From an uncultured archaeon (GTDB lineage Archaea > Asgardarchaeota > Lokiarchaeia > Sigyniarchaeales > SOKP01), in the NCBI GenBank assembly GCA_964632315.1, contig CAZWEM010000010.1, positions 1-64,000 on the forward strand: a stretch of 64,000 nt of DNA. Direction: 5' to 3'. Each line of letters starts with the position of its first letter. Position 1 is the first letter of the stretch. The notes beneath the pieces are model-generated. The model searched no databases. It worked only from the letters and a program-made list of their open reading frames with translations, and had not been told where the DNA came from. Shown here piece after piece: positions 1 through 64,000 of the stretch. The translations under genes were made by a program, and so were the position numbers.

Positions 1-277
1 AATATGATCAATTTTGTCTATTTTGCGATCCTTGATCACACTTTTCTAGCTAGTTAGACCTTTTAGATCATATCACCCTAGATCGATTTCTGGATACGTG
101 AATTATGATCGCCATCGCAATGAATTATAGTTTTTTTATCGTTTTCCATAATTGGAACTGACTGAAAGTAGTGAAAATGATCACATTTAAATATGATAAT
201 GCAGTATTATGATCAATAGAGAAAGATGTGAATTTTTTCCCACATCTAAAAAAGTAAACTTGAAGTGAACAAAAAAG

Positions 278-460
278 ATGTGTAATACCTGTTCTTGTGA
301 GAATGAAGTGAAGTGTTCAGTGGTTGGGACGGTTTCCATAGGGTTTTGTTGCCCCATGTGCGTCCAGTATGAGGAAACTCGTGAATGTGTAAAGGAGAAA
401 GTGGGCATTAAAGGTGCCAAGTCAGCTTCAATTTCACGGATTCAGTTATTAACGCATTAA
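278..460 (+). CDS. Small Cys-rich protein, paralog 1 of 3
   Basis: 60-aa ORF with CNxCxC..CS(V/I)xG...IG(F/H)CCxxC..Y(E/D)....C motif shared with the next two ORFs. Confidence 0.75.
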   Translation: MCNTCSCENEVKCSVVGTVSIGFCCPMCVQYEETRECVKEKVGIKGAKSASISRIQLLTH

Positions 461-474
461 AAGAGGTAGTAATC

Positions 475-717
475 ATGTGTAATGAATGTAAATGTTCAGA
501 AGATTTGTATGATCGTTGTTCCATATTAGGGCACATACCTATCGGTCATTGCTGTCCAATGTGTATCAATTATGAGTTGCGTCATGAATGTGAGAAACAT
601 TACTTCACATTGCACCGAGTGATTGATCCCAGTTTTAAAATGGGTAATAAGGAAAAAACCAAGGAGAAAGAGCAGGACGAAGAAGTCACGCTCATCATAA
701 ACAAAAGAGGTCAGTGA
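475..717 (+). CDS. Small Cys-rich protein, paralog 2 of 3
   Basis: Same 8-Cys motif (CNECKC...CSILGHIPIGHCCPMC); SD-like GAGGT upstream. Confidence 0.8.
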   Translation: MCNECKCSEDLYDRCSILGHIPIGHCCPMCINYELRHECEKHYFTLHRVIDPSFKMGNKEKTKEKEQDEEVTLIINKRGQ

Positions 718-998
718 AATTGTGCAATAATTGTAATTGCGATGCGTATGAGCAATGTTCAATAGTTGGAAAAACACCTATTGGATTTTGTTGTTCCAAA
801 TGCGTGTTATATGATGAAAATCACACGTGTCTTAAAACAAAAACTCGACCGATGGGAATCGAGGAGGGAGAGGAATCTGATCACTTTCGACCCATTAGCA
901 CGACCATTGAAGACGGCCTGTTGAAAGTGGTATTGAGTAAAAAAGACACTGAAATTCCGATAATCATTGATCTTCAAAAACAATTAGACTCTAAATAA
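714..998 (+). CDS. Small Cys-rich protein, paralog 3 of 3
   Basis: Same motif (CNNCNC...CSIVGKTPIGFCCSKC); GTG start overlaps previous TGA (GTGA). Confidence 0.8.
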   Translation: MKLCNNCNCDAYEQCSIVGKTPIGFCCSKCVLYDENHTCLKTKTRPMGIEEGEESDHFRPISTTIEDGLLKVVLSKKDTEIPIIIDLQKQLDSK

Positions 999-1275
999 TC
1001 CATTTAGTTAGGAAAAGAGTTTTAAAAGCACAAATTTGGATAAAATTCAGGGGATTGATCCTTAGAGCATGCAATAATTGTGGGTTTCAGATACTATTGC
1101 ATTTATAATGTTAGATTTTCATAAAAAAGATCAACTTTCATGCAGAAATTAAAAAATTTAAAAGAGTTTCATAATTACGAAACACAATTATTAAGGGAAA
1201 AATGGCACGTGACAGAAATGTCATAAATATGTTTCCATTTTTACTCAAAATTAATATGAAAAATGGGGCAAGAAC

Positions 1276-1773
1276 ATGAGTGTTATAAATTTTGATTTTA
1301 GGAATGAGGTTCTTAAACATAATGCTTCTTTAAGTTATTGTTATCAATGTTCCACTTGTTCTGGTGGTTGTCCAGTTGCTTTACTAACTGAGGGCATGTA
1401 TAATCCTCGAATGATCATTGAAGAAGCGATATTGGGGTTGCAGGATAAATTAGTTGATCAACAAATTCCAAACGTGTGGTTATGCTCCACTTGTCAAAAA
1501 TGCGTAGAGTTATGTCCTCAAAGAGTAGAGTTAACAGAAATCTTTACTTTGATTAAAAACCGATGTTTTGAAGAAAGTGAGGTTCCACCAGCATTTATAT
1601 CCCAAGGGAAAGCTATAGTGGACAATGGTGTAGCTATCCCTTATTCAAATTCGATTTTATCAAGAAGGAGCAAGTTAGGACTTCCACAGGTTAAGACAGC
1701 TCCAATGGAAGAGATCAAACAATTATTAAAAGAAACCAATTTTGAATATCATATTACTAGGAGGGGCGAATAG
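1276..1773 (+). CDS. hdrC: Heterodisulfide reductase subunit C
   Basis: CYQCSTCSGGCP and WLCSTCQKCVELCP 4Fe-4S motifs; directly upstream of hdrB. Confidence 0.93.
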   Translation: MSVINFDFRNEVLKHNASLSYCYQCSTCSGGCPVALLTEGMYNPRMIIEEAILGLQDKLVDQQIPNVWLCSTCQKCVELCPQRVELTEIFTLIKNRCFEESEVPPAFISQGKAIVDNGVAIPYSNSILSRRSKLGLPQVKTAPMEEIKQLLKETNFEYHITRRGE

Positions 1774-1776
1774 AGG

Positions 1777-2655
1777 ATGGATTATGATATTTTTTTAGGT
1801 TGCGTGATCCCCGCAAGATTACCATTTTTAGAAGCATCCAGTAGGAAAGTGTTTGAGACATTAGGTATCAAATTAAATGATGTAGATGGATTTAGTTGTT
1901 GTCCTGATCCTACGGGTATAGAATTGATAGATCATAAAACTTGGCTCACTCTTGGAGCGAGAAATTTGAGTTTATCTAAGAATGGAAACGGAGGAATTAT
2001 ATCTTTTTGTTCTGGATGCGTGGAAACATTAAAAGGAGTGAATTACTCGTTGAATAAAGATCCATCTTTATTGGAAGAAGTAAATGAACATCTAAGCAAG
2101 ATTGGCAAAAATTATGATGGAAAAACAGGAGTAAAGCATTTTACCCAAGTCCTATATGAGAACTTAGATAAGGTTAAGGAAAAAGTGGTAAAACCATTAA
2201 CAGGATTTAAAGTAGCAGTTCATTATGGATGCCACTATTTAAGACCGTCTGAATTCATACAATGGGATGACCCATTTAATCCTTACACGATTGATGAAAT
2301 AGTAAACGCAATTGGTGCAGAGTCCATAGATTATGAGAACAAAATCGAGTGCTGTGGCAATCCTGTAGATAAATCAGATGGAGATTTATCATTATTGATG
2401 ATTGAAAACAAGTTGAAAGCAATTCAAAATGCTGGAGCGAATTGTGTGGCTCTTGTGTGCCCAGCTTGTTACCAACAGTTTGACTTTAATCAGAGAGAAT
2501 TAAGCAAAAAGGAAGGAGTGGATTTCCAAATTCCTGTATTTTATCTCTCAGAATTAGTTGCGTTGGCCTTTGGTCATAAACAAGAGAATTTAGGACTAAA
2601 TTTCCATAGGGTGAGACCGAAGGGGTTATTGGAAAGCCTAAACTTCTCAAATTAA
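1777..2655 (+). CDS. hdrB: Heterodisulfide reductase subunit B
   Basis: FLGC, SCCP, HYGCHYLRP, ECCG, CPACYQQFD (two CCG-type domains). Confidence 0.95.
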   Translation: MDYDIFLGCVIPARLPFLEASSRKVFETLGIKLNDVDGFSCCPDPTGIELIDHKTWLTLGARNLSLSKNGNGGIISFCSGCVETLKGVNYSLNKDPSLLEEVNEHLSKIGKNYDGKTGVKHFTQVLYENLDKVKEKVVKPLTGFKVAVHYGCHYLRPSEFIQWDDPFNPYTIDEIVNAIGAESIDYENKIECCGNPVDKSDGDLSLLMIENKLKAIQNAGANCVALVCPACYQQFDFNQRELSKKEGVDFQIPVFYLSELVALAFGHKQENLGLNFHRVRPKGLLESLNFSN

Positions 2656-2685
2656 ATTTTAAATATTAAATGATAAAAATATCGC

Positions 2686-4002
2686 GTGAATATTATGCAA
2701 GAAAATCCAAAAAGCGCATTAGTCATTGGTGGAGGTATTGCGGGAATCCAAGCAGCATTAGATTTAGCTGATATGGGAATACATGTCGATATGGTGGAAA
2801 AAAAGCCCTGTATTGGTGGAAAGATGGCCCAATTAGACAAGACTTTTCCTACCAATGATTGTTCAATATGCATTTTAGCTCCCAAATTATCTGAATGTTA
2901 CCGACATCCCAACATCACTCTATATTCGTATAGCGAAGTGCAAAAAGTTCAAGGAATGGCTGGTAACTTTTCAGTTGACATTTTAAAGAAAGCAAGATAT
3001 GTGAAGGAAAGCGAGTGTATAAATTGTGGTTTGTGTGCTGAGAAATGTCCAATGAGAGTGGATGATGAGTTTGATAGGGAATTAAGGAAGCGAAGGGCGA
3101 TTTACATGTACTATTTACAAGGTGTTCCCGCTATCATGACTATCGATAAGGAAAAATGTTTATGGTTTACAAAAAATGCGTGTAGAATATGTGAAAAAAC
3201 CTGCGAGCGAGATGCAATCGATTTTGAACAAAAAGATGAGCTTATAAAATTGGAGAATGTTGGATCCATAATTGTAGCTACAGGATATAACTTAATAGAA
3301 GATGTTGAAAAAAGTGCTTTAATTAATTATGGTTATGGAAAATTGAGGAATGTTGTAACTGCCTTAGAATTTGAACGCCTAGAAAGTGCTTCAGGACCTC
3401 AAGGTGGCCATATCAAACGACTTTCAGATGGAAAGACACCAAAAAAGATTGCTTTCCTACAATGTATTGGATCTCGTTCAGATAGAGTTGCTCAGTATTG
3501 TTCTTCAATTTGTTGCATGTATACTACCAAAGAAGCGATGATTGCATATGAACATAATAATGAATTACAATCATATGTCTTTTACATTGATATGCGCGCC
3601 GGAGGTAAAGGGTTTCAGTCTTTTCTTCGTCGGGGGGCTTCAGAATATAATATTAATTATATTAAGAGTAAAATTGCTCAAATAATAATTGACGAAGAAG
3701 AAAATCCTATTATCGTGTATGAAGATTTGGATAACAGGCAAATTAAACAACTCAAGGTAGATTTAGTGGTATTGGCTACTTGTATAATTCCACCTCAAGG
3801 AATAGAAAAATTAGCAGAAGTATTAGATATTGAATTGGATGATTATAATTTTATAAAAACAACACCGTTCATTCCCGTTGAGACGAGTAAAAATGGAGTT
3901 TTTACATGTGGATGCGTGCATGAACCAATGGATATCCCTCGTTCCGTTGCTGAAGGAAGTGGAGCAGCAGCACGAGCAGCAGAAGTAATTAGAGGAGGTT
4001 AA
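2686..4002 (+). CDS. hdrA: HdrA-like flavoprotein, N-terminal half of a split large HdrA (ATG at 2695 is an alternative start)
   Basis: GGGIAG FAD motif, LDKTFPTNDC, inserted ferredoxin, QCIGSR..YCSSICCMY; colinear with the first ~430 aa of 6454-9468. Confidence 0.9.
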   Translation: MNIMQENPKSALVIGGGIAGIQAALDLADMGIHVDMVEKKPCIGGKMAQLDKTFPTNDCSICILAPKLSECYRHPNITLYSYSEVQKVQGMAGNFSVDILKKARYVKESECINCGLCAEKCPMRVDDEFDRELRKRRAIYMYYLQGVPAIMTIDKEKCLWFTKNACRICEKTCERDAIDFEQKDELIKLENVGSIIVATGYNLIEDVEKSALINYGYGKLRNVVTALEFERLESASGPQGGHIKRLSDGKTPKKIAFLQCIGSRSDRVAQYCSSICCMYTTKEAMIAYEHNNELQSYVFYIDMRAGGKGFQSFLRRGASEYNINYIKSKIAQIIIDEEENPIIVYEDLDNRQIKQLKVDLVVLATCIIPPQGIEKLAEVLDIELDDYNFIKTTPFIPVETSKNGVFTCGCVHEPMDIPRSVAEGSGAAARAAEVIRGG

Positions 4003-4004
4003 AA

Positions 4005-5684
4005 ATGAGTGATAAAAAAGAGGAGGAACCACGGGTCGGAGTTTTTATCTGTCATTGTGGTTCAAACATAGGTGGTTTAATTGATTGCGAAAAGTTAGCA
4101 GAATATGCTGGAGATTTGCCAAGCGTTGCTCATAGTGAAGATAATTTGTATACATGTTCAGAAACTGGCTTAACAGCGATTAAAACAGCAATAAAAGAAC
4201 ATAATTTAAATAGAGTTGTTGTTGCATCTTGCACCCCTCGTACGCATGAACCGCTATTTCGTGAGTGTATATCCGAAGGCGGATTAAATCCTTACTTGTT
4301 TGATTTCGTTAATATTCGTGATCAATGCACATGGGTACACATGAAAGATGCGGAAGGAGCCTATGAGAAAGCCAAGGATTTAGTAAAAATGGGAGCAGCA
4401 AAAGCAGCTAAATTAGAACCATTAGAGATGATAAAAGTAGATATTAATCCAGTTGGTTTGGTCATCGGAGGTGGAGTTACTGGGATGAGTGCAGCACTTA
4501 ATCTAAGTCAACAAGGTTTTAAAACGTATTTAATCGAAAAGGAAAGCAGATTAGGTGGAAGATTACGATCGCTTAATAGATTGTTTCCCTATGACATAGA
4601 TGCTTCTGAATTTATCTCCAGTATGATTTCTAAGGTAGAAAACGCATCAAATTTAGAAGTATTAACCTCTGCTAAAGTAAAAAATATTGATGGTTTTGTT
4701 GGAAATTATGAGGTAGAAATTGATCAACAAGGAAATCTCCTGAACATCGAAGTAGGAGCAATTATTGTTGCTGTAGGATCATCCCTTTTGGATCCTCAAG
4801 GTCTTTTTAATTATAATGGTAAAAATGTGATAACTCAATTTGAATTAGAATCCTTGTTAAAGGAAGGATTTAAGAATGAAAATATTGTAATGATACAATG
4901 TGCTGGATCACGTAATAGCGAGAGAATTTATTGTTCGAGTGTTTGTTGCATGACAGCCTTAAAAAATGCACGCTATATCAAAGAAAAGAATCCTAACGCT
5001 AATGTTATCATCCTTTTTCGAGATCTTTATACTCCAGGTACAGAATTTGAGAAGTATTATAGAGCGACACGAGAATTAGGCGTTTTGTTTGTAAAATATG
5101 AGGAAGAAAAATTACCAATTGTAGAAGATAAAATTGTAAGAGTATACAATGATTATATTGGAGAAGAAATGCAAATTCCATACGATCTTGTGGTTTTGTC
5201 AACTCCCTTAGTAGCTAATGAAGATAATAAAGAGCTGGCTCAATTATTAAAAGTACCGACTGAAACAAATAATTTTTTTTTAGAAGCACATGTTAAATTA
5301 CGCCCAAGTGATTTTGCAACAGATGGGGTATATGTGGGAGGGACAGCTAAATGGCCTGTTGATATCACAGAATCTATTAGTCAAGGATACTCAGCTGCTT
5401 CACGTGCCAGTACTGTTTTGTCTCATAGTATGATAGAGGTAGAGGGTGCCACCTCCAATTTACCTGAATTTAATAAGAGTCTCTGCACAGGTTGTGAGGT
5501 TTGCGTGAAGGTTTGTCCTTTCCATGCTATAGTTAAAAACGAAAATGATGAGATCGAAATCATTGAAGCACTCTGCAAGGGTTGTGGTGTATGCGGAGCA
5601 ACATGTACCAATCAAGCGATAGTAATTAGACATTTCACGGACGATCAAATATTATCTGAAATAATGGCTTATGGAGGAAAATGA
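4005..5684 (+). CDS. hdrA: HdrA-like flavoprotein, C-terminal half of a split large HdrA
   Basis: GVFICHCGSNI, ASCTPRTHEPLF, NIRDQCTWVH, EAHVKLRP, C-terminal 2x4Fe-4S; own GGAGG SD. Confidence 0.9.
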   Translation: MSDKKEEEPRVGVFICHCGSNIGGLIDCEKLAEYAGDLPSVAHSEDNLYTCSETGLTAIKTAIKEHNLNRVVVASCTPRTHEPLFRECISEGGLNPYLFDFVNIRDQCTWVHMKDAEGAYEKAKDLVKMGAAKAAKLEPLEMIKVDINPVGLVIGGGVTGMSAALNLSQQGFKTYLIEKESRLGGRLRSLNRLFPYDIDASEFISSMISKVENASNLEVLTSAKVKNIDGFVGNYEVEIDQQGNLLNIEVGAIIVAVGSSLLDPQGLFNYNGKNVITQFELESLLKEGFKNENIVMIQCAGSRNSERIYCSSVCCMTALKNARYIKEKNPNANVIILFRDLYTPGTEFEKYYRATRELGVLFVKYEEEKLPIVEDKIVRVYNDYIGEEMQIPYDLVVLSTPLVANEDNKELAQLLKVPTETNNFFLEAHVKLRPSDFATDGVYVGGTAKWPVDITESISQGYSAASRASTVLSHSMIEVEGATSNLPEFNKSLCTGCEVCVKVCPFHAIVKNENDEIEIIEALCKGCGVCGATCTNQAIVIRHFTDDQILSEIMAYGGK

Positions 5685-5688
5685 TAAA

Positions 5689-6450
5689 ATGACATTTGAA
5701 CCTAAACTATTAGGATTTTTATGTAATTGGTGCTCTTATGCTGGTGCGGATTTAGCCGGTGTTAGTAGGATTCAATATCCTCCAAATATGAGAGTCATTA
5801 GAGTCATGTGTAGTGGTCGTGTAGATCCAAAATTTATAATTCAAGCCCTAGAATTGGGGATTGACGGAGTTTATGTTATGGGTTGTCATCCTGGTGATTG
5901 TCATTATCTTGAGGGAAATTATGAGGCAATAAGAAAATTCGATATGACAAAAAAGTTCTTGGAAACTGTTGGTTTAGATAATAGAATTAGATTAGATTGG
6001 GTTTCAGCATCTGAAGGAGTAAGATATGGTGAAGTGGTCACCAAATTTGTTAATGATATTAGAGAGTTAGGTCCATCACCTTTAAGTGGTGATGATTATG
6101 ATAAACAACTTTTACAAAAGATCAGAGCTATCAGTTTAGCTGTGAGTAGTTCTAGAATGAGATCTTTAGTCGGGAGAGAAAGAAAGCTGACTGAAGAAGG
6201 TAATGTGTATGGGGAAAAATACCCTGAAGATCAATTTGAAGAACTTATGGATACAGCAATAAAGGAAGAGTTCGAGAGACATTTAATATTAGTTGCAATG
6301 GAAGATGAATCTAAATCCGTGAAATCTTTAGCAAAAGAATTGGATATCGATCCAAGTGTGGTATTAGAACACATGCTAGTGCTAAAAAAGCGGAGTCAAG
6401 TTGATTTTCAAGAAATTATTGAAAATACACCAATTTTTATGAGGTTATAA
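5689..6450 (+). CDS. mvhD: MvhD/FlxD-type [2Fe-2S] subunit with C-terminal extension (winged-HTH-like)
   Basis: FLCNWCSYAGAD, RVMCSGRV, GCHPGDCHY; about 120 extra C-terminal residues. Confidence 0.88.
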   Translation: MTFEPKLLGFLCNWCSYAGADLAGVSRIQYPPNMRVIRVMCSGRVDPKFIIQALELGIDGVYVMGCHPGDCHYLEGNYEAIRKFDMTKKFLETVGLDNRIRLDWVSASEGVRYGEVVTKFVNDIRELGPSPLSGDDYDKQLLQKIRAISLAVSSSRMRSLVGRERKLTEEGNVYGEKYPEDQFEELMDTAIKEEFERHLILVAMEDESKSVKSLAKELDIDPSVVLEHMLVLKKRSQVDFQEIIENTPIFMRL

Positions 6451-6453
6451 TAC

Positions 6454-9400
6454 ATGGAAAAAGTAGGAGCTGTGATGGTTGTTGGTGCTGGAATTGGGGG
6501 TTCTCAAGCAGCATTGGATCTAGCGGATTCGGGGTATAAAGTTTATTTAATTGAAGCTAGCACGAGTATTGGGGGAGTAATGGCTCAGCTTGATAAAACA
6601 TTTCCGACCAATGATTGTGCCATGTGTATTGTTTCCCCCAAATTAGTTGAAACCGGTCGTCACCAAAACATTGACTTGAGTATAAATTGTGTAATTGAAG
6701 ATGTAAAAGGTGAGGCGGGTAATTTTACGATAAAGGTTAGAAAAAAGTCATTATTTATTAATCCGGATAAATGTACGGGATGTGGTGTTTGCGGTCGTGA
6801 ATGTCCCGTAGAAGCAATTGATCTTTTCAATGAAAGATTGGCAAAATATGCTGCCACATCAGTGAAATATCCTCAAGCAGTGCCTTTAGTGTATGCAATT
6901 AATAGGGATTATTGTATAGGATGTGGTATCTGTCAAGGAGTTTGCAAGGCTAAAGCCGTTGAATATGATCGAGAAGATGAAATTGAGGATATAAATGTCG
7001 GAGCCATAGTTTTGGCACCTGGATTTGATGAATTTGTCCCCCAAGAAGCAAATCTTTACGGATATGGAAAATATAAAAACGTAGTCACGAGTATTGAATT
7101 TGAAAGAATTTTAAGTGCTAGTGGCCCATATGCTGGAAGAGTTTTGCGACCCTCAGACGGTGATGTACCAGAAAAAGTGGCATTTCTTCAGTGTGTTGGC
7201 TCGCGGGATTATTCTGGAGTTGGAAATCCATATTGTTCATCCGTATGTTGTATGTATACAGCCAAAGAAGCGGTTATTGCCCATGAACATATGCATCAAA
7301 TTAAACCAACAATTTTTAGCATGGACATACGGGCTTATGGTAAGGATTTTGATAAGTACATCATTAGGGCTCAAGAGGAGTATGGAGTTCAATACATACG
7401 AAGTCGTATCTCATCCATTAAAGAAGTTCCAGAAACTAAGAATTTGAGAATAACATATGAAACAGAAAATGGTAACATCATTGAAGATGAGTTCCACATG
7501 GTTGTCCTTGCTGTGGGTTTTAATCCTCCAACTGATGCAGAATATCTTGCTGGAAAATTTGGTATTGAACTAAATGAGTATAAGTTTGCAAAAACAGATA
7601 TTTTTAATCCAGTAATCACTTCTAAACCTGGAATTTTTGCTTGTGGTGCATTTTCTTCACCAAAAGATATTCCTGATACCGTAACTCAAGCAAGTGCCGC
7701 AGCAGGTTGTGTTGATCAACTTATATACAATCAGAAGGGAACATTAATAACTGAAAAAACTCTACCTCCAGAAATTTTTGTGAATGGACAGCCACCGAGA
7801 ATTGGAGTATTTATTTGTCATTGTGGAATTAATATCGGAGGCTTTGTTGATGTTCCAGAGGTTACAAGATATGCAAAAACCCTTCCTAACGTTGTAATGT
7901 CAGATAGGAACCTATATACTTGTTCTGCAGATACTCAGTCAATTATAAAGGAAAAAATAGAAGAATATCATTTAAATCGAGTCATAGTTGCTTCTTGTAC
8001 GCCTCGAACACATGAACCATTATTTCAAGAAACGATTAGAGAAGCAGGATTGAATAGATATTTATTTCAAATGGCAAATATTAGAGATCAGTGTTCTTGG
8101 GTACACATGAATGAACCAGAAGCAGCTACAGAAAAAGCAAAAGATTTAGTCAGAATGGCAGTAAATAAGGCAAGATATATCGAGCCTATAGACAGAATAA
8201 AGTTAAATGTTACTCCTAAAACTCTCGTTATTGGTGGTGGTGTAAGTGGAATGGTTGCTGCACTGAATTTCGCAAGCCAAGAATACGAAACTTACTTGGT
8301 AGAGAGAGAAGCAGAATTAGGCGGTATTGCAAGAAATATTTTCCATACCTTGGAAGGAGGAGACGTACAAGAATTTATTAGTGATTTAGAAGAAAAAGTC
8401 AGAAGGAATGAACATATTCATTTATTTACTGATGCGGAAATTGAAAACATAGATGGATACATAGGAAATTTTAAAACAGCTGTTATCCACGGTAAAAATA
8501 AGGAAAGAGTTGAGTTTGAACATGGTGTTATAGTAGTTGCTACGGGGGCCAAAGAATACGAACCAAAGGAATATCTTTTCGGTCAAAATGATAATGTACT
8601 CCTTCAATCTGAATTTGAAAGACTTCTAAACACATCTAATGAAATACATGATAAAAATTCAATTGTTATGATTCAATGCGTAGGGTCCAGAAATGATGAA
8701 CATCCTTACTGTAGTAAAATGTGTTGTTCTGAAGCAATTAAAAATGCTCTAAAGGCTAAGGAAATGTACCCTGAATTAGAGATCACGATTCTATTCAGGG
8801 ATATACGCACTTATGGATTTAAAGAAAGCTATTATCGTGAAGCGAGAGAGAAAGGAGTCATCTTCATTCAATACGATGAAAAGAATCCTCCTGAAGTTAG
8901 CCCCTCTAAAAATAAGTTAAATGTTAAGGTAAAAACTCCTAAAAACGAGGAGTATTTAATTAATTCAGATTTGCTCATATTAAGTGCTGGGATTTATGCA
9001 AATAGGGAAGAAAACGAAGAATTAGCAAAAATGTTGAAAGTACCATTGAACGAGGATAATTTCTTTTTAGAAGCTCATGTAAAGTTAAGACCCATAGATT
9101 TTGCGACTGAAGGTGTCTTTGTCGCGGGTTTAGCCCATTGTCCAAAAACTATTGAAGATTCGATTTCACAAGCAAATGCAGCAGTTTCAAGAGCATGTAC
9201 GATTCTATCTAAGGAAGAAATAGAAGCAGAGGGAAAAACTGCGAGAATCAACATAGCAAGATGCACTGGATGTGGAATGTGTGTTGAAAATTGTGCTTAT
9301 AATGCTATAGAATTAATTGAAGATAGAAGATTTGGAAGAGTTGCATCAATAAATCAGGCTCTTTGTAAAGGATGTGGAGCTTGTTCTGGGAATTGCAGAT

Positions 9401-9468
9401 GTGCAGCCATAGATATACTTGGATTTACTGGTGAGGAAATATTTGCAATGATTACGGGGAGGAATTAA
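6454..9468 (+). CDS. hdrA: Large HdrA with two FAD modules
   Basis: Two Rossmann motifs, LDKTFPTNDC, CHCGINI, two QCVGSR motifs, ferredoxin domains. Confidence 0.95.
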   Translation: MEKVGAVMVVGAGIGGSQAALDLADSGYKVYLIEASTSIGGVMAQLDKTFPTNDCAMCIVSPKLVETGRHQNIDLSINCVIEDVKGEAGNFTIKVRKKSLFINPDKCTGCGVCGRECPVEAIDLFNERLAKYAATSVKYPQAVPLVYAINRDYCIGCGICQGVCKAKAVEYDREDEIEDINVGAIVLAPGFDEFVPQEANLYGYGKYKNVVTSIEFERILSASGPYAGRVLRPSDGDVPEKVAFLQCVGSRDYSGVGNPYCSSVCCMYTAKEAVIAHEHMHQIKPTIFSMDIRAYGKDFDKYIIRAQEEYGVQYIRSRISSIKEVPETKNLRITYETENGNIIEDEFHMVVLAVGFNPPTDAEYLAGKFGIELNEYKFAKTDIFNPVITSKPGIFACGAFSSPKDIPDTVTQASAAAGCVDQLIYNQKGTLITEKTLPPEIFVNGQPPRIGVFICHCGINIGGFVDVPEVTRYAKTLPNVVMSDRNLYTCSADTQSIIKEKIEEYHLNRVIVASCTPRTHEPLFQETIREAGLNRYLFQMANIRDQCSWVHMNEPEAATEKAKDLVRMAVNKARYIEPIDRIKLNVTPKTLVIGGGVSGMVAALNFASQEYETYLVEREAELGGIARNIFHTLEGGDVQEFISDLEEKVRRNEHIHLFTDAEIENIDGYIGNFKTAVIHGKNKERVEFEHGVIVVATGAKEYEPKEYLFGQNDNVLLQSEFERLLNTSNEIHDKNSIVMIQCVGSRNDEHPYCSKMCCSEAIKNALKAKEMYPELEITILFRDIRTYGFKESYYREAREKGVIFIQYDEKNPPEVSPSKNKLNVKVKTPKNEEYLINSDLLILSAGIYANREENEELAKMLKVPLNEDNFFLEAHVKLRPIDFATEGVFVAGLAHCPKTIEDSISQANAAVSRACTILSKEEIEAEGKTARINIARCTGCGMCVENCAYNAIELIEDRRFGRVASINQALCKGCGACSGNCRCAAIDILGFTGEEIFAMITGRN

Positions 9469-9471
9469 GAA

Positions 9472-9924
9472 ATGACAATTCAAACTGAACAGGAAAAAAA
9501 TGAGAGTGAAGAATGGCAACCTAAAATAATTGCTTTTCTTTGTAATTGGTGCTCTTATGCGGGTGCAGATTTAGCGGGAGTTAGTAGGATTCAGTATCCT
9601 CCAAACATTAGAATAGTCAGGGTTCCATGTTCTGGGAGAGTAAATCCATACTTCATTATAAAAAGTCTAATCGATGGATGGGATGGCGTATTAGTTTCAG
9701 GTTGTCATCCAGGTGATTGTCATTATCTTTCAGGTAATTTAGTTGCCAGAAGAAGGTTCGCAATATTAAAAGAATTGTTAGAATTTTTTGGTATCGAATC
9801 AGGTAGAGTGAATTTTATGTGGGCGTCCGCGGCTGAAGGAGAACGATTTGCAATGTTAGTTAGAAAAGCAACGAAAATAGTAAAAGCACTAGGGCCAAAT
9901 AAAAAATTTGAAAAGAAATGGTGA
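9472..9924 (+). CDS. mvhD: MvhD/FlxD [2Fe-2S] subunit
   Basis: FLCNWCSYAGAD, RVPCSGRV, GCHPGDCHY. Confidence 0.93.
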   Translation: MTIQTEQEKNESEEWQPKIIAFLCNWCSYAGADLAGVSRIQYPPNIRIVRVPCSGRVNPYFIIKSLIDGWDGVLVSGCHPGDCHYLSGNLVARRRFAILKELLEFFGIESGRVNFMWASAAEGERFAMLVRKATKIVKALGPNKKFEKKW

Positions 9925-9929
9925 GGAAA

Positions 9930-10949
9930 ATGAGTTTAGAGGCTGAAAATCAAGAAATTGAAGATTCAATGAGAAATTTAGCAAGAAAATTGATTTCTGA
10001 AAAAGAAGTGGATGTGGTTATTGGGTATTCTAAAGGAACTATTCCCATGAGTGTTTCACCGATTATGATTAAAAAAGTCGATGATGTTGATAAATTGATC
10101 TGGAGTAATTTATGTTATGTTAATTTAGCTAAATATTTAGTGCCACGTATTCCTCAATTAATAGATCCTGAAAAAGGAAATTTGAAGGTGGGAATTGTAT
10201 CAAAAGGGTGTGTAGGAAGAGCCTTGATTCATCTTGCCGCAGAAAATCAAATAAACCTCGAAAATATAAAAATGATTGGTATTCCCTGCAATGGCATAAT
10301 TAACAGAAAAAGAATCGAAAAAGAAATTGGAGAAAGAGAAATCCTTGAAGTTTATACTTCTGGTGATCAAATTGTTGTGAAAGGTAAAGATTTCGAAGAA
10401 GAATTTCTTTACAGTGAATATATTAATGAACTCTGCAAAAAATGTAAAGTAAAATCACCTCCTATTGTTAATGATTATAATGAATCTTGTATTGGAGATT
10501 GTCAAGAAATTGAGAATATAGAAGAAGATTTTTCTGATCTAGATGAGTTTGAGGCAAAATCATCTAAGGAAAAATGGGATTATATAAAAGAGACTCTAGA
10601 AACTTGTACCAGATGTTATGCTTGCAGAGAAGCTTGTCCAATGTGTTATTGTAATCTTTGTTTCGTAGATCAAAACAAACCTGTTTGGTTCAATAAAACG
10701 ACAGATTTACCAGATATCATCGTGTTCCATTTAATTAGAGCAATGCATCTTGCTGGTAGATGCGTTGCTTGTGGAGCATGTAGTAGTGTTTGCCCAATGG
10801 GTATTGATCTTAATTTAATTACTAGAAAGTTAGAAAAGATTGTTAAAGAAAGATTCAATTTTACTTCAGGGATAGATATCAATTCCCCTCCTCCTATGAC
10901 ATCTTTTAGCATGAAAGATAATGAAGAATTTATGTTGGAGGAAGATTAA
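9930..10949 (+). CDS. flxC: FlxC-like 4Fe-4S protein
   Basis: CTRCYACREACPMCYC and HLAGRCVACGACSSVCP; position in hdr-flx cluster. Confidence 0.8.
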   Translation: MSLEAENQEIEDSMRNLARKLISEKEVDVVIGYSKGTIPMSVSPIMIKKVDDVDKLIWSNLCYVNLAKYLVPRIPQLIDPEKGNLKVGIVSKGCVGRALIHLAAENQINLENIKMIGIPCNGIINRKRIEKEIGEREILEVYTSGDQIVVKGKDFEEEFLYSEYINELCKKCKVKSPPIVNDYNESCIGDCQEIENIEEDFSDLDEFEAKSSKEKWDYIKETLETCTRCYACREACPMCYCNLCFVDQNKPVWFNKTTDLPDIIVFHLIRAMHLAGRCVACGACSSVCPMGIDLNLITRKLEKIVKERFNFTSGIDINSPPPMTSFSMKDNEEFMLEED

Positions 10950-10961
10950 AAAGGTGAAATA

Positions 10962-12020
10962 ATGATTCAAAAAATTTTAATGAAAAATGAAATTGGAAAA
11001 TTCTATATTGAATTGGCTGAAGATTATAATATTTTTGCTCCAGTTAATGAGAAAGGTAGCATTGTCTTCAAGAAAATTTTAAATTCTGAAGATATTGTAT
11101 TAGATTATTTTAATTCAAAAGTTCCTCCCAAAGAAATACTATTTCCAAAAACAGAAGTGCTTTTTAATTATACAATTGATGGAAAGGATATAAAAATTGA
11201 AGACAGAGACGATTTAAACGAAAAAAATATAATATTTGGAATAAGACCTTGCGATGCACATGGTTTTATGTTATTAGAGAATTTTTTTGGATTTGGAGCA
11301 GTAAAGGATGAGATATTTTTAAAAAAACGTAAAAACACACTCCTCATCGGTATAGGTTGTAATGTGCCTAAAAGTACTTGCTTCTGCACTTCTGTAGAAG
11401 GACATCCATTCAAGAAAGATGATTTAGATATCTTTTTAGTGGATTTAGGAGAGAAATTCCTACTGGAAACAATCAATAATAATGGTGAATCTTTAGTTAA
11501 AAAATTGACTTGGTTAACTGATCCAAAAAAAGGAGATATTCAACAAGCAAAAGAATTGTCTAAAAAGGCAGAAGAATCATTTGAAACAAAACTCGATTTA
11601 TCCAAAATCGATAAAATTTTGGATCCAAATTTTAATCATCCGATTTGGGAAGAAATTAGTGAAATCTGCATTGGTTGTGGCACATGTTCATATCTCTGTC
11701 CTACTTGTTCTTGTTTTGATGTTATAGATGAAACTGATCAGTATAATAATCGAGGAAGAAGAATTAGAATTTGGGATACGTGCCAGTCTTGTCTTTACAC
11801 TCAACATACTAGTGGTCACAACCCTCGTGGTAGTTGTATTGAAAGATGTCGTAATCGGATAATGCATAAATTTAGTTATTACCCTGAAAATTATAATACT
11901 TTAGGATGTGTTGGGTGTGGTAGGTGTGTGCAATTATGTCCAGTCAATAATGACCTACGCACTATTATCAATAAAATAAATGAAATTGAGAATAAAAAAG
12001 AGGAGAAAGTTGTTGCCTAA
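10962..12020 (+). CDS. flxB: FlxB / AsrA-HydB-family 4Fe-4S protein
   Basis: GIRPCD, CFC, CIGCGTCSYLCPTCSCF, RIWDTC, GCVGCGRCVQLCP. Confidence 0.85.
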   Translation: MIQKILMKNEIGKFYIELAEDYNIFAPVNEKGSIVFKKILNSEDIVLDYFNSKVPPKEILFPKTEVLFNYTIDGKDIKIEDRDDLNEKNIIFGIRPCDAHGFMLLENFFGFGAVKDEIFLKKRKNTLLIGIGCNVPKSTCFCTSVEGHPFKKDDLDIFLVDLGEKFLLETINNNGESLVKKLTWLTDPKKGDIQQAKELSKKAEESFETKLDLSKIDKILDPNFNHPIWEEISEICIGCGTCSYLCPTCSCFDVIDETDQYNNRGRRIRIWDTCQSCLYTQHTSGHNPRGSCIERCRNRIMHKFSYYPENYNTLGCVGCGRCVQLCPVNNDLRTIINKINEIENKKEEKVVA

Positions 12021-12852
12021 TCCATATATACCTGTTTTAACTACTGTTAAAAGCATTGCATCAGAAAATAAAGTAAATGATATTAAAACTTTAGAATTAG
12101 AATTCAAAAATGAAAAGGATTACAAATCCTTTGATTATATTCCAGGTCAGTTTGCTGAAATTAGTCTGATAGGAAAGGGAGAATGCCCAATTGGAATCGC
12201 TTCCTCTCCCACCGAAGAGGGAAGTATTAAATTTACAATCAAGAAAATGGGAGAAGTAACTTCGGGATTTCATAACTGTGAAATTGGAGATGTTGTGGGA
12301 GTGAGGGGTCCAATGGGGAATGGTTGGCCTATAGAGGATATGAAGGGTAAAAATATAGTAGTCGTTGGTGGTGGTTTTGCTTTCTCAACATTACGATCAT
12401 TGATTATTTACATTCTTGATGAAAAGCATAGGAAAGATTATAAAGATATCACTGTAATTTATGGAAATAGAGATTCAGGCGAGGTTCTTTATCGAGATGT
12501 TCTTGAAGAATGGAAGAAAAGAAATGATATAAAAGTAGTTTTAACGATTGATCGGGAAGAGGAAGGATGGAATGAAAAAGTTGGATTTGTTGCTCCCGTT
12601 GTAAAGGAAGTTGCTCCCTTATCCGAGAATGCCATTGCTGTAGTATGTGGTCCTCCTATTATGATTAAAACTACTATAGCTGTATTGGAAGAATTAAATT
12701 TTAAGGATGAACAAATATTAAACTCCTTGGAAATGCGAATGAAATGCGGGATTGGAAAATGTGGTAGATGTAATATTGGAAGTAAGTATGTTTGTACCGA
12801 CGGTCCCGTGTTCAGCTTAGCTGAATTAAAAAAAATGCCAAATGAATATTAA
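12013..12852 (+). CDS. flxA: FlxA / AsrB-HydG-family FAD/NAD(P)-binding subunit
   Basis: PGQF, GVRGPMGNG, VCGPPIM, MKCGIGKCGRC..C.DGPVF; TTG start (12010 or 12013) after AGGAG. Confidence 0.87.
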   Translation: MPNPYIPVLTTVKSIASENKVNDIKTLELEFKNEKDYKSFDYIPGQFAEISLIGKGECPIGIASSPTEEGSIKFTIKKMGEVTSGFHNCEIGDVVGVRGPMGNGWPIEDMKGKNIVVVGGGFAFSTLRSLIIYILDEKHRKDYKDITVIYGNRDSGEVLYRDVLEEWKKRNDIKVVLTIDREEEGWNEKVGFVAPVVKEVAPLSENAIAVVCGPPIMIKTTIAVLEELNFKDEQILNSLEMRMKCGIGKCGRCNIGSKYVCTDGPVFSLAELKKMPNEY

Positions 12853-12873
12853 TAAAAAAAGAGTTGAGTATAT

Positions 12874-13980
12874 ATGGTTGAAGAAGTACTACCAAAATCC
12901 TTTGAGGATTTAATCAAAGATGTTCATGAACCAGGAATCTGTGGTGAATGTGGTGGTTGTGTAAGTTTTTGCTCTGCTGGAGATATTAAGGCAATAGAAA
13001 TGTCAGAATCAGGACCACCCCATTATTTTAATAAAGAAAATTGCTTAAAATGTGGTATTTGCTATTTAGTATGCCCCCAAACACATGTATTAGATAAAGA
13101 ATTGAATCAAAAATATAATTATAAAACCTCAATTGGTAATTGGATTAAAATTACTTGTTCAAAATCAACCTCTGAAGAGATCAGAAATCAAGCTTCAGAT
13201 GGAGGGGTGGTAACTGCTATGTTGAATTATTTACTAGATAAAAAACTCATTACCGGAGCTATCGTATCAAAAAGAGATGGTCCCTTTAATCGTGTCCCAT
13301 TTTTTGCAACAAGTAAGGAAGAGTTAATCGAAGCTGCGGGTTCACATTATGATGTGTCACAAGGAGTGGTCGGATTAGAAAATTATAGCTCTTTTGTTCC
13401 AACAATCACGAAATTAAAGAAGGTGGTTAGTTCTGACACCGCTAGTATTGCTGTTGTCGGGACTCCCTGTCAAATAATGTCGATTAGGAAAATGCAAGAA
13501 TTAAGCATTTTACCCGCTCATATTGTTAAATATACATTGGGATTATTTTGTAACTTGAATTTTAAATTTAATGCTGAAGCAAGGAAAAAGATGGAAATGA
13601 AATTTGGATTTTCCTTTGAGGATGTTGAAAAACTCAACATTAAAGAAAATTTAATCATTTCCTTGAAAAATGGTGATTCAATATATATTGATTTTAAGGA
13701 CATTAATGAGTTTGCTCGTCCAGCATGTTTTGCTTGTAGAGATTTTTCTAATGTATATGCGGACATTTCTTTCGGTGGTTTAGGTTCTCAAGATGGATAT
13801 ACTACATCTATAATTAGGACTAAAATTGGAGAAAAAATTTATAACGACGCTTTAAAAGAAGGATATCTGAAAGAATCTCCAGACTTAAATACTTCCCTAA
13901 GAAAATCAGAAATGTTAGCAAAAGTAATTAGTTTTGGAAAGCGGAAATTTGAACGTTATAAAAAATCACGAGATTCTTAA
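12874..13980 (+). CDS. FrhB/FpoF-family coenzyme F420-interacting subunit with N-terminal ferredoxin
   Basis: DGGVVT, VGTPCQ, GLFC, CFACRDF...ADISFGGLGS motifs. Confidence 0.88.
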   Translation: MVEEVLPKSFEDLIKDVHEPGICGECGGCVSFCSAGDIKAIEMSESGPPHYFNKENCLKCGICYLVCPQTHVLDKELNQKYNYKTSIGNWIKITCSKSTSEEIRNQASDGGVVTAMLNYLLDKKLITGAIVSKRDGPFNRVPFFATSKEELIEAAGSHYDVSQGVVGLENYSSFVPTITKLKKVVSSDTASIAVVGTPCQIMSIRKMQELSILPAHIVKYTLGLFCNLNFKFNAEARKKMEMKFGFSFEDVEKLNIKENLIISLKNGDSIYIDFKDINEFARPACFACRDFSNVYADISFGGLGSQDGYTTSIIRTKIGEKIYNDALKEGYLKESPDLNTSLRKSEMLAKVISFGKRKFERYKKSRDS

Positions 13981-13992
13981 AGATAATTGAAA

Positions 13993-15264
13993 TTAAGTAT
14001 TTCCTTTTTTTTCATACTTTTCTGTCAAGTTTGGGATTAAGACATAAGCTACAATTAGATAAAGGGGAATTAAGGACAATTCTATGAATATAGAAAGTAT
14101 GAAAGGTGATTTGGGACCACTAACATCCCATAAGATTCCACCGATTAATGGTCCAACGACATTTCCCGAGGCAGAAAAGAAATCACCCATACCTAATATT
14201 TTCCCTCGATGTTCAAGTGAAATTCTACTTATTAAATTTTGTAGCAGCAATCCGGTTGCCATAGTAATCATTAGATCAAATAATAATAACACTGCAAAAA
14301 TCCAGATATTATAAGAATTTATTAAAAACCAAGTAACTAAGGCACCTAAACTACTTGTAATGGTTACTCCGATAGCAGGTTTTAATCTATCAATAAATTC
14401 TCCTAATTTAGGAGCGAGCAATGTAGCTATAATTCCCGCAGGTAAATATGCATATGTTACTAATTGAATATTTGGTTCAATATATTCAATCATATATATG
14501 TTTAGAAAGGGTTTGGCAATTGAACCATTTATACTACTGATTAGGATTACGATGAATAAGAATGCCATTCCGAACATTAGGGGTTTAGTGAAGTTTTCTT
14601 TATTATTTCTAAGTTCTATTTCTGGCTGCTTATTATTATGCTCAAACTTTATTGATTCATCAATTTCTTTGAAAAATCTTATACCTGCGATAAAATTAGC
14701 AATACCAAAAACAGGAATCCCCGCATACAAGATAAAACTGTTAGAAGTGAAATAACTGGCAATGATCAGCACATTAAAACCAAAAAGTGCTCCAATGATT
14801 TGACCTATTGCATTCGCAGAGTTTTTTTTGCCGTAAGCTTGAGATCGGTTTTCCTTGTTGGATTTCTCTGCAATCAAAGTATTCACAGGAATCCAAAAAA
14901 CTCCAGCCATAAATCCTAAACTAAACATCCCTATTTCGAGGCTTATTAAAGAATTTATGATAACTGAAAGATAGATTATAAAGTAGGAGATCCCTCTTCC
15001 AAATGAACCAATCAATACTAACGCCGTTCTATTTTTTATGCGATCCGTAAAGTAACCTGTTCCAATTCCGCTTAATGTCCTCCCAAAAACTTGGAGTGAA
15101 ATCAACAAGCTCACTTGAAATCCAGATGCATTCATATTCTGTACTGCAATAATAGGTACCAAAAATCCTAAAAAGAAGAAGCCTAAACTATTTAAAATTA
15201 TAATTTTTAACATGTCGTTGAAGTCTTGGGTGAACCGATCCTCATCTACAGCAAAGAACTTCAT
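13993..15264 (-). CDS. MFS transporter
   Basis: About 12 hydrophobic segments; GYFTDRIKNR motif-A-like; GPLIGGILWD. Confidence 0.88.
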   Translation of the reverse strand: MKFFAVDEDRFTQDFNDMLKIIILNSLGFFFLGFLVPIIAVQNMNASGFQVSLLISLQVFGRTLSGIGTGYFTDRIKNRTALVLIGSFGRGISYFIIYLSVIINSLISLEIGMFSLGFMAGVFWIPVNTLIAEKSNKENRSQAYGKKNSANAIGQIIGALFGFNVLIIASYFTSNSFILYAGIPVFGIANFIAGIRFFKEIDESIKFEHNNKQPEIELRNNKENFTKPLMFGMAFLFIVILISSINGSIAKPFLNIYMIEYIEPNIQLVTYAYLPAGIIATLLAPKLGEFIDRLKPAIGVTITSSLGALVTWFLINSYNIWIFAVLLLFDLMITMATGLLLQNLISRISLEHRGKILGMGDFFSASGNVVGPLIGGILWDVSGPKSPFILSIFIELSLIPLYLIVAYVLIPNLTEKYEKKGNT

Positions 15265-15354
15265 AAAATTATTTACCGAAGTTAATCATGAAATTATTAT
15301 TTTATGAATTTTTCAATTTTGTGTACTTATTCTTTTAATGTTTTAAAGAAAGAG

Positions 15355-16320
15355 TTATAAATCAAACAAGTTACCCGTACTATATATTGTATCCTCAAGA
15401 TCAAGAACAATTTCTCCTCCAGATGCAATTTTTATAGCAGAATTAATACCTTCTAAGACTGTATCCATCATTAATTCATAAGCTTTGAAACAATTTTGAA
15501 TTTGATCATTTAATTTATCTGTTAAACATCTTGAAATATCTGGAATTAACTCAGGAAGAAAATCTTGGTTAATCATAATTTCTTCCGTATTGTATAATGA
15601 TTCTCTAGCAATAATAAAAGGTTGATGAACATCCATCTTGGAAAACATCACTTTACATACGAATAAAGATGCTTTAATTTCTCGCATGATAAATTTAACC
15701 CGGTTTCTATCATCAAGAAATTGCTTGAAACTTATTGCTTGGATGATGTCCTCATTGGTGATAGTTTTTGAGGTATCCATCAATTCGCTAACACGTTCCG
15801 ACATTCTTTTTGAAGAAAGCATCAATTTGAGATTCATTAAGTTTTTTTCAGAATAGTTTTTATAAAAAGCAGAAAGAAAACTACGGTATCCTTCAGATTG
15901 AGAATCACTTAATTTATAATTATTTTCCTTGAATTTATTCATAAAATCTTGGATGATTAAAAATTTCAGCTTAAGTCTATGGAGAGCCAAGTATAAACAC
16001 ATCCTGGTTTTTGTGTATGCGGATACATTTCCCCTTCTAAATCTATCGTGATGATCCCTTTCATACATTACAATCGGTTTTAGTTTACTTACGACAACAT
16101 CAATGAAATACTCAATTATGTGTTCCAAAGGTTCTACATTTATTATGCGAAATACTTCGATAATTTCTTGGCTGGATGGCTGTGTTTTTGGTAATTCCTT
16201 AAGCATATCATAATTATATTCATCTAAAAATAATGACGTTAGCGCTTCCATTTCTAAAACGGTTCTGCAAGGTATAAATACCTTGTTAAGATCATTTAGA
16301 ATCTCACTACTTTCGGGCAT
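15355..16320 (-). CDS. Hypothetical helical protein
   Basis: 321-aa ORF, no recognised motif. Confidence 0.7.
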   Translation of the reverse strand: MPESSEILNDLNKVFIPCRTVLEMEALTSLFLDEYNYDMLKELPKTQPSSQEIIEVFRIINVEPLEHIIEYFIDVVVSKLKPIVMYERDHHDRFRRGNVSAYTKTRMCLYLALHRLKLKFLIIQDFMNKFKENNYKLSDSQSEGYRSFLSAFYKNYSEKNLMNLKLMLSSKRMSERVSELMDTSKTITNEDIIQAISFKQFLDDRNRVKFIMREIKASLFVCKVMFSKMDVHQPFIIARESLYNTEEIMINQDFLPELIPDISRCLTDKLNDQIQNCFKAYELMMDTVLEGINSAIKIASGGEIVLDLEDTIYSTGNLFDL

Positions 16321-16491
16321 AATTAATTATCTAAGGATTTTTATAAAAATTATATCATAAGTTTCGTAATAAATTTATCTGTTGAATGGTAATCGATAAA
16401 ATCTAAGTAGTTTCTAAAAAATACCTCATTAAGGGAATAAATAGCTTTTTGAAAGATCTCTCTCAGATTAGGAGAAAATGAATTCTTTTTC

Positions 16492-17406
16492 TTAAAGTAT
16501 TGGAGAAGGAGGAAATTGCCTTAAATGTTTAGAACGATCAACAAGCTCTCTTACATGTTGAATAAGATCTTCATCTAAACTAAATTCTGATGATAATTGT
16601 TGGTTATCCCATCCTTTTTCTATTCCTATAAGTACTCTATCTAAAGACTTATAGTCAATACCTAATGCAAATTCATCATTAATTCCAGGCATAAGATCGG
16701 GAGTCGGAGATTTTTCTATTATTTTTTGAGTAACTCCCATATAAGACGCTAATTGCCAAACCTGAGTCTTGTACAAAGGAAGGATAGGTTCTATATCTGC
16801 CACATTATCCCCCCATTTAACTACAAAACCTGTCATAGATTCACTTTTATTAGTTGTACCAAGTACTAAGCGATTTTCTAAATCTGCATAATAATAAAGT
16901 ATTAGAAGTCTTAAACGATGTTTTACTCGGCTATATGCATTTCCCGTGTTGATTAATTCCTTACTTTCTGTAATTTTACTCGTACCAAGTAATCCTGCCT
17001 TAAAAGACATTTCTCCAATTTTATTTTTTTGCTTTTCATGCTGTTTTTTAACTACTGATTCTTTAATTGTTCTAAGACCTAAGATACGAAGGGGTACCAA
17101 GTGATAAATTCCTAATTTTTTCAATAAAGGCGTGAGTTTAATTTCTCGATATTCAATACCTAGACGTTTTATTTCTATTAATGCATCAGTCTTACTTTCT
17201 GGACTTGAATCCCTTTCAGGTAATAAAAGTGCTAAAACTTTTTTTGAACCAAGCGCTTTCACTGCCAAACTAGCTACTAATGAGGAATCCACGCCTCCGC
17301 TCATCCCTAGAATCACTCCATCTCTCTCAAATTTTTCCATATTAAATTGAATAAAATCCGTTATACGAGAAGATGCTTTTTCATTATCTAAACTAAATTC
17401 TCTCAT
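16492..17406 (-). CDS. nadE: NH3-dependent NAD+ synthetase
   Basis: SGGVDSS, GTTNKSE, KWGD, PLYKTQV, PTPDL. Confidence 0.93.
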   Translation of the reverse strand: MREFSLDNEKASSRITDFIQFNMEKFERDGVILGMSGGVDSSLVASLAVKALGSKKVLALLLPERDSSPESKTDALIEIKRLGIEYREIKLTPLLKKLGIYHLVPLRILGLRTIKESVVKKQHEKQKNKIGEMSFKAGLLGTSKITESKELINTGNAYSRVKHRLRLLILYYYADLENRLVLGTTNKSESMTGFVVKWGDNVADIEPILPLYKTQVWQLASYMGVTQKIIEKSPTPDLMPGINDEFALGIDYKSLDRVLIGIEKGWDNQQLSSEFSLDEDLIQHVRELVDRSKHLRQFPPSPIL

Positions 17407-17563
17407 TTTTCTAAGTTAGCTCAATATTTTTAATCTCAATATTTACATTTGTGTAAGAGTGTTATAAAAATGTGTTCTTTTTAAGTTGATTCTTTCAAAT
17501 TCATAATTACTAAGTTGTAAAAAATGAAGGTTATCAATAAAAAAGTAGAAAAAAATTAATATC

Positions 17564-17595
17564 TTTAAAAAAATTCGCCTGATTTTTAATCAGGC
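17564..17595 (-). terminator. Hairpin plus U-tract downstream of actin
   Basis: GCCTGATT-ttt-AATCAGGC perfect 8-bp inverted repeat (17577-17595), followed on the minus strand by a T run. Confidence 0.6.
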
Positions 17596-17611
17596 TATTT
17601 TTATCATCCAA

Positions 17612-18757
17612 TTAGAAGCAACGGTGAATTACTTGGGGTCCCATCTCTTTATACTCTCTTCTAGTGACCCACATTCGATGGAATGTTTTAAGAGAACTTA
17701 GAATAGACCCTCCAATCCATACAGAATACATACGTTCTGGAGGAGCGATAATTTTTACATCAACACTCTCAGGGATTTGCTCCTTGATTTCTTTGGTTAG
17801 TCTCTCTTTTATTCCTGGAAACATAGTGCTTCCACCAGAGAGCACAATATTACTATAAAGATCTCGGCGCAAATCAACGTCGCATTCTGAAATGGCGCTA
17901 ACAATTACATCATCCAAAGGTTCAAGTTCTTTCCCGATTACTGATGGATTAAAGAAGCATTCTGGGGCCAAGAATCGTTCTACACCGACATTTATTGTTT
18001 CACCATCAGGTAGCATGTAGCTCTTTTCCATCCCAGCAACCTTCTTACTTAACATCATCTCTTTTTCGGGATCAATAGCGACATAACAGAGTTTTTCTTT
18101 TATGTCTCTCACAATCTCTTTTTCTGCTGAGGTTGTGAAGGAATATCCCTTTTGTCTTAATAATCGTTGTAAGTAAGTTGTAATATCTCGACCAGCCAAG
18201 TCAATTCTCTGGATCGCATGACTTAATGCAAACCCTTCGAAAATTGGGACAACATGTGAAACTCCATCTCCAATATCTATGACACATCCCGTAGTACGAC
18301 CAGAAGCATATAAAGATAGTACTGCTTGCATTGCTACATAGAGTGCGGGAACATTAAATGTTTCGAACATTATTTCTGCCATTTTTTCCCGGTTGGGCCT
18401 TGGATTCAAAGGAGCTTCAGTTAATAAAACAGGGTGTTCACTAGGATCAATTCGTAAATCGGTATAGAAAGTATAATGCCATATTTTTTCCATTGCTGTC
18501 CAATCCTCAATAATACCATGTTCTACTGGGAACATGAGTTTCAAGACACCTTTAAGTTGCATTGCCTCTTCACCGATGTAATATTCTCGAGTATAATGCT
18601 CCACATCGGTCATTATTGATTCATATTTTGGATATCCAATGAGAGTGGGAAATACTGAACGTGGTTGATCTTCACCTGCAAATCCATTTTTGGAAATACC
18701 AGTACCATTATCAACAACTAGGGCTTTGGCATTTAAAAAAGATTCTTCTTCTGCCAT
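17612..18757 (-). CDS. Actin (Lokiactin type)
   Basis: [70 protein letters not shown]-terminal HRCF. Confidence 0.98.
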
Positions 18758-19083
18758 ATTTCAATTTCAGCTCGTGTTTTTTATTATTTTTTGTTTTTGT
18801 AAATTTATTTAAGATGTATCTATAAATTCCAAACGGAATTTTTGGTATTTATTTTTATCTTATTTGTGGTAATATTTGTTTTTTTTGTACGAAAAAATAT
18901 TACATATGAAAATTAAAAATATAATCGGTTTTAGATTTTTAAATCTTCTTAAAACAAAACATTAGCTTTATATGCAGATTGTTATCAAAAGAGGGTTTTT
19001 TTGAGATAACAATTAATATAAATTGTTATTTAGTTTTTAAAAGCCAAAATTTAATTTATGAAAGATAATTTTAATGGGTAAGG

Positions 19084-20196
19084 ATGACAGAATCGGATAT
19101 TAAAACTATTCAGAAAAGACTTAACATCTTAGAGAAAGAGAATAGGCAATTAAGGCAAGAAATATTCTCTTATCAGCAATATGTAGAAAATTTAAAGAAA
19201 AAGCCTAATATAATTGGATCAGTAGAGCGAGTTTTGAATGATGGTCGCATCTTAGTATCACATGCTCCAGGAAATAGGATATTGCTACCTAAAAATTCAT
19301 TATTATCTCCAATGGCTGGAGATTCAGTAGCCCTACACCCTCAATCCTTTCAAATAATAGAAGTATTAAGTAAGAATATAAGAGGGAGGGTAACTTCAAT
19401 GGAGTTAATTGAAATGCCATCAACTACATTCGAGGATATTGGAGGTTTAGATGAACAGATTCAAGCAATAAGAGAAATAATTGAATTACCATTATTACAC
19501 CCCGAATTATTTCTTGAGATAGGTATTGACCCGCCATCGGGAGCACTTTTATCCGGTCCCCCAGGTACTGGAAAGACACTGCTAGCAAAAGCTATAGCAA
19601 ATTCTACGCATGCTAGGTTTATACATCTAGTTGGATCAGATTTAGTACAAAAATTCATAGGTGAAGGATCTCGCATGGTAAGAGAAGTCTTCACCCTAGC
19701 TAAAGAAAATATTCCCGCAATAATATTTATTGATGAAATTGATGCCATCGCGGTAAAAAGGACGGATGAAGTGTATAAAGGAGATCGAGAGGTTCAGAGA
19801 ACATTCATGCAGCTGTTAAGCGAATTAGATGGATTTGCTAATACTGATGGAATTATGTTTTTAGCAGCTACAAATAGAGAAGATGTTTTAGACCCTGCTA
19901 TATTACGACCAGGGCGTTTTGACCGTATTATAAGATTTGATTTACCAAATGAAGAAGCACGTTTAATGATCATTAAAATTCACACTAGAAAAATGAATCT
20001 TAAAAACGTGGATATTCCGTTCCTCGCAAAAAAAACAGAAGGGTTTAGCGGAGCCCAATTGAAGGCTCTATGCACTGAGGCAGGAATGAGATGCCTTCGA
20101 GAAGGTGAAACTGAAATCACTCACAATTTCTTTGAACAAGCCCTTACTCAATTTTTAAACAAAAATCAAAGTGTGAAAGAGTATATCTACACCTAA
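19084..20196 (+). CDS. pan: Proteasome-activating nucleotidase (AAA+ ATPase)
   Basis: N-terminal coiled coil and OB region, GPPGTGKT, KFIGEG, FIDEID, LRPGRFDR, C-terminal HbYX (IYT). Confidence 0.92.
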   Translation: MTESDIKTIQKRLNILEKENRQLRQEIFSYQQYVENLKKKPNIIGSVERVLNDGRILVSHAPGNRILLPKNSLLSPMAGDSVALHPQSFQIIEVLSKNIRGRVTSMELIEMPSTTFEDIGGLDEQIQAIREIIELPLLHPELFLEIGIDPPSGALLSGPPGTGKTLLAKAIANSTHARFIHLVGSDLVQKFIGEGSRMVREVFTLAKENIPAIIFIDEIDAIAVKRTDEVYKGDREVQRTFMQLLSELDGFANTDGIMFLAATNREDVLDPAILRPGRFDRIIRFDLPNEEARLMIIKIHTRKMNLKNVDIPFLAKKTEGFSGAQLKALCTEAGMRCLREGETEITHNFFEQALTQFLNKNQSVKEYIYT

Positions 20197-20279
20197 TTCT
20201 TGATCATTCCATATCTATTTAATTTTTATATAATTGTTATTATTTGATCAATTGAAAGCGAGTTTTATTTCTACAAATA

Positions 20280-21722
20280 ATGATTATAGATCCACATTTT
20301 ATTCGAGATCACATAGATCAATTTAGTAAGAAAGAAGCATCTAAAATTTTGAAAGAATGGATTGAAAATTCCAACGATCAAGATTTAAGGAAAGAAGCTG
20401 TAGAATTGTTTTATTCTCTTGACGATGGTTCAAATTTTGAGTTATATGAACATTTATTCATTTCAGAAGAAACTAAAGAAATTCGAGATTTAGCTGGAAA
20501 AATTCTTAATCAAAATTATGCCCATCATGAAAATTTTTTATCATTATTAGAATATACCCTCAGAAATATTGAGAATATTGATCAAAAATTTTTTGTTTTA
20601 GATATTTTAAATTCTATACATTCTAAAAATGCTATTGCAATTATCAGAAGCTATGTTAAAAGTTTTTTTAAAATGAGTGAGTTGGCTAAGAAAGAAAATC
20701 TAATTGAACTTTTTGATAAATCAATAACCAATATGCAAGTAAATCCAAAGTTTTTGGAAAAAATTTTCAATATAGTCTTACATAAGTTTTATACTAAATA
20801 CTGTATGTTTCATGTAGCGATTAGAAATAATTACGTTATTTTACTTAATTGTGAAGGAGCGGGTATTAAACGGGTAAATCAAATTCAAGGTCTAAATAGG
20901 TTAACCCATCTTGAAAGTTTAATTTTGAAACGTAATAATCTGGATAAGATCGAAATTACTGAAAACTTAATTAATTTGAAGATTTTGGATCTTTCTGCCA
21001 ACAAGTTTTCAAAAATTGAGCATTTAGATTCGCTGAAATCGCTGATTGAATTAAATTTAGAAGGAAATAATATTAATGAGATTAATTCACCTTTAAATTT
21101 GCCAAACTTAGAAAGATTATTTCTTAACTCTAATAATTTAAGCGAAATTAAGAATCTTGAAAATTTGAAAAATCTAAAATTGTTGAATTTAAATCAAAAT
21201 AAGATCAAGAAGATAACCAATCTGGAAAAATTAATAAATTTAAACCATTTAAATCTCTCATCCAATACAATTGAAAAGATAGAAGGATTGACGAAAGCTC
21301 CAAACCTTCTTACCTTGTACTTAAATAATAATCGCATTAAGAAGATCGAAGGTCTGAATTTTGTGATTCATTTAAAAGTTTTGAATTTGTCGAACAATTC
21401 TATTGAAAGATTAGAAAATCTTGATAAACTTAGTAATCTCATAAAATTAGAAATTTCTAATAATAAAATCAAAAAAATTGAAGGTTTAAACTCATTGATA
21501 CATTTACAAGAACTATTTTTAGACAGAAATTATATCGAAAAATTTGAGGGCTTAAAAGATTTAGAAAGCTTAATTATTTTATTCTTGGATAATAATTACA
21601 TCAGAGAATTTGCCATTGATCAAATTCAAAATTTAGGAAATTTAAATTTTATATTTTTGAATGAAAATCCTCTTTCACCAGAAAGCCTTAAAGCATATCA
21701 GAAGAAATGTAGATTTCCCTAA
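20280..21722 (+). CDS. Leucine-rich repeat protein (SDS22-like repeats) with helical N-terminus
   Basis: About 12 tandem 22-aa LxxLxLxxNxIxxIEGL repeats. Confidence 0.92.
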   Translation: MIIDPHFIRDHIDQFSKKEASKILKEWIENSNDQDLRKEAVELFYSLDDGSNFELYEHLFISEETKEIRDLAGKILNQNYAHHENFLSLLEYTLRNIENIDQKFFVLDILNSIHSKNAIAIIRSYVKSFFKMSELAKKENLIELFDKSITNMQVNPKFLEKIFNIVLHKFYTKYCMFHVAIRNNYVILLNCEGAGIKRVNQIQGLNRLTHLESLILKRNNLDKIEITENLINLKILDLSANKFSKIEHLDSLKSLIELNLEGNNINEINSPLNLPNLERLFLNSNNLSEIKNLENLKNLKLLNLNQNKIKKITNLEKLINLNHLNLSSNTIEKIEGLTKAPNLLTLYLNNNRIKKIEGLNFVIHLKVLNLSNNSIERLENLDKLSNLIKLEISNNKIKKIEGLNSLIHLQELFLDRNYIEKFEGLKDLESLIILFLDNNYIREFAIDQIQNLGNLNFIFLNENPLSPESLKAYQKKCRFP

Positions 21723-21737
21723 ACACGTATCTGAATT

Positions 21738-22310
21738 TTAAAGATTAAGATTTTGTTGCAAATAATCATCTATCCATAAATCCATCAAAATTTCATCGTA
21801 GTATTTTGAATCCATGTAAAACTGTTTATTTCTCCTTCCGATCACTTTGAATCCGACTTTTCTATAGAGATGAAGGGCTCGTTTATTGTTTGAAAAACAA
21901 CTCAATATGAGTTTTTGCTTTTTATTTAATCGTTTTGACTCTTTTATAGCCAAATCAATCAATAGAAAGCCTAATCCTTGATCCCTGTATTTTTTTTTAA
22001 CAATTATTCCCAAACTTCCAACATGTGCTGCAGCATCCCATTCTAAGTTTGAAATTTCAACTTGCCCAACAATTGCGTCTGATCCAGACCTCTTATGACG
22101 TTTGGCGATGAGACATATTTCTTTTTCTCGTTTTAAGACGTCATACCAAGACTGTTTTTCGAATTGAGATCTTACTGGAAAGAAAACTGGTAAGTATACC
22201 CCCTCCTCTATAACTTCATTGAAATTATTCCAAACACCATCAATATCACTTTCTTTTATATGGCGTATGAAAATTCTTTCCCCATTTTTCAGTTGGAATT
22301 GATTTAACAT
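21738..22310 (-). CDS. GNAT family N-acetyltransferase
   Basis: YRDQGLG acetyl-CoA motif, NKRALHLYRKVGF; ATG at 22310 preferred because it avoids overlap with the divergent gene. Confidence 0.88.
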   Translation of the reverse strand: MLNQFQLKNGERIFIRHIKESDIDGVWNNFNEVIEEGVYLPVFFPVRSQFEKQSWYDVLKREKEICLIAKRHKRSGSDAIVGQVEISNLEWDAAAHVGSLGIIVKKKYRDQGLGFLLIDLAIKESKRLNKKQKLILSCFSNNKRALHLYRKVGFKVIGRRNKQFYMDSKYYDEILMDLWIDDYLQQNLNL

Positions 22311-22355
22311 TAATTGAATATACCTTTTTATTTTTAAATTCCTTATGGTAATATT

Positions 22356-22817
22356 ATGGAGAATGAAAAAAATCAAGATCCTTTAAAAAAGAAAGAAGAA
22401 GAGAAAGAAAAGATTAGGGATTACATCGAACAGATGGTTAAATCCCGAAAAGCCCCAGTTGCAAAGGATTTAGTCGAGTTAAAACACGTTGAGGTTAAGA
22501 AACAAGAAGTTAGTCAAGACACATTAGATCTGGCGAAAACTCTGCGTGAAAGGTATATTGAACATGATCAATTTGAGATTCTTTCCAATGATGAAATAAC
22601 AATTCTCCAATCATTTATGGGTAAAAGGATGTTTTTAACTCGAATTGCTATAGTAGCAAATCAAAGTCGGGTACCCTTAGGTATTGAACCTTTTAAAAAA
22701 GCAGAATTAGAAAAAATTCTTGAAAAATTGATATCAAAAGGTTACATTAAAACTGAACAAGTTGGAGATAATTTAGTATACTTTCTCACTGAAAGGGGAG
22801 AAAATAGGGTTCAATAA
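22356..22817 (+). CDS. Hypothetical protein with C-terminal winged-helix-like domain
   Basis: LEKLISKGYI...YFLTERG wHTH-like pattern. Confidence 0.7.
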   Translation: MENEKNQDPLKKKEEEKEKIRDYIEQMVKSRKAPVAKDLVELKHVEVKKQEVSQDTLDLAKTLRERYIEHDQFEILSNDEITILQSFMGKRMFLTRIAIVANQSRVPLGIEPFKKAELEKILEKLISKGYIKTEQVGDNLVYFLTERGENRVQ

Positions 22818-22888
22818 ATTAGTAATTATTTCATACTAATTTAATTATTTTAATTGAATAGGGTAAATAAATAGTAAGAATAATCAGA

Positions 22889-23191
22889 TTAATCTTTTTT
22901 TAAAATAAACTTGCTGATTGGTATATCTTGAAATTCACCATTTGGCATCTCACGCCTAATAGTTAAGGGTAAAATTTGTGATTTTAATTCTTGTAATGCA
23001 ATTTTAATTGGATCAATCATATTTTTAGGTTTTTCGATTAAAATTGGAGCCCCAAAACTTATCTGAAGAGCACGAGCACCAACAATACGTGCTTTTTCAT
23101 ATCGAGTTAAAAAGATAGGCCCAATTTTAACATACTTTTTAACTTCTTTATATTTTTTTCTCAGTTCACGAGATTCTAAAAAGGAAGACAT
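22889..23191 (-). CDS. rpoK: RNA polymerase subunit K (Rpo6)
   Basis: [24 protein letters not shown]; start placed at the second Met. Confidence 0.95.
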
Positions 23192-23359
23192 AATACGATT
23201 CCAAAAAAAGTAACTACCCATCCTAATTAATCTTAAAATAAAACTTTTTTGGTTATATTCGTGGTTCTTTAAAGACTTATAGAAAAGTTAAACCGAAAGA
23301 ATAAAGTACAAAATTTTATATTGAATATCGTGTATAACTAGCAAAAGAGGTTTCAAAAT

Positions 23360-23461
23360 GCGCGAGTGGTTTAGTGGTATAACGACACGCTCACACCGTG
23401 TAGGTCGAGGGTTCAAACTTATTGAAAAAGCTTCAATCTGGAACAATTCCCTCCTTGCGCA
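23360..23461 (+). tRNA. tRNA-Val(CAC) with a 30-nt intron at position 58/59 (T-loop); CCA not encoded
   Basis: Acceptor GCGCGAG/CTTGCGC+A, D-arm GTTT..TAAC, anticodon arm ACACG-CTCACAC-CGTGT, T-stem GAGGG/CCCTC; T-loop TTCAATT restored on removing 23417-23446. Confidence 0.93.
23417..23446 (+). other. BHB tRNA intron at a non-canonical position
   Basis: Central helix GTTC/GAAC, bulges AA^A and AA^T, internal stem ATTGAA/TTCAAT. Confidence 0.9.
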
Positions 23462-23612
23462 TTTCTTACCTCATCTCGAGCTTTAATTTCGGATAACCTT
23501 GAATTAATTTTATTAAAAAGTTATTAAATTTATTTAAGAGATCCTATAGACTCTTCATCTTTATTACATCGACAAAATAGAATATCATAGAAAATCACAT
23601 ATTCATAAAGAT

Positions 23613-25919
23613 TTGGTGATAATTTTATCAGAAAAAAGTGATTTTTTAGCCCATCCTCTTTTAAAAGAGAATAAAGTGATACGTCGAGCGTATCAAGAGA
23701 ATATATTCATTAATTGTTTAAAAAAAAATTGCATGGTGGTTATTCCTACTGGATTAGGAAAAACCATCCTAGCTTTAATGTTAAGCGTGTATCGTCTTTC
23801 AGAATATGAGAATTCAAAAGTAATCTTTTTAGCACCTACTAAACCATTAGTAGATCAACATCATGAATCATTTTTAGAATTAACTAAAATACCTAAAGAA
23901 GAAATGAGTGCTATCACTGGTGCAATATCTCCTGAAGACCGCATTAAAATATGGGACGATTTAAGAATTGTTTTTATGACTCCACAAGTCTTACAGAATG
24001 ACTTGATAACTCAAAGATATTCGATTAGCGATGTTTGTTTATTAATATTTGATGAGTGTCATCGGGCAACAGGGGAATATGCTTATTGTTTTATTGCTCA
24101 AAGATATATGGCTCTTTCTAAATATCCTCAAATATTAGCTTTAACTGCTTCTCCTGGATCTACAGAAGAGAAAATTAATGATATAAAGCAAAATTTGTAT
24201 ATTAACCATACAGAAGTCAGGACAGATTCTGATCGGGATGTAAAACCTTATATCCAAGATGTTGAGACAACTTGGATAAAAATTAAGTTGCCTGAGGAAT
24301 TCTTAGAGATAAAAAAAATATTAATTAAAAAATTTAAATTGACACTCCAATTCCTTAAACAAGCAAGTTTACTAAATAGCTCTGATGTAAATAAAGTTAG
24401 CAGAAAAGATTTAATTAAACTTAACAAGGTGATAAATAGTAATATTAACAATACAAATGATGAAAGGGAATTATCCCAACTATTTATTGCTAAGAAATAT
24501 CATGCTAATGCGATACGGCTATCACATATGGATGAATTAATTGAAACGCAGGGAATACACGCTTTAAAAGATTATATAGAGAAAAATAAACTGAAAATTA
24601 AAAAGAATACTGCAAATAAGTCCCTTAAGGAATTATTTAGGGATTTTGAATTTAAAAAGCTAATGCGACTAGTAGACGAAATTCACTCTACTGGTTTAGT
24701 ACATCCCAAACTGGAAAGATTAAAAGAAATCATACATAAACAGATGAAAGACAATCCCGAATCAAGGATTCTCGTGTTTTGCCATTATAGGGATTCAGTA
24801 AACAACATTGTTCGCTTTCTAAAGGAAGATTCATTAATAAAAGTTCACAAGTTTGTGGGGCAACAAACAAAAAGCTCTGATAAAGGATTAACCCAAAAAC
24901 AACAAATCCAATTGTTAAATGATTTTAAAGAAGGAACCTACAACACATTAATAGGTACGAGTGTTGCTGAGGAAGGATTAGACATTGCAGAATGTGATAT
25001 GGTAATTTTTTATGATGTAGTTCCAAGTGCAATTCGTTCAATACAGAGAAGAGGACGTACTGGTAGAAAAAGAGAAGGTAAAGTAATAATTTTAATAGCA
25101 GAAGGAACACGTGATGAAGGTTATTACTGGGCAGAAAGGAGAAAGGAACAAAACATGAAAAAAAGCTTGAATAATTTGAAAAATAATGATTCTAGAGAAC
25201 AATCGAGTCTATTAGAATATTTAGGGAATTCTAAGAAAAAAAATAAGGAAAATGAGAACTACCAAGATACTTCAGAATTGACTATTTTATGTGATAATAG
25301 AGAAACTGCTTCACCTGTAGTACGAATTCTCTCAACTTTAGGGATTAATATTATACTCAAACAATTGCCAGTGTCTGATTATGTAATCTCCAAATATATA
25401 GGAATAGAGCGAAAATCGGCGCAAGATTTCACGGATTCTATAAAGGATGGAAGAATATTTAATGAATTGATTAATCTTAAGGAGAATTTTGAAAACGCTA
25501 TTTTAATTTTGGAAGGAGATACCTTCTTAAACTCAAATTTAAGTGAAAATGCTCTCTATGGCACAATTAGTTCTATTATAGTAAAATTTGGAATAATGAT
25601 ATATCAAACCAAAAATTCCAAAGAAACTGCAAAATTCTTGTTTCATTTGACCAAAAAAGCCCAAACGGCATCATCTAGTCAAATCAAATTAAGATTTGAT
25701 AAAAAACCAAAAGAAGTTAAAGATTTATTGGAATATGTTATTGCTGGTCTGCCGGGGATAAATTCTCAGAGGGCAAAGAATCTACTTGAAAGATTCAAGA
25801 CTCTTCAAGAAATTTTCAATGCAACTATAGAAGATCTTATGAGTGTGGATAATATTGGAGAAAAAATTGCTCATGATATATATAAATGGAGTAGAACACA
25901 TTATAAAGAAGATTTTTGA
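23613..25919 (+). CDS. hef: Hef (FANCM-like SF2 helicase fused to ERCC4/XPF nuclease)
   Basis: PTGLGKT, DECH, TASPG, QRRGRTGR, ERKS nuclease motif, HhH tail. Confidence 0.95.
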   Translation: MVIILSEKSDFLAHPLLKENKVIRRAYQENIFINCLKKNCMVVIPTGLGKTILALMLSVYRLSEYENSKVIFLAPTKPLVDQHHESFLELTKIPKEEMSAITGAISPEDRIKIWDDLRIVFMTPQVLQNDLITQRYSISDVCLLIFDECHRATGEYAYCFIAQRYMALSKYPQILALTASPGSTEEKINDIKQNLYINHTEVRTDSDRDVKPYIQDVETTWIKIKLPEEFLEIKKILIKKFKLTLQFLKQASLLNSSDVNKVSRKDLIKLNKVINSNINNTNDERELSQLFIAKKYHANAIRLSHMDELIETQGIHALKDYIEKNKLKIKKNTANKSLKELFRDFEFKKLMRLVDEIHSTGLVHPKLERLKEIIHKQMKDNPESRILVFCHYRDSVNNIVRFLKEDSLIKVHKFVGQQTKSSDKGLTQKQQIQLLNDFKEGTYNTLIGTSVAEEGLDIAECDMVIFYDVVPSAIRSIQRRGRTGRKREGKVIILIAEGTRDEGYYWAERRKEQNMKKSLNNLKNNDSREQSSLLEYLGNSKKKNKENENYQDTSELTILCDNRETASPVVRILSTLGINIILKQLPVSDYVISKYIGIERKSAQDFTDSIKDGRIFNELINLKENFENAILILEGDTFLNSNLSENALYGTISSIIVKFGIMIYQTKNSKETAKFLFHLTKKAQTASSSQIKLRFDKKPKEVKDLLEYVIAGLPGINSQRAKNLLERFKTLQEIFNATIEDLMSVDNIGEKIAHDIYKWSRTHYKEDF

Positions 25920-26030
25920 AAGATAAAGTGCCATCAAAAATAAAAAAAATCACTGAACAAAAGATTTTAACCATAAATTTTTTTATTATATTATAATTAA
26001 ATTGAGTTTGAAATTTTCTGGTGACCAAAC

Positions 26031-26653
26031 ATAATAAAATTTAAAGTTGTAGTCGCCGGTGCTAAAAATTAATCCCGAATCTATCGGATATTGAGCAAGA
26101 CGTAGGGAAAACCTCCCTAATTAGGCGCTACGCAACAGGAAAGTTTGATAAGTCAACTTTGTCTACGATAGGTGTCGATTTTGAAACTAAAAAGGTAATT
26201 GTGGATGACATAGAGATCCTACTAAACATATGGGATTTTGCTGGTGAAAAAAAATTTAGATTATTATTACCTTCTTATGTTTCTGGGGCATCTGGGGCTT
26301 TAATTCTATATGACATCACAAATCGAGAGTCATTAAATGATCTTCACGATTGGATAAAAGTTATAACTTCGGTTCCAAACAGTCCCAAAACTAAAATCTT
26401 GGTTGAAGCAAAAATTGATTTAGAAGAACAAAGAGAAGTAAGTACGGAAGATGCTAAAATGTTTTTTGAAAAATACGGTTTTAAAGGAGATATAATTGGA
26501 ACGTCTTCAAAAACGGGTAAAAACGTTGAAACTGTTTTTGAAATGCTTGGACGTGAAATTTTGGAAAGTTCACTTAAAAAATGCCCTAACTGTGGTAAAT
26601 TATATCCCTTGGAATTAAAATTTTGCCAATATTGTGGACAAAAAACAAAATAA
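26031..26653 (+). CDS. Rab-like small GTPase with C-terminal zinc ribbon; intron-split, exons ~26031-26066 and 26099-26653 (start uncertain)
   Basis: Spliced product KFKVVVAGAK|DVGKTSLIRRYATGKF..STIGVDF..WDFAGE..AKID..TSSKTG..CPNC..CQYC; the ORF track start at 26159 lacks the P-loop. Confidence 0.85.
26067..26098 (+). other. Putative BHB-type intron (32 nt) in the GTPase P-loop
   Basis: Contains an in-frame TAA and shifts frame; relaxed central helix GCTA/GAGC, bulges AA^A and AA^G, internal hairpin; excision gives GAKDVGKT. Confidence 0.8.
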
Positions 26654-26708
26654 AAATATTTTTGATTTTTATAATTAAAATAACAATTATTACGTGGGGT
26701 AATTAATA

Positions 26709-27773
26709 ATGGATCATAGATTGGGCGAAGATATTGATGAGATAATTCGTAGATTATCGAAAGAGCAGATAAATTTTAAAGGAAAAGTAATTCTAATTAC
26801 TGGTGGCAATGGTTTTTTAGGTTCTTGGGTATGCGATGTATTAGTAAAGCAAGGTGCAAATTGCATTTGTATTGATAATCTCTCTTCAGGTAGATTTAGA
26901 AACATTGCTCATCTTCTTGATGAACCGAATTTTCGATTTATCAATCATGATATTGCAAAACCTATTTATTTTGGATTAACTCATCATCCAAACGGCATAT
27001 GTGTTGGAGATATTAAAAAAATTGATATTATTATGCACATGGCAAGTCGGGCTTCACCCTTCGAATTTAAAAGATATCCAATACCAATTTTAAAGAGCAA
27101 CACTTTAGGAACTATGAACGCTTTAGGGATAGCTAAAGCACATAACGCCTTATTCTTTTATACAAGTACATCCGAAGTATATGGAAATCCTCCAGATAGT
27201 GCTGTACCTACTTCTGAATCATACTTTGGATATGTTAATCCTGTTGGGCCTAGGAGTTGTTATGATGAATCAAAACGTGCTGGAGAGGCATTTGTTAAAG
27301 CATATGAACTTCAACATGGAATTAAGACGAAAATCGTGAGGATTTTTAACACCTCAGGTCCAAGAATCAGATATGGTCCAGAATACGGACGAGTGGTTCC
27401 AAATTTCATACATCAAGCTCTAAACGATGATGATATTACTGTTTTTGGTGATGGTTCTCAAACTAGGTCTTTCACTTATGTCACAGACGAAGTTGAGGGT
27501 ATTTTAAAAATAGTTCATAAGGATGAAGCTTTAGGGGAAGTAATAAATCTTGGTAACAACAAGGAGTATACCATTTTAGAATTAGCTAATCTTATCAAAG
27601 AATTGACTAATTCAAATTCCAAAATAGTTTTTAAACCATTACCAATTGATGATCCAGTTCGAAGATGTCCAGATATTGGTAAAGCTAAAACATTATTGAA
27701 TTGGGAACCTAGGACATCTTTAAAAACAGCATTAGAAAAGACCATAGCTTGGTTTAAAAAAAATGAAGAGTAA
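26709..27773 (+). CDS. UDP-glucuronate decarboxylase-like extended SDR
   Basis: TGGNGFLGS, STSEVYG, GPRSCYDESKR, GDGSQTRSF. Confidence 0.92.
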   Translation: MDHRLGEDIDEIIRRLSKEQINFKGKVILITGGNGFLGSWVCDVLVKQGANCICIDNLSSGRFRNIAHLLDEPNFRFINHDIAKPIYFGLTHHPNGICVGDIKKIDIIMHMASRASPFEFKRYPIPILKSNTLGTMNALGIAKAHNALFFYTSTSEVYGNPPDSAVPTSESYFGYVNPVGPRSCYDESKRAGEAFVKAYELQHGIKTKIVRIFNTSGPRIRYGPEYGRVVPNFIHQALNDDDITVFGDGSQTRSFTYVTDEVEGILKIVHKDEALGEVINLGNNKEYTILELANLIKELTNSNSKIVFKPLPIDDPVRRCPDIGKAKTLLNWEPRTSLKTALEKTIAWFKKNEE

Positions 27774-28272
27774 GGAGCCAGAGGAAGCAAATCTAAAATC
27801 TAAATTAGATTTTCAAAAATTTATTACGTTATTATTGATTTTTGGCTTAATTATTGTTTCTAGTTTTATAATATATAATATAGTTAAGCCAAAATCAGGA
27901 TATATTACATTTGGAATATTAGATTCGGAAAAAAGTGCACAATTCCAAAAAGAGTGTTTGGTTGGAGAAAATGTCTCTTTATATGTTTTTATTGGAAATC
28001 ACCTTAATCGAGAAATGAATTTCAGATTAGAGATCCTCAAAGGTGATAATAATACTTATTTAGCGTTAAATCAGCCTACAAACGGGTCTTCTTTTCTCAA
28101 TATAACTTCTCACATCTTGAATGGTTTGGATTGGATATCAAGTTTAATCGACGTTTCATTTACAGAGCCAGGTATCAATAAATTAATCATAGCTGAATTG
28201 TGGTTAATTAAAGCAGATTCCACTGAATACTTTTATAATTCTCTCTATCAAAGGTTAAATGTGACTCTTTAA
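27763..28272 (+). CDS. Membrane-anchored protein, DUF1616-like
   Basis: Single N-terminal TM, FGILDSEK..GENV..IGNH pattern, beta-rich C-terminal domain. Confidence 0.6.
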   Translation: MKSKEPEEANLKSKLDFQKFITLLLIFGLIIVSSFIIYNIVKPKSGYITFGILDSEKSAQFQKECLVGENVSLYVFIGNHLNREMNFRLEILKGDNNTYLALNQPTNGSSFLNITSHILNGLDWISSLIDVSFTEPGINKLIIAELWLIKADSTEYFYNSLYQRLNVTL

Positions 28273-29645
28273 GATTTGCTACCTATTATTTGAACATCTT
28301 CTATTCTTACGAAGGGTGCTCGAAATGGTCCATATTGTTGATTTTCCTTTGATATCATTTCTATTTTAGAAAATAAATCTAATAAATTAATACCGATCAT
28401 AGTCTCGTTTAATGCAGACTCTAATTTTCCATTCTGGATTAGGTTTCCATGTAAAATGAGTCCAGAAAAATCACCCGTTGAAATGTTCGGTCTGTCTCCA
28501 GTATAATCCAGTAAAATCCCTTTATCAACACTTTTAATGATTTCCTCTTTTTTAGTTGAACCTGAATTTAAAATGAAATTTGATATACCAATCCCAGGAA
28601 TTGATGCAAAAGAATGCCTAGACGCATTACCAGTACTTTCAATCCCTTCTTTATTAGCAGTATAACTATTATGCAATAATCCAGATTTTAAAAAACTTCC
28701 ATTTTTAATTATTTTTTTGTCATGACATGGCACACCTTCTGCATCAAAAGGCGCTGAACCTACTTCTCCATCAAGTAAAGCATTATCTTCGATGTTAAAA
28801 TCCTTTGAGCCAATTTTAGTCTCTTGTAGTCCAACAAGAAAGGTTCGTTTATGTTGGAAAGCTTCTGCGTTAATTGCAGATGCTAATGGTTTTAATATCA
28901 AGCTTATAACACCGTTTGGCGTCAAGATCACCGGACATCGCATATTCTTAATTTCAATTCGATTCAAATTTTGTTTTGCCCTGTTTAAAGCAGTATTAAT
29001 GATTTTTGTTGGATTTATACGATTTAGAAATCTACTACTTTGATAATCAAATCCAAATGATGTTTCTTTACTTATTTTATCCTTTACAATAACATTAGAA
29101 GAAAGGGAGCATGTTGTTTCCTTGCCACCTACTTCTATACCATTTGAATTAAAAATATAATGATGTGTTAAATTAGTTGAAAAGTTACCCGATTGAGAAA
29201 TAGCTAACTCATCTTCATCACATATTTTGATTAAATCACTAAAATAATTTGCAGATTCTTCAACTGATAAGTTCTCTATTTCAGAATCATACAAATCATT
29301 GACTTTGGGATATGAACTATGTGGAAATGGGAGATTAACAAAATCTGGATCCTCTGTTCCAGCTTTCATCATTTTAAAAGCATCTTTGATGATACGCTCT
29401 ATATTAGACCAATCCAATCGATTTGTAAAAGAAAATCCAACCGACCCATTTTTTCCAATAATTCTTACAGAGATTCCTTCGGCGCTTCCAATTTCACTAT
29501 GCTTGATAGAATTCTCATCAATTTCTATATTGAGGTATTCTCTAAGTTCAAAATAAAATTCAGTTGAAATAAGAGTTGAATCATAACGTTTTAAGTAATT
29601 ATAACATTTACTTGATAACTCAAAAACTTGGGAGGGATCTTTCAT
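28269..29645 (-). CDS. pmbA: TldE/PmbA family protein
   Basis: FDAEGVP, STGNASR, TGDFS; lacks HExxxH; paired with tldD. Confidence 0.9.
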   Translation of the reverse strand: MKDPSQVFELSSKCYNYLKRYDSTLISTEFYFELREYLNIEIDENSIKHSEIGSAEGISVRIIGKNGSVGFSFTNRLDWSNIERIIKDAFKMMKAGTEDPDFVNLPFPHSSYPKVNDLYDSEIENLSVEESANYFSDLIKICDEDELAISQSGNFSTNLTHHYIFNSNGIEVGGKETTCSLSSNVIVKDKISKETSFGFDYQSSRFLNRINPTKIINTALNRAKQNLNRIEIKNMRCPVILTPNGVISLILKPLASAINAEAFQHKRTFLVGLQETKIGSKDFNIEDNALLDGEVGSAPFDAEGVPCHDKKIIKNGSFLKSGLLHNSYTANKEGIESTGNASRHSFASIPGIGISNFILNSGSTKKEEIIKSVDKGILLDYTGDRPNISTGDFSGLILHGNLIQNGKLESALNETMIGINLLDLFSKIEMISKENQQYGPFRAPFVRIEDVQIIGSKS

Positions 29646-31097
29646 CTAATTAATTCCTCCTACAGTTAAATTATCGATTCTTATATATGGTCCACCATCA
29701 CAGACCCTAATTCCTTGCCCTCCTTTACCACAAATACCATCTGAATAGTTAAAAGTATCCATACTTCCAATTGCTGTTATTTTGTTTAAAACATCAAGCG
29801 TCATCCCACTGAATGACACGTCTCTCATAAGGTTCTTTTTTTCACCTTGTTCTATCACATAAGATAATCTACACTTAAATTGAAAGTTTCCAGTAGTGGG
29901 ATCAGTGTAGCCATATTGGAAATCTTCACATAATATTCCATTTTTAGTATCCTCAATCATTTCATCTAATCTCCAGTTACGAGGTTCTAAAAAGGTAAAA
30001 CCCATCCTTACTTGTGGTCTAGAACTGCTGGAGTTTGCTCTACCATGTCCATTTGGACTCATATTCATTCTGGATGCTGTTTCCAAATTATGTAGGTAAT
30101 TTTTAAGTATCCCATTTTCAATAAGAGCAGTTCTTTGAGCAGGAATTCCCTCCTCGTCGATGAAATAACTTCCAAATAGTTCATATTGAAGATTAAATTT
30201 TTTCGATTGACCAAAACTCGGATCATCAAAAACAGAGATTTCTTCCCCAGCAATTTTAGTATTCAATTTTTCTGCTAAGATACTTTCTTTATTTAAAATT
30301 AAGTCCGCCTCACAAGCATGCCCTAATGCTTCATGTATGAAAGTACCTGTTAATTTTGAATCGAGGATTACTTTAAATTTCCCTCCTACTGGAGATTGGG
30401 CACTTAATAAATCAACCGCTTGTTTAGCAGATTTATTACTAATTGTCATCGCGGTATCATTATCAACAATCTCAAAACCTCCAACGCCACCAATAGAATT
30501 CGTGCTATTCTGAATAACTCCTTTCTCTTGTGCATAGACTGAGGAAAATAATCTTACTATCTCTAATTCTTGGCTTACTTTACTACCAAATGAATCTCTG
30601 AATATTTGATTTAAATGGGTATCCATATAAATAGTTCGGGTGTTCTTAACCTTCTTTGAATAGCTTGAAGCTTTTAATTCATGATCTTTTACTAAATTGA
30701 TTTTTTCTTCCAAACTGATATCCTTTAGTTTTCTTTTGCTTTCAACTTTATGCTCCTCAATGTAAGATTTTTTATCCTTAATCTTAAATCGTAGTTTACT
30801 CAGAGATGACGATAATTTAGCTAATTTAACCGCTCTCTTAAAACCTTCTTTAAAGGTATCCATCGAAGGATCATTGATAATAAAAAATCCCCATCCTCCA
30901 TTAATAAATACTCTAATGCTGCTACCAATCAAATTATAAGTTGAAATTTCTTTACTTTTGCGATCCGAAAATTCTATAGCTGTTCCCTCATTGTATCTGG
31001 CTCTTAAATCCCAATAATCTACTTTATTGTTATCTTCTTGTTGTATAGAATGTAATAATTCATCATTAAATATTAGATTAAGACTGTTTTCCATCAT
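29646..31097 (-). CDS. tldD: TldD metalloprotease
   Basis: HEALGHACEAD, DEEG, GHGRA, CGKGGQ. Confidence 0.93.
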   Translation of the reverse strand: MMENSLNLIFNDELLHSIQQEDNNKVDYWDLRARYNEGTAIEFSDRKSKEISTYNLIGSSIRVFINGGWGFFIINDPSMDTFKEGFKRAVKLAKLSSSLSKLRFKIKDKKSYIEEHKVESKRKLKDISLEEKINLVKDHELKASSYSKKVKNTRTIYMDTHLNQIFRDSFGSKVSQELEIVRLFSSVYAQEKGVIQNSTNSIGGVGGFEIVDNDTAMTISNKSAKQAVDLLSAQSPVGGKFKVILDSKLTGTFIHEALGHACEADLILNKESILAEKLNTKIAGEEISVFDDPSFGQSKKFNLQYELFGSYFIDEEGIPAQRTALIENGILKNYLHNLETASRMNMSPNGHGRANSSSSRPQVRMGFTFLEPRNWRLDEMIEDTKNGILCEDFQYGYTDPTTGNFQFKCRLSYVIEQGEKKNLMRDVSFSGMTLDVLNKITAIGSMDTFNYSDGICGKGGQGIRVCDGGPYIRIDNLTVGGIN

Positions 31098-31179
31098 TTA
31101 AGCACATTATAAATTAAGCGAAACCATAAAAAAAAGTTCCCTAAAAAGAGTGAAGAAATATATTTTAAATATTTTGCTT

Positions 31180-31440
31180 TTAAAATTTATTGACTCTTGT
31201 AAGTTTATAATGACTTATAATATAATTTGATAACGTTTCTTTTTCTTCCCTTTCTTTTAGGTGCTTCATTATGCTAATAGCTTGGTTCATTGAACATTCT
31301 CTAGAAAACTTTAGAGAATTTTTAAATTGAAATGTACGATGACATTTCCAACATTTCCGTGATTTAATAATTTTATTACTATAATTCCATGCACCACAGT
31401 GATAACAACGGAAAAAATAAAATTTTCGAATATTAATCAT
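31180..31440 (-). CDS. Small zinc-ribbon protein (DUF1922-like)
   Basis: FRCYHCG...KCWKCH. Confidence 0.7.
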   Translation of the reverse strand: MINIRKFYFFRCYHCGAWNYSNKIIKSRKCWKCHRTFQFKNSLKFSRECSMNQAISIMKHLKEREEKETLSNYIISHYKLTRVNKF

Positions 31441-31624
31441 TTTCTAATTATAAATTAATATATAGCTAATGAATGGAAACAGCGATTATGATTACTAATT
31501 TTTAATATAATATTTAGAATATATATTTCTATATAGGTTAATTTATTAGATTATTGACTATTTTAGTCTATAGCATAAAATAATTAACTATATATTTTAA
31601 GATAATAAATATTGAATGGATTTT

Positions 31625-31723
31625 ATGAAAAAGAAAGTTCTTTTTGTTTTAATTTTTTTTTTAGGTTTATCTTGTGGAATAATTTTTGAAATGATTGACC
31701 ATATGATAAGATCTTTAATATAA
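31625..31723 (+). CDS. Putative small membrane peptide (32 aa; alternative ATG at 31616)
   Basis: Read by hand: MKKKVLFVLIFFLGLSCGIIFEMIDHMIRSLI; below the ORF-track cutoff; directly upstream of the ABC cluster. Confidence 0.4.
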   Translation: MKKKVLFVLIFFLGLSCGIIFEMIDHMIRSLI

Positions 31724-31771
31724 TGCAGGTGATCTAAGATCGAAGGTCACAAAGTCAAAAAAAGTCGCAAA

Positions 31772-32857
31772 TTGTCAATAGTTATTCTATTTATAGCAGG
31801 TTTTCTAGTTGGGGCTAGTAGTACTTTTATTATTTTACAAGGTGGTGAAAGTTCTATTCATATTAGTATAATTTATAGTTCCGAAAAAGCAAGTTGGATG
31901 ACAATTGCTTATACAAACTTTTTAAATGAATGGAACAATGAAAATCCGAATACTCCAATAACTATAGATATGCATCCTTATGGTTCTTCAGATTCAATAA
32001 TTAGTTTATTGAATGGAGAAATTTATCCAACTATTTGGAGTCCTGCCAGTTCTATTTGGTTACCATTCTTGAATACCAAATGGAATGAGCTTCATCCCGG
32101 TGAATCAATCGTAAATATTAATGAATCTGTCAGAATAATATACTCTCCAATTGTTATAGCCACATGGGAATCTTTCAATAAATCTCACCCTATTAAAGGT
32201 CTTGCAGATATAAGGAGTTTAAATTTAGATCCTAGTGTAAATATAAAAATGGCTCACACTGATCCTAGATTATCTAATTCGGGTTTTATGAGCGTAATTA
32301 TGGCTTTAGGAGTCGCTTCCGGAACTGCTCCGGAAAATTTAACAATGAATGATCTCTTGGACAAAAGTAATCAAGCTTGGTTAAGAGAATTCGAGTCTTC
32401 AGCGATCATGTATGGCAAATCTACGGGATTTTTAGCAAGTTATATGAGCACGCAAGGTCCTTCTGAATTGAATGTTGTTTTTTTATATGAAAATTTGATT
32501 AGGGACATATCAAGCAAAGCTGAAGCTGGAAAAATAATAGCAATTTATCCCGAGGGGGGAACCCTATATAGTGATCACCCGTTCTGCATTTTAAACGCAG
32601 ATTGGATATCACCAGAACAAAGAATGGTCGCAGAAGCATTCTTAGATTTTCTTAATGAAACCTCAACTGTTGTTTCTGCAACAGAATACGGATTTAGACC
32701 TATTAACCCATCTATACCACTTGATCCTAAGGTTTTTAATTACAAGATAAACGGAATTGCCTACAACCTCACTGTCCCAGAATTAAAAGCTCCCAAAGAT
32801 GGAAATGCTTTGTTGAATATACCAGATTTATGGTTATTGTGTAAAGCTACAGCATAA
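31772..32857 (+). CDS. ABC transporter substrate-binding protein (start may be ATC at 31739)
   Basis: N-terminal TM anchor; YSSEK, WSPASS, SPIVIA, TDPRLSNSG, YP.GGT..SDHPF. Confidence 0.85.
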   Translation: MSIVILFIAGFLVGASSTFIILQGGESSIHISIIYSSEKASWMTIAYTNFLNEWNNENPNTPITIDMHPYGSSDSIISLLNGEIYPTIWSPASSIWLPFLNTKWNELHPGESIVNINESVRIIYSPIVIATWESFNKSHPIKGLADIRSLNLDPSVNIKMAHTDPRLSNSGFMSVIMALGVASGTAPENLTMNDLLDKSNQAWLREFESSAIMYGKSTGFLASYMSTQGPSELNVVFLYENLIRDISSKAEAGKIIAIYPEGGTLYSDHPFCILNADWISPEQRMVAEAFLDFLNETSTVVSATEYGFRPINPSIPLDPKVFNYKINGIAYNLTVPELKAPKDGNALLNIPDLWLLCKATA

Positions 32858-32878
32858 ATTTGAAAGTAGGATGAAATA

Positions 32879-34531
32879 ATGAAAGAAGAATACGAATTAG
32901 AAAGTAAAAATGAGCCAAATTTGCCACTGACGTTGAAAGTAGATCGTTTCTTCTCAAAACCTATTTATAGAAAAGCTCTTGATACAATTACAATATTATT
33001 TTTTGTTTTAGTTATAATCGGGCCAATAATTAACATCTTCTCAACAATTTTTCTCAATATACCTTCAATTTATCATGATGTTTTTAACGATGAATTAATT
33101 GGAAACTTAAAATGGTTGAACATTATAAATTCATTAGGAATCTCCTTTTCAATAGCAGCTATCGCAGTCGGGATTGATATTTTAATAGCCTTTCCAATGG
33201 CAATTATCTTAACTCGATATAACTTTCGGGGGAAAAAATTCTTAGACGCATTAGTTGATTTACCAATGGCCGTACCGACTAGTGCATTAGGTTTCTCAGT
33301 TTTACTATTTTGGAATCTGTTTGGAATTAATCCGGGAATGGAATTGATTATACTTGGTCATATAGTTTTTACTTTTCCATATATAGTAAGAAATTTAAAA
33401 ATAGTATTAGAGAAAGCTGATGTGTTATATGAAGACGCAGCAAGAACACTTGGGGCATCTGGGATTACTGTTTTTAGAACAATAACTCTTCCATTAATGA
33501 AAGAGGGATTAATCGCAGGTTCTATTTTGGCTTTTACAAGGAGTCTGGGTGAAACGGGTGCAACCCTCATATTATCTGGATTAGTTGAAACTGCTCCCAT
33601 ATTAATCGTGGGATTTCGGAGACAATTACAATTACCAAGTGCTTCATTACTTGCGGGGATCTTAATTTCAATATCATTATGCCTTTTATTTTCTATTAAA
33701 TTTTTATCTCGTCGAGGAAGCTTTTCAATAAGTAAAATCTACCCTAAATTCGAGCGCCTATTAAGCCGTAAAACTCTAAGGCATATAAGAGATTTATTAA
33801 TCATTATAGTACTGCTGTTTATAATATTAATACCTTCATTTTACATTATAACTCAAATTGCTAGAGGAAATTTAATAAGCGAATTATTCTTAGCCAAAGA
33901 TTACAAATGGGTTTATTTATACACGAGTTTTATGAGTTCTATCCAAATTGGCTCATTAGCAGTGCTTATAAATTTAGTCTTCGGTATTCCTTTTGCATTT
34001 ATTATCACGAAAAGAAAGTGGGGCAAATTTATTACATTTCTAGACACAATACTCGATATCCCAATTGCAATCCCATCAGCGGCATTAGGTTTTGCTATTT
34101 TCTTATTTTGGGGACCCGCTGGAATTGGATTATTCCAACCTGGATTTTTTATGATTTTGTTCGTTCATATTACCTTTACTTTCCCCTATATGGTTCGACC
34201 AATAATTGGAGTATTAGAAAGTTCTGATAAAGGAGTTGAAGAAGCCGCAAGAACTTTAGGAGCCTCAAATTTGACTGTATTTCGAAAAATCACTTTTCCA
34301 AGTATAAAACAAGGTATTATAGCAGGTGGTATAATGGTGTTTACTCGATCCCTAGGAGAAACAGGAGCAACGATAGTAGTTATGGGAAACATAAGGACTA
34401 TTCCTGTTTTAATTGTAGATTGGGTTGAAGCAAACTATCTAGCAAGTGCAATTTTTGCTAGCACAATAATCATTATTTTTAGTGCCGCCCTTATTTTTGC
34501 TCTTAGGACTGTTTCAAAGAGGAGGGTGTGA
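32879..34531 (+). CDS. ABC permease with two fused TMDs (ModB/WtpB/CysT-like)
   Basis: Two E(D/E)AARTLGA EAA loops, two FTRSLGETGAT, two P.A.P..ALG motifs. Confidence 0.92.
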   Translation: MKEEYELESKNEPNLPLTLKVDRFFSKPIYRKALDTITILFFVLVIIGPIINIFSTIFLNIPSIYHDVFNDELIGNLKWLNIINSLGISFSIAAIAVGIDILIAFPMAIILTRYNFRGKKFLDALVDLPMAVPTSALGFSVLLFWNLFGINPGMELIILGHIVFTFPYIVRNLKIVLEKADVLYEDAARTLGASGITVFRTITLPLMKEGLIAGSILAFTRSLGETGATLILSGLVETAPILIVGFRRQLQLPSASLLAGILISISLCLLFSIKFLSRRGSFSISKIYPKFERLLSRKTLRHIRDLLIIIVLLFIILIPSFYIITQIARGNLISELFLAKDYKWVYLYTSFMSSIQIGSLAVLINLVFGIPFAFIITKRKWGKFITFLDTILDIPIAIPSAALGFAIFLFWGPAGIGLFQPGFFMILFVHITFTFPYMVRPIIGVLESSDKGVEEAARTLGASNLTVFRKITFPSIKQGIIAGGIMVFTRSLGETGATIVVMGNIRTIPVLIVDWVEANYLASAIFASTIIIIFSAALIFALRTVSKRRV

Positions 34532-34534
34532 AAG

Positions 34535-35677
34535 TTGCCTAATATAGAATTGAGGAATGTTACGAAAACCTTTGATGAGGGAAAAGTTTTAGCTGTAGAT
34601 GATATCTCGTTACAAATTTCAGATGGCGATTATGTGTTTTTATTAGGACCAAGCGGTTGTGGTAAAACAACAACATTACGTATTATTGCGGGTTTAGAAG
34701 AACCTACTAAAGGGGAAGTTTTAATTGACGGAAAAAATGTCAAGGGAATTCCCCCTGAAGATCGAGATATGGGTTTTATTTTCCAAAATTTTGAAATTTT
34801 TCAGAACATGACTGTATGGGAGAATGTAACCTTTGGATTAGAAATGCGAGGTTTTGAAGAGTCATATATAATAAAGAAAGCAGAAGAAGCATTATCTATT
34901 GTTGATTTATTAAAATATTCTGAGGAGTTTCCTTCAATCTTTGGAAATCCCGGTTTACAAAAGTTAGGGATAGCCAGAGCTATTGCAACAGGAGCAAAAA
35001 TATTAATAATGGATGAACCCTTGGGCTCCTTAGATCCTAAAGTTTCAAAAGTTTTTCGGCATGAATTAAGGAATTTGATCAAGGATTTGGGATTAACAGC
35101 TATACACGTGACCCATAATCAAGAAGAAGCTCTGGCAATAGCAGACAAAATTATCGTTATGAGAGCTGGAAAAATACTTCAAATGGGATCTCCATATAAT
35201 TTATATGAAAAGCCAGAAAGCATTTTTACTGCAAATTTTCTAGGTGAGACTAACTTTCTACAAGGATTTATTTTAAAACTTTTAGAAGATAATAAGATGG
35301 TTGTTTGGATAAGATTAGGGGGCCCTAAAATTACTTGTGGAAATAATGATGGTTTTAACCTAGATGATAATGTAATTATTGCATTCAGGTATGAGGATGT
35401 TTATTTATTTCCTCGTAATTATCCCTTTGAAAAAAGTCAATACGATTGGAAAGATATGGAGTTTTTTGAAGCTAAGCTTGAATCTTCCCGATTTATAGGA
35501 GCTACTAAGAGGTTTTATCTCAAATTAGATAGTGGTGATAGTTTTGTCTCGATAAAGCCAGGATATTATGAAGAAAATTATTCAGTTGGAGAATATTTAA
35601 AAATTGCGATTCACAGGAAGGATATTCATATTTTTAACGCCCCTGATGATCTTGAAAAAGAATTATCTTTAATGTAG
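34535..35677 (+). CDS. ABC ATPase (PotA/MalK-like), degenerate signature motif
   Basis: GPSGCGKT, MDEP, VTH; signature reads FGNPG. Confidence 0.92.
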   Translation: MPNIELRNVTKTFDEGKVLAVDDISLQISDGDYVFLLGPSGCGKTTTLRIIAGLEEPTKGEVLIDGKNVKGIPPEDRDMGFIFQNFEIFQNMTVWENVTFGLEMRGFEESYIIKKAEEALSIVDLLKYSEEFPSIFGNPGLQKLGIARAIATGAKILIMDEPLGSLDPKVSKVFRHELRNLIKDLGLTAIHVTHNQEEALAIADKIIVMRAGKILQMGSPYNLYEKPESIFTANFLGETNFLQGFILKLLEDNKMVVWIRLGGPKITCGNNDGFNLDDNVIIAFRYEDVYLFPRNYPFEKSQYDWKDMEFFEAKLESSRFIGATKRFYLKLDSGDSFVSIKPGYYEENYSVGEYLKIAIHRKDIHIFNAPDDLEKELSLM

Positions 35678-35687
35678 TGATGACAAA

Positions 35688-36911
35688 ATGGTAAATATTG
35701 AATTAAAAAATGTCGATAAATCATTCAGGGATTTAAGAGCTTTAGATAAGATAAACCTACGTATTAAGGATAAAGAATATTTTATTATTCTTGGACCCAC
35801 TGGAGCTGGAAAGACTACTTTATTAAAGGTAATAGCGGGATTAGTAAAACAAGATAAAGGAAAAATTTTATTTGATGGTAAAGATGTCAGTGAATTAACA
35901 CCTGCAGAACGTAATTTAGGTTTCATGTTTGAAAATTATGCATTATTTCCACACATGAACATATATGATAATATTGCCTATAGTAGCCGGGTTCATGCAA
36001 GAAATCCAAAACAAACTAAAAAGATCGTGGATCAAGTTTTAATGATGACATTGTTAACAGGAAGAAATGATTCATTACCGGAAGAAATGAGTGGAGGAAT
36101 GAAACAACGAGTGGCACTTTGTCGCGCTTTAATGAATTTAGAACAGTCTAAACTCCTAATTTTAGATGAGCCTTTGAAAGCTTTAGATGCTGGTTTAAGG
36201 ATGAGTTTGAGAAGAGAGTTGTTATTAATGGCAAAATCATCCCAATTACAACTTACTGTTATCCATATTACTAATGAGGAAGAGGAAGCTATGATGCTTG
36301 CAGATCGAATCGCAGTAATGAATGAAGGGAAGATAATTCAGGTTGGGACTCCTTATGAGATTTATTATCAACCTCGAAATCTTTTTGTAGCAAATTTCAT
36401 GAGTGAAATAAATTATTTTGAAGGTAAGTATATTCACGAATCACCTGAGATATGGAACATCCATAAAGAATCTAATAAAGGAGACAAGTTGTTCTCTGAA
36501 ATTCAAGAAAAATCAATTGCTGTTCCAATAGACATCGGGGCAAGTTCAATTTTTGCTGGATATGCCAATAAGAATCTTTTTAAAAAAATTCAACAAAACG
36601 AAGATCTACTTTTAATAGTTAGATCCAATCATATGAAAATTAGATTGGGAAATAGAATTGACCAAAAGAAAAATGCGCTATTTGGTAAGATAATCAGAAG
36701 AAAATTTATGGGCGTTTTCTATCGTTTTGAAGTTTTAGTAAACATAAATGATTCAGATAAGAATATTATCGTAACAATACCTGCGAGCACAGAAATTCAT
36801 AATAAATTTAGAGAGGGTATAAAGGTAACAGTTTATTTTCCAAAAGAATTAGGAATTATTTTTAAACACCCAGGAAAGGAAGTAATAAGAGAAGTTTTAA
36901 AATTAGAATAA
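35688..36911 (+). CDS. ABC ATPase (PotA/MalK-like), degenerate H-switch
   Basis: GPTGAGKT, MSGGM, LDEP, ITN in place of VTH. Confidence 0.92.
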   Translation: MVNIELKNVDKSFRDLRALDKINLRIKDKEYFIILGPTGAGKTTLLKVIAGLVKQDKGKILFDGKDVSELTPAERNLGFMFENYALFPHMNIYDNIAYSSRVHARNPKQTKKIVDQVLMMTLLTGRNDSLPEEMSGGMKQRVALCRALMNLEQSKLLILDEPLKALDAGLRMSLRRELLLMAKSSQLQLTVIHITNEEEEAMMLADRIAVMNEGKIIQVGTPYEIYYQPRNLFVANFMSEINYFEGKYIHESPEIWNIHKESNKGDKLFSEIQEKSIAVPIDIGASSIFAGYANKNLFKKIQQNEDLLLIVRSNHMKIRLGNRIDQKKNALFGKIIRRKFMGVFYRFEVLVNINDSDKNIIVTIPASTEIHNKFREGIKVTVYFPKELGIIFKHPGKEVIREVLKLE

Positions 36912-36940
36912 AATTTGATATTATTAGGAGGAAAAAAAAT

Positions 36941-37627
36941 ATGAGTTCTCTATTTGAATGGTTTCGATCTCGAAATGAAGAGAGTGTAATAAATAAAACA
37001 TTAATACATATGCAAAAAGTCTTAGAATGCGTAGTGGAGTTTGAAAAAGCATTATCATTTTTAATTGAAGAAAAGAATGTAGATCTAGCATTGAAAGTAT
37101 TTTTCAGAGTAGATGAATTAGAACACCAAGCAGATAGTATTAGAAGGAATATGTTGAATATGTTAACTCAGGTTGAATTAAAACCGAAATTGCACGAAAA
37201 TTTAACACATCTAACCAAGAGAATCGATGATATTGCTAATGCTACAAATGCTGCTGCTCGAATTTTGATCTATATGAATTATTCTGAATTTCAAAAATTA
37301 AACCCTGAAATACACTTAAAAATTTTAGAAATGGCAAGAGTTACCGTCGAGACAGTTAAAAAAACCAATAACTTAGTTAATATGCTGTTAAGTGAAGAAG
37401 AAGCTAAAATTCGCAAAAGTGGAGCAGAAATAAGCGAATTAGAGCATGAATGCGATGAATTGCGTTTTGCTATCAATCGCATGTTAGTAGCAGATGATAA
37501 TCCTATTAAAAATCCATTCACCGCCATCGAAATTCATAGTTGTATATCTGCAATGGAGGCAATTACGGATAATGCTGAAGAGGTGGCGGATTATATTGTT
37601 ATGCTAATATTAGTAAAAAGTATGTAG
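36941..37627 (+). CDS. DUF47 / PhoU-like phosphate transport regulator
   Basis: LEHQAD.IRR, DDIAN, LEHECD, D.AEEVAD. Confidence 0.88.
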   Translation: MSSLFEWFRSRNEESVINKTLIHMQKVLECVVEFEKALSFLIEEKNVDLALKVFFRVDELEHQADSIRRNMLNMLTQVELKPKLHENLTHLTKRIDDIANATNAAARILIYMNYSEFQKLNPEIHLKILEMARVTVETVKKTNNLVNMLLSEEEAKIRKSGAEISELEHECDELRFAINRMLVADDNPIKNPFTAIEIHSCISAMEAITDNAEEVADYIVMLILVKSM

Positions 37628-37939
37628 GATTTTAATCGTTCTGAAAGAAACAGATCTTAATTATTCCTTTAACTTCTGTATTGATGAAATATTGAATATG
37701 TATATTAAATTGATAGAGAGATTATTTTCAGCAATTAATTGGATTTTTTATGAAAAATTGTTTATCTCTCTTTAACAGCATTTGCTTCAGTTAAAAGCAA
37801 CCATTTAGATTTTATGATTAATCTTCTAGTATATTCTAAGAGCGCATCAAATTCAGTTCTGACATAATATTTAGAGATTAATAAGAATATTAGAAAGAAA
37901 ATAATCTATATATAATCACTAAAAGAAAAATAAAATTAT

Positions 37940-38608
37940 ATGATTGAAAATAAATATGATGAAGATGAGTTAAAAAACAAAAGTATCAATGAATTAACTC
38001 ATCTATTCATGGATATCATTCATGAACAAAATATACTTTTGATAGAGGGTATCGAGTCTCTCGTTAAAAACGATTTTACGAAATTTAAAAACAATTTAGA
38101 ATGTGTGGCTCAAACAACAACTGAAGTTCAAGTCAAGAAGGTATTTGAATCCAAAATCTTCAAAGCAAAATTAATGTTTTCTAAAGCAGATCGATTAAAA
38201 CTTTTCAGTAAAATTAATGATATCAAGAACATAGGTGAGTATTTAACAAATCGAATGCTACTATATCGCGTAATTTTTCCCGATAACGAGTTTAAGTTGC
38301 AACTTTCAAGTATTCTAAAATCATTGAAACTAATTTCAAACGAATTAACTATAGCTGTAAAGTTAATCGGAGATGATTTAGAGAAAGCATATGATATTTG
38401 TGAAGAAATTAAAGAAGAAAGAAGAAAAATGCGAATGGAAGAGTGGGAATTACTAAATCGACTATATAACTATGATATGGATTATATTTCTAGGACTTTC
38501 TTATATCTAAAGAATATGATAGAAGATATTATGATGCTAGCTGATCATATTAAAAATTTTTCTGAATACATCCAATTCCTTTCAGCTAAGTATTTGATTT
38601 TCAAATAA
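37940..38608 (+). CDS. Divergent DUF47 / PhoU-like protein
   Basis: Helical, F.KADRLKL and ADHIKN patterns; lies between DUF47 and PiT genes. Confidence 0.65.
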   Translation: MIENKYDEDELKNKSINELTHLFMDIIHEQNILLIEGIESLVKNDFTKFKNNLECVAQTTTEVQVKKVFESKIFKAKLMFSKADRLKLFSKINDIKNIGEYLTNRMLLYRVIFPDNEFKLQLSSILKSLKLISNELTIAVKLIGDDLEKAYDICEEIKEERRKMRMEEWELLNRLYNYDMDYISRTFLYLKNMIEDIMMLADHIKNFSEYIQFLSAKYLIFK

Positions 38609-38617
38609 GGGTTTTTT

Positions 38618-39649
38618 ATGGCGTCAGATTTTACTCAATTGATTATTGTTGTATTAATCATTCTCGCAATTGGATTAGCATTTTCGATTGGGGCTAATGA
38701 TGAAACTCTATCTGCATTGGTCGGAACTGGAGCGTTAAAGTTTAAATTAGCTTTATTAATTGGTGGAATTGCTATAGGAAGCGGAATGATCATAACTAGT
38801 GGAGGGTTTGTCGCCAAAACAGTGGGGTCCGATATTTTAGGGAAAGGCTTGACCTACTCTACTTCTATGCTTCTTACTGTGTTAATCAGTAGCATTATTT
38901 GGTTGGTTATAGGAAGTTTTGCTGGAATTCCACTTAGTAGTACTCATTCTTTAGTGGGGAGTGTTGTAGGAGTTGTAATAGTTTATTCAATAACTCAAGA
39001 GGTTGTGAGTCCTGAAAATGCCTTTAATTGGGATAAATTAGGAAGTGTTATTTTAAGCTGGTTTTTTTCTCCTCTTTTTGGATTTGTAATTACCTATCTT
39101 CTTTTTAGGATTTTAGCTAAATTTTATCTCTCACGTTTAAAAGGATTAAATCAAATAGAGAAAGCAGAAAGGTCTTTCAAATGGTTGTTATTAGTTGCTA
39201 TTATTTTTGCTGAGATATGGGTTGGTGCTAATTCAGGTGAAGCTTTAGGTATCCTATATGGACTTTTAGATAATGGATCTTTAGCGGTTCAAGAGTATTT
39301 TTTTTATGCTGTAATTTGTGGTATTTTTGCTTTTTTAGGAATTTATATTGCTGCTCGATTTGTGATACGAAATTTAGCCTCTCAAATGACTGACTCTCGA
39401 CCAAGTGAGGGTCTAATTATTCAAACCAGTTCTGCAATAATTTTGATGATCGCTACCTTATTTGGTTTACCAATATCTCATAGCCACGTAATTGTGTTTT
39501 GTATAATTGGAATGAACATTGCTCAAAAAAAGGAAGTTGAATATAAGTATCTTGGAAAGATGGGTATTTTTTGGATTTTAACATTTCCTATTGCTGCTCT
39601 TCTAGCAGGGATCATTTACTTCAGCTTCAGTACGATAAGTTTTATTTAA
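38618..39649 (+). CDS. Inorganic phosphate transporter (PiT family)
   Basis: GAND, GIPLSSTHSLVG, GLPISHSH; multi-TM. Confidence 0.9.
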   Translation: MASDFTQLIIVVLIILAIGLAFSIGANDETLSALVGTGALKFKLALLIGGIAIGSGMIITSGGFVAKTVGSDILGKGLTYSTSMLLTVLISSIIWLVIGSFAGIPLSSTHSLVGSVVGVVIVYSITQEVVSPENAFNWDKLGSVILSWFFSPLFGFVITYLLFRILAKFYLSRLKGLNQIEKAERSFKWLLLVAIIFAEIWVGANSGEALGILYGLLDNGSLAVQEYFFYAVICGIFAFLGIYIAARFVIRNLASQMTDSRPSEGLIIQTSSAIILMIATLFGLPISHSHVIVFCIIGMNIAQKKEVEYKYLGKMGIFWILTFPIAALLAGIIYFSFSTISFI

Positions 39650-39715
39650 AAAATCTATTCAAAATATATTTAAAATATTTTAATCTTAAGTATTAATATA
39701 CGGAAGTGGAAAAAA

Positions 39716-40399
39716 ATGGGTTCATTAATAGAATTTTTGAAGAGAGAAACAGCTTTAAATGCATTAGAACGATCCATTAAACATGCGAAGAAAGTCCAAG
39801 AGTGCGTTAGAGAGTTGGAAAAAGGAATAAATGCGTTGTTAAGGGAAAAAAACCCGATAAAAGCCGAAGAATTCTTTATAAAAGTTGATTCATTAGAGGG
39901 TGAAGCAGATAAGTTGAGAAGAGACATTCAAAAAGATATTTCTAGGGGAGAATTAAACCCTAGCATCAGGCAAGATTTATCACATTTAGTAAAGAGAATG
40001 GATGATGTTGCAAATTGTTGTACAGGTGTTGCTCGGCGTATAAATACTGTACCAATTGTATTTTGGGAACAAACAAGTGAAAAAACAATAGATACTGTCC
40101 TTGAAATTATGAAAACTACGGTAGAATGTGCTGATTTTTTGGATAAGATTGTTATCGATCTCTTAGGGGAACGAAAAAACATCAAAGAATATGCAAGACA
40201 GATAAATCAAAATGAACATAAAGTAGATCTGCTAAATATTAAGCTGAGAAAAAGCCTACAAGAGACAGAATATCATGTTAACTTCTTCACAATTTTTACC
40301 ATTGGAAATATTTTTGACATTTTAGAAGCAATCTCAGATTCTATTGAGGTGGTAGCTGATTATATCATGGTTTTATTGACAAGCGCAAATATTCTTTAA
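39716..40399 (+). CDS. DUF47 / TIGR00153 family protein
   Basis: LEGEADKLRR, RQDL..LVKRMDDVA, EHKVD, SDSIEVVAD. Confidence 0.9.
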   Translation: MGSLIEFLKRETALNALERSIKHAKKVQECVRELEKGINALLREKNPIKAEEFFIKVDSLEGEADKLRRDIQKDISRGELNPSIRQDLSHLVKRMDDVANCCTGVARRINTVPIVFWEQTSEKTIDTVLEIMKTTVECADFLDKIVIDLLGERKNIKEYARQINQNEHKVDLLNIKLRKSLQETEYHVNFFTIFTIGNIFDILEAISDSIEVVADYIMVLLTSANIL

Positions 40400-40493
40400 T
40401 TTCAAGTAATGCTTTTCATATTAATAAAAATAAGAATAATAACTTATCAGTGATTATTTCAATTATAATATAATTTACCTTTTTAAACTTGAA

Positions 40494-41852
40494 ATGGAGC
40501 ATAAATTCGTAAATCCAATTGAAACAAGATATAGGACTGAAATTGCTTCAATTTTTACTGAAGATAAAAAGTTAGAGAATTGGCTAAAGGTTGAAGCAGT
40601 TTTAGCCACAGTTCATGCTCAACTTGGTAATATCCCTAAGGAAGCGGCAGAAGAAATTAAATCAAAAGCTAATTTAAATTATGTCAAGCTCAAAAGAGTA
40701 AAAGAAATAGATCAAGAGATTCATCATGATTTAATGGCAATGGTGAAAGCCTTGAGTGAGAAATGTAAAGGAGATGCTGGTAAATTCGTGCATTTGGGTG
40801 CTACAAGTTATGATATTGAGGATACAGCCATTGCATTACAACTTCGAGAGGCATTATTTCATATAAAGGATTCATTAAATTCCCTATTGAGAGAACTTAT
40901 ACAAATTTTAGAAGATCGAAAGGAACTTGTTTGCATAGGACGAACTCACGGACAACATGCAATTCCTACCACATATGGCATGAGATTTGGTATATGGGCT
41001 TATGAAATAGACAGGCAACTTGACAGGTTAGAAAATGCAATTGAACGAATCTCATATGGAAAAATGTCTGGTGCTGTGGGAACAATGGCGAGTTTCGGAG
41101 AAAAAGGTATCGAGTTACAAACTCTGGTTATGAAAGAACTTGGAATCAATCCAGCATTAATTGCAAATCAAGTGATACAAAGAGACTGCCACGCTGAAGT
41201 AATATTTTTAACATCTTTAATAGGGCAGTCACTTGCAAAAATGGCACGTCAATTTCGCATTCTTCAAAGAAATGAGATAGCTGAAATTTTTGAGCCCTTT
41301 AAAGAATCCCAAGTAGGTAGTTCCACAATGCCTCACAAGAGGAATCCACATAAGTCTGAACGAATATGTAGTTTAGCTAGAGTGTTAAAATCAAATGTAA
41401 TCGTTGCTTTGGATAATGTTATATTAGAGGATGAGAGAGATTTAACAAATTCTGCTAACGAAAGGATTGTATTTGGAGAGAATTTCGTGTTATTAGATTT
41501 TATGCTGCAGCAAATGATCAATATTCTAAGAGGAGCAGTATTCGATGAAAATAAAATTGAAAAAAACCTAAATCTTACGAAAGGGGCTTGTTTATCAGAA
41601 AAAGTAATGATAGAATTGGTAAAACGGGGTATAGGAAGACAAGAAGGTCATGAAATGTTAAGAAAAGCCGCGATTAAATCAAGAACTGGTAATCGATTTA
41701 TTAAGGATATATTATTAGAAAATGATGAAATTAAAGCTAAGTTTTCTAAACAAGAAATTTCTGAACTATTAGATCCCCATAAATATATCGGTCTAGCAAT
41801 TTTACAAGTGGAAATTTTAATAGATTATCTAAAAAAGAAGTATAATCTTTGA
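40494..41852 (+). CDS. purB: Adenylosuccinate lyase
   Basis: HLGATSYDI, GRTHGQHA, GSSTMPHKRNP. Confidence 0.97.
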   Translation: MEHKFVNPIETRYRTEIASIFTEDKKLENWLKVEAVLATVHAQLGNIPKEAAEEIKSKANLNYVKLKRVKEIDQEIHHDLMAMVKALSEKCKGDAGKFVHLGATSYDIEDTAIALQLREALFHIKDSLNSLLRELIQILEDRKELVCIGRTHGQHAIPTTYGMRFGIWAYEIDRQLDRLENAIERISYGKMSGAVGTMASFGEKGIELQTLVMKELGINPALIANQVIQRDCHAEVIFLTSLIGQSLAKMARQFRILQRNEIAEIFEPFKESQVGSSTMPHKRNPHKSERICSLARVLKSNVIVALDNVILEDERDLTNSANERIVFGENFVLLDFMLQQMINILRGAVFDENKIEKNLNLTKGACLSEKVMIELVKRGIGRQEGHEMLRKAAIKSRTGNRFIKDILLENDEIKAKFSKQEISELLDPHKYIGLAILQVEILIDYLKKKYNL

Positions 41853-41854
41853 AA

Positions 41855-43045
41855 ATGTCAGAAGATGAAGATTTATATTCTAAGTTGGGAGTATCATCCA
41901 AAAAAGAAGATGTCCATAAAGCGATAAGAGATATCAACAAAGGATTATTCCCTGGAGCCTTCTGTAAAGTTGTAGAAGATGTTAGAGGGAGAAAAGATTA
42001 TTGCTCTATTTTTCATTCTGATGGTGCAGGAACAAAATCCAGTCTAGCGTATATGTACTATAAAGAAACCGGAGATATTTCAATATTTAAAGGAATTACT
42101 AGAGATGCGATGATAATGAATATTGATGATCTTTTATGTGTAGGTGCAACAGATAAATACTTTTTATCAAATAATATTGGGAGAAACCCAAAACTAATAT
42201 CAGGAGAGGTTATAGCTGAAATTATTGCTGAATATCATTCTTATAGTAGTAAATTAAAGGATTTTGGTCTAAAAATCGAAGTATGCGGAGGAGAAACCGC
42301 GGATGTAGGAGATATCGTTAAAACTCTGCTCGTTGACGCATCAATTTTTACAACTATGAAAAGGGAAGACGTGATCGATGCGAGTAATATTAAACCCGGA
42401 GATGTTATAATTGGACTTGCTAGTGACGGACAAACAACCTATGAAGAACAATATAATAGCGGAATAGGCAGTAATGGTTTGACCCTTGCTCGGCACGGAG
42501 TTTTATCTGATCAATATATTAAAAAGTACCCCGAGTGCTTTAATAACGCTATCGAAAAGAAGTACATTTTTTTTGGAAAGTATTTAATTGAGGATAAAGT
42601 CCCCGGATTAAATTTAACAATTGGTAAAGCACTTCTATCTCCAACGAGAACTTATGCTCCTGTTGTGTTAGAAATTTTGAAAGAGTATCCAAAAGATGTT
42701 CATGCAATTATCCATAACACTGGAGGAGGTCAGACGAAGGTTATAAATTTCGGAAAAGGAATAAGATTCATAAAAAATAATTTATTTAAACTCCCGAAGA
42801 TATTTGAAGTAATTCAAAATTCTTCGGAAACAAATTGGCGAGAAATGTATCAAGTCTTTAATATGGGGAACCGTTTAGAGTTATATTGTAAAGAAAATAT
42901 AGCTAAATCAATTATAGGTATATGCAGCAAATTTAAACTATATGCTAAAATAATCGGACAATGTGAAAGGTCGAATGAAGGGAATAAAAATATAGTTGAA
43001 ATTAAATCAGAATTTGGTTCATTTTCATACAGAGAAAATCAATGA
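41855..43045 (+). CDS. purM: AIR synthase (phosphoribosylformylglycinamidine cyclo-ligase)
   Basis: DGAGTK, MNIDDLLCVGA, GGETADVGD, SNGLTLARH, MYQVFNMG. Confidence 0.92.
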   Translation: MSEDEDLYSKLGVSSKKEDVHKAIRDINKGLFPGAFCKVVEDVRGRKDYCSIFHSDGAGTKSSLAYMYYKETGDISIFKGITRDAMIMNIDDLLCVGATDKYFLSNNIGRNPKLISGEVIAEIIAEYHSYSSKLKDFGLKIEVCGGETADVGDIVKTLLVDASIFTTMKREDVIDASNIKPGDVIIGLASDGQTTYEEQYNSGIGSNGLTLARHGVLSDQYIKKYPECFNNAIEKKYIFFGKYLIEDKVPGLNLTIGKALLSPTRTYAPVVLEILKEYPKDVHAIIHNTGGGQTKVINFGKGIRFIKNNLFKLPKIFEVIQNSSETNWREMYQVFNMGNRLELYCKENIAKSIIGICSKFKLYAKIIGQCERSNEGNKNIVEIKSEFGSFSYRENQ

Positions 43046-43130
43046 GATTATTTCAAGTAAAGCATTTTAAAGTTTAATAATTTATATTCTTATCACTAAT
43101 ATTAATTTATAATTAGTCAATTGATTTTTT

Positions 43131-44186
43131 ATGGCAAGAAAAGAAAGTTCCATTAAGCAATTAATTAAGCAGAGATTTTATTTTTTATTAGAAGTAATTA
43201 TCGTTTTTTTTGGTATATTCTTCTTTTTACTCCCCACGATTTTCATCCCATACAATGAGAACTTGGATGTATCATATGGAATCTATTTCTATGCATTGCG
43301 TGCGATATTAGTATTTGTAGCTATATCATTATTTCTCTACGTTGCAAATTTTGCGATGGAAAAGAGAAGAAGAACAATTATTGTAGAAAGTGATTCAAGT
43401 CCATCAAAAAATTTTAGGAATCTTTTCTCTATTAAGAAATCAAATCTTAAATATCAAATGTTGTATGGAACTTTACTACTTTTCCTTTTATTCATCCCTT
43501 TAGACTATTTTACATATCTACTTTTACCCCAGATGATCCCTTTTTCTGCAAATTCTTTACTGCTCAATGTAACGAATTCTTATCTAGGAAAATCCTATTT
43601 TGTTTTTATTATATCTGCTATTATTATTCAATTTTCAGTGGCATTTTATGAAGAAGCTATTTCAAGGGGTTTTTTAACAAACAGAGGGAATGATTATGTT
43701 CCAAAAATGTCTGCAATCATGATATCTTCGGTTTTTTTTGGAATGGGTCATTTTACTTATATTTTAAACATTGCTTCTCTTGGATATTTAATAATGTTAC
43801 CTTTAATTTGGTGTATTGAAGCAATTGTGATAGGAATCATTCTTTCAATGCTCGTTATGAGGAGGAAATGGATTTTTCCAGCAATTTTTGCTCATGCAAT
43901 AAATAATATTATTTCAGCGCATGTGATATGGAATTATTTTCAAGGTAATGGCTTTACAATACTCGCAATATTTTTTTACCCTATTTTACTTGTTATTGGA
44001 TTAATTTTATTGATTTTGAATTATTCATTAATCCGAGAAGCCTTATCATTAGGTTTTAAGGATTTAAAAGTGTATTTTAAGAATAACGCCCGCATTAAAG
44101 AACCAACTGATCATAAAATAATCCGTATAATGTTAGATATCTTATTTGGGGTCCTAATATTCATATTTGGATACTTTTTGACATAG
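43131..44186 (+). CDS. CPBP (Rce1/Abi) intramembrane metalloprotease
   Basis: EEAISRG, FGMGH, HAINN motifs; multi-TM. Confidence 0.9.
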   Translation: MARKESSIKQLIKQRFYFLLEVIIVFFGIFFFLLPTIFIPYNENLDVSYGIYFYALRAILVFVAISLFLYVANFAMEKRRRTIIVESDSSPSKNFRNLFSIKKSNLKYQMLYGTLLLFLLFIPLDYFTYLLLPQMIPFSANSLLLNVTNSYLGKSYFVFIISAIIIQFSVAFYEEAISRGFLTNRGNDYVPKMSAIMISSVFFGMGHFTYILNIASLGYLIMLPLIWCIEAIVIGIILSMLVMRRKWIFPAIFAHAINNIISAHVIWNYFQGNGFTILAIFFYPILLVIGLILLILNYSLIREALSLGFKDLKVYFKNNARIKEPTDHKIIRIMLDILFGVLIFIFGYFLT

Positions 44187-44196
44187 GAGAAAATAA

Positions 44197-44715
44197 ATGG
44201 TTGTAATTGGGATAATTTCCGATACTCACATAACTAACTTAAATTATTCGGATATAGGAGTTAAATTGATCAGTCAATTAAAAGATACTTTCAAAGATGT
44301 TAATGAAATTATCCATGCTGGGGATATCTGCTCAGAAGTCTTTTTAAATGATTTAAATGGCATCGCTCCGGTGATGTCTGTAAATAGTCAGGAAGATATA
44401 TTGGATTTAGATAGAATTATTATTTTTAAAAGAGGATTATATACAATTGGAGTTATCCATGAACAACCTAAAGATTTAGAAAAGTTTTGTAGAGAAAAAA
44501 ATCTACAGATATTAATTTTTGGGCATACTCATCAACCAATAATCAAGGGAACGAATTTTAATACATTGCTCATTAATCCTGGCAGCCCTACCAATCCTAA
44601 AGCCCCTCTATATAAACCTGGGTTTAAAATTCCTGTTCCTAAACCGACTGTGGTGATCTTGATCATCGACGAAGATAACATTCTATCCACGTATCTTATT
44701 AACTTAAAATCTTGA
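44197..44715 (+). CDS. YfcE/Vps29-like metallophosphoesterase-fold protein
   Basis: SDTH, HAGD, FGHTH, NPGS; the GNxD motif is replaced. Confidence 0.85.
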   Translation: MVVIGIISDTHITNLNYSDIGVKLISQLKDTFKDVNEIIHAGDICSEVFLNDLNGIAPVMSVNSQEDILDLDRIIIFKRGLYTIGVIHEQPKDLEKFCREKNLQILIFGHTHQPIIKGTNFNTLLINPGSPTNPKAPLYKPGFKIPVPKPTVVILIIDEDNILSTYLINLKS

Positions 44716-44841
44716 ATCTTTTAGAAATTAAAGATACTATTAGCCCCTTTAAATATTCTTTATGATAAGAAATGAGTTAAGATTAAATATTTTAAAAATA
44801 TTATAATTTATACATTTAAATGGCGAGAGTGAATATTAAAA

Positions 44842-45240
44842 TTGGTTAGTAAATTAGAGATGATTCTAAAAGAGCTCAATGATAACGGCAATTTTCGGGC
44901 TTCATTATTTTCCACATCTACTGGTCTCGTTTTAGCGTCCCAAAAAGTTGATGAAGTCGACGAGAAAGTTATTGCAGCTATGGGATCATTACTCAGTGAT
45001 GCTGCATATAAAGCTTCTGAAGAATTAGATTTATCTCAGTTAGAAAGTCTAAAGATTAGGTACCAAGAGGATTTCATTATTTGTAGAAATATCATTATGA
45101 ATGATGAGAAAACCCAATTCCTTTTGGCGGTTCTTTGCAAACCGCCTGAATCAGATGATGTAGAAAAGTATTTTTCCCAATTATTAGATTGGGCTGTTGA
45201 AAACTCTTCGCAGGATTTAGAGAAATTATCCTCTATATAA
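44842..45240 (+). CDS. Roadblock/LC7 domain protein
   Basis: S.TGLVLAS....DEKVIAAMGS.L...A Roadblock pattern. Confidence 0.82.
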   Translation: MVSKLEMILKELNDNGNFRASLFSTSTGLVLASQKVDEVDEKVIAAMGSLLSDAAYKASEELDLSQLESLKIRYQEDFIICRNIIMNDEKTQFLLAVLCKPPESDDVEKYFSQLLDWAVENSSQDLEKLSSI

Positions 45241-45342
45241 TAATTGTGTTCTTTTATGCCTTTTACCAAAAAAATGAATTAAAATCAATTATTATATATT
45301 AGAGATGTAATATTTAATACATAAGTTTTCTAAATTTCTTTT

Positions 45343-46380
45343 ATGAAAGCGGCTTACATTCTCAAACATGGAGATCTAAATAATTTAATCGTTGGAGATT
45401 TAGATCAACCAAATATTAGTGAAAAAGAAATTTTAATTGAAACCAAGTTCAGTGCTCTCAATCATATTGATCTTTTTATCATAAAAGGATGGCCAGGATT
45501 AGAATTGAAAATGCCTCATATTTTAGGGAGTGATGCGAGTGGAGTCGTGGCTGAAGTGGGTTCATCTGTAGCTACTGTTAAAAAAGGAGATAGAGTAGTG
45601 ATCAACCCAGGTTTAAGTTGTGGAACTTGTGATTTCTGCCTTTCTGGAAAACAGAACTTCTGTAAAAATTTTTCAATTATGGGAGAAAATCAATGGGGAA
45701 CCCATGCTGAGTACTTTGTATTACCCGAAGTGAATGCCATAAAACTACCTTTAGATGTGAATTATGAATCTGCAGCTGCTGCTCCTTTAACATTCTTGAC
45801 TGCTTGGAGGGCATTAAAAAGTCAAGCAAACCTTCAGAATGGAGAAACAATAGTTATTCACGGTGCAGGAGGAGGTGTATCTACTGCGGCTATACAAATA
45901 GCTAAATTTTTAGGTGCAACTGTAATTACCACAACAAGTAGTGTTAAGAAGGTTGAGATAGCAAAAAAATTGGGTGCTGATTTTGTGATTAATTATAATG
46001 AAGATCCAAATTATGATGCTTATATATATAAAAATATAATGAATCGAGAGGGCGTCGATGTTGTATTAGATAGCGTGGGTAAGCACACATTTAAAAAGAG
46101 TTTAAGATTGCTTAAACCGGGTGGTCGTATGATTATACCGGGATCTACCACTGGTCCGATGAGTGAAGTAGATCTTAGACAAATATTTTGGAAACAACTA
46201 GAAATTAAAGGCACAACAATGAGTAATCAAAGTGAATTTAGAGAGGTCATGAAACTAATCTTTAAGGCAAAGTTAAATCCAGTAATAGATAGAATTTATC
46301 CCTTGAGTGAGATCAAAGAAGCTGAAGAATACCTCCAAGAGGGAAAACAGTTTGGAAAAGTTTTACTGAAAATTAAGTAA
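45343..46380 (+). CDS. Zinc-binding MDR-family dehydrogenase
   Basis: PHILGSD, CGTCDFC...C structural Zn site, GAGGGV, FGKVLL. Confidence 0.92.
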   Translation: MKAAYILKHGDLNNLIVGDLDQPNISEKEILIETKFSALNHIDLFIIKGWPGLELKMPHILGSDASGVVAEVGSSVATVKKGDRVVINPGLSCGTCDFCLSGKQNFCKNFSIMGENQWGTHAEYFVLPEVNAIKLPLDVNYESAAAAPLTFLTAWRALKSQANLQNGETIVIHGAGGGVSTAAIQIAKFLGATVITTTSSVKKVEIAKKLGADFVINYNEDPNYDAYIYKNIMNREGVDVVLDSVGKHTFKKSLRLLKPGGRMIIPGSTTGPMSEVDLRQIFWKQLEIKGTTMSNQSEFREVMKLIFKAKLNPVIDRIYPLSEIKEAEEYLQEGKQFGKVLLKIK

Positions 46381-47051
46381 TAATTCCAAATTGGTTTCGC
46401 GTGAATTTCAATACCTTTTGCGAAATAATGGATTCAAATCCCCCGTAAAAATGGTCTGCACCCTCAATAATAAATTTTGATTTTGGTTCCATGTAAGAAT
46501 CGTAATGGAAGTCAAATCTATCAAAAGAAGCAATATTATCCTTATCTCCTTGAATAAAAAATTTAGGTTTTGTAGTTTGGGTTGATTCCTTAAATCCTTC
46601 TCCCATAAAGTCCCAAGGAAAAGATATTGCACAGAAACCTATGACTATTTCGGAATAATTGACAAGGCTACATCCAATAGCAGCTCCATACGAGTATCCA
46701 CATATTAAAATCTTATCAAAATTTTCATTAGTCAAATAATCAATGCAAGTTTTAACATCTGTTAACTCTCCATTTCCTTCATATTGTTTACCAGCTGATT
46801 TTCCTACTCCTCGAAAATTAAAACGTAGACATGAAATATTATTTGTTAGTAATTCATTAAATATGCTCGATATTACATTATTATACATATTACCCCCATA
46901 TTTTCCCTTTCCTTGAGAAAGTCAAGTGAAATTGAGGATGGGGGTGGCAAAGTAATACTATTTTATTTATTTGATTTGTCTTCTTACGAGAAATTTCAGC
47001 TTCTAAAACATTATCTTCTCCTTTAATTATTATGTTTTTAGAGTCAAGCAT
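46373..47051 (-). CDS. Alpha/beta-fold hydrolase, intron-split (exons 47051-46933 and 46901-46373; 215 aa spliced)
   Basis: Exon 1 MLDSK..LEAE..LLCHPHPQ joins exon 2 YGGNMYNNV..RFNFRGVGKS..GYSYG..QGDKD..GADHF. Confidence 0.9.
46902..46932 (-). other. Putative BHB-type intron (31 nt) in the hydrolase gene
   Basis: Central helix UCCU/GGGA, bulges CA^A and AA^A, intron stem UUUC(A)CUUGA/UCAAGGAAA; the unspliced frame stops at TAA. Confidence 0.88.
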
Positions 47052-47104
47052 AATTTTAATTAAGCATCATATAATATAATAATACTACTAAATAGCTAAT
47101 AATT

Positions 47105-47962
47105 ATGAAATTTAATCCCATTGTAATAGAGAGAAAATTAAAAGAATTTATTGAAGAAGACTGTAACTTTAGTGATGTAAGTTCAGCGACTACTATAGAT
47201 GATTTATCAAAGAGTAATGCTCATATAAAAGCAAAAAGTGAAGGATATGTTAGTGGGTTAGAGGAATTGAAAATCTTATACAATTTGTTAAAAGTATCTG
47301 TCGATCTTTTAAAAGAGGAAGGTGAAAAAGTTAAAAAAGGGGATATAATAGCAAATATAAATGGTCACACGCAATCTATTCTACTTGGAGAGAGAACGGC
47401 ATTGAACTTACTAACACATATGAGTGCAATTACTACAACCACAAGAAAATTTACTGAGATTGTCAAAGAATCGGGTAAAAATGTTAAGATCGCTTGTACT
47501 CGAAAAACACTTCCAGGCCTTAGGATCTTTGAAAAAAAAGCAGTATACTTGGGCGGAGGGGAAACTCATCGTTTTTCTTTGGATGATATGGTCTTGTTAA
47601 AGGACACTCATTTAAAGTATTATAATGGAAACGTGGAAACATTATTGAAGAGAGTGAAAGAAAAGGTAAGCTTTTCAAAAAAAATAGAAATTGAAGTGGA
47701 AAATGTCCCAGATGTTGTTACGGCAGCAAGGAATAGAGCAGATATTATTATGTTGGACAATATGAGTGCTGATGAAGTCCAAAAAGCTATTGATTTACTC
47801 AAGAAGAATAAATTGCGTGAGAATGTCATAATTGAAGTATCTGGAGGCATTTCTCTCGTTAACTTATTAGATTACGTAATTTTAGAACCAGATATAATAA
47901 GTTCAAGTGAAATTACACAGTTTCCATCAGAAAAATTAGATTTATCACTTAGATTTGGTTAA
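47105..47962 (+). CDS. nadC: Quinolinate phosphoribosyltransferase
   Basis: ERTALN, TRKTLPG, HRFSLDD, KDTH, EIEVE, IMLDN, EVSGGI. Confidence 0.96.
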   Translation: MKFNPIVIERKLKEFIEEDCNFSDVSSATTIDDLSKSNAHIKAKSEGYVSGLEELKILYNLLKVSVDLLKEEGEKVKKGDIIANINGHTQSILLGERTALNLLTHMSAITTTTRKFTEIVKESGKNVKIACTRKTLPGLRIFEKKAVYLGGGETHRFSLDDMVLLKDTHLKYYNGNVETLLKRVKEKVSFSKKIEIEVENVPDVVTAARNRADIIMLDNMSADEVQKAIDLLKKNKLRENVIIEVSGGISLVNLLDYVILEPDIISSSEITQFPSEKLDLSLRFG

Positions 47963-48351
47963 TCAATGACAATTTCATGAATTAAACAAGTGACGTCTTT
48001 TATTCTTGAGAGAGAATAATATAAATCTTTGATCATCCCAAATTCCCCAACAGTAAGTATAATTTCAATTTTTTTTTCCAAAATTCTCCAGTCTGTAATC
48101 GCTTTAATAATAGAATTGAATTGACTATAAAGTTCAGAGATTTCTTCCGCGATGTTATCTTTAAAGGGATAAACTAGGTTTATTGCCATTATTTTATAAC
48201 CCTCTAAATCTTCAAATTCTTCATGGTTTTCTATAAATTTCACAATAGAATCTCTTAATGCTTCACTCTTAGATTGAAAACCACTTTTTGATCTTATATT
48301 TTCAAATCTTTCTAATAAATCATCGCTAATCTGTAGAGAGATTATCTTCAT
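47959..48351 (-). CDS. Ribbon-helix-helix (NikR/CopG-like) regulator
   Basis: IISLQISDDLL..F.......SKSEALRD; NikR-like size, Ni-binding His residues not evident. Confidence 0.8.
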   Translation of the reverse strand: MKIISLQISDDLLERFENIRSKSGFQSKSEALRDSIVKFIENHEEFEDLEGYKIMAINLVYPFKDNIAEEISELYSQFNSIIKAITDWRILEKKIEIILTVGEFGMIKDLYYSLSRIKDVTCLIHEIVID

Positions 48352-48443
48352 TATAAAATAATTAAGGTTTATGCAAATATAAATTTTGAAATGACTATTT
48401 TTAGTTTTTAATTGAGTTAATTAGAAAAGTAAATTAATTCATT

Positions 48444-49118
48444 TCATTTTAACATTTTTCGAGGACAACTTGAAAAAAGTTGTTTGAACATTCTGTAAAA
48501 TTTATCCAAGTTTTCAATTTCTAATATGTAGGGTTCTCCAATTAAAAGACTTCCCCAATAGACTTTCGCAAGTTTTTCAACTAATTCTGCACTTTTTACA
48601 GCATTTGAGATGGATTTACCGCATACAATAACGCCATGGTTAGCCAATAAAGCAGCATTTTTATATCCCATTGCTTGTAAAGCAGCATTTGCTATATCAT
48701 CAGTATGTGCTTCGCCATATGACGAAATATCTATTGCTCCTCCTAAATAAATTATTTGTTCTTCCATAATAATAGGAATTCCTTTTCTAGAAATTGATAG
48801 CATCGATGCGTAAGTCGAATGAGTATGAATTACAGCTTGAACTTTTGGTCGAGATTTATATATTGCCACATGCAACTTCGCTTCTGTGGAGGGTAATTTT
48901 CCAGAACTTAAGGGAGTTCCATCAAACGCCATGTGCACTATCTGATCCTCGGTCAATGTGTTATATTGGTTTGCTGTGGGAGTAATAAGATATTCCTCTT
49001 TCTTTCCAACCCGAATACTGACGTTACCCTCATTATTTTCGACTAAACCTTTTGTAAAAATTGATTTGGCTCCTTCTACAACCGAATTTTTTAACTCTTT
49101 AAGTTTTTCTGATTCCAT
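48444..49118 (-). CDS. Class II aldolase/adducin family (FucA-like)
   Basis: GNVS, ITP, PSTEAKLH, HTHS, NHGV. Confidence 0.92.
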   Translation of the reverse strand: MESEKLKELKNSVVEGAKSIFTKGLVENNEGNVSIRVGKKEEYLITPTANQYNTLTEDQIVHMAFDGTPLSSGKLPSTEAKLHVAIYKSRPKVQAVIHTHSTYASMLSISRKGIPIIMEEQIIYLGGAIDISSYGEAHTDDIANAALQAMGYKNAALLANHGVIVCGKSISNAVKSAELVEKLAKVYWGSLLIGEPYILEIENLDKFYRMFKQLFSSCPRKMLK

Positions 49119-49307
49119 GGTTGAATAAATTAAAAATGGAATAAAAAGATATCATTCTCTGTAAAAACTTCCAAACCAGAAGAATCACTTTTTTGTTATA
49201 GGATCCTTAAAATTCAATTAAATTGGAAAATCTATTACGAGGTATTTTTTATAATAACCGACATAATTTTTAATAGGTGTGAAAGGTCATAATAAAATGA
49301 TAACAAC

Positions 49308-50387
49308 ATGGCGCAAATAATCTTTCATTGCGATTTGGATGCGTTTTTTGCTTCTGTTGAGATTCGAGATCATCCAGAATATAAAAATAGACCTGTTATA
49401 ATAGGAGCCGATCCAAAGAAAGGGAAAGGGAGAGGAGTTGTATCTACTTGTAATTATAAAGCGAGAGAATATGGTTTACATTCAGCTTTACCCATATCTC
49501 AAGCCTATAAGAAATGTCCTCAAGGGATCTACTTAAGACCAAATTTTTTAAAATATAAAAAAGCCTCACAACAAGTAATGCAAATCCTCAATTCATTTTC
49601 GGAAGAGTTTCAACAAGTCAGCGTTGATGAGGCATATGTTGATATGTCTGAGAGGTGTAAGGATTTTGATGAGGCTAAAGAAATAGCGAAAGCGATTCAA
49701 AAATCAATAATGAAAGAGGTTGGTATAACCATGTCGATTGGAGTTGCATCTACTAAGTCCATAGCAAAAATAGCATCGGATTATCATAAACCCAATGGAA
49801 CAACCATTGTAAGACCAGAAGAGGTTAAAAGGTTCTTGTCTCCATTGGAAATAACACGCATACCTGGCATCGGAAAAAAGTCTAAATTTTATTATAACAA
49901 AAGGGGGATATTCACAATAGGAGATATCATTAAAACTCCTTTAAATTTAATGATTCAAAAGTTTGGAAAAAGTGGATCGTGGGCTTGGAGAGTGGCAAAT
50001 GGCTTAGATAATCGATCTGTAAAAGCCATTCCTGATGAGAGGAAGTCAATTAGTAAAGAACGAACCTTTTATGAAGATACAGCAGATTTTAGTTTAATTT
50101 TATCTAAATTGGAAGAGATAAACAAGAAAATTCATGATAAATTGAAACAAGGGGGAGTTTACTATAAAACAATTACTCTTAAAATTAGATTTCAAGGATT
50201 TTTAACCTATACTCGTTCGAAATCACTTCCTTTTCACATCCAAGATGAAAAAACCACAATTGATGTCATATTAGAGCTATATAAAGAGTTTTTGAATAAT
50301 GGTAAAAAAGTGCGATTAGTGGGCATTAAGCTGTCGAATTTGTCAGCAAAAGATAAAATACAAAGAAAATTGATTAGTTATTTATAA
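49308..50387 (+). CDS. dinB: DNA polymerase IV (Y family)
   Basis: DLDAFFASVE, SVDEAY, AKIASD..KPNG, IPGIG. Confidence 0.96.
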   Translation: MAQIIFHCDLDAFFASVEIRDHPEYKNRPVIIGADPKKGKGRGVVSTCNYKAREYGLHSALPISQAYKKCPQGIYLRPNFLKYKKASQQVMQILNSFSEEFQQVSVDEAYVDMSERCKDFDEAKEIAKAIQKSIMKEVGITMSIGVASTKSIAKIASDYHKPNGTTIVRPEEVKRFLSPLEITRIPGIGKKSKFYYNKRGIFTIGDIIKTPLNLMIQKFGKSGSWAWRVANGLDNRSVKAIPDERKSISKERTFYEDTADFSLILSKLEEINKKIHDKLKQGGVYYKTITLKIRFQGFLTYTRSKSLPFHIQDEKTTIDVILELYKEFLNNGKKVRLVGIKLSNLSAKDKIQRKLISYL

Positions 50388-50409
50388 TCAAAGTTGAATT
50401 TTCTCAATA

Positions 50410-51327
50410 TTATTTATAATCAAAGTTGAATTTTCTCATTGATTCCAATATTTCTTGATGAATATAGGAATTAGATGCAACTAACCCCGGAGCAGATACA
50501 ATCACTTTTTCATCATGAAATGTCAATTGATTACCATTAAGATCAGAAACTTTTCCTCCTGCTTCGCTTACTAACAAAATCCCAGGTAAAAAATCCCAAG
50601 CAAATGATCTCTCCATATTTAATGGTTTGATATATATATCGGCATCTCCATTAGCTATTAGACAAAATTTCGCCATACTATCCATTTGAATGAATTTTGC
50701 AATATTAACTTCTGAAGCAAATTTCATTACCCAAGGTTCATCATAATGAAGAGAATGACACATAAGTGCTTTTGATAGATTTCCCTGCTCACTAACTTTT
50801 ATTGTTGAAAAAGCTTCTCTTCCATAGGATACTTTTGCTCCATTTCCTTTTTCTGCTATGAAAATAGCTGTTCCTTTCTCATTAAAATTAGGAACCCCAA
50901 TGATAGAAATTCGAGGAATTGAATTCATCATTAATCCGATTCCAATTGCATAAGAAAGGTTCTTTTGAAATCCCTTGGTCCCATCAATTGGGTCTACTGT
51001 CCATTGTCTTTCAGATTTTGACTTTTTTTGTGATAAATCTATTTCGATATCAATATTTAAATCATCATAGCATAATTCAATCAAATCAAGATCAGTTATT
51101 GATAGGTTTATCTCATCGGTTTCTTCAGCAATGATTTGATCATCGGGAAAATATTCCGCAAGTCTAAAGGTGATAAAAAATTGTGATGCATAATCCGCTA
51201 ATGTAACTGGTGAGTTATCTTGTTTTTGAAAAGACTTAAAGCCTACATTACTGAACCATTTTGTAATTTCTGTTGCTTTTCTTACTGTTTCTATAGCAAT
51301 CTTTAATTCTGTATCAAAATTTTTCAT
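50410..51327 (-). CDS. 3'(2'),5'-bisphosphate nucleotidase / inositol monophosphatase family
   Basis: SPVTLADY, AEE, DPIDGTKGF, DSMAK, WD. Confidence 0.88.
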   Translation of the reverse strand: MKNFDTELKIAIETVRKATEITKWFSNVGFKSFQKQDNSPVTLADYASQFFITFRLAEYFPDDQIIAEETDEINLSITDLDLIELCYDDLNIDIEIDLSQKKSKSERQWTVDPIDGTKGFQKNLSYAIGIGLMMNSIPRISIIGVPNFNEKGTAIFIAEKGNGAKVSYGREAFSTIKVSEQGNLSKALMCHSLHYDEPWVMKFASEVNIAKFIQMDSMAKFCLIANGDADIYIKPLNMERSFAWDFLPGILLVSEAGGKVSDLNGNQLTFHDEKVIVSAPGLVASNSYIHQEILESMRKFNFDYK

Positions 51328-51495
51328 TAAATCTGAACTCCTGTTATATCGTTATAGAAAGAAATCCTTGGTATATTGTAAATTATGAATTCTTTAAAAT
51401 AAATTTTGATCCTTATCTAAATTTTATTTCTTAATGCTCGTACATTATATTATACAAACTGAATATATAAATAAAAATTCTTATACCGTGTTATT

Positions 51496-52242
51496 ATGGT
51501 CAATCTAGTTTTTATTGGAATGAGTTTTGAATCTTTTATAATTATAATCGCTAGCATTTTATTAGCATTGATTTTACGTAAATACTATGAAAAAGAAAAA
51601 CACAAGCTGACACTATACCTCTTCTTGATATTCCTATTCTATGTGATCGCGATATTTTTCTCTTGGCTTTCGAAAATTCTGGTATTATATTCTAACATTA
51701 ATTATGTGTATAACTCAAATTTACCAGATCCTGGTACGGTGCTTTCATGGATACTTTTAAGGATTACTGATTTTCGATTAAGCTTTGTATTCTTAGCTAT
51801 TGCTATCTTTATATCTTACATATTAAAAGTGAATATTTTTGAAAAGGATTACAAAAAAACACATAGAATTATAGTTATAATCTATTCAATCGTTACTGTA
51901 CTTTATTCATTATTGATCTATCAACGGGGAAATACATTACTGGATGTTATCGCATTCTTATTGATATTTGTATTTATGGCTATGATATATTTTCCGTTCT
52001 TCTTTAGTTCGGTTAATTCTTATAGATCGAGTCAAGAAAAGATATTTAAAAATGCATTTTTGTCATTAGCTTTGATGGCAATCTTTTTCATATTAGTGCC
52101 TTTTTACTTTTTAATTGATCGATTATTGATACTCTTTGGAGGGCCGGGATTTTCAGTTTTTTACTTTTTAGCTTGGATATTTGTTTTACTTGGAATAATA
52201 GCAGCATATTATGGATATATTCGTCCAAGAACGAGCAAGTAA
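51496..52242 (+). CDS. Seven-TM integral membrane protein, function unknown
   Basis: Seven hydrophobic segments counted by eye. Confidence 0.75.
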   Translation: MVNLVFIGMSFESFIIIIASILLALILRKYYEKEKHKLTLYLFLIFLFYVIAIFFSWLSKILVLYSNINYVYNSNLPDPGTVLSWILLRITDFRLSFVFLAIAIFISYILKVNIFEKDYKKTHRIIVIIYSIVTVLYSLLIYQRGNTLLDVIAFLLIFVFMAMIYFPFFFSSVNSYRSSQEKIFKNAFLSLALMAIFFILVPFYFLIDRLLILFGGPGFSVFYFLAWIFVLLGIIAAYYGYIRPRTSK

Positions 52243-52326
52243 ATGCATTATAAATATAAAAGAATAAATTTAAGACTATTATTTTTTTTATCTAATATAA
52301 TCTTATTATTTGATACCGTGATATAA

Positions 52327-52740
52327 TTGGTTAAAGTTCTTCAAGATATTTGGATTATCTCAGAAGGAGGAATTGTCTTATATCATCGTGTATTTGATGA
52401 AAAAGTCGATGATCAACTTTTCGGAGGATTAATGAGTGCTTTAAATTCCTTTGCTGAAGAATTGGTCCATGAAGGGCTTTCTAATTTCGAACTCGAACAA
52501 AAGAGATTTACGTTTACTAAGCGGAATGGTCTACTATTTATCGCGAATTCATCTAAAAAGGTTAAAGATAAAAAAGTTATGGAAGAATTAAGCAATATAA
52601 TAACCCGATTTTTCGAGCTTTATCCTAAAGAAATTTTTGAAAATTGGGAGGGAGATATAACTATTTTTTCAGACTTTGAAAAAGAAATAGAAGATAGTCT
52701 AGAAGATACAATTCAAAAATTTCAAAAAGCATTCTGGTAA
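52327..52740 (+). CDS. Longin-like domain protein
   Basis: IWII.EGG.VLY.R....DDQLFGGLMSALNSFA pattern typical of Asgard longin-like proteins. Confidence 0.7.
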   Translation: MVKVLQDIWIISEGGIVLYHRVFDEKVDDQLFGGLMSALNSFAEELVHEGLSNFELEQKRFTFTKRNGLLFIANSSKKVKDKKVMEELSNIITRFFELYPKEIFENWEGDITIFSDFEKEIEDSLEDTIQKFQKAFW

Positions 52741-53205
52741 TTATTCTTCCTTGCAACCTTCGCAGGTATGACTGAAAATCCTGACATCTTCTACACTTTC
52801 TAATTCTTTTGTTAATTGGATTAATAATTTTTTGTCTATTATTTTTGCTGATGAAAAGAATATTCCGAAATGACAATCTGTTAATTTTTCTCCAGTACAG
52901 AATCCTGTTGAAGTTAAAATATCATATCTCATTTCCTCTTTCAACAATTTTAACACTTTCCCTAATAAATCAGGTAATATCTGTGGAACTTTTACTTCTA
53001 TTAAATAGATTTTATCATATTTGGTGGGATATAATGAAAAATGAGCATGCCTCGTTCCATGTTTTTCCTCCTTAGATGAAGCTAAAAAAAAATAGTCAAA
53101 ATTATCTAACCCGATTTTTTTTTTAATCTCTCTTGGTAAGTCCCAATTAATTATTCCGTCTTTATTATAAAGCTTTACTTCATAATGTTTCAAGAGTTCA
53201 GACAT
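52741..53205 (-). CDS. Hypothetical protein (AbrB-like N-terminus, ACT-like C-terminus)
   Basis: LPREIKKKIGL and PDLLGKVLKLL patterns; weak. Confidence 0.55.
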   Translation of the reverse strand: MSELLKHYEVKLYNKDGIINWDLPREIKKKIGLDNFDYFFLASSKEEKHGTRHAHFSLYPTKYDKIYLIEVKVPQILPDLLGKVLKLLKEEMRYDILTSTGFCTGEKLTDCHFGIFFSSAKIIDKKLLIQLTKELESVEDVRIFSHTCEGCKEE

Positions 53206-53389
53206 TTTTTAATACACCAGAGAACACGTATTCAAATAATCGTAAGATTTTAGATTTTTCTACTTTTCTCTTTATAAATAATTTGAGTAAATAACTTATA
53301 AGCTTAAATCAGAGAAATTCTTGATTTTTATTTAATATAATCTTAATATATAATTACTTTATAGTATAATAAACAATAGGTTATTAATT

Positions 53390-53743
53390 ATGCACGCAAT
53401 AGGATTAGTTTTACTATATGATCGGAATATTGGGAAACCTGAAGATATTTCTAAGCGGTTTAGCAGCCATTTTGCTAATGTAGGCGAAAATTTGGTGTTA
53501 GAAGGATTATTAGAGTTACCGGAGTTTAAAGAAATTATGGATATGAAAAGGATATATTGGGGCGGGGTTAAAGAAAATTTCTTAAAGTTATTAGACGATG
53601 ATGATGCCATTGGTAAACTTGCTTGGAAAGTTTTTGTAGAAAATGCCAAAATTGAACCTTCTGAAGAAGTAAAAAGTCTCATCTATGAAAAAGAAAATGC
53701 TCCATGGGACTTTTCTTTAATGGTTTGCGTACTTTATGAATAA
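53390..53743 (+). CDS. Hypothetical protein
   Basis: 117-aa ORF with protein-like composition filling an intergenic gap. Confidence 0.7.
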   Translation: MHAIGLVLLYDRNIGKPEDISKRFSSHFANVGENLVLEGLLELPEFKEIMDMKRIYWGGVKENFLKLLDDDDAIGKLAWKVFVENAKIEPSEEVKSLIYEKENAPWDFSLMVCVLYE

Positions 53744-53919
53744 TTATCTAAATTAAATAGCAATTTTTTTATTTTTATTAACTCATTGAATGTTAAAATA
53801 GAGATCTATTTGCTTAATGATGCAATTTTTATTTTGTTGATTCCTATTTAAATTTTATATGAGAGAAATACGATTTAGCAGAATAATAAATCATTTAAAA
53901 TTTATGCTGGGTAAATTAT

Positions 53920-55488
53920 ATGACAGAATACCGGTTAGTTTATGATTCGGGAAGTAAAGTTTTAAAGTGTGCTATTGCTGATGAATTTGGAAAAATTATT
54001 TCTTTGGAATCTAAGGAAGAAGAGGTAATTAAAAGTGAGGATGGGCTTTATCGGGAATGGAATTATAAAAAGTATTGGGAAGATTTAATCAATTTAACCA
54101 AAATTACAATAAACTCAGCTAAAATCGATCCAAAGCAAATAAAATACATTACTGCTTCTTCGATGCGTCCAAGTTGTGTCTTTGCGGATGATAACAATAA
54201 TGCTATTTATATAGGGGCAAGTTTTGAATGTCGAGGAATTGATTATGCTGAGGATATTGAAAGAGAATTTGAGGAAAGCACGGGTAAAACATTCTATGAG
54301 AGCACTGGCCATTTTCCTTCTCTCCTTTTTATACCTGCTCGTTATAAATATTTTAAAGAAGAAGATGACGGCAGATTTGGACAAATTACCCAATATTTTC
54401 CAATGGATAGTTGGATTTTAATAAAATTTGGAGGAGAAGTTCATGCTAACATAACTAGTGCTGCGGAATCTGGATTTTTTGATTTAAATACGAAATTATG
54501 GCATCCTGCTTGGGAAGAAATTTTAGATTTACCTGATTATTTTTTTCCTTGGCCGGTAATGCCTGGTGAAATAATTGGTACGGTTTCTGAATACTATGAA
54601 GAGTTATTAGGATTAAGTACAGATACTAAATTGGTTGCTGGAATTTCGGATACCCAAGCAGCAATGCTAGGTTGTCAATGTATAGAAATAGGTTCTATAG
54701 GGACAGTTTTAGGAACAACCTCACCAGTTCAAGCAATATCACATAAACCACATTATGATCCAAATGTGAAAATATGGAACGGACTGTTTGCATGTAAAAA
54801 TTTATTTAGTTATTATTATTTGGAAACAAATTCTGGAATCACTGGTCAGTTGCTTAATTGGGCAGCAAATTTATTTTTTAAAGATAAAGGTTTATCGCCA
54901 AAACAACGCTTTCAAAAGTTAGATAGAGCATATGATGAATATGATCGCTTTGAATTGGAGGCAGAGAATGAAAAAGTAGATCAATCGAGCATATATTCAC
55001 TATTAGGACCTTCTCCTTTAGCTAGTACGCAAATGGGTATGACTCCGGGGATATTTTATTTCCAAAGTCCCGGAGGTATTGAAGAAGTTGAAGGCAAAAA
55101 GAATGCCTTTATTGCAGCAGTTTTTGATAATATACAATTTGCTGTAATAAAAAATATTGAATATCTTGTTAATTTTGCAAATATAGAAAGTCAAAATTAC
55201 TCGATTGTAGGAGGTATTACACAAAATTCCACTTTGGTGCAAAGATTTGCTGATCTTCTCCAAGCTCCGATAATAACCTCAAAAAATGAAGAAATAAGTA
55301 TTCAAGGAATGCTAGTGCTATGTGATGTTGCTGCAGGGAAAATAAACAATTTAGAAGAGCTTAAATCTAGAAATGAAAAATTAAATCTGTTAGTAAAGAT
55401 GGAACCTAGAGAAAATATGAAACTGAAATTACTAAATAAATATAATAAATGGTTAAAAATTTTCCAGCAGTTTAATAAGAATTTTTGA
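53920..55488 (+). CDS. FGGY-family carbohydrate kinase (divergent)
   Basis: DSGS.V.K, PG.IIG, G.SDTQAAMLG, LGTT, VGG.....L.Q.FADLL. Confidence 0.85.
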   Translation: MTEYRLVYDSGSKVLKCAIADEFGKIISLESKEEEVIKSEDGLYREWNYKKYWEDLINLTKITINSAKIDPKQIKYITASSMRPSCVFADDNNNAIYIGASFECRGIDYAEDIEREFEESTGKTFYESTGHFPSLLFIPARYKYFKEEDDGRFGQITQYFPMDSWILIKFGGEVHANITSAAESGFFDLNTKLWHPAWEEILDLPDYFFPWPVMPGEIIGTVSEYYEELLGLSTDTKLVAGISDTQAAMLGCQCIEIGSIGTVLGTTSPVQAISHKPHYDPNVKIWNGLFACKNLFSYYYLETNSGITGQLLNWAANLFFKDKGLSPKQRFQKLDRAYDEYDRFELEAENEKVDQSSIYSLLGPSPLASTQMGMTPGIFYFQSPGGIEEVEGKKNAFIAAVFDNIQFAVIKNIEYLVNFANIESQNYSIVGGITQNSTLVQRFADLLQAPIITSKNEEISIQGMLVLCDVAAGKINNLEELKSRNEKLNLLVKMEPRENMKLKLLNKYNKWLKIFQQFNKNF

Positions 55489-55540
55489 TTTTTTATAAAT
55501 AAAAATACTTTTAAAAAATTAAATGGTCTTATAAAAAGCG

Positions 55541-56302
55541 ATGAATAGTTTAGATTATCAAAATAAAAGGTTATATGCTTATAATGTGCATTTGATAGTT
55601 GCTTTATTGTTAATTTTCATTGCGGGATTTTTACTTATTTTTTTAGGTTTAATTCTTAACCCAGAACAAATCAACATTTTGATAATTCTTGGCTTTAGTT
55701 TCATAATTATTGGAATTATCCAGTGCATCTTGATTATTAGAAAAGTTATAAAGAGAACCGATCTCCTATTTGACAAAGTCGAAGTTCAAATTCAATCTAG
55801 TAATAAAGGGGGATTTTTACATATAATTCGCCCAGAAGTTTCAAAAAGCAAATCACAGCGCATAGAAGCACCTAAAATTCCGTCAAATCCATTTTTTAAA
55901 ACTCAAAGTGATTCCAATGAAAAATCTGAGATAATTAAAAAAGGTTCAGGAGATTTAAAAAGTAAAATTGTAAATATTTCAATTGAGGAGGCACTTCAAA
56001 AGATTATTGACAGATATAATGATCCGAATGTATCTAAAATGTTCACAAATTGGCAAAATACATTAATGATGAGTTTTCCAGATCTTAAAAAAAACTATCT
56101 TTTCAAAATTAATAATGATCAAGGCATTAAATTAGAAGAAGGATATAAAGATGACGTCGCTGTACAAGTTAGCTTAGATTCTGAAACGTTTATTAAAATG
56201 ATGACTAAACAAATCAATCCAATCAAAGCATATAGCAGTGGTGAACTAGAAGTAAAAGGGAAGATGAAAAATCTCCTAAAGTTAAGAAAGTTAATGTTTT
56301 AA
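55541..56302 (+). CDS. Membrane-anchored SCP2 sterol-carrier domain protein
   Basis: Two N-terminal TMs, linker, INPIKAYSSGELEVKG..LLKL SCP2 motif. Confidence 0.85.
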   Translation: MNSLDYQNKRLYAYNVHLIVALLLIFIAGFLLIFLGLILNPEQINILIILGFSFIIIGIIQCILIIRKVIKRTDLLFDKVEVQIQSSNKGGFLHIIRPEVSKSKSQRIEAPKIPSNPFFKTQSDSNEKSEIIKKGSGDLKSKIVNISIEEALQKIIDRYNDPNVSKMFTNWQNTLMMSFPDLKKNYLFKINNDQGIKLEEGYKDDVAVQVSLDSETFIKMMTKQINPIKAYSSGELEVKGKMKNLLKLRKLMF

Positions 56303-56323
56303 TTATAATATCATACAAAGAGG

Positions 56324-58054
56324 TTGAACGGCTTGAAAGCATTTGTTACAACTCAATTGTCCCCAGAAGCTTTAAAAAAACTTAGGATGTTATTGCTAGA
56401 TGATGTTGTGTATGAAAGTTGGCGTGAAACAAAAAACCTATATTTTGATGCACAAGAGTTGGTCAATAAAATAAATAATATCCAAGCTGAAATTTTCATA
56501 TGTGAAGGAGATAATGTCAAGAAAGAGGTATTAGAAAATGTTGATCTTAAAATTATAGCATCAACTCGTGATGATCCTAACAATATTGATTTAGAAACCG
56601 CTACCAAAAAGGGTATCCCAGTGCTCTATACTCCTGGAAGAAATCGAAATGCAGTTGCAGAAATGACAATTACGCTTATACTGACTTTAATTAGAAAAGT
56701 ATATAAAGTAGCCCAAATACTCTCTTCTGAACAATTCCGTGTAGAAAGTTTTGCGGACTATGTCAATTATTACAACATGTTTACAGGTAATGAACTTAAA
56801 GGAAAGAAAATAGGGATCATTGGATTAGGAAATATAGGGTTTGAAGTTGCAAAACGTCTTAAAGCTTTTGATGTTAACTTTTTGATCTATGACCCATATA
56901 TCCAAAAAGAAAGGTTAGAGTTTATTCATGGAGAGCTAGTGGATCTTGAAACTTTAATGAAAAATTCTGATATAATTTCAATTCATTGCCCTCCAACAGA
57001 TGAAACTGAGGGCCTTGTTGGGCAAAATCAATTATCCTTGATGAAATCTAGTGCTTTCTTCATTAATCTCGGACGCGCTTCAATCGTTGATCAAAATGCT
57101 CTATACAATTCTCTTAAAGCAAGAAAAATTGCTGGTGCTGCTATAGATGTTTTTGATATTGAGCCAGTAGATCAAGACAATGAATTTCTTGAACTGGATA
57201 ATGTTATCGTTACTCCTCATATCGGAGGAGATACTTTTGAGACAATCCAGAATCAAAGCATGATGATAGTGGAAGGAATACGTAAAATTATTAATGATGA
57301 AATTCCAACTAATATCTTAAATCCAAAAGTACTGCCAGGATATTCTTCGGAAAAAATTCTACAACCTAAAACAGGAATAAAAATAGAATTATCCAACTAT
57401 AAAAGAGAAAGCATCGAAATTTTAGAAGTTTGTAAAAAGATGCTAAAAAGAGGCCTTATTATTGGTACTGCAGGTAATGTATCGATGCGTGTAAAATTAC
57501 CGGATGGAAGTGATGGATTTCTTTTAACTCCAAGCACGGTATCTTATGAGAACATGAAAATAGAAGATCTAGTACTAATAGATAAAAATTTGAAAGTGCT
57601 TGCAGGAGTTCGAAATCCCACATCTGAAAAACATCTTCACATAAATATCCTACTTTCCAGAAAAGATATTAATGCTGTTATTCATTCACATGCTCCATAT
57701 TCCACGATCTTATCAATTGCTCGCATGCCTTTAGGACCTATTGTTGACGAAATTATACCATTTATCGGCGGGTGTGAAATAGCAGATTATGAGATGGCTG
57801 GTACAGAAGAAATCTCTCAAAAAGCATTAAAAGCTTTAGGTAATAACTATGCGGTATTTTTACCTAATCACGGTAATATATGTGTTGGAATAGATATGCA
57901 ACACGCATTCACAGTGCTGGAGCAGTTAGAATTCGCCGCAAAGGTTCAATATAAGGCATCTTTATTAGGTACGATTTATGCTCTTCCAGAGGACGCTGAA
58001 AAAGATGAAAAAGAGATGTTTGAGATCATGCGAGAAGCGAATGATATGGGATAG
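56324..58054 (+). CDS. Fusion of D-2-hydroxyacid dehydrogenase (SerA-like) and class II aldolase
   Basis: GLGNIG, INLGR, DVFDIEP, TPHIGG; then GNVS, PTSEKHLH, HSH, NHG. Confidence 0.9.
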   Translation: MNGLKAFVTTQLSPEALKKLRMLLLDDVVYESWRETKNLYFDAQELVNKINNIQAEIFICEGDNVKKEVLENVDLKIIASTRDDPNNIDLETATKKGIPVLYTPGRNRNAVAEMTITLILTLIRKVYKVAQILSSEQFRVESFADYVNYYNMFTGNELKGKKIGIIGLGNIGFEVAKRLKAFDVNFLIYDPYIQKERLEFIHGELVDLETLMKNSDIISIHCPPTDETEGLVGQNQLSLMKSSAFFINLGRASIVDQNALYNSLKARKIAGAAIDVFDIEPVDQDNEFLELDNVIVTPHIGGDTFETIQNQSMMIVEGIRKIINDEIPTNILNPKVLPGYSSEKILQPKTGIKIELSNYKRESIEILEVCKKMLKRGLIIGTAGNVSMRVKLPDGSDGFLLTPSTVSYENMKIEDLVLIDKNLKVLAGVRNPTSEKHLHINILLSRKDINAVIHSHAPYSTILSIARMPLGPIVDEIIPFIGGCEIADYEMAGTEEISQKALKALGNNYAVFLPNHGNICVGIDMQHAFTVLEQLEFAAKVQYKASLLGTIYALPEDAEKDEKEMFEIMREANDMG

Positions 58055-58064
58055 GAGTTTCTTT

Positions 58065-58697
58065 CTACACTAAATATTTCCTCACAATTTCTCCTCTTGG
58101 TTCCAATTCTTCAAAAAGAATTGCTTGAAATGAATAAATTTGTGTACTTTTTTCTTTCCATGAATCTTCAGGAAGCCAAGCTTTAGTGCAGGTATGTCGT
58201 AAAAATGTTTCTACATCCCAATTTCGATCGTGATCAACTGGAACTTGAGGGAGTAATAAACCTCTTCTACCTCCTCTTTCAGCTATCAAACCATCTCTAC
58301 CAATTTTTATTTTATTAAAGTAATCTTTAGGTTCATTTACTTCGATTAGTTTTGGGGGGGTGAGAATTGATAGTTCTATCACTATATTATCCATTTCTCG
58401 TAAAGTAACTGGAGGAAATCGCGGATCCTCAGTAGCAGAGCTTATAGATACTTTGTGGACAACTTCATAAAGAGGATAAATCGGTTCTATGAATCCTATG
58501 CATCCTCTTAATGGATTTCCTGATACATTATACTTATTAAGTGTAACAAAAGCTCCATACTTCCCCGAAAATAATTCTTTAAGTTTTTCTGGAATTGATA
58601 TTTTTTTCCCTGTTTTCAATAAAGTTTCAATGTTTTCTCGAGCAAATTCTATTAATGCTTTTCCATCCTCAAGAGTAAAAATTTCATCTTCAGACAT
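58065..58697 (-). CDS. AMMECR1 / TIGR00296 family protein
   Basis: GAFVTL, LRGCIG, DPRF, GLLLPQV. Confidence 0.95.
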   Translation of the reverse strand: MSEDEIFTLEDGKALIEFARENIETLLKTGKKISIPEKLKELFSGKYGAFVTLNKYNVSGNPLRGCIGFIEPIYPLYEVVHKVSISSATEDPRFPPVTLREMDNIVIELSILTPPKLIEVNEPKDYFNKIKIGRDGLIAERGGRRGLLLPQVPVDHDRNWDVETFLRHTCTKAWLPEDSWKEKSTQIYSFQAILFEELEPRGEIVRKYLV

Positions 58698-58746
58698 TTT
58701 AATCACAACTCATAAACATTATTTATTATGGTATTTTATACATGAA

Positions 58747-60180
58747 TCATTTAAAGTTATTTCTTATAATAATTCCAGATGGTTTTAAAGATTCTTCAGT
58801 TATTTCATTTCCTCTCAAAAAAGTTTTCCAAATTCTAGCACTTGTTAAACGATTTGTTAAATTTGAGTTTTCAAATGGAGTGTATTTTGCTTTACTTCTA
58901 AATTCTGTTGATTTTATTTCATAATCTTTTGTTTTTTCAACGATTATCAAGTCAGCGTAATAGCCTTCTTTGATCTTTCCTTTTAATTTTAAATTAAATC
59001 TTTTTGCGGGGTTCGTAGCAGAAATTCCTACAAAAGTGCTTAAATTCATCTTCTTTTTTAACACTCTATCTAAGAGAATTAAAGTATAAGTCTCGAATCC
59101 AGGAAATCCGGAAGGAGCGCTAAAAAATGGCAGAGTCTTTTCTTGAAGTGTATGTGGGGCATGATCTGTGCCTATATATTTGATAGTTCCCTCATCCAAT
59201 TGTTTATTTAGATATAATGAATTTTCTTTGTCTCTTAACGGTGGCAAAACTTTTCCGATACAGGGATTTTTTAATTCAATATCATTACTTAAAAAAAGAT
59301 GGTGCGGTGTTACTTCAAAAGATATATCTGGTTCAAACTTGCAGAGATACATTTTTTTCCGAATGTTGTAATCAAATGACTCTTGTATTTTTTCTATACT
59401 ACTTTTACAGCTAACATGACAAAAATGAATTATTGGAAGTTTCTCTAATGGAAGTTGATTTTCATTAGCCACCTGAAAATAATTCTTTAAGATGAACTCT
59501 ATATATTTTGTCTCATTTTTACAGGGATGCATTTGATCATAGATTTTTAATTGAGTTTTTCCTTGGGAGGTTTTATTATCAAAAATCTTTTCATCTTGAC
59601 CGTGTGACCAATCAGGATGAATAAATATAGGTATACGATATAAAGATGAAATTAATAGAAGTTTTTTGATATACACCTCATTATACCAATCACAATTATT
59701 CAGAGGTTTGAGAGGATAGATTTTAAAACCAATAACACCTAGATTAATTATCTTTTTTATTTCTTCATCATCAATATCGTTAGGAACCCCTGAAATGAAT
59801 GCTACATCAACAAAAATTTTATTTTGGGTAGCTTTCATCCATTTTTCAACTTGTTTAGCTGAAATTGCAGGAGGTTTTGTATTTGGCATGTTGAAAACTG
59901 TAGTAATTCCAGAAAATGCTGCAGCTTTAGTCCCAGTTTTGAAACTTTCCTTATCAGATTGTTCCATATCTCTTAAATGAGCATGGATATCAATAATTCC
60001 AGGGAGAATTATCCTTCCTTCACAATTAATCTCAAGACCATCTAAATTTTGAGATCTAATCATCTCCTGATCAATTTTACGTTCATTGAGAGAAATTTGC
60101 TTTATTTTATCTGAATTGATTAATATACTTCCTTCTTTAAGGGAATTTCCCGTAAAGATTTTTGCGTTCTTTAGGATCAT
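58747..60180 (-). CDS. pyrC: Dihydroorotase-family amidohydrolase
   Basis: IDIHAHLRD, MPNTKP, CHVS, EVTPHHL, PPLR, TDHAPH. Confidence 0.85.
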   Translation of the reverse strand: MILKNAKIFTGNSLKEGSILINSDKIKQISLNERKIDQEMIRSQNLDGLEINCEGRIILPGIIDIHAHLRDMEQSDKESFKTGTKAAAFSGITTVFNMPNTKPPAISAKQVEKWMKATQNKIFVDVAFISGVPNDIDDEEIKKIINLGVIGFKIYPLKPLNNCDWYNEVYIKKLLLISSLYRIPIFIHPDWSHGQDEKIFDNKTSQGKTQLKIYDQMHPCKNETKYIEFILKNYFQVANENQLPLEKLPIIHFCHVSCKSSIEKIQESFDYNIRKKMYLCKFEPDISFEVTPHHLFLSNDIELKNPCIGKVLPPLRDKENSLYLNKQLDEGTIKYIGTDHAPHTLQEKTLPFFSAPSGFPGFETYTLILLDRVLKKKMNLSTFVGISATNPAKRFNLKLKGKIKEGYYADLIIVEKTKDYEIKSTEFRSKAKYTPFENSNLTNRLTSARIWKTFLRGNEITEESLKPSGIIIRNNFK

Positions 60181-60200
60181 CGGATTTTACAATGATTTAG

Positions 60201-60797
60201 TTATTCTTGTTGATCTAATTGATAATTAATATATAATATTTTGTTTTCTAATGAAAATGTTTTAGGTAGGTGAATTCGCTCAAGTTCTCCTAAATTATGT
60301 AGTGCAAGATTTTTCTCTCTTGATTCATCTAATATAATAACATCTTGGTGCGTAAAAGTGTAATTTGTATTTTTTCTCAAATTGGAATTTATATCCTCAA
60401 TTAAGAAAAATTTTTCTCCTATTTCTTGAATAGAAGTAAGAAATTGATCTAAGTTAATTGTTTTTTTAATGAAAATTCCAGGAGTCGAATTAATCCATTT
60501 ATTATAAGGGATCGCTTCCTGAATTTCTAATGCTTTTAATAGTAATATCGCTTGTGAACGTTCATCTGGACCAAGATATCGTAAATACTTTCCACTTAAT
60601 TTTATAATTAAGAGATTTTGATTTATTGCGATATAGATGCCATTTTCCTTCCTTATGGAGTATGATAGACAAAATACTTCTCTAAGACACGAGCATAATT
60701 TATAAATATCGAGGGGAGTATTACCTTCATCGATTGCTTTTTTATTAAAACTCGAGATTGTTTCAATTAAAATTAAAAACCTTACCAAATCAATCAA
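60201..60797 (-). CDS. TrmY-like (DUF358, SPOUT) protein, divergent
   Basis: F.LSYSIR, LRYLGPDERS..LLLKAL, STPGI; the C-terminal knot motif is not recognisable. Confidence 0.7.
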   Translation of the reverse strand: MIDLVRFLILIETISSFNKKAIDEGNTPLDIYKLCSCLREVFCLSYSIRKENGIYIAINQNLLIIKLSGKYLRYLGPDERSQAILLLKALEIQEAIPYNKWINSTPGIFIKKTINLDQFLTSIQEIGEKFFLIEDINSNLRKNTNYTFTHQDVIILDESREKNLALHNLGELERIHLPKTFSLENKILYINYQLDQQE

Positions 60798-60802
60798 ACT
60801 AT

Positions 60803-62173
60803 TTAAAATTTAAAATTTTTTCCAAGTTTATTAAAAAATGAGGGATCAATATTTCCTAATCCGGGCATCCCCCCCTTACCTTTTTTTTGCATTTGGAGAA
60901 ATCGTTTCATAAACTTTTTCATTTGATTGTATTGATCCAACATCCTATTAATAGTTGCGTAATCTGTTCCACTACCTATAGCAATCCTTCTTTTTCTTGA
61001 TTTCTTTATTAATTTCGGTTCTTCTTTCTCTTCTTGAGTCATTGAATTCAATACAACTTCCCATCTTTCTAAGTTTTTTTCTGCATCTTCTTTTAAAGCA
61101 TCTGGGATATTTCCCCCCCCAATCATCGAGAAAATCTGTTTTGCTCTTCCAACTTTCTTCAAGCTTTTTAGTTGAAAGTAGAGATCATCTAAAGTGAATT
61201 TTCCACGCATCATTCTCTTTACCATTTCTGGATCGGCTTCAACTTCCGCATCTTGGACTTTCTTTACTAATCCTTCAATATCAGGTATTCCTAATAAGTT
61301 TCCTACGAATTTTGACGGTTCAAATTCTTCTAATTCATCAATTTTTTCTCCTACACCAATGAATCTTATTGATTGACCCGTTGCTGCACAAGCTGAAAGC
61401 GCTCCTCCTCCCTTAGCTGTTCCATCTAATTTTGTAACAATAATACTACCTATATTTGTTGATTTTGAGAATTCTTCCGCTTGAGTATATGCTTGCTGAC
61501 CTAAACTTCCGTCTATTACTAAAATAACTTCATTTGGTTTTAGAGCATTTTCTATTTGGCTCATTTCCTTCATTAATTCTTTCTCTTCTTTGTGTCTTCC
61601 TGCAGTATCTACAAGAATAATATCATTACCTTCATTTATTGCTTTTTTCGCTTCTTTTACAGCAATTTTAACAGCATTCTTCTCGGAAGGATTCCCATAA
61701 CATTTAATACCAACTTGGCTAGATAATTGTTGCAGTTGTTCATATGCTCCAGGACGCCAAGTATCTGTTGTAACTGCCGCTACATTATAACCCTTACTTT
61801 TATAATAACGAGCCAATTTTCCAACTGTGGTCGTTTTCCCTGAACCTTGTATACCCACTAGTAGTATAATGTTATGCTTACCCGATTTTATTCTTATAGG
61901 TGATGGTTTTCCTCCAAGAGTTTTAATTAATTGATCATGAACCAACTTGATAATGAAGTCCTTTCTTTTTGCTCTTTGTAATTTGGTATTAGTTGCTTCT
62001 TTTTTTATTTTTTCAGTCATTTGAAATACTAATTCAACTTTTACATCTGCTTGAAGTAGACTGCGTTGTAAATCTTGAATTAAAGCATTAATTGCCTCTT
62101 TATCTACTTGTGGGAGCCTTCTCAATTTTCTTAAGGCATTATCAAGTGATCTTCCAAGTTGTTCTAAAACCAT
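60803..62173 (-). CDS. srp54: Signal recognition particle protein SRP54
   Basis: GIQGSGKTTT, DTAGR, TKLDGTAKGGGALS, M-domain SMT..E, RIAIGSG. Confidence 0.97.
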   Translation of the reverse strand: MVLEQLGRSLDNALRKLRRLPQVDKEAINALIQDLQRSLLQADVKVELVFQMTEKIKKEATNTKLQRAKRKDFIIKLVHDQLIKTLGGKPSPIRIKSGKHNIILLVGIQGSGKTTTVGKLARYYKSKGYNVAAVTTDTWRPGAYEQLQQLSSQVGIKCYGNPSEKNAVKIAVKEAKKAINEGNDIILVDTAGRHKEEKELMKEMSQIENALKPNEVILVIDGSLGQQAYTQAEEFSKSTNIGSIIVTKLDGTAKGGGALSACAATGQSIRFIGVGEKIDELEEFEPSKFVGNLLGIPDIEGLVKKVQDAEVEADPEMVKRMMRGKFTLDDLYFQLKSLKKVGRAKQIFSMIGGGNIPDALKEDAEKNLERWEVVLNSMTQEEKEEPKLIKKSRKRRIAIGSGTDYATINRMLDQYNQMKKFMKRFLQMQKKGKGGMPGLGNIDPSFFNKLGKNFKF

Positions 62174-62308
62174 ATTATAATCATTTTAGCGATTTGATTC
62201 TTATTATTTTTAAAAACTAATATTTTTTTTGAATGAAATAAAGATAATTATATACATAAATGAAATATCATAAAATAATCTTAATCAAACAAAAAAATTG
62301 GTTTAAAA

Positions 62309-62737
62309 ATGTCGATAAGGAAAACTGAGGTTCAGAAGCTAAAATCGGGTCAATATATGATGGTTGAAGAAGAACCGTGTATAATTAAATCAACCGAAAG
62401 AAGTAAATCTGGTAAGCATGGTCATGCAAAAGTAAGAGTTGTATGTGTTGGAGTATTTGATAATAATAAGAGATCCTTAACTATACCAAGTGGTCATATG
62501 GTTGACATCCCAGAAATCATAAAAGGAAATGCACAAATTAACTTTATTGAGGATAATTTAATTAATATAATGGACCTTGAGTCATACCATTCTTTGGATG
62601 TTAAATGGCCAACGGAACAAGAACTCGTTGAAAAATTGAAAGAGTTAAGAGCAAATCCCGCAAAGATGGCAAATTCTCAAGTCGAATATTGGCAACTTGC
62701 TGGAAAAACCTTAATAAATAGAGTAATTAGTGGATGA
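62309..62737 (+). CDS. eif5a: Translation factor a/eIF5A
   Basis: SKSGKHGHAK hypusination motif. Confidence 0.96.
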   Translation: MSIRKTEVQKLKSGQYMMVEEEPCIIKSTERSKSGKHGHAKVRVVCVGVFDNNKRSLTIPSGHMVDIPEIIKGNAQINFIEDNLINIMDLESYHSLDVKWPTEQELVEKLKELRANPAKMANSQVEYWQLAGKTLINRVISG

Positions 62738-62828
62738 GTCTCCTTTTTTTCATTAGAGATCTAAATTAATTCTTATATAAAAGTAATTTATATTTTTATT
62801 TAATTAGCATACTTAAAAGCAGAGAACG

Positions 62829-63761
62829 ATGGAGAATAAAGGCATAGCTTTAGCATGTCGGATGGATTCTGAAAGAGCGATTAATCTAACTAAGTCATTA
62901 TTTGAGTTTTTAGTGAAAAAGGGAGAAAAAGTTCATTTAGAAACACGTATAGCACCAAAGATACTGCCATATAATGCTTTAGATTTGGGAGATATGAATG
63001 CAGAAAATACGAAATTCATCATTACAGCTGGTGGAGATGGAACTGTTCTAAGAGTAGCTAGTAATCTCTCTCAAAAAGATCCACCTCCAATTTTAGGAGT
63101 AAATATTGGTTCGATTGGTTTTTTAGATGAATCAAATGAACGGACTATTTTTAAAGACATAAATAGAATTTTAAACGGTAATTATGCAGTTGAAAAATGT
63201 GCAAAGTTAACACCATATATTATAAGAGATTCAGAAGAAGTAAAGCTTAATAATGCATTAAATGAGGTATTGATAATATCCTCAAAAAATTCAAAAGTAC
63301 TCCTTATTTCAGTAAAAATCGATGGAACCTATTTAAATAGAAGTTATTTAGACGGTGTGATAATTTCAACTTCAGTTGGTAGTACAGCATATAATTTGAG
63401 TGCTGGAGGATCAATCGTAAGTCCTTCTTTAGAAGTCATGCAAATAACACCATTAAATAGCTATGCTAGATCGGGATTGAAACCACTAATATTGCCCATC
63501 ACCAGTGAAATTGAGGTAAAGTTATTGAGATCTCGATTAAATGCCAGAATAATTATTGATGGCCAGCGCACGTATAAAAAAATTCAACCAAATACAGTTA
63601 TAAAGATTCGAAAGGCAAATGCTTATACATCTTTTATTAGACTTTCAAATAACCTAACAGATAGTTATATCAAGCGATTAAGAAAAAAAATTATTGGAAC
63701 AATTAGGGTTCCTCTTGATGACAGCCCAGAATCAGAAGAAGAATTCAATTCTAATTTTTGA
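62829..63761 (+). CDS. nadK: NAD kinase
   Basis: GGDGTVL, GSIGFL, LNE, GSTAYNLSAGG, DGQ. Confidence 0.95.
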   Translation: MENKGIALACRMDSERAINLTKSLFEFLVKKGEKVHLETRIAPKILPYNALDLGDMNAENTKFIITAGGDGTVLRVASNLSQKDPPPILGVNIGSIGFLDESNERTIFKDINRILNGNYAVEKCAKLTPYIIRDSEEVKLNNALNEVLIISSKNSKVLLISVKIDGTYLNRSYLDGVIISTSVGSTAYNLSAGGSIVSPSLEVMQITPLNSYARSGLKPLILPITSEIEVKLLRSRLNARIIIDGQRTYKKIQPNTVIKIRKANAYTSFIRLSNNLTDSYIKRLRKKIIGTIRVPLDDSPESEEEFNSNF

Positions 63762-64000
63762 TACGAATATTTTTTTGATCGGAATAGATTTTAATGTCAT
63801 TCCACAAAAAATATACACCGTTCCTAAGATTTTAGAGGAACTTATGGTTGAAAAATATGCTTCTCGAAATAGAAATGTAATAAATCGAGTCAATGTGGCT
63901 ATCGATAGTGGAAACTTAATTGTAGAAGAACCTACTGATAAATATTTACTACAAGTTGAGACAAACTCTTATAAAACCGGCGATATTCGAGCTTTATCTA
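63718..64000 (+). CDS. nob1: NOB1-like PIN-domain endonuclease (runs off the window end)
   Basis: Read by hand: MTAQ..ILIFDTNIFL..IYTVPKILEEL..EEP..KTGD..LS. Confidence 0.75.
   Translation, partial: MTAQNQKKNSILIFDTNIFLIGIDFNVIPQKIYTVPKILEELMVEKYASRNRNVINRVNVAIDSGNLIVEEPTDKYLLQVETNSYKTGDIRALS

What the first reader, a model, noticed from the sequence alone, without database searches (positions are those of the whole stretch)
23360..47051. Candidate system: tRNA-type BHB micro-introns in protein-coding genes of an Asgard archaeon
Seen: three similar inserts of 30, 32 and 31 nt, in tRNA-Val (ACTTATTGAAAAAGCTTCAATCTGGAACAA), a small GTPase (AATTAATCCCGAATCTATCGGATATTGAGCAA) and a hydrolase (ATTTCACTTGACTTTCTCAAGGAAAGGGAAA). 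Each starts with A, ends with AA, has an internal hairpin and pairs with the upstream exon as a bulge-helix-bulge. The tRNA and hydrolase introns share a TTGA..TCAA stem. Both coding inserts break the frame and sit inside the most conserved motif. Established: archaeal EndA cuts BHB motifs and RtcB ligates; the classic mRNA example is crenarchaeal cbf5. Inference: two cases in 64 kb suggest mRNA splicing may be widespread in this genome, with introns moving between tRNA and mRNA, in the lineage closest to eukaryotes. Standard annotation would call these genes truncated or pseudogenes.
Basis: partly seen in the sequence, partly recalled or inferred. Interest (0 to 1): 0.95.

Follow-up and report, generated by a model that had tools for sequence, protein, structure and literature searches.

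The report
tRNA-type mini-introns in Asgard protein genes
One tRNA gene and two protein genes of a Loki-type Asgard archaeon each carry a roughly 30-base insert shaped like the RNA that the tRNA-splicing enzyme cuts; dozens of related genomes show the genes only make sense if the insert is removed from the RNA, a kind of mRNA splicing confirmed in print for only one archaeal gene (cbf5).

Summary
All three inserts exist exactly as described: tRNA-Val(CAC) T-loop 23417-23446, small GTPase P-loop 26067-26098, alpha/beta hydrolase 46902-46932 (minus strand).

- **Hydrolase.** The insert sits at the same site in 21 of 30 genus orthologs, as 30, 31 or 33 nt. Nine orthologs lack it and read exactly the predicted junction. 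Precise removal gives an intact 208-225 aa ORF in every case. dN/dS among insert-bearing lineages is about 0.17. The central 4-bp helix is invariant and the inner hairpin covaries.
- **GTPase.** The insert occurs in 4 of about 110 orthologs. One exon-intron pair changes in a compensating way. Its motif is a relaxed HBh' form.
- **Host enzymes.** The genome encodes a two-subunit crenarchaeal-type EndA and RtcB.
- **Prevalence.** An unbiased comparison of 234 genes found seven more such inserts: six in an acetyl-CoA-synthetase-like gene and one in an EF-2-type gene.

Best reading: obligatory bulge-helix-bulge introns in mRNA. No RNA data were available for these loci, so excision is inferred. 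The idea that introns move between tRNA and mRNA has no support: the three are unique sequences. This scan had already noted the same phenomenon on other DNA of this genome and in other Asgard genomes. Papers I could search confirm splicing only for cbf5.

The parts
23360..23416 (+). tRNA-Val(CAC) 5' exon (57 nt: acceptor, D-arm, anticodon arm, variable region, T-stem 5' strand and first five T-loop bases)
   Evidence: Read. Its first 58 nt are 93-97% identical to intron-free orthologs that ARAGORN calls tRNA-Val(cac).
23417..23446 (+). 30-nt T-loop intron (position about 58/59). Central helix GUUC:GAAC, bulges AA|A and AA|U, inner hairpin AUUGAA/UUCAAU.
   Evidence: An insert sits at the same site in most genus orthologs, with changing hairpin sequence; it is absent in L063-L065 and L076.
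23447..23461 (+). tRNA-Val(CAC) 3' exon (last two T-loop bases, T-stem 3' strand, acceptor 3' strand, discriminator A)
26020..26024 (+). GGTGA Shine-Dalgarno-like motif, 6 nt upstream of the ATA at 26031
   Evidence: GGTG(A/G) stands at the same distance before the ATA or ATT in many of the orthologs that lack an ATG there.
26031..26066 (+). Small GTPase exon 1 (12 codons, ATA ATA AAA TTT AAA ... GCT AAA). Probable near-cognate ATA start.
   Evidence: At the homologous codon, orthologs have ATG 48, ATA 13, ATT 9, TTG 5.
26067..26098 (+). 32-nt intron splitting the P-loop between K and D. Relaxed HBh' motif: GCU:AGC plus an A.G mismatch, bulges AA|A and AA|G, inner hairpin CCGA/UCGG.
   Evidence: Inserts at the same site in G023 and G035 (38 nt) and G025 (33 nt); absent in the other orthologs.
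26099..26653 (+). Small GTPase exon 2 (DVGKTS... Ras-family domain plus C-terminal zinc ribbon, stop included)
   Evidence: Pfam Ras 8.2e-40 from model position 10, plus weak zinc-ribbon matches, all below Pfam's own cut-offs; ORF.
46933..47051 (-). Alpha/beta hydrolase exon 1 (ATG at 47051; 39 codons plus two bases, ending ...CAC CCC CAT CCT CA)
   Evidence: Exon 1 stays in frame after insert removal in all 21 insert-bearing orthologs.
46902..46932 (-). 31-nt intron inside the HPHPQ|YGG motif. Central helix UCCU:GGGA, bulges CA|A and AA|A, inner helix UUUC:GAAA plus CUUGA:UCAAG, and an exon-exon outer helix.
   Evidence: Found in 21 of 30 orthologs. Covariation.
46373..46901 (-). Alpha/beta hydrolase exon 2 (third base of the Gln codon, then YGGNMYNN... 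to the stop)
   Evidence: Pfam Hydrolase_4 and Abhydrolase_11 from model position 12.

Best explanation
The three inserts are archaeal bulge-helix-bulge (BHB/HBh') introns. In the precursor RNA, four exon bases just upstream of the 5' cut pair with four intron bases just upstream of the 3' cut. This puts each cut site in a short bulge, with an intron hairpin on the inside. The cell's two-subunit splicing endonuclease (EndA alpha and beta) would cut after the second base of each bulge, and RtcB would join the exons. That yields a normal tRNA-Val, an intact P-loop GTPase and an intact alpha/beta hydrolase.

Splicing would be obligatory for both proteins, because the unspliced messages are frame-shifted inside an essential motif. 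The same process serves other protein genes of this genome, probably tens of them.

Shown here: the inserts, their exact boundaries, their motif geometry, conservation and covariation, selection on the flanking exons, and the presence of the enzymes. Inferred: the cutting and joining at the RNA level, and which enzymes do it.
For: 1. Precise presence/absence.
- The hydrolase insert sits at one site in 21 of 30 genus orthologs, as 30, 31 or 33 nt. Nine orthologs read HPHP(Q/S/L)|(Y/F)GG with nothing between.
- The GTPase insert is present in G000, G023, G035 and G025 only. All other orthologs read AGAK|(N/D)VGKT.

2. The genes are alive.
- Removing the insert gives an intact 208-225 aa hydrolase ORF, with conserved exon 1, in all 21 carriers.
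- Every 30- or 33-nt (in-frame) version read carries an in-frame stop.
- dN/dS among carriers: hydrolase median 0.17 over 76 pairs; GTPase 0.056 for the one unsaturated pair.

3. Constraint on the RNA motif.
- The intron ends ATTT and AAAGGGAAA are invariant while synonymous sites are saturated (dS above 1.2).
- The central helix is 100% paired, and the inner pairs at columns 32:51 and 36:48 covary. The covariation score exceeds all 500 shuffles and all slid controls.
- In the GTPase, an exon change GCU to GCC is matched by an intron change UAGU to UGGU.

4. Energetics. The BHB-constrained hydrolase fold is -22.1 kcal/mol against a free optimum of -22.6; none of 200 shuffles folds as well (z = -3.1).

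5. Same geometry as the tRNA intron in the same window.

6. Enzymes. Two EndA paralogs are present. The one on C28 is closest to the Aeropyrum (3p1z_B, 3ajv_B), Sulfolobus (2cv8) and Pyrobaculum (2zyz_B) chains; these organism names are from my memory. The one on C8 gives a weak beta-subunit hit. RtcB is present. A paper reports that Asgard archaea carry the (alpha-beta)2 type with the loop linked to broad specificity (PMC5829648).

7. Motif versus chance. All ten homology-defined inserts fit the real geometry and none fits its mirror image. Background rates are 0.003 to 0.02 per position.
Against: - No RNA evidence for these loci.
- The GTPase motif is weak: one A.G mismatch in the central helix, no outer helix, and a fold no better than shuffles (z = +1.07; 172 of 200 shuffles fold as well).
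- The hydrolase 3' bulge is a clean 3 nt only with a 1-bp outer helix; otherwise it is 5 nt.
- The free-energy optimum of the tRNA region keeps the T-stem rather than the central helix.
- The spliced GTPase has no ATG, GTG or TTG start. This is mitigated by ATA or ATT at the same codon in 22 of 77 intact orthologs.
- My motif-plus-ORF scan of the whole genome showed no excess over a mirror-image decoy, so prevalence rests on a sample.
Confidence: 0.8

Rival explanations
1. Translational bypass or recoding: the ribosome hops over or shifts across the insert (as in phage T4 gene 60 or mitochondrial 'byp' elements), and the RNA stays unspliced.
For: Short inserts with a hairpin that are skipped without harm to the protein fit bypassing superficially. 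The take-off and landing codons share two of three bases (CAA/AAA in the hydrolase, AAA/CAA in the GTPase).
Against: The codons before and after the gap are not identical, and no stop follows the take-off codon in the hydrolase (TTT). Bypassing does not explain the invariant exon-intron 4-bp helix, the conserved bulges or the exon-intron compensatory change. The same structure sits in a tRNA gene, which is never translated. Insert lengths of 30 to 38 nt vary freely.
Confidence: 0.04
2. The inserts are not removed. The genes are pseudogenes, or they work as truncated proteins started downstream (hydrolase from the ATG at 46888, GTPase from the TTG at 26159).
For: Gene callers annotate exactly such truncated ORFs: 171 aa for the window's own hydrolase, and many 169-171 aa public entries.
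Against: Exon 1 stays open, in the frame that only makes sense after removal, and conserved (LEAE.F, CHPHPQ) in 21 carrier species. dN/dS is 0.17 and 0.056. The truncated forms would lack the P-loop, or the first strand and the HPHP..GG motif. The intron ends are far more conserved than synonymous sites.
Confidence: 0.05
3. The inserts are removed from the RNA, but by something other than EndA and RtcB (another nuclease and ligase, or self-cleavage).
For: No enzyme assay exists for this organism. The GTPase motif is relaxed enough that EndA recognition is not certain.
Against: Thirty bases are too few for any known self-splicing intron, and Rfam finds nothing. The geometry is that of EndA substrates, with cuts after the second bulge base as in cbf5 (PMC2738675). 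The same geometry serves the tRNA intron, and both EndA subunits and RtcB are encoded.
Confidence: 0.05
4. Sequencing or assembly artefact, or a mobile DNA element (MITE-like) that has just landed.
For: The genome is a metagenome-assembled draft: 119 contigs, 8.6% contamination estimate.
Against: The same inserts stand at the same sites in up to 20 other, independently assembled species-level genomes. Contigs of another public run lie along 23300-43299 with no gap or joint reported at either insert, although depth there is low. None of the three inserts has another copy in the genome. There are no terminal repeats or target duplications beyond one to three ambiguous bases.
Confidence: 0.01

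Closest known systems
BHB intron in the cbf5 (pseudouridine synthase) pre-mRNA of Crenarchaeota (Desulfurococcales, Sulfolobales; PMC2738675)
   Same: A short intron in a protein-coding gene with a relaxed bulge-helix-bulge motif. Cuts fall after the second bulge base. It lies inside a catalytic motif, shows presence/absence among related species, occurs in hosts with a heteromeric EndA, and genes were mis-annotated as frameshifted.
   Different: That case is one gene family in hyperthermophilic Crenarchaeota, with cDNA proof. Here at least four unrelated genes of one Loki-type Asgard genome are affected (GTPase, hydrolase, acetyl-CoA-synthetase-like with six, EF-2-like), and there is no RNA proof for these loci.
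Non-canonical tRNA introns of Thermoproteales and of Asgard archaea (PMC11291895; preprint 10.64898/2026.10.13.758758)
   Same: Same size class, same motif, T-arm position for the tRNA-Val intron, multiple introns per gene in relatives, repeated gain and loss.
   Different: Those papers deal with tRNA genes only. Neither mentions protein-coding genes as hosts.
Unconventional cytoplasmic splicing of HAC1/XBP1 mRNA in eukaryotes (Ire1 cut, tRNA ligase or RtcB joining); from my own knowledge
   Same: A spliceosome-independent mRNA intron bounded by stem-loops, joined by the tRNA ligase. Removal changes the reading frame.
   Different: A different nuclease (Ire1), a single regulated target, and stress-inducible. 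Nothing here shows regulation.
Translational bypassing elements (T4 gene 60; yeast mitochondrial byps); from my own knowledge
   Same: A short hairpin-bearing insert that does not appear in the protein.
   Different: Bypassing needs matched take-off and landing codons, which are not met here, and it does not apply to a tRNA.

Membership tests
Archaeal BHB / HBh' intron (EndA substrate) | A 4-bp central helix formed by the four bases 5' of each cut-site bulge | tested here: met
   tRNA GUUC:GAAC and hydrolase UCCU:GGGA have 4 bp. The hydrolase helix is invariant in 19 distinct sequences. GTPase in G000 has 3 bp plus an A.G mismatch, and 4 bp in G023, G035 and G025.
Archaeal BHB / HBh' intron (EndA substrate) | Two 3-nt bulges on opposite strands, cut after their second base, so that excision restores the product | tested here: met
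   Cutting after the second bulge base removes exactly 30, 32 and 31 nt and restores the tRNA, the P-loop and HPHPQYGG. Intron-free orthologs read the same junctions. The 5' bulges are clean. The hydrolase and tRNA 3' bulges are 3 nt only with a short outer helix.
Archaeal BHB / HBh' intron (EndA substrate) | Flanking helices h (exon-exon) and h' (intron-intron); at least H, B and h' for the relaxed form | tested here: met
   The inner helix h' is present in all three and covaries in the hydrolase. The outer helix h is strong in the hydrolase, short in the tRNA and absent in the GTPase, which makes that one the HBh' form.
Archaeal BHB / HBh' intron (EndA substrate) | The host encodes a splicing endonuclease able to take relaxed motifs, and an RNA ligase | tested here: met
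   Two PF01974 genes (C28 alpha-like, C8 beta-like) and RtcB on C26. The specificity loop itself was not examined. A paper reports it for Asgard EndA (PMC5829648).
Archaeal BHB / HBh' intron (EndA substrate) | Excision at the RNA level (spliced transcript, excised or circular intron) | not testable with these tools
   No RNA run was listed for this DNA. The one run laid gave short, low-depth contigs of unrecorded kind.
cbf5-type pre-mRNA intron | The host gene is cbf5, in Crenarchaeota | tested here: not met
   The hosts are a Ras-family GTPase and an alpha/beta hydrolase of a Promethearchaeota genome. Same mechanism class, different genes and phylum.
Translational bypass element | Identical take-off and landing codons, and a stop or slow codon right after take-off | tested here: not met
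   CAA versus AAA (hydrolase) and AAA versus CAA (GTPase). TTT follows take-off in the hydrolase.
Pseudogene | Relaxed selection and accumulating stops or frameshifts outside the insert | tested here: not met
   ORFs are intact after removal in all 21 hydrolase carriers and open downstream in all 4 GTPase carriers; dN/dS is 0.17 and 0.056.
Repeated mobile element (MITE-like) or self-splicing intron | Several similar copies in the genome, or a ribozyme core | tested here: not met
   No second copy of any of the three inserts. No Rfam family matches, and the inserts are only 30-32 nt.

The most novel reading that the evidence does not exclude
In Loki-type Asgard archaea (Promethearchaeota) the tRNA-splicing machinery serves a genome-wide set of obligatory mRNA introns, in tens of genes and with up to six per gene. 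They tend to lie in the most conserved motifs of core proteins and are gained and lost repeatedly. Gain may recur at one and the same site: the GTPase carries clearly different inserts in two separate clades. That would point to an active, site-selective way of intron gain in the lineage nearest to eukaryotes.
Probability: 0.3. Interest if true: 0.9.

Novelty: new variant of a known kind. Interest (0 to 1): 0.8.

Why it matters
Archaeal protein genes are treated as uninterrupted. The only confirmed exception in the papers I could search is cbf5 of some Crenarchaeota (PMC2738675). Papers on Asgard introns deal with tRNA genes only (PMC11291895; preprint 10.64898/2026.10.13.758758).

If mRNAs of many ordinary and essential genes must pass through EndA and RtcB before translation, several things follow:
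- Gene calling in Asgard genomes is systematically wrong at these loci. Public hydrolase entries fall into a truncated 169-171 aa class and a full 208-216 aa class.
- Asgard archaea would have a real, protein-enzyme-based layer of mRNA splicing.
- How split genes and a gap between transcription and translation arose on the road to eukaryotes becomes testable in living relatives.

The data set here is ready material for that test: one site, 21 carriers, 9 non-carriers, and a covarying hairpin.

Tried and rejected
1. RNA evidence. No RNA holder was listed for 23300-33299. The single run found (kind not on record, short contigs at depth 1-12) lay along 23300-43299 with no joint and no gap at either insert. 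It says nothing on splicing.

2. Spliced product in the protein collection. Nothing identical to exon 2 has full length. The nearest full-length entry is 71% identical.

3. Genome-wide motif scans.
- A BHB pattern plus 15-codon coding windows gave 19,531 hits, against 19,111 for a mirror-image decoy.
- A stricter ORF-joining filter gave 6,424 candidate sites. There was no clear excess of real over mirror geometry, for example 404 versus 358 at 25-40 nt.
- Adding the 'A...AA' ends did not help.
- The scan recovers the hydrolase intron exactly but cannot count introns. I abandoned it for a homology-based sample.

4. ARAGORN and Rfam find nothing in the window, because the tRNA is interrupted.

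5. Other split-gene candidates in the window.
- 9466-9468 is an ordinary boundary between two adjacent genes, present in relatives too.
- 22745-23287 is the end of an Rpo6/K-like gene plus the antisense of the converging neighbour.
- 21719-21749 and 59368-59380 rest on hits of E about 1e-3 and were dropped.

6. Sample candidates C25:19377 (21 nt with TGA) and C4:24913 show no BHB and low identity, so they were not counted.

7. Sequence kinship among the three introns. tRNA versus hydrolase is at chance. tRNA versus GTPase is marginal (6 of 1000 shuffles), which I do not take as homology.

Full report
**1. Observation**

The three quoted inserts each occur once, at 23417-23446 (+), 26067-26098 (+) and 46902-46932 (-). 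The window is contig C10 of a 4.45-Mb, 32% G+C draft genome, rated 99.5% complete. Its nearest relatives in public genomes are labelled Promethearchaeota or Promethearchaeia, including 'Loki_b31' and 'Loki_b32'. It is therefore a Loki-type Asgard archaeon.

**2. The tRNA**

- 23360-23461 reads as tRNA-Val(CAC) with 30 extra bases in the T-loop.
- ARAGORN and Rfam miss it.
- Three genus members carry an uninterrupted version that ARAGORN calls tRNA-Val(cac).
- Most other members carry an insert at the same T-loop site. Its hairpin sequence differs between species while pairing is kept.
- Some members have one or two further inserts, after the anticodon stem's 5' strand and in the variable region.
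- The geometry is the textbook one. Exon GUUC pairs with intron GAAC, the bulges are AA|A and AA|U, and an intron hairpin lies inside.

**3. The hydrolase**

- Removing 31 nt joins a 40-codon exon (ATG at 47051) to the rest, giving a 215-aa alpha/beta hydrolase that reads ...CHPHPQYGGNMYNN....
- Among 30 genus orthologs, 21 have an insert at exactly this site: three of 30 nt, four of 31 nt and fourteen of 33 nt. Nine have none and read HPHP(Q/S/L) directly followed by (Y/F)GG.
- Every in-frame version holds a stop codon (read).
- Precise removal gives an intact 208-225 aa ORF with a conserved first exon in all 21 carriers.
- dN/dS among carriers has a median of 0.17 over 76 pairs.
- The intron ends (ATTT... 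and ...AAAGGGAAA) are invariant, while synonymous sites between G000 and the other carriers are saturated.
- On an alignment of 19 distinct sequences, the central helix UCCU:GGGA is paired in every cell. Inner pairs covary: CG, UA and UG at one pair, and GC, AU and UA at another. The covariation score exceeds all 500 shuffles and all slid controls.
- The BHB-constrained fold costs only 0.5 kcal/mol over the optimum. None of 200 shuffles folds as well.
- On the gene tree, carriers and non-carriers are clustered. At least four changes are needed, and well-supported branches force only one.

**4. The GTPase**

- Removing 32 nt joins KFKVVVAGAK to DVGKTS, which restores GxxxxGKT. Exon 2 matches Pfam Ras from position 10 and ends in a zinc ribbon.
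- Of about 110 orthologs (30 genus genomes and 80 species-level records, partly overlapping), only G000 (32 nt), G023 and G035 (38 nt) and G025 (33 nt, clearly different sequence, in-frame TAA) carry an insert. It always lies between the K and the D/N codon. All the others read AGAK|(N/D)VGKT.
- The central helix covaries across the exon-intron divide: GCUA:UAGU in G023 and G035 becomes GCCA:UGGU in G025. G000 has GCUA:GAGC, with one A.G mismatch.
- There is no outer helix, so this is the relaxed HBh' form. By energy alone it is unremarkable (z = +1.07).
- dN/dS between the two closest carriers is 0.056.
- The missing canonical start is not a defect. At the homologous codon, orthologs have ATG 48, ATA 13, ATT 9 and TTG 5, and GGTG(A/G) stands 6-8 nt upstream of the ATA or ATT in many of those that lack an ATG.

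**5. Enzymes**

The genome has two tRNA-intron-endonuclease genes.
- The 207-aa one on C28 is closest to the chains 3p1z_B, 3ajv_B, 2cv8 and 2zyz_B, which I recall as crenarchaeal EndA subunits.
- The 205-aa one on C8 is more distant and gives a weak beta-subunit hit.

It also has one RtcB gene. This fits the published statement that Asgard archaea have the (alpha-beta)2 EndA with the loop that widens substrate range (PMC5829648).

**6. How common**

- My motif-plus-ORF scans could not separate signal from chance.
- A homology survey of the window against syntenic DNA of six relatives covered 56.5 of 64 kb at protein level. It flagged the hydrolase and no other real split. The GTPase escaped because its first exon has 12 codons.
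- An unbiased sample compared 234 genes on 320 kb of relative G018 with the whole G000 genome. It found two more interrupted G000 genes:
  - an acetyl-CoA-synthetase-like gene at C25:3-820, with six inserts of 30-42 nt;
  - an EF-2/EF-G-family gene, with a 30-nt stop-bearing insert near C25:29388.
- At boundaries fixed by homology, all seven fit the real BHB geometry (central helix at least 3 of 4, inner helix at least 4 of 6), and none fits the mirror-image geometry. The background rate is 0.02 per position for this looser criterion and 0.003 for a full 4-bp helix.
- Together this makes four interrupted genes among roughly 290 examined, which suggests tens of such genes in the genome. It is a rough lower bound, because inserts shared with G018 escape the test.
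- Nine of the ten introns end in AA.

**7. Mobility**

None of the three inserts has a second copy in the genome. The tRNA and hydrolase introns are no more alike than shuffled sequences. The shared TTGA/TCAA stem is one of many stems seen at these sites in relatives. The idea of exchange between tRNA and mRNA is therefore unsupported.

What remains open is how the GTPase site came to carry different inserts in two separate clades. On the hydrolase tree, G025 lies apart from G000, G023 and G035.

**8. Rivals**

- Bypassing fails on codon matching and cannot explain the conserved exon-intron helix or the tRNA case.
- A pseudogene or truncated-protein reading fails on selection and on the conserved first exon.
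- An artefact is excluded by independent assemblies.
- Removal by an enzyme other than EndA cannot be excluded without assays.

**9. Literature and earlier notes**

In the library searched, archaeal pre-mRNA splicing is confirmed only for cbf5, with other cases merely predicted (PMC2738675). Papers on Asgard introns treat tRNA genes only. No paper on Asgard mRNA introns turned up.

This scan has already reported the same phenomenon on other pieces of this genome and in other Asgard genomes, in some cases with RNA-contig support claimed. I treated those notes as leads. I re-found the six acetyl-CoA-synthetase inserts independently.

**10. Verdict**

The intron reading is well supported by comparative evidence for the hydrolase and the tRNA, and reasonably for the GTPase. 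RNA-level proof is lacking here. The mobility claim is not supported.

Noticed in passing
window 26020-26036; loci L124-L203: The GTPase and 22 of 77 intron-free orthologs have ATA or ATT where the others have ATG or TTG. A GGTG(A/G) motif stands 6-8 nt upstream in G000 and in many genus orthologs of this kind. This looks like a conserved near-cognate start codon, possibly a translational throttle.
   Followed up: partly
L066-L082 (tRNA-Val(CAC) orthologs): Relatives carry up to three introns in this one tRNA: about 30/31 in the anticodon stem, about 44/45 in the variable region, and the T-loop. Three species have none.
   Followed up: partly
G000 contig C25:3-820 (-): An acetyl-CoA-synthetase-like gene has six 30-42-nt BHB-type inserts. 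In the tblastn reading frame, four of the six show no stop, so unspliced read-through would add about 10-14 residues at each.
   Followed up: partly
G000 contig C25, about 29359-29388 (-): An EF-2/EF-G-family gene, 79% identical to its G018 ortholog, is interrupted by a 30-nt insert with an in-frame stop. The insert lies about 70 codons into the GTP-binding domain and has BHB geometry.
   Followed up: partly
G000 contig C1:47196-47271 (+): A gene about 90% identical to its G018 ortholog has 59 extra, frame-breaking bases with no simple BHB at the homology-defined boundaries. It may be a longer or composite intron, or two adjacent ones.
   Followed up: no
whole genome G000: ARAGORN finds only 11 tRNA genes without intron mode and 29 with it, in a genome rated 99.5% complete. 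Most tRNA genes are probably interrupted at non-canonical sites.
   Followed up: no
window 46933-46950 and 46888-46901 (-): The exon-exon outer helix of the hydrolase intron is made of Pro/His codons (CCC CCA) pairing with Gly codons (GGG GG). Here a protein motif supplies the RNA helix.
   Followed up: no
public protein collection: Homologs of the hydrolase fall into two length classes, 167-171 aa and 208-220 aa. The short class begins at the Met of GGxM, so insert-bearing genes are systematically mis-annotated as truncated in public records.
   Followed up: partly

What the first reader, a model, noticed from the sequence alone, without database searches (positions are those of the whole stretch)
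26040..26136. 32-nt BHB-like intron splitting the P-loop of a Rab-like GTPase
Seen: one frame reads FKVVVAGAK then AAT TAA; another resumes DVGKTSLIRRY at 26099. Removing 26067-26098 gives GAKDVGKT. G26061-C26096, C26062-G26095 and U26063-A26094 plus one A.G mismatch form the central helix, and its two bulges put the cuts exactly 32 nt apart. The exons also pair (GTTG-TAG-CGCC with GGCG-CTA-CAAC) around a TAGGG/CCCTA hairpin. The downstream gene is intact. Inference: splicing is required for an active GTPase and could be a control point.
Basis: partly seen in the sequence, partly recalled or inferred. Interest (0 to 1): 0.88.

Follow-up and report, generated by a model that had tools for sequence, protein, structure and literature searches.

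The report
tRNA-type mini-intron splits Asgard GTPase gene
A 32-base insert of the kind normally cut out of tRNAs splits the nucleotide-binding loop of a conserved Rab-like GTPase gene in a Loki-type (Asgard) archaeon, and comparison with about 200 related genes says the message must be spliced to make the protein, which papers I could search document for only one archaeal coding gene (cbf5).

Summary
Removing 26067-26098 joins exon 1 (26031-26066) to exon 2 (26099-26653) and gives GAKDVGKT, the P-loop that intronless orthologs encode contiguously.

The insert is real DNA: contigs from three studies carry it. It is not a decaying pseudogene:
- Five alleles that all carry the 32-nt insert differ at about 39% of synonymous sites, with dN/dS of 0.04-0.06.
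- The insert itself differs at only about 6% of positions.
- The spliced protein keeps all 108 columns that are invariant in congeners.

Two other lineages carry homologous 38-nt and 33-nt inserts at the same site. Their central helix is kept by compensatory changes (U-A to C-G). Other relatives carry 30-nt inserts at two further sites in the same gene.

The genome encodes two EndA paralogs and RtcB. Its uS8 and TBP genes, and a tRNA-Val in this window, carry inserts with the same geometry.

The missing ATG is explained: ATA, ATT, ATG or TTG occupy the same codon across orthologs, behind a GGTG ribosome-binding site.

No RNA data were available, so splicing is inferred. The "control point" idea is untested. 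Earlier notes of this scan report similar introns elsewhere in this genome.

The parts
26020..26024 (+). Ribosome-binding site (GGTGA), 6 nt upstream of the start codon
   Evidence: A GGTG(A) motif is conserved at this distance in the orthologs that start with ATT or ATA.
26031..26033 (+). Non-canonical start codon ATA
   Evidence: An in-frame TGA lies at 26022-24, and no ATG, GTG or TTG follows it before the end of exon 1. The same codon position is ATG, ATT, ATA or TTG in orthologs.
26031..26066 (+). Exon 1: 12 codons, (M)IKFKVVVAGAK, the first half of the P-loop
   Evidence: It is colinear with the first 12 codons of all orthologs, and differences from the other intron-bearing sequences are synonymous.
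26067..26098 (+). 32-nt BHB-type intron. It contains an in-frame TAA at 26070-72 and shifts the frame.
   Evidence: It is unique in the genome. It differs at about 6% of positions among five alleles, against about 39% at synonymous sites.
26061..26064 (+). 5' strand of central helix H. It lies in exon 1 (the Ala codon plus the first A of the Lys codon).
   Evidence: It pairs with 26093-26096: 3 standard pairs plus A.G here, 4 of 4 in the 38-nt and 33-nt relatives. There is a U-A to C-G double change.
26093..26096 (+). 3' strand of central helix H (in the intron)
   Evidence: In allele L244, C26096 is U, which keeps a G.U pair.
26065..26067 (+). 5' bulge (AAA). Inferred cut after its second base (26066|26067).
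   Evidence: The cut register is fixed by the orthologs' junction and by the only register with a 4-bp H in relatives. The same rule restores tRNA-Val, uS8 and TBP.
26097..26099 (+). 3' bulge (AAG). Inferred cut after its second base (26098|26099).
26068..26092 (+). Inner arm h'. 26068-72 pairs with 26088-92 (3 of 5 pairs here, 4-5 of 5 in relatives). It is capped by a hairpin, 26075-78 with 26084-87.
   Evidence: the CCG/CGG pairs are invariant. Alleles L249 and L255-257 have A26088 replaced by U, which creates the missing A-U pair.
26099..26653 (+). Exon 2: the rest of the GTPase (G1 GKT, Rab-like switch regions, G3-G5), a C-terminal CxxC...CxxC zinc ribbon, and the stop codon
   Evidence: Pfam Ras PF00071, E = 8e-40, profile positions 10-161 of 162, plus zinc-ribbon families. 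Orthologs are 71-88% identical.
26046..26057 (+). Exon-1 strand of a long-range exon-exon helix. It may stand in for the weak outer helix.
   Evidence: It pairs with 26124-26136 in the minimum-energy fold. Duplex energies of the four intron-bearing species rank 1, 2, 5 and 9 of 45 orthologs (Mann-Whitney p = 0.0015; the taxa are not independent).
26103..26136 (+). Exon-2 hairpin (26103-20) and the exon-2 strand of the exon-exon helix (26124-36)
   Evidence: The hairpin is present in all four intron-bearing species, and also in some intronless ones.

Best explanation
The 32 bases at 26067-26098 are a genuine archaeal bulge-helix-bulge (tRNA-type) intron inside the coding sequence of a conserved Rab-like small GTPase. 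The host is a Promethearchaeota (Loki-type Asgard) archaeon.

Proposed mechanism:
1. The gene is transcribed from the AT-rich promoter region upstream of 26020.
2. In the pre-mRNA, exon bases 26061-64 pair with intron bases 26093-96, and the two A-rich 3-nt bulges are displayed on either side.
3. The heteromeric splicing endonuclease (the two EndA paralogs on contigs C28 and C8) cuts after the second base of each bulge.
4. RtcB (contig C26) joins the exons.
5. Only then does translation from the AUA start at 26031 read through GAKDVGKT and produce the 195-residue GTPase.

Unspliced RNA yields a 13-residue peptide.

Shown here:
- the anatomy of the insert;
- that the insert is real DNA;
- orthologs that are contiguous at exactly this junction;
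- covariation in the structure;
- selection on both the exons and the intron;
- presence of the splicing enzymes;
- the same geometry in a tRNA and in essential genes of the same genome.

Inferred: the splicing event itself and the enzymes that carry it out.

The intron is most likely a tolerated passenger that has been lost precisely many times, rather than a dedicated regulator.
For: 1. **Junction.** Of about 41 congeneric genomes, all but four encode ...AGAK[D/N]VGKT... without interruption, exactly the sequence predicted after splicing. The same holds for 76 of 80 genome-collection loci and 75 of 80 metagenome loci; most of the remainder are cut off by a contig end or fall outside my search pattern.
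2. **Same-site introns elsewhere.** G023 and G057 carry 38 nt; G055 and metagenome L187 carry 33 nt. All are homologous to the 32-nt one.
3. **Structure.** On six distinct sequences 87.8% of cells are paired, against 27-46% when partners are slid. Four pairs change on both sides, and 0-1 of 500 shuffles reach the observed values. A synonymous GCU-to-GCC change in the exon is matched by an A-to-G change in the intron.
4. **Selection.**
   - Five alleles that all carry the 32-nt intron have dS 0.37-0.60 and dN/dS 0.035-0.062.
   - The intron differs at 5.6% of positions, against about 39% at synonymous sites (Fisher p about 2e-4).
   - G023 versus G057, both intron-bearing, give dS 0.75 and dN/dS 0.06.
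   - The G000 protein keeps 108 of 108 columns that are invariant in congeners, and its dN/dS to the consensus, 0.10, lies in the range of intronless taxa.
5. **Real DNA.** Contigs from three studies span the insert. At least 10 environmental contigs with the same Hef-GTPase-epimerase neighbours carry it.
6. **Machinery.** There are two EndA paralogs; the one on C28 is closest to the chains deposited with crenarchaeal heterotetramer entries (3p1z_B, 3ajv_B, 2zyz_B). There is one RtcB. Asgard archaea are reported to have the broad-specificity (alpha-beta)2 EndA with the L1 loop (PMC5829648).
7. **Positive controls with the same cut rule in the same genome.**
   - The tRNA-Val at about 23360-23461 becomes recognisable to ARAGORN only after a 30-nt insert is removed.
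   - uS8 (29 nt) and TBP (30 nt) are restored to their consensus motifs.
   - A hydrolase in this window is restored by removing 31 nt.
8. **Other sites in the same gene.** There are 30-nt BHB inserts before WDFAG in G010, and after DFAGE in metagenome loci L231 and L232.
Against: - No RNA evidence exists. No RNA run holds this locus, so splicing is inferred.
- The G000 copy is the least canonical of the set. The fourth position of H is an A.G mismatch, two of the first six h' positions are unpaired, and the outer helix beside the bulges is only 2 bp.
- The BHB is not the minimum-energy fold, and folding energy is not better than for shuffled sequence.
- Covariation rests on three independent lineages only.
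- An AUA start codon is unusual and would give weak initiation, so expression could be low.
Confidence: 0.88

Rival explanations
1. The insert is an inactivating insertion, and the gene is a decaying pseudogene in this lineage.
For: - An in-frame stop and a frameshift interrupt the P-loop, and there is no canonical start codon.
- Public gene callers report only truncated products of 150-178 residues for this lineage.
Against: - Five intron-bearing alleles have diverged to dS 0.37-0.60 with dN/dS about 0.05, without a single stop or indel in the exons.
- All 108 invariant columns are kept.
- The insert is about seven times more conserved than synonymous sites.
- ATA and ATT starts are shared by many intact orthologs.
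Confidence: 0.03
2. The RNA is not spliced. Ribosomes bypass the insert by translational hopping, as in phage T4 gene 60, or by frameshifting.
For: A stop codon follows shortly after the Lys codon, and a hairpin lies in the gap. These superficially resemble a bypass cassette.
Against: - Take-off and landing codons do not match: AAA or AAG against CAA or UAA at the 3' end of the gap.
- The gap lengths of 32, 38 and 33 nt, and the compensatory changes, conserve a BHB rather than a bypass signal.
- A frameshift would leave 10-11 foreign residues inside the P-loop.
- The 33-nt version is in frame but ends in TAA.
- The same geometry interrupts a tRNA, which is not translated at all.
Confidence: 0.02
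3. It is a real spliced intron whose removal is regulated, so that EndA/RtcB activity gates production of this GTPase. This is the first reader's 'control point', analogous to HAC1/XBP1 unconventional splicing.
For: - The G000 motif is sub-optimal: an A.G mismatch in H and a weak outer helix.
- The start codon is weak (AUA).
- The intron sequence is strongly conserved within its lineage.
- The exon-exon pairing is stronger in intron-bearing genes.
Against: - Sister species, and most of the genus, lack the intron and keep the same protein, so any regulatory role is dispensable.
- Similar inserts sit in housekeeping genes such as uS8 and TBP, which points to a general, constitutive process.
- No data on conditions or on RNA are available.
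Confidence: 0.1
4. The insert is an assembly or binning artefact, or a strain-specific sequencing error.
For: The genome is a 119-contig metagenome-assembled genome with 8.6% estimated contamination.
Against: - Contigs from three independent studies span the insert, two of them without any difference.
- Several further assemblies from JGI and ENA samples carry it with the same neighbouring genes.
Confidence: 0.01

Closest known systems
BHB intron in the cbf5 (pseudouridine synthase) pre-mRNA of Desulfurococcales and Sulfolobales (Watanabe 2002; Yoshinari 2006; Yokobori 2009, PMC2738675)
   Same: - A short intron inside an archaeal protein-coding sequence.
- An often relaxed BHB at the exon-intron borders.
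- Dependence on a hetero-oligomeric, broad-specificity splicing endonuclease.
- A patchy distribution explained by lineage-specific precise losses.
   Different: - A different phylum (Asgard/Promethearchaeota) and a different gene (a Rab-like GTPase).
- Three separate insertion sites in one gene family.
- Splicing is shown experimentally for cbf5 and only inferred here.
- Here the intron is one of several in coding genes of the same genome (uS8, TBP and a hydrolase were checked here).
Archaeal tRNA introns at non-canonical positions, processed by (alpha-beta)2 or epsilon2 EndA (Marck and Grosjean 2003; PMC5829648; Asgard tRNA census, bioRxiv 10.64898/2026.10.13.758758)
   Same: - A 4-bp helix flanked by 3-nt bulges, with cuts after the second bulge base.
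- A size of about 30 nt.
- A-rich bulges identical in style to the T-loop intron of the tRNA-Val 2.6 kb upstream in this window.
   Different: - The host RNA is an mRNA, with no tRNA body to help recognition.
- The exon half of the motif is constrained by codons.
Unconventional cytoplasmic splicing of HAC1/XBP1 mRNA by Ire1 and tRNA ligase (RtcB in metazoa)
   Same: - A small intron is removed from an mRNA by an endonuclease plus a tRNA ligase, without a spliceosome.
- Removal changes the reading frame.
- RtcB is the likely ligase.
   Different: - The nuclease is Ire1, which recognises twin stem-loops rather than a BHB.
- That event is a regulated stress switch. No regulation is shown here.
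Splicing-endonuclease cleavage of the HVO_1309 mRNA in Haloferax volcanii (PMC7714728)
   Same: An mRNA carries a motif that is cut by the archaeal splicing endonuclease.
   Different: As far as I read, that paper shows cleavage of the mRNA by the endonuclease; it does not report restoration of an interrupted reading frame.

Membership tests
Archaeal BHB (splicing-endonuclease) intron | [quoted passage not shown] | tested here: met
   - Helix 26061-64 pairs with 26093-96; the bulges are 26065-67 and 26097-99.
- There are 3 standard pairs plus A.G in G000, and 4 of 4 in the 38-nt and 33-nt homologs.
- This is a relaxed form in G000.
Archaeal BHB (splicing-endonuclease) intron | Symmetric cuts inside the bulges give a functional mature RNA | tested here: met
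   - Cutting after the second bulge base removes exactly 32 nt.
- The result reproduces the contiguous sequence of the intronless orthologs.
Archaeal BHB (splicing-endonuclease) intron | Flanking helices h (outer) and h' (inner), as in the canonical hBHBh' motif | tested here: inconclusive
   - h' is present: 4 of 6 positions pair here, 5 of 6 in relatives, plus a conserved hairpin.
- The adjacent outer helix is only 2 bp.
- A long-range exon-exon helix may replace it.
Archaeal BHB (splicing-endonuclease) intron | The structure is conserved by covariation across homologs | tested here: met
   - 87.8% of cells are paired, against 27-46% in slid controls.
- Four pairs show double changes.
- 0-1 of 500 shuffles reach the observed values.
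- Only six sequences from three lineages were available.
Archaeal BHB (splicing-endonuclease) intron | The host encodes a splicing endonuclease able to cut relaxed motifs, and an RNA ligase | tested here: met
   - Two PF01974 paralogs; the C28 copy is closest to the chains of crenarchaeal heterotetramer entries.
- One RtcB.
- The L1 loop itself was not examined. Its presence in Asgard archaea comes from PMC5829648.
Archaeal BHB (splicing-endonuclease) intron | Spliced RNA, and/or a circular intron, is observed | not testable with these tools
   No RNA run holds the locus.
Ras-superfamily small GTPase, Rab-like | G1 P-loop GxxxxGK[ST] and the Ras-fold profile | tested here: met
   - Exon 2 matches PF00071 positions 10-161 with E = 8e-40.
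- The spliced junction gives GAKDVGKT.
- Rab-like TIGVDF and LYDIT motifs are read directly.
Ras-superfamily small GTPase, Rab-like | Catalytic Gln in G3 (DxxGQ), NKxD in G4, and a C-terminal prenylation signal | tested here: not met
   - G3 is DFAGE.
- G4 is AKID.
- The tail is a CxxC...CxxC zinc ribbon.
- The protein is therefore Rab-like, not a typical Rab.
Pseudogene | Relaxed selection (dN/dS near 1), with accumulating stops and indels | tested here: not met
   - dN/dS is 0.035-0.10.
- No exon stops or indels occur in any of at least 12 intron-bearing sequences.
- All 108 of 108 invariant columns are kept.
Programmed translational bypass (T4 gene 60 type) | Matched take-off and landing codons flank the gap | tested here: not met
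   The take-off codon is AAA or AAG; the last three bases of the gap are CAA or UAA.

The most novel reading that the evidence does not exclude
The GTPase intron is one visible member of a heritable, turning-over population of roughly 30-nt tRNA-type introns in the protein-coding genes of this Asgard lineage. On this reading:
- Introns have been inserted at least three independent times in this one eukaryote-like GTPase gene.
- They have been erased precisely many times, perhaps through spliced-RNA intermediates or by homing-like transfer to the same site.
- mRNA splicing by EndA/RtcB is therefore a routine step of gene expression in close archaeal relatives of eukaryotes.
- Many Asgard genes are mis-annotated as truncated.
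Probability: 0.6. Interest if true: 0.85.

Novelty: new member of a known kind. Interest (0 to 1): 0.7.

Why it matters
**Rarity.** In the papers I could search, archaeal introns in coding sequences were documented for essentially one gene, cbf5. A 2020 paper still counts the BHB motif in "one mRNA" (PMC7714728).

**What is added here.** A member of the small-GTPase family that links Asgard archaea to eukaryotic membrane trafficking needs tRNA-type splicing to rebuild its catalytic P-loop. The same gene shows three intron sites and repeated precise losses within one genus. That makes intron gain and loss, and protein-enzyme mRNA splicing, directly testable in the closest prokaryotic relatives of eukaryotes.

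**Practical consequences:**
- Gene callers truncate these genes to 150-178 residues, or start them at an internal GTG, so Asgard proteomes and counts of eukaryotic signature proteins are biased.
- AUA and AUU start codons behind a strong ribosome-binding site are missed as well.

Tried and rejected
- **RNA evidence.** No RNA holder is listed for the locus. Only DNA contigs could be laid on it.
- **Thermodynamic folding.** The z-scores are -1.16 and +0.60, and the minimum-energy fold uses a shifted register rather than the BHB. Energy alone neither supports nor refutes the motif.
- **Rfam.** There are no matches in 25000-27500.
- **ARAGORN on the window.** It finds no tRNA, although an intron-bearing tRNA-Val is present.
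- **Repeat or mobile element.** The 32 nt have no other copy in the genome.
- **Paralogs.** None of more than 50 other Ras-like genes in the genome has an interrupted P-loop.
- **De novo genome-wide scan.** I required a 4-bp H, h' at 5 of 6 or better, and healing of the reading frame.
  - It gave 1273 loci, against 1181-1258 with shifted partners, so it had no usable specificity. Junctions between adjacent genes swamp it.
  - The last control timed out.
  - I therefore make no estimate of the number of such introns.
- **Look-up of cluster member P0122.** It is not on record.

Full report
**Observation**

The window is part of contig C10 of a 4.45-Mb, roughly 31% G+C metagenome-assembled genome with 62 Ras-like GTPase matches. 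Related records are titled Promethearchaeota/Promethearchaeia, the Loki-type Asgard archaea. The best-matching DNA runs are from salt marshes.

- After an in-frame TGA at 26022-24, the frame runs ATA ATA AAA TTT ... GCT AAA and then AAT TAA.
- A second frame opens at 26099 with DVGKTSLIRRY and runs to the stop at 26651-53.
- Exon 2 matches the Pfam Ras profile from position 10 to 161 of 162 (E = 8e-40) and ends in a zinc ribbon. The missing nine profile positions are what exon 1 encodes.
- Removing 26067-26098 gives GAKDVGKT.

**Is it an intron or damage?**

I collected orthologs from 41 congeneric genomes, 80 genome-collection loci and 80 metagenome loci.
- Nearly all encode (M/I)IKFKV.VAGAK[D/N]VGKT without interruption. 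This is exactly the predicted spliced product.
- Four species genomes are interrupted at the identical junction: G000 (32 nt), G023 and G057 (38 nt), and G055 (33 nt).
- So are metagenome contigs L183 and L187, and the members of a 27-sequence protein cluster that I examined. That cluster is 95% identical to G000, and gene callers truncated its members to 150-178 residues.
- The three intron types align with one another.

**Structure**

Take the canonical geometry: a 4-bp helix, 3-nt bulges, and cuts after the second bulge base.
- The only register compatible with the orthologs' junction gives a 4 of 4 helix in the 38-nt and 33-nt introns. In G000 it gives 3 pairs plus A.G.
- On six distinct sequences, 87.8% of cells pair, against 27-46% when partners are slid. 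Four pairs change on both sides, and 0-1 of 500 shuffles reach the observed values.
- A synonymous GCU-to-GCC change in exon 1 is matched by an A-to-G change in the intron.
- Within the G000 lineage, C26096U keeps a G.U pair, and A26088U creates an A-U pair that G000 lacks.
- The helix directly outside the bulges is only 2 bp, so the motif is relaxed.
It may substitute for the outer helix. This point is an inference.
- Folding energy alone is unremarkable.

**Selection**

- Five alleles that all carry the 32-nt intron differ by dS 0.37-0.60 with dN/dS 0.035-0.062. None has a stop or an indel in the exons.
- The intron differs at only 5.6% of positions, against about 39% at synonymous sites (Fisher p about 2e-4).
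- G023 and G057, which both carry the intron, give dS 0.75 and dN/dS 0.06.
- G000's dN/dS to the genus consensus is 0.10, inside the range of intronless taxa.
- Its spliced protein keeps all 108 columns that are invariant in congeners.

A pseudogene is therefore excluded for practical purposes. The insert itself is under constraint.

**Reality of the DNA**

Contigs from three studies span the insert, two of them without any difference. The insert has no other copy in the genome.

**Start codon**

- The first codon is ATA here.
- In orthologs the same position is ATG, ATT, ATA or TTG.
- The ATT and ATA forms sit 6-8 nt behind a conserved GGTG(A) motif.
- Gene callers consequently start such orthologs at an internal GTG.
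- Two paralogs in this genome likewise lack any canonical start behind an AGGTG or GAGGGG motif.

**Machinery and positive controls**

- The genome has two EndA paralogs. One is closest to the chains of crenarchaeal heterotetramer entries. The other is more distant and, by my reading of the sequence, lacks the catalytic His.
- It has one RtcB.
- Asgard archaea are reported to have the broad-specificity (alpha-beta)2 enzyme (PMC5829648).
- The same cut rule restores four other genes:
  - a tRNA-Val(CAC) 2.6 kb upstream in this window (30-nt T-loop intron; ARAGORN recognises it only after removal);
  - the uS8 gene (29 nt, giving IGEFE...);
  - the TBP gene (30 nt, giving QNIVAS);
  - an alpha/beta hydrolase in this window (31 nt).
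- ARAGORN finds only 29 tRNAs in the genome, 18 of them called with introns. This fits the heavily interrupted Asgard tRNA genes described in a 2026 preprint.

**Evolution**

- In a maximum-likelihood tree of 44 orthologs, the site-1 intron sits in three separate places. Each intron-bearing species has intronless close relatives with strong support, for example G055 with G053 and G057 with G006.
- Because the introns are homologous, one old gain followed by many precise losses is the simplest account. Transfer to the same site cannot be excluded.
- The same gene has 30-nt BHB inserts at two further sites. One is before WDFAG in G010 (H 4 of 4, h' 6 of 6). The other is after DFAGE in two metagenome contigs.

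**Rivals**

- Translational bypass fails on unmatched take-off and landing codons, and on the BHB covariation.
- Frameshifting would leave foreign residues in the P-loop.
- An assembly artefact is excluded by the independent contigs.
- The 'control point' idea is possible but unsupported. Most congeners lack the intron, and similar inserts sit in housekeeping genes.

**Comparison with what is known**

- The closest precedent is the cbf5 pre-mRNA intron of Crenarchaeota. It has the same kind of relaxed BHB, the same dependence on a heteromeric EndA, and lineage-specific losses (PMC2738675).
- My literature searches found no paper on BHB introns in Asgard coding genes.
- Earlier notes of this scan report similar mini-introns in other genes of this genome and, in another genome, in a gene that shares about half of this protein's short words. 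I re-checked uS8, TBP, the tRNA-Val and the hydrolase myself.

**Verdict**

This is a real, conserved, tRNA-type intron in a coding gene, and a new member of the cbf5 kind. Splicing is inferred, not observed.

Noticed in passing
window 26031-26033; also L032, L035, L037-L039, L041-L048 and others; G000:C53 near 28300 (-) and G000:C15 near 83000 (+): ATA, ATT and possibly ATC appear to serve as start codons behind strong GGTG or AGGTG ribosome-binding sites. In this ortholog set, 22 of 76 genome loci and 33 of 75 metagenome loci start with ATT or ATA where others have ATG. Two paralogs in G000 also lack any canonical start. Gene callers then start at an internal GTG and cut off the P-loop.
   Followed up: partly
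L076 (= G010:C72, also L049 and L100), between the LLNI and WDFAG codons: A second intron site in the same GTPase gene: a 30-nt insert carrying a TGA, with near-canonical BHB geometry (H 4 of 4, h' 6 of 6, and a long exon-exon outer helix).
   Followed up: yes
L231 and L232 (metagenome contigs), directly after the DFAGE codons: A third intron site in a more distant ortholog (75% identity): a 30-nt insert with two stops and H 4 of 4.
   Followed up: partly
window about 23360-23461 (+): A tRNA-Val(CAC) interrupted by a 30-nt intron in the T-loop. ARAGORN misses it until the insert is removed. It has the same helix-plus-AA bulge signature as the GTPase intron.
   Followed up: yes
window about 46895-46945 (-): A 31-nt BHB insert in an alpha/beta hydrolase gene. 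Removing it restores HPHPQYGGNMYNN in one frame.
   Followed up: partly
G000:C35:14222-14622 (-) and G000:C18:18785-19336 (+): The uS8 and TBP genes of this genome are each broken by an insert of 29-30 nt with the same geometry. Removal restores the family consensus motifs.
   Followed up: yes
window 26099-26653 (protein P0001): The GTPase has Glu in place of the catalytic Gln (DFAGE), AKID in place of NKxD, and a C-terminal four-Cys zinc ribbon instead of a prenylation signal. All three features are conserved across the orthologs seen.
   Followed up: no
L230 (metagenome contig): One ortholog has an in-frame 8-residue acidic insertion (no stop) in the loop before the LLNxWD strand. This looks like a true protein-level insertion rather than an intron.
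   Followed up: no
whole genome G000: ARAGORN finds only 29 tRNA genes, 18 of them called with introns and several with implausible calls (introns over 1 kb, a 'stop' anticodon). Many tRNA genes are probably hidden by non-canonical introns.
   Followed up: no

What the first reader, a model, noticed from the sequence alone, without database searches (positions are those of the whole stretch)
46895..46945. 31-nt BHB intron inside the HPHPxxGGxM motif of an alpha/beta hydrolase
Seen on the minus strand: CAC CCC CAT CCT CA^ATTTCACTTGACTTTCTCAAGGAAAGGGAAA^A TAT GGG GGT AAT ATG. Central helix UCCU/GGGA, 3-nt bulges CAA and AAA, a 9-bp intron stem, and exon pairing CCCC/GGGG. Cutting after the second base of each bulge removes 31 nt and restores HPHPQYGGNMYNNV, joining a 40-codon exon (ATG 47051) missed by the ORF track. 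Unspliced RNA stops a few codons past the intron. This is the cleanest mRNA intron here.
Basis: partly seen in the sequence, partly recalled or inferred. Interest (0 to 1): 0.9.

Follow-up and report, generated by a model that had tools for sequence, protein, structure and literature searches.

The report
tRNA-type mini-intron in Asgard hydrolase gene
A 31-base hairpin insert splits an otherwise healthy enzyme gene of an Asgard (Loki-type) archaeon, and in every comparative test it behaves like a tiny intron cut out of the mRNA by the tRNA-splicing enzymes, which papers report for only one archaeal protein gene (cbf5); RNA proof is still missing.

Summary
On the minus strand, 31 nt (46902-46932) sit inside the HPHPxxGGxM motif of an alpha/beta hydrolase gene and put the first 39 codons (ATG 47051) out of frame with the remaining 175.

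- 37 orthologous loci from the same Asgard genus and from metagenomes carry an insert of 30, 31, 33 or 34 nt at this site. Every one breaks the frame, by a shift or by an in-frame TAA/TAG. 79 orthologous loci have no insert.
- In 34 of 34 distinct sequences, cutting after base 2 of both 3-nt bulges restores HPHPQ(Y/F)GG.
- Eight stem pairs show compensatory changes.
- Silent exon positions pair only where the insert is present.
- Both exons are under purifying selection (dN/dS 0.11-0.21). The insert changes far less than silent sites.
- Intron-less genes nested among intron-bearing ones look like precise losses.
- The genome encodes two EndA paralogues and RtcB.

Weak points:
- In this species the strict BHB fold lies 5.1 kcal/mol above the predicted best fold.

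Earlier notes of this scan report the same kind of mRNA intron elsewhere in this genome and in other Asgard genomes. Verdict: a new member of the cbf5-type pre-mRNA intron class.

The parts
46933..47051 (-). Exon 1: ATG 47051-47049, 39 codons plus the first two bases (CA) of the split Gln codon. Encodes MLDSK...VLLCHPHP.
   Evidence: it aligns to the N-terminus of intact orthologues. dN/dS against close relatives is 0.13-0.21.
46902..46932 (-). 31-nt intron, from the third base of bulge 1 to the second base of bulge 2.
   Evidence: Single copy in the genome. Only 1-5 of 31 positions differ from relatives whose silent-site divergence dS is 0.5-2.
46373..46901 (-). Exon 2: an A that completes the CAA (Gln) codon, then YGGNMYNNV... 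through the stop codon. Contains the GYSYG nucleophile elbow, the Asp and the His.
   Evidence: PF20408 and PF12146; best solved relative 3trd_A, E 1.3e-21. dN/dS 0.11-0.14.
46935..46938 (-). Central helix H, 5' strand UCCU (exon: last base of the His codon plus the Pro codon CCU).
   Evidence: The Pro codon is CCT in 33 of 33 intron-bearing loci against 14 of 29 close intron-less loci. Relative L124 has CCC, which keeps the pair as C-G.
46932..46934 (-). Bulge 1, CAA. Predicted 5' cut between 46933 and 46932.
46908..46931 (-). Intron hairpin (inner helix h'): UUUC-A-CUUGA, loop CUUUC, UCAAG-GAAA.
   Evidence: 6 of its 9 pairs show compensatory changes across orthologues.
46904..46907 (-). Central helix H, 3' strand GGGA (intron).
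   Evidence: invariant in 29 of 29 aligned sequences.
46901..46903 (-). Bulge 2, AAA. Predicted 3' cut between 46902 and 46901.
   Evidence: The third bulge base varies (A or G) and becomes the synonymous third base of the Gln codon.
46893..46900 (-). Outer helix h, 3' strand UAUGGGGG (Tyr-Gly-Gly codons). It pairs with CCCCCA at 46939-46944.
   Evidence: 4 of 6 positions pair in register here and 5 of 6 in most orthologues. Silent third positions covary (A-U / G-C).
46939..46944 (-). Outer helix h, 5' strand CCCCCA (His-Pro-His codons).

Best explanation
The 31 nt at 46902-46932 (minus strand) are an archaeal bulge-helix-bulge (BHB) intron inside the coding sequence of a serine alpha/beta hydrolase. 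The proposed mechanism has five steps.

1. The gene is transcribed with the insert.
2. The exon codons for His-Pro (..U CCU) pair with intron GGGA to form the 4-bp central helix. The intron hairpin forms the inner helix. The Pro (CCN) and Gly (GGN) codons of the HPHP..GG motif form the outer helix.
3. The splicing endonuclease EndA cuts after the second base of each 3-nt bulge (CA|A and AA|A). Here EndA has two paralogous subunits: one resembles crenarchaeal catalytic subunits and the other appears to lack the catalytic His.
4. RtcB joins the exons, and probably circularises the 31-mer.
5. The mRNA then reads ...HPHPQYGGNM... and yields a 215-aa enzyme. Unspliced RNA gives only a 53-aa peptide.

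Shown here: the anatomy, conservation, covariation, selection on both exons, precise intron-less orthologues, and the presence of the enzyme genes. Inferred, not shown: cleavage and ligation themselves, the enzymes responsible, and the fate of the intron.
For: 1. Exact anatomy. Exon 1 and exon 2 align end to end with intact orthologues, with only the split Gln codon between them.

2. Same-site inserts in 37 orthologous loci: 17 of the 23 same-genus genomes that have the gene, plus metagenome and assembly contigs. Lengths are 30, 31, 33 and 34 nt. Each either shifts the frame or carries an in-frame TAA/TAG. 79 loci lack the insert.

3. The BHB rule (4-bp H, two 3-nt bulges, an adjacent inner helix of at least 3 bp, cut after bulge base 2) restores HPHPQ[YF]GG in 34 of 34 distinct sequences.

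4. Covariation: 90% of cells are paired, 8 pairs have changes on both sides, 0 of 500 shuffles reach the observed score, and every slid register is worse.

5. Silent exon sites are constrained only when the insert is present.
- Pro-1 third base pairs with Tyr third base in 26 of 33 loci with the insert and 8 of 29 without.
- His-1 third base pairs with Gly-1 third base in 29 of 33 with and 16 of 29 without.
- Pro-2 is CCT in 33 of 33 with and 14 of 29 without.

6. Purifying selection in this lineage: dN/dS is 0.13-0.21 in exon 1 and 0.11-0.14 in exon 2. The intron differs at 1-5 of 31 sites while dS is 0.5-2.

7. All 36 intron-bearing loci then in hand keep an ATG-initiated exon 1 of about 35 codons.

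8. Intron-less genes nested inside intron-bearing clades (L019, L047, L108) carry the predicted junction. L047 has CAG where its sister L052 predicts CA|G.

9. The insert appears in independent assemblies of close relatives from ENA, JGI and Logan, so it is not an assembly artefact.

10. The machinery is present. There are two EndA paralogues, whose best solved relatives are the crenarchaeal catalytic subunits 3p1z_B, 2cv8 and 2zyz_B for one and 1a79 for the other, and one RtcB.

11. Similar inserts of 30-32 nt seen here break a TBP gene, a LeuS-like gene and a small GTPase P-loop of the same genome.
Against: - There is no RNA evidence of any kind.
- In this species the strict hBHBh' conformer is 5.1 kcal/mol above the MFE. 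The median for orthologues is 2.1, and the 4-bp H is part of the unconstrained MFE in only 6 of 29.
- The in-register outer helix has two adjacent mismatches here.
- A second BHB register one base away (H3' = AGGG) is equally good for the central helix but would leave a frameshift. Only the outer helix and two natural variants (L124, L107) argue against it.
- The central helix is invariant, so covariation does not test it, apart from the U-to-C change in L124.
- The covariation counts come from related sequences and are not independent.
- My ab-initio genome scan found no excess of BHB-joined ORFs over offset controls, although its background was too high for it to be informative.
Confidence: 0.85

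Rival explanations
1. Dead gene: the 31 nt are a neutral insertion (a footprint of a small hairpin element) and the hydrolase is a pseudogene.
For: The frame is broken. Gene callers annotate only the 171-aa C-terminal piece. This copy sits on a long terminal branch in the tree (0.61).
Against: dN/dS is 0.11-0.21 in both exons against relatives that share the insert. Exon 1 is intact in all 36 loci checked. The insert is kept across silent divergence dS above 2 and is itself more conserved than silent sites. The long branch reflects sparse sampling: relatives at 86% and 80% identity carry the same intron. The insert is single copy, not a repeat family.
Confidence: 0.03
2. Recoding during translation: ribosomes bypass (hop over) the insert or shift frame, as in T4 gene 60, and no RNA is cut.
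For: A stable hairpin sits directly after the last exon-1 codon. Bypassing would also explain why both exons are conserved.
Against: There is no matched take-off and landing codon. CAA or CCU has no partner just before UAU, either here or in the orthologues. No stop codon follows the take-off codon. Insert lengths of 30, 31, 33 and 34 nt cannot all be handled by one frameshift. The conserved features, two 3-nt bulges around a 4-bp helix and exon-exon pairing, are those of an endonuclease substrate, not of a bypass signal.
Confidence: 0.03
3. Split enzyme: the two ORFs are translated separately (53 aa plus 171 aa) and assemble non-covalently. In this species the exon-1 stop (TAA) lies one base before the ATG of exon 2, which could allow re-initiation.
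For: The TAA-T-ATG arrangement at 46892-46886. The second ORF starts at a conserved Met.
Against: That arrangement is not conserved: in the 30- and 33-nt forms the stop lies in the hairpin loop, more than 20 nt upstream. The tails encoded by the insert differ in every lineage. The break would remove Q-Y-G-G-N from the conserved HPHPxxGGxM loop, which is continuous in the solved homologue 3trd. This reading also fails to explain the RNA covariation or the silent-site constraints.
Confidence: 0.03
4. The insert is removed from RNA, but not by EndA and RtcB: either by another nuclease and ligase pair, or with a regulatory role for the competing slipped fold (a splicing switch).
For: The MFE fold differs from the strict BHB, by 5.1 kcal/mol here. 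The RNAalifold consensus shows a 2-bp centre instead of the 4-bp H.
Against: The natural variant L124 (U-to-C in the Pro codon) keeps the BHB helix but breaks the alternative centre. The BHB rule gives the right product in 34 of 34 sequences. No other archaeal system is known that excises roughly 30-nt RNA segments precisely (general knowledge). No covariation supports a second conformer.
Confidence: 0.05

Closest known systems
BHB intron in the cbf5 (pseudouridine synthase) pre-mRNA of Crenarchaeota (Desulfurococcales, Sulfolobales; PMC2738675 and the earlier work it cites)
   Same: A short intron inside a protein-coding sequence, with a bulge-helix-bulge motif built partly from exon sequence. 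It is removed by the tRNA-splicing endonuclease and a ligase. Its distribution among relatives is patchy, with gains and losses. The hosts have a two-subunit, broad-specificity EndA.
   Different: A different gene (a non-essential alpha/beta hydrolase, not cbf5) and a different phylum (Asgard/Promethearchaeota). Splicing here is inferred from comparison only, whereas cbf5 splicing was shown experimentally. According to what I saw and to earlier notes of this scan, this genome carries many such inserts rather than one.
Non-canonical tRNA introns of Asgard archaea and Thermoproteales (PMC11291895; bioRxiv 10.64898/2026.10.13.758758)
   Same: The same size class (about 15-40 nt), the same BHB or relaxed-BHB geometry and the same enzymes. 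The preprint reports two EndA paralogues consistent with an (alpha-beta)2 enzyme in 44 of 60 Asgard genomes, as found here.
   Different: Those introns are in tRNA genes. This one is in an mRNA, where the exon half of the motif must also encode protein, and where unspliced RNA can be translated into a truncated product. Neither paper reports introns in protein-coding genes.
Translational bypassing element of phage T4 gene 60
   Same: A short non-coding gap with a hairpin inside an ORF, and conserved coding sequence on both sides.
   Different: No matched take-off and landing codons, no stop after the take-off codon, and the gap length varies among orthologues. The conserved features are those of an endonuclease substrate.

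Membership tests
Archaeal BHB (EndA-type) intron | [quoted passage not shown] | tested here: met
   UCCU/GGGA (three Watson-Crick pairs plus one G-U) with bulges CAA and AAA. Found in 34 of 34 distinct orthologous sequences. L067 has CCUC/GGGG with bulges AAA and UUU.
Archaeal BHB (EndA-type) intron | Flanking helices h (exon-exon) and h' (intron) directly next to the bulges | tested here: inconclusive
   The inner helix is met (9 bp, covarying). The outer helix pairs at only 4 of 6 positions in register in this species and 5 of 6 in most orthologues. The strict conformer is 2.0-5.1 kcal/mol above the MFE. This amounts to a relaxed form on the exon side.
Archaeal BHB (EndA-type) intron | Cutting at the symmetric bulge positions yields the functional product | tested here: met
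   Frame and the HPHPQ[YF]GG motif are restored in 34 of 34 sequences. The junction equals that of intron-less orthologues.
Archaeal BHB (EndA-type) intron | The structure is maintained by compensatory evolution | tested here: met
   8 pairs have changes on both sides and 0 of 500 shuffles reach the score. Silent exon positions covary only where the intron is present.
Archaeal BHB (EndA-type) intron | The host encodes a splicing endonuclease and an RtcB-type ligase | tested here: met
   PF01974 hits at C28 (103 bits) and C8 (70 bits); PF01139 hit at C26 (568 bits). Loss of the catalytic His in the second paralogue was judged by eye only.
Archaeal BHB (EndA-type) intron | The intron is absent from the mature RNA (spliced junction, circular intron) | not testable with these tools
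No spliced-form contig or protein was found.
cbf5 pre-mRNA intron (Crenarchaeota) | Located in the cbf5 gene of Desulfurococcales or Sulfolobales | tested here: not met
   The host gene is an alpha/beta hydrolase (PF20408/PF12146) of an Asgard archaeon (source names). It is the same kind of intron but not the same intron.
Alpha/beta hydrolase, Abhydrolase_11 / COG2945-like (host gene) | Pfam match above the cut-off; HPHPxxGGxM loop; GxSxG nucleophile elbow; Asp and His | tested here: met
   PF12146 scores 28.1 bits and PF20408 27.1 bits, against a cut-off of 27 for each; these are borderline because exon 2 was scanned alone. 3trd_A matches at E 1.3e-21, with GYSYGA aligned to GFSFGA, GDKD to GDQD and DHF to SHF.

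The most novel reading that the evidence does not exclude
This intron is one visible case of routine, genome-wide EndA-dependent mRNA splicing in this Asgard genus. Protein-coding genes, including essential ones such as TBP, would carry BHB mini-introns of about 30 nt that are inherited for long periods. These introns would constrain silent exon sites and be lost precisely, which would be expected if spliced RNA is copied back into DNA. Prokaryotic relatives of eukaryotes would then already live with interrupted protein genes, and with the problem of ribosomes meeting unspliced mRNA.
Probability: 0.55. Interest if true: 0.92.

Novelty: new member of a known kind. Interest (0 to 1): 0.8.

Why it matters
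In the papers I could search, enzymatic (BHB) splicing of an archaeal protein-coding mRNA is documented only for cbf5 in Crenarchaeota. This is a second, unrelated gene, in the archaeal group closest to eukaryotes, with unusually rich comparative evidence:
- 37 intron-bearing and 79 intron-less orthologous loci;
- four intron lengths;
- compensatory changes;
- silent-site constraints in the exons;
- apparent precise losses.

It shows how a coding motif rich in Pro and Gly codons (CCN/GGN) can supply the exon half of the splicing motif.

There is also a practical consequence. Gene callers truncate such genes: 18 of the 120 best database hits are 138-171 aa, about 40 residues short of the ~210-aa intact form. 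Asgard proteomes are therefore systematically mis-annotated wherever these introns occur.

If the phenomenon is general in this lineage, it becomes testable how cells without a nucleus cope with introns in mRNAs.

Tried and rejected
I did not try to get round this.

2. A spliced/unspliced protein pair. P0120 (167 aa) is 100% identical to P0031 (209 aa), but both loci turned out to be intron-less DNA with a different start call. This was a false lead.

3. A search for full-length proteins carrying the exon-1 peptide of the most abundant intron-bearing lineage found nothing. That is weak evidence.

4. Ab-initio genome scan. 51,444 BHB-like sites were filtered for ORF joining and coding score. 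The correct splice offset gave no more hits than wrong offsets: for example 78 against 59-81, and 2148 against 1961-2163. The true intron failed the first coding threshold, and junctions between neighbouring genes swamp the signal. The scan is uninformative, neither for nor against.

5. Repeat or mobile element. The intron has no second copy in the genome.

6. The strict column-wise BHB projection gave misleadingly poor energies, 7-19 kcal/mol above the MFE. I replaced it with constrained folding.

7. ARAGORN finds no tRNA in the window, although Rfam detects a tRNA broken in its T-arm.

8. Considered and rejected: pseudogene, translational bypass, programmed frameshift, stop-codon readthrough, split enzyme and assembly artefact. 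See the rival explanations.

Full report
**What is in the sequence**

On the minus strand an ORF starts at ATG 47051. It reads MLDSKNIIIKGEDNVLEAEISRKKTNQINKIVLLCHPHPQ, continues with 13 unrelated residues and stops at TAA 46892-46890. A second ORF (46888-46373, 171 aa) starts at the Met of ...GGNM... in a frame shifted by one base.

The second ORF matches the alpha/beta-hydrolase families PF12146 and PF20408. It also matches the solved hydrolase 3trd_A (E 1.3e-21), with its first residues aligned to residue 43 of that 208-aa protein. The GxSxG elbow, the Asp and the His are all in place.

Removing 46932-46902 (31 nt) joins CCU CA to A UAU GGG and gives HPHPQYGGNM. Exon 1 and exon 2 then align end to end with intact 209-216-aa orthologues, and only the split Gln codon lies between them.

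**Is the shape alone significant?**

No. A loose BHB definition matches 51,444 places in the 4.45-Mb genome. That definition was a 4-bp helix with at most one G-U, two 3-nt bulges, at least 3 inner pairs, and at least 4 of 6 outer pairs. The local fold has a z-score of only -2.5. The case rests on comparison with orthologues.

**Orthologues**

The genome is an Asgard archaeon. The closest named homologues are labelled Promethearchaeota, Lokiarchaeota or Hodarchaeota.

- I searched 40 related genomes and JGI metagenomes, and looked up the assemblies that encode the closest database proteins. After parsing this gave 116 loci in which the motif region can be read.
- 79 loci have exactly two codons between HPHP and GG. 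These are intron-less.
- 37 loci have an extra 30, 31, 33 or 34 nt at the same place.
- Within the genus, 17 of the 23 genomes that have the gene carry the insert. None of the 12 genomes from other genera of the order does.
- The 31- and 34-nt forms shift the frame. The 30- and 33-nt forms carry an in-frame TAG or TAA, usually in the hairpin loop. No form can be translated through, and no single frameshift or readthrough mechanism fits all four lengths.
- All 36 intron-bearing loci in hand keep an ATG-initiated exon 1 of about 35 codons upstream of HPHP.

**Selection**

I compared this gene with its three closest relatives (L124, L126, L128; 66-86% protein identity). All three carry a 31-nt insert.

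- dN/dS is 0.13-0.21 in exon 1 and 0.11-0.14 in exon 2.
- The insert differs at only 1, 2 and 5 of 31 positions, while synonymous divergence is 0.5, 0.7 and about 2.

So the gene is not dead. Exon 1 is part of the product, and the insert itself is under constraint. These relatives come from independent ENA, JGI and Logan assemblies, which rules out an assembly artefact.

**RNA structure**

I aligned 29 distinct insert-plus-flank sequences (A2) and counted pairs for the BHB model.

- 90% of cells are paired.
- 8 of 19 pairs have changes on both sides.
- 0 of 500 shuffles reach the observed covariation score.
- Every slid register scores lower.

The central helix UCCU/GGGA is invariant in that alignment. 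Relative L124 has CCC for the Pro codon, which turns the U-G pair into C-G.

A direct enumeration shows that a 4-bp helix flanked by two 3-nt bulges and an adjacent inner helix, cut after bulge base 2, restores HPHPQ[YF]GG in 34 of 34 distinct sequences. L067 carries an unrelated 30-nt insert whose BHB is shifted by one base (CCUC/GGGG, bulges AAA and UUU). It still gives the same junction.

**Exon constraints**

The exon half of the motif is made of coding sequence.

- With the insert, the second Pro codon is CCT in 33 of 33 loci and the second His codon is CAT in 33 of 33. In close intron-less orthologues the figures are 14 of 29 and 25 of 29.
- Two silent third positions on either side of the insert pair with each other in 26 of 33 and 29 of 33 intron-bearing genes. 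In intron-less ones they pair in only 8 of 29 and 16 of 29. The pairs include A-U to G-C switches, such as CCA/UAU against CCG/UAC.

These counts come from related sequences and are not independent. Even so, the direction is what an exon-exon helix predicts.

**History**

A maximum-likelihood tree of 68 spliced proteins needs 4-6 changes of intron state.

- Intron-less genes are nested inside intron-bearing clades: L019, L047 and L108.
- They carry exactly the predicted junction. L047 has CAG TAT where its sister L052 predicts CA|G UAU.
- The shared insert ends suggest one old gain followed by several precise losses. I could not test that order of events.
- L067 suggests turnover or a second gain.

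**Machinery**

The genome has two EndA-family genes.

- C28 (207 aa): its best solved relatives are the crenarchaeal catalytic subunits 3p1z_B, 3ajv_B, 2cv8 and 2zyz_B.
- C8 (205 aa): its best relative is 1a79. By eye it lacks the catalytic His.

The genome also has one RtcB. Two subunits fit the broad-specificity (alpha-beta)2 type, as a 2026 preprint reports for most Asgard genomes.

**Weak points**

1. There are no RNA data.
2. The strict BHB conformer is not the predicted optimum. It lies 2.0-5.1 kcal/mol above the MFE, and this species has the worst value. A slipped 8-bp C-run/G-run helix competes with it. RNAalifold draws a 2-bp centre rather than the 4-bp helix.
3. A second register one base away is equally good for the central helix and would leave a frameshift. 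Only the outer helix and the natural variants L124 and L107 exclude it.
4. My ab-initio genome scan was uninformative.

**Rivals**

- A pseudogene is contradicted by the selection analysis.
- Translational bypass lacks matched take-off and landing codons, and does not explain the bulge geometry or the variable lengths.
- A split two-chain enzyme is not supported. The stop/start arrangement is not conserved, and the break would remove part of a continuous catalytic loop.
- RNA removal by an unknown system cannot be excluded, but nothing calls for it.

**Context**

- a roughly 30-nt hairpin insert with a TAA between the two TBP repeats;
- a 30-nt insert with a TAA inside GYD|FGLPAE of a LeuS-like gene;
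- a 32-nt insert in the P-loop of a small GTPase in this window;
- a tRNA broken in its T-arm.

Earlier notes of this scan describe the same class of mRNA intron elsewhere in this genome and in other Asgard genomes. Some of those notes claim RNA contigs that lack the intron. I did not check those claims.

In the literature I could search, BHB introns in archaeal protein genes are documented only for cbf5 (PMC2738675). The two Asgard intron papers deal with tRNA genes only.

**Verdict**

This is a BHB-type mRNA intron (confidence about 0.85). It is a new member of the cbf5-type class, in a new gene and a new phylum. The comparative support is strong, and direct RNA proof is still lacking.

Noticed in passing
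window 26067-26098 (+): A 32-nt insert with an in-frame TAA splits the P-loop of a small (Rab-like) GTPase: ...VVVAGAK | DVGKTSLIRRY. It contains a short hairpin (CCGA/UCGG). It looks like the same kind of mini-intron.
   Followed up: partly
window 23367-23422 (+) and the bases after it: Rfam tRNA match (25.3 bits, below the gathering score) that stops in the T-arm. ARAGORN reports no tRNA in the whole window.
   Followed up: partly
G000 C18:19036-19115 (L131 about 1790-1830): The TBP gene is split between its two repeats by a hairpin insert of about 30 nt (AACUUAAU...AUUAAGUU) with TAA in the loop. Removing 30 nt restores ...IQNIVASGDL.... The canonical bulge rule that I tried by hand gave 28 nt, not 30, so its exact motif needs separate work.
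   Followed up: partly
G000 C41:25450-26499 (L135): A LeuS-like class I synthetase gene has a 30-nt insert (ISQ*VKYHKS) between ...PMGYD(S) and FGLPAENAAI. A second leuS without stops lies on C37; the assembly's contamination estimate is 8.6%.
   Followed up: partly
L067:753-812 (metagenome contig Ga0114923_10049813): The same hydrolase site carries an unrelated 30-nt intron whose BHB is shifted by one base (CCUC/GGGG, bulges AAA and UUU) and is more canonical. Its closest relatives carry the usual 33/34-nt intron or none. This points to intron turnover or an independent gain.
   Followed up: partly
One search hit list (P0001-P0120): 18 of the 120 best database hits are 138-171 aa, about 40 residues short of the ~210-aa intact form. 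Gene callers start them at the Met after the intron, so public Asgard proteomes hold truncated versions of this enzyme.
   Followed up: partly
window 46886-46892 (-): In this species the stop of the unspliced exon-1 frame (TAA) lies one base before the ATG of the downstream ORF (TAATATG). This is not conserved in orthologues and is probably a coincidence.
   Followed up: yes
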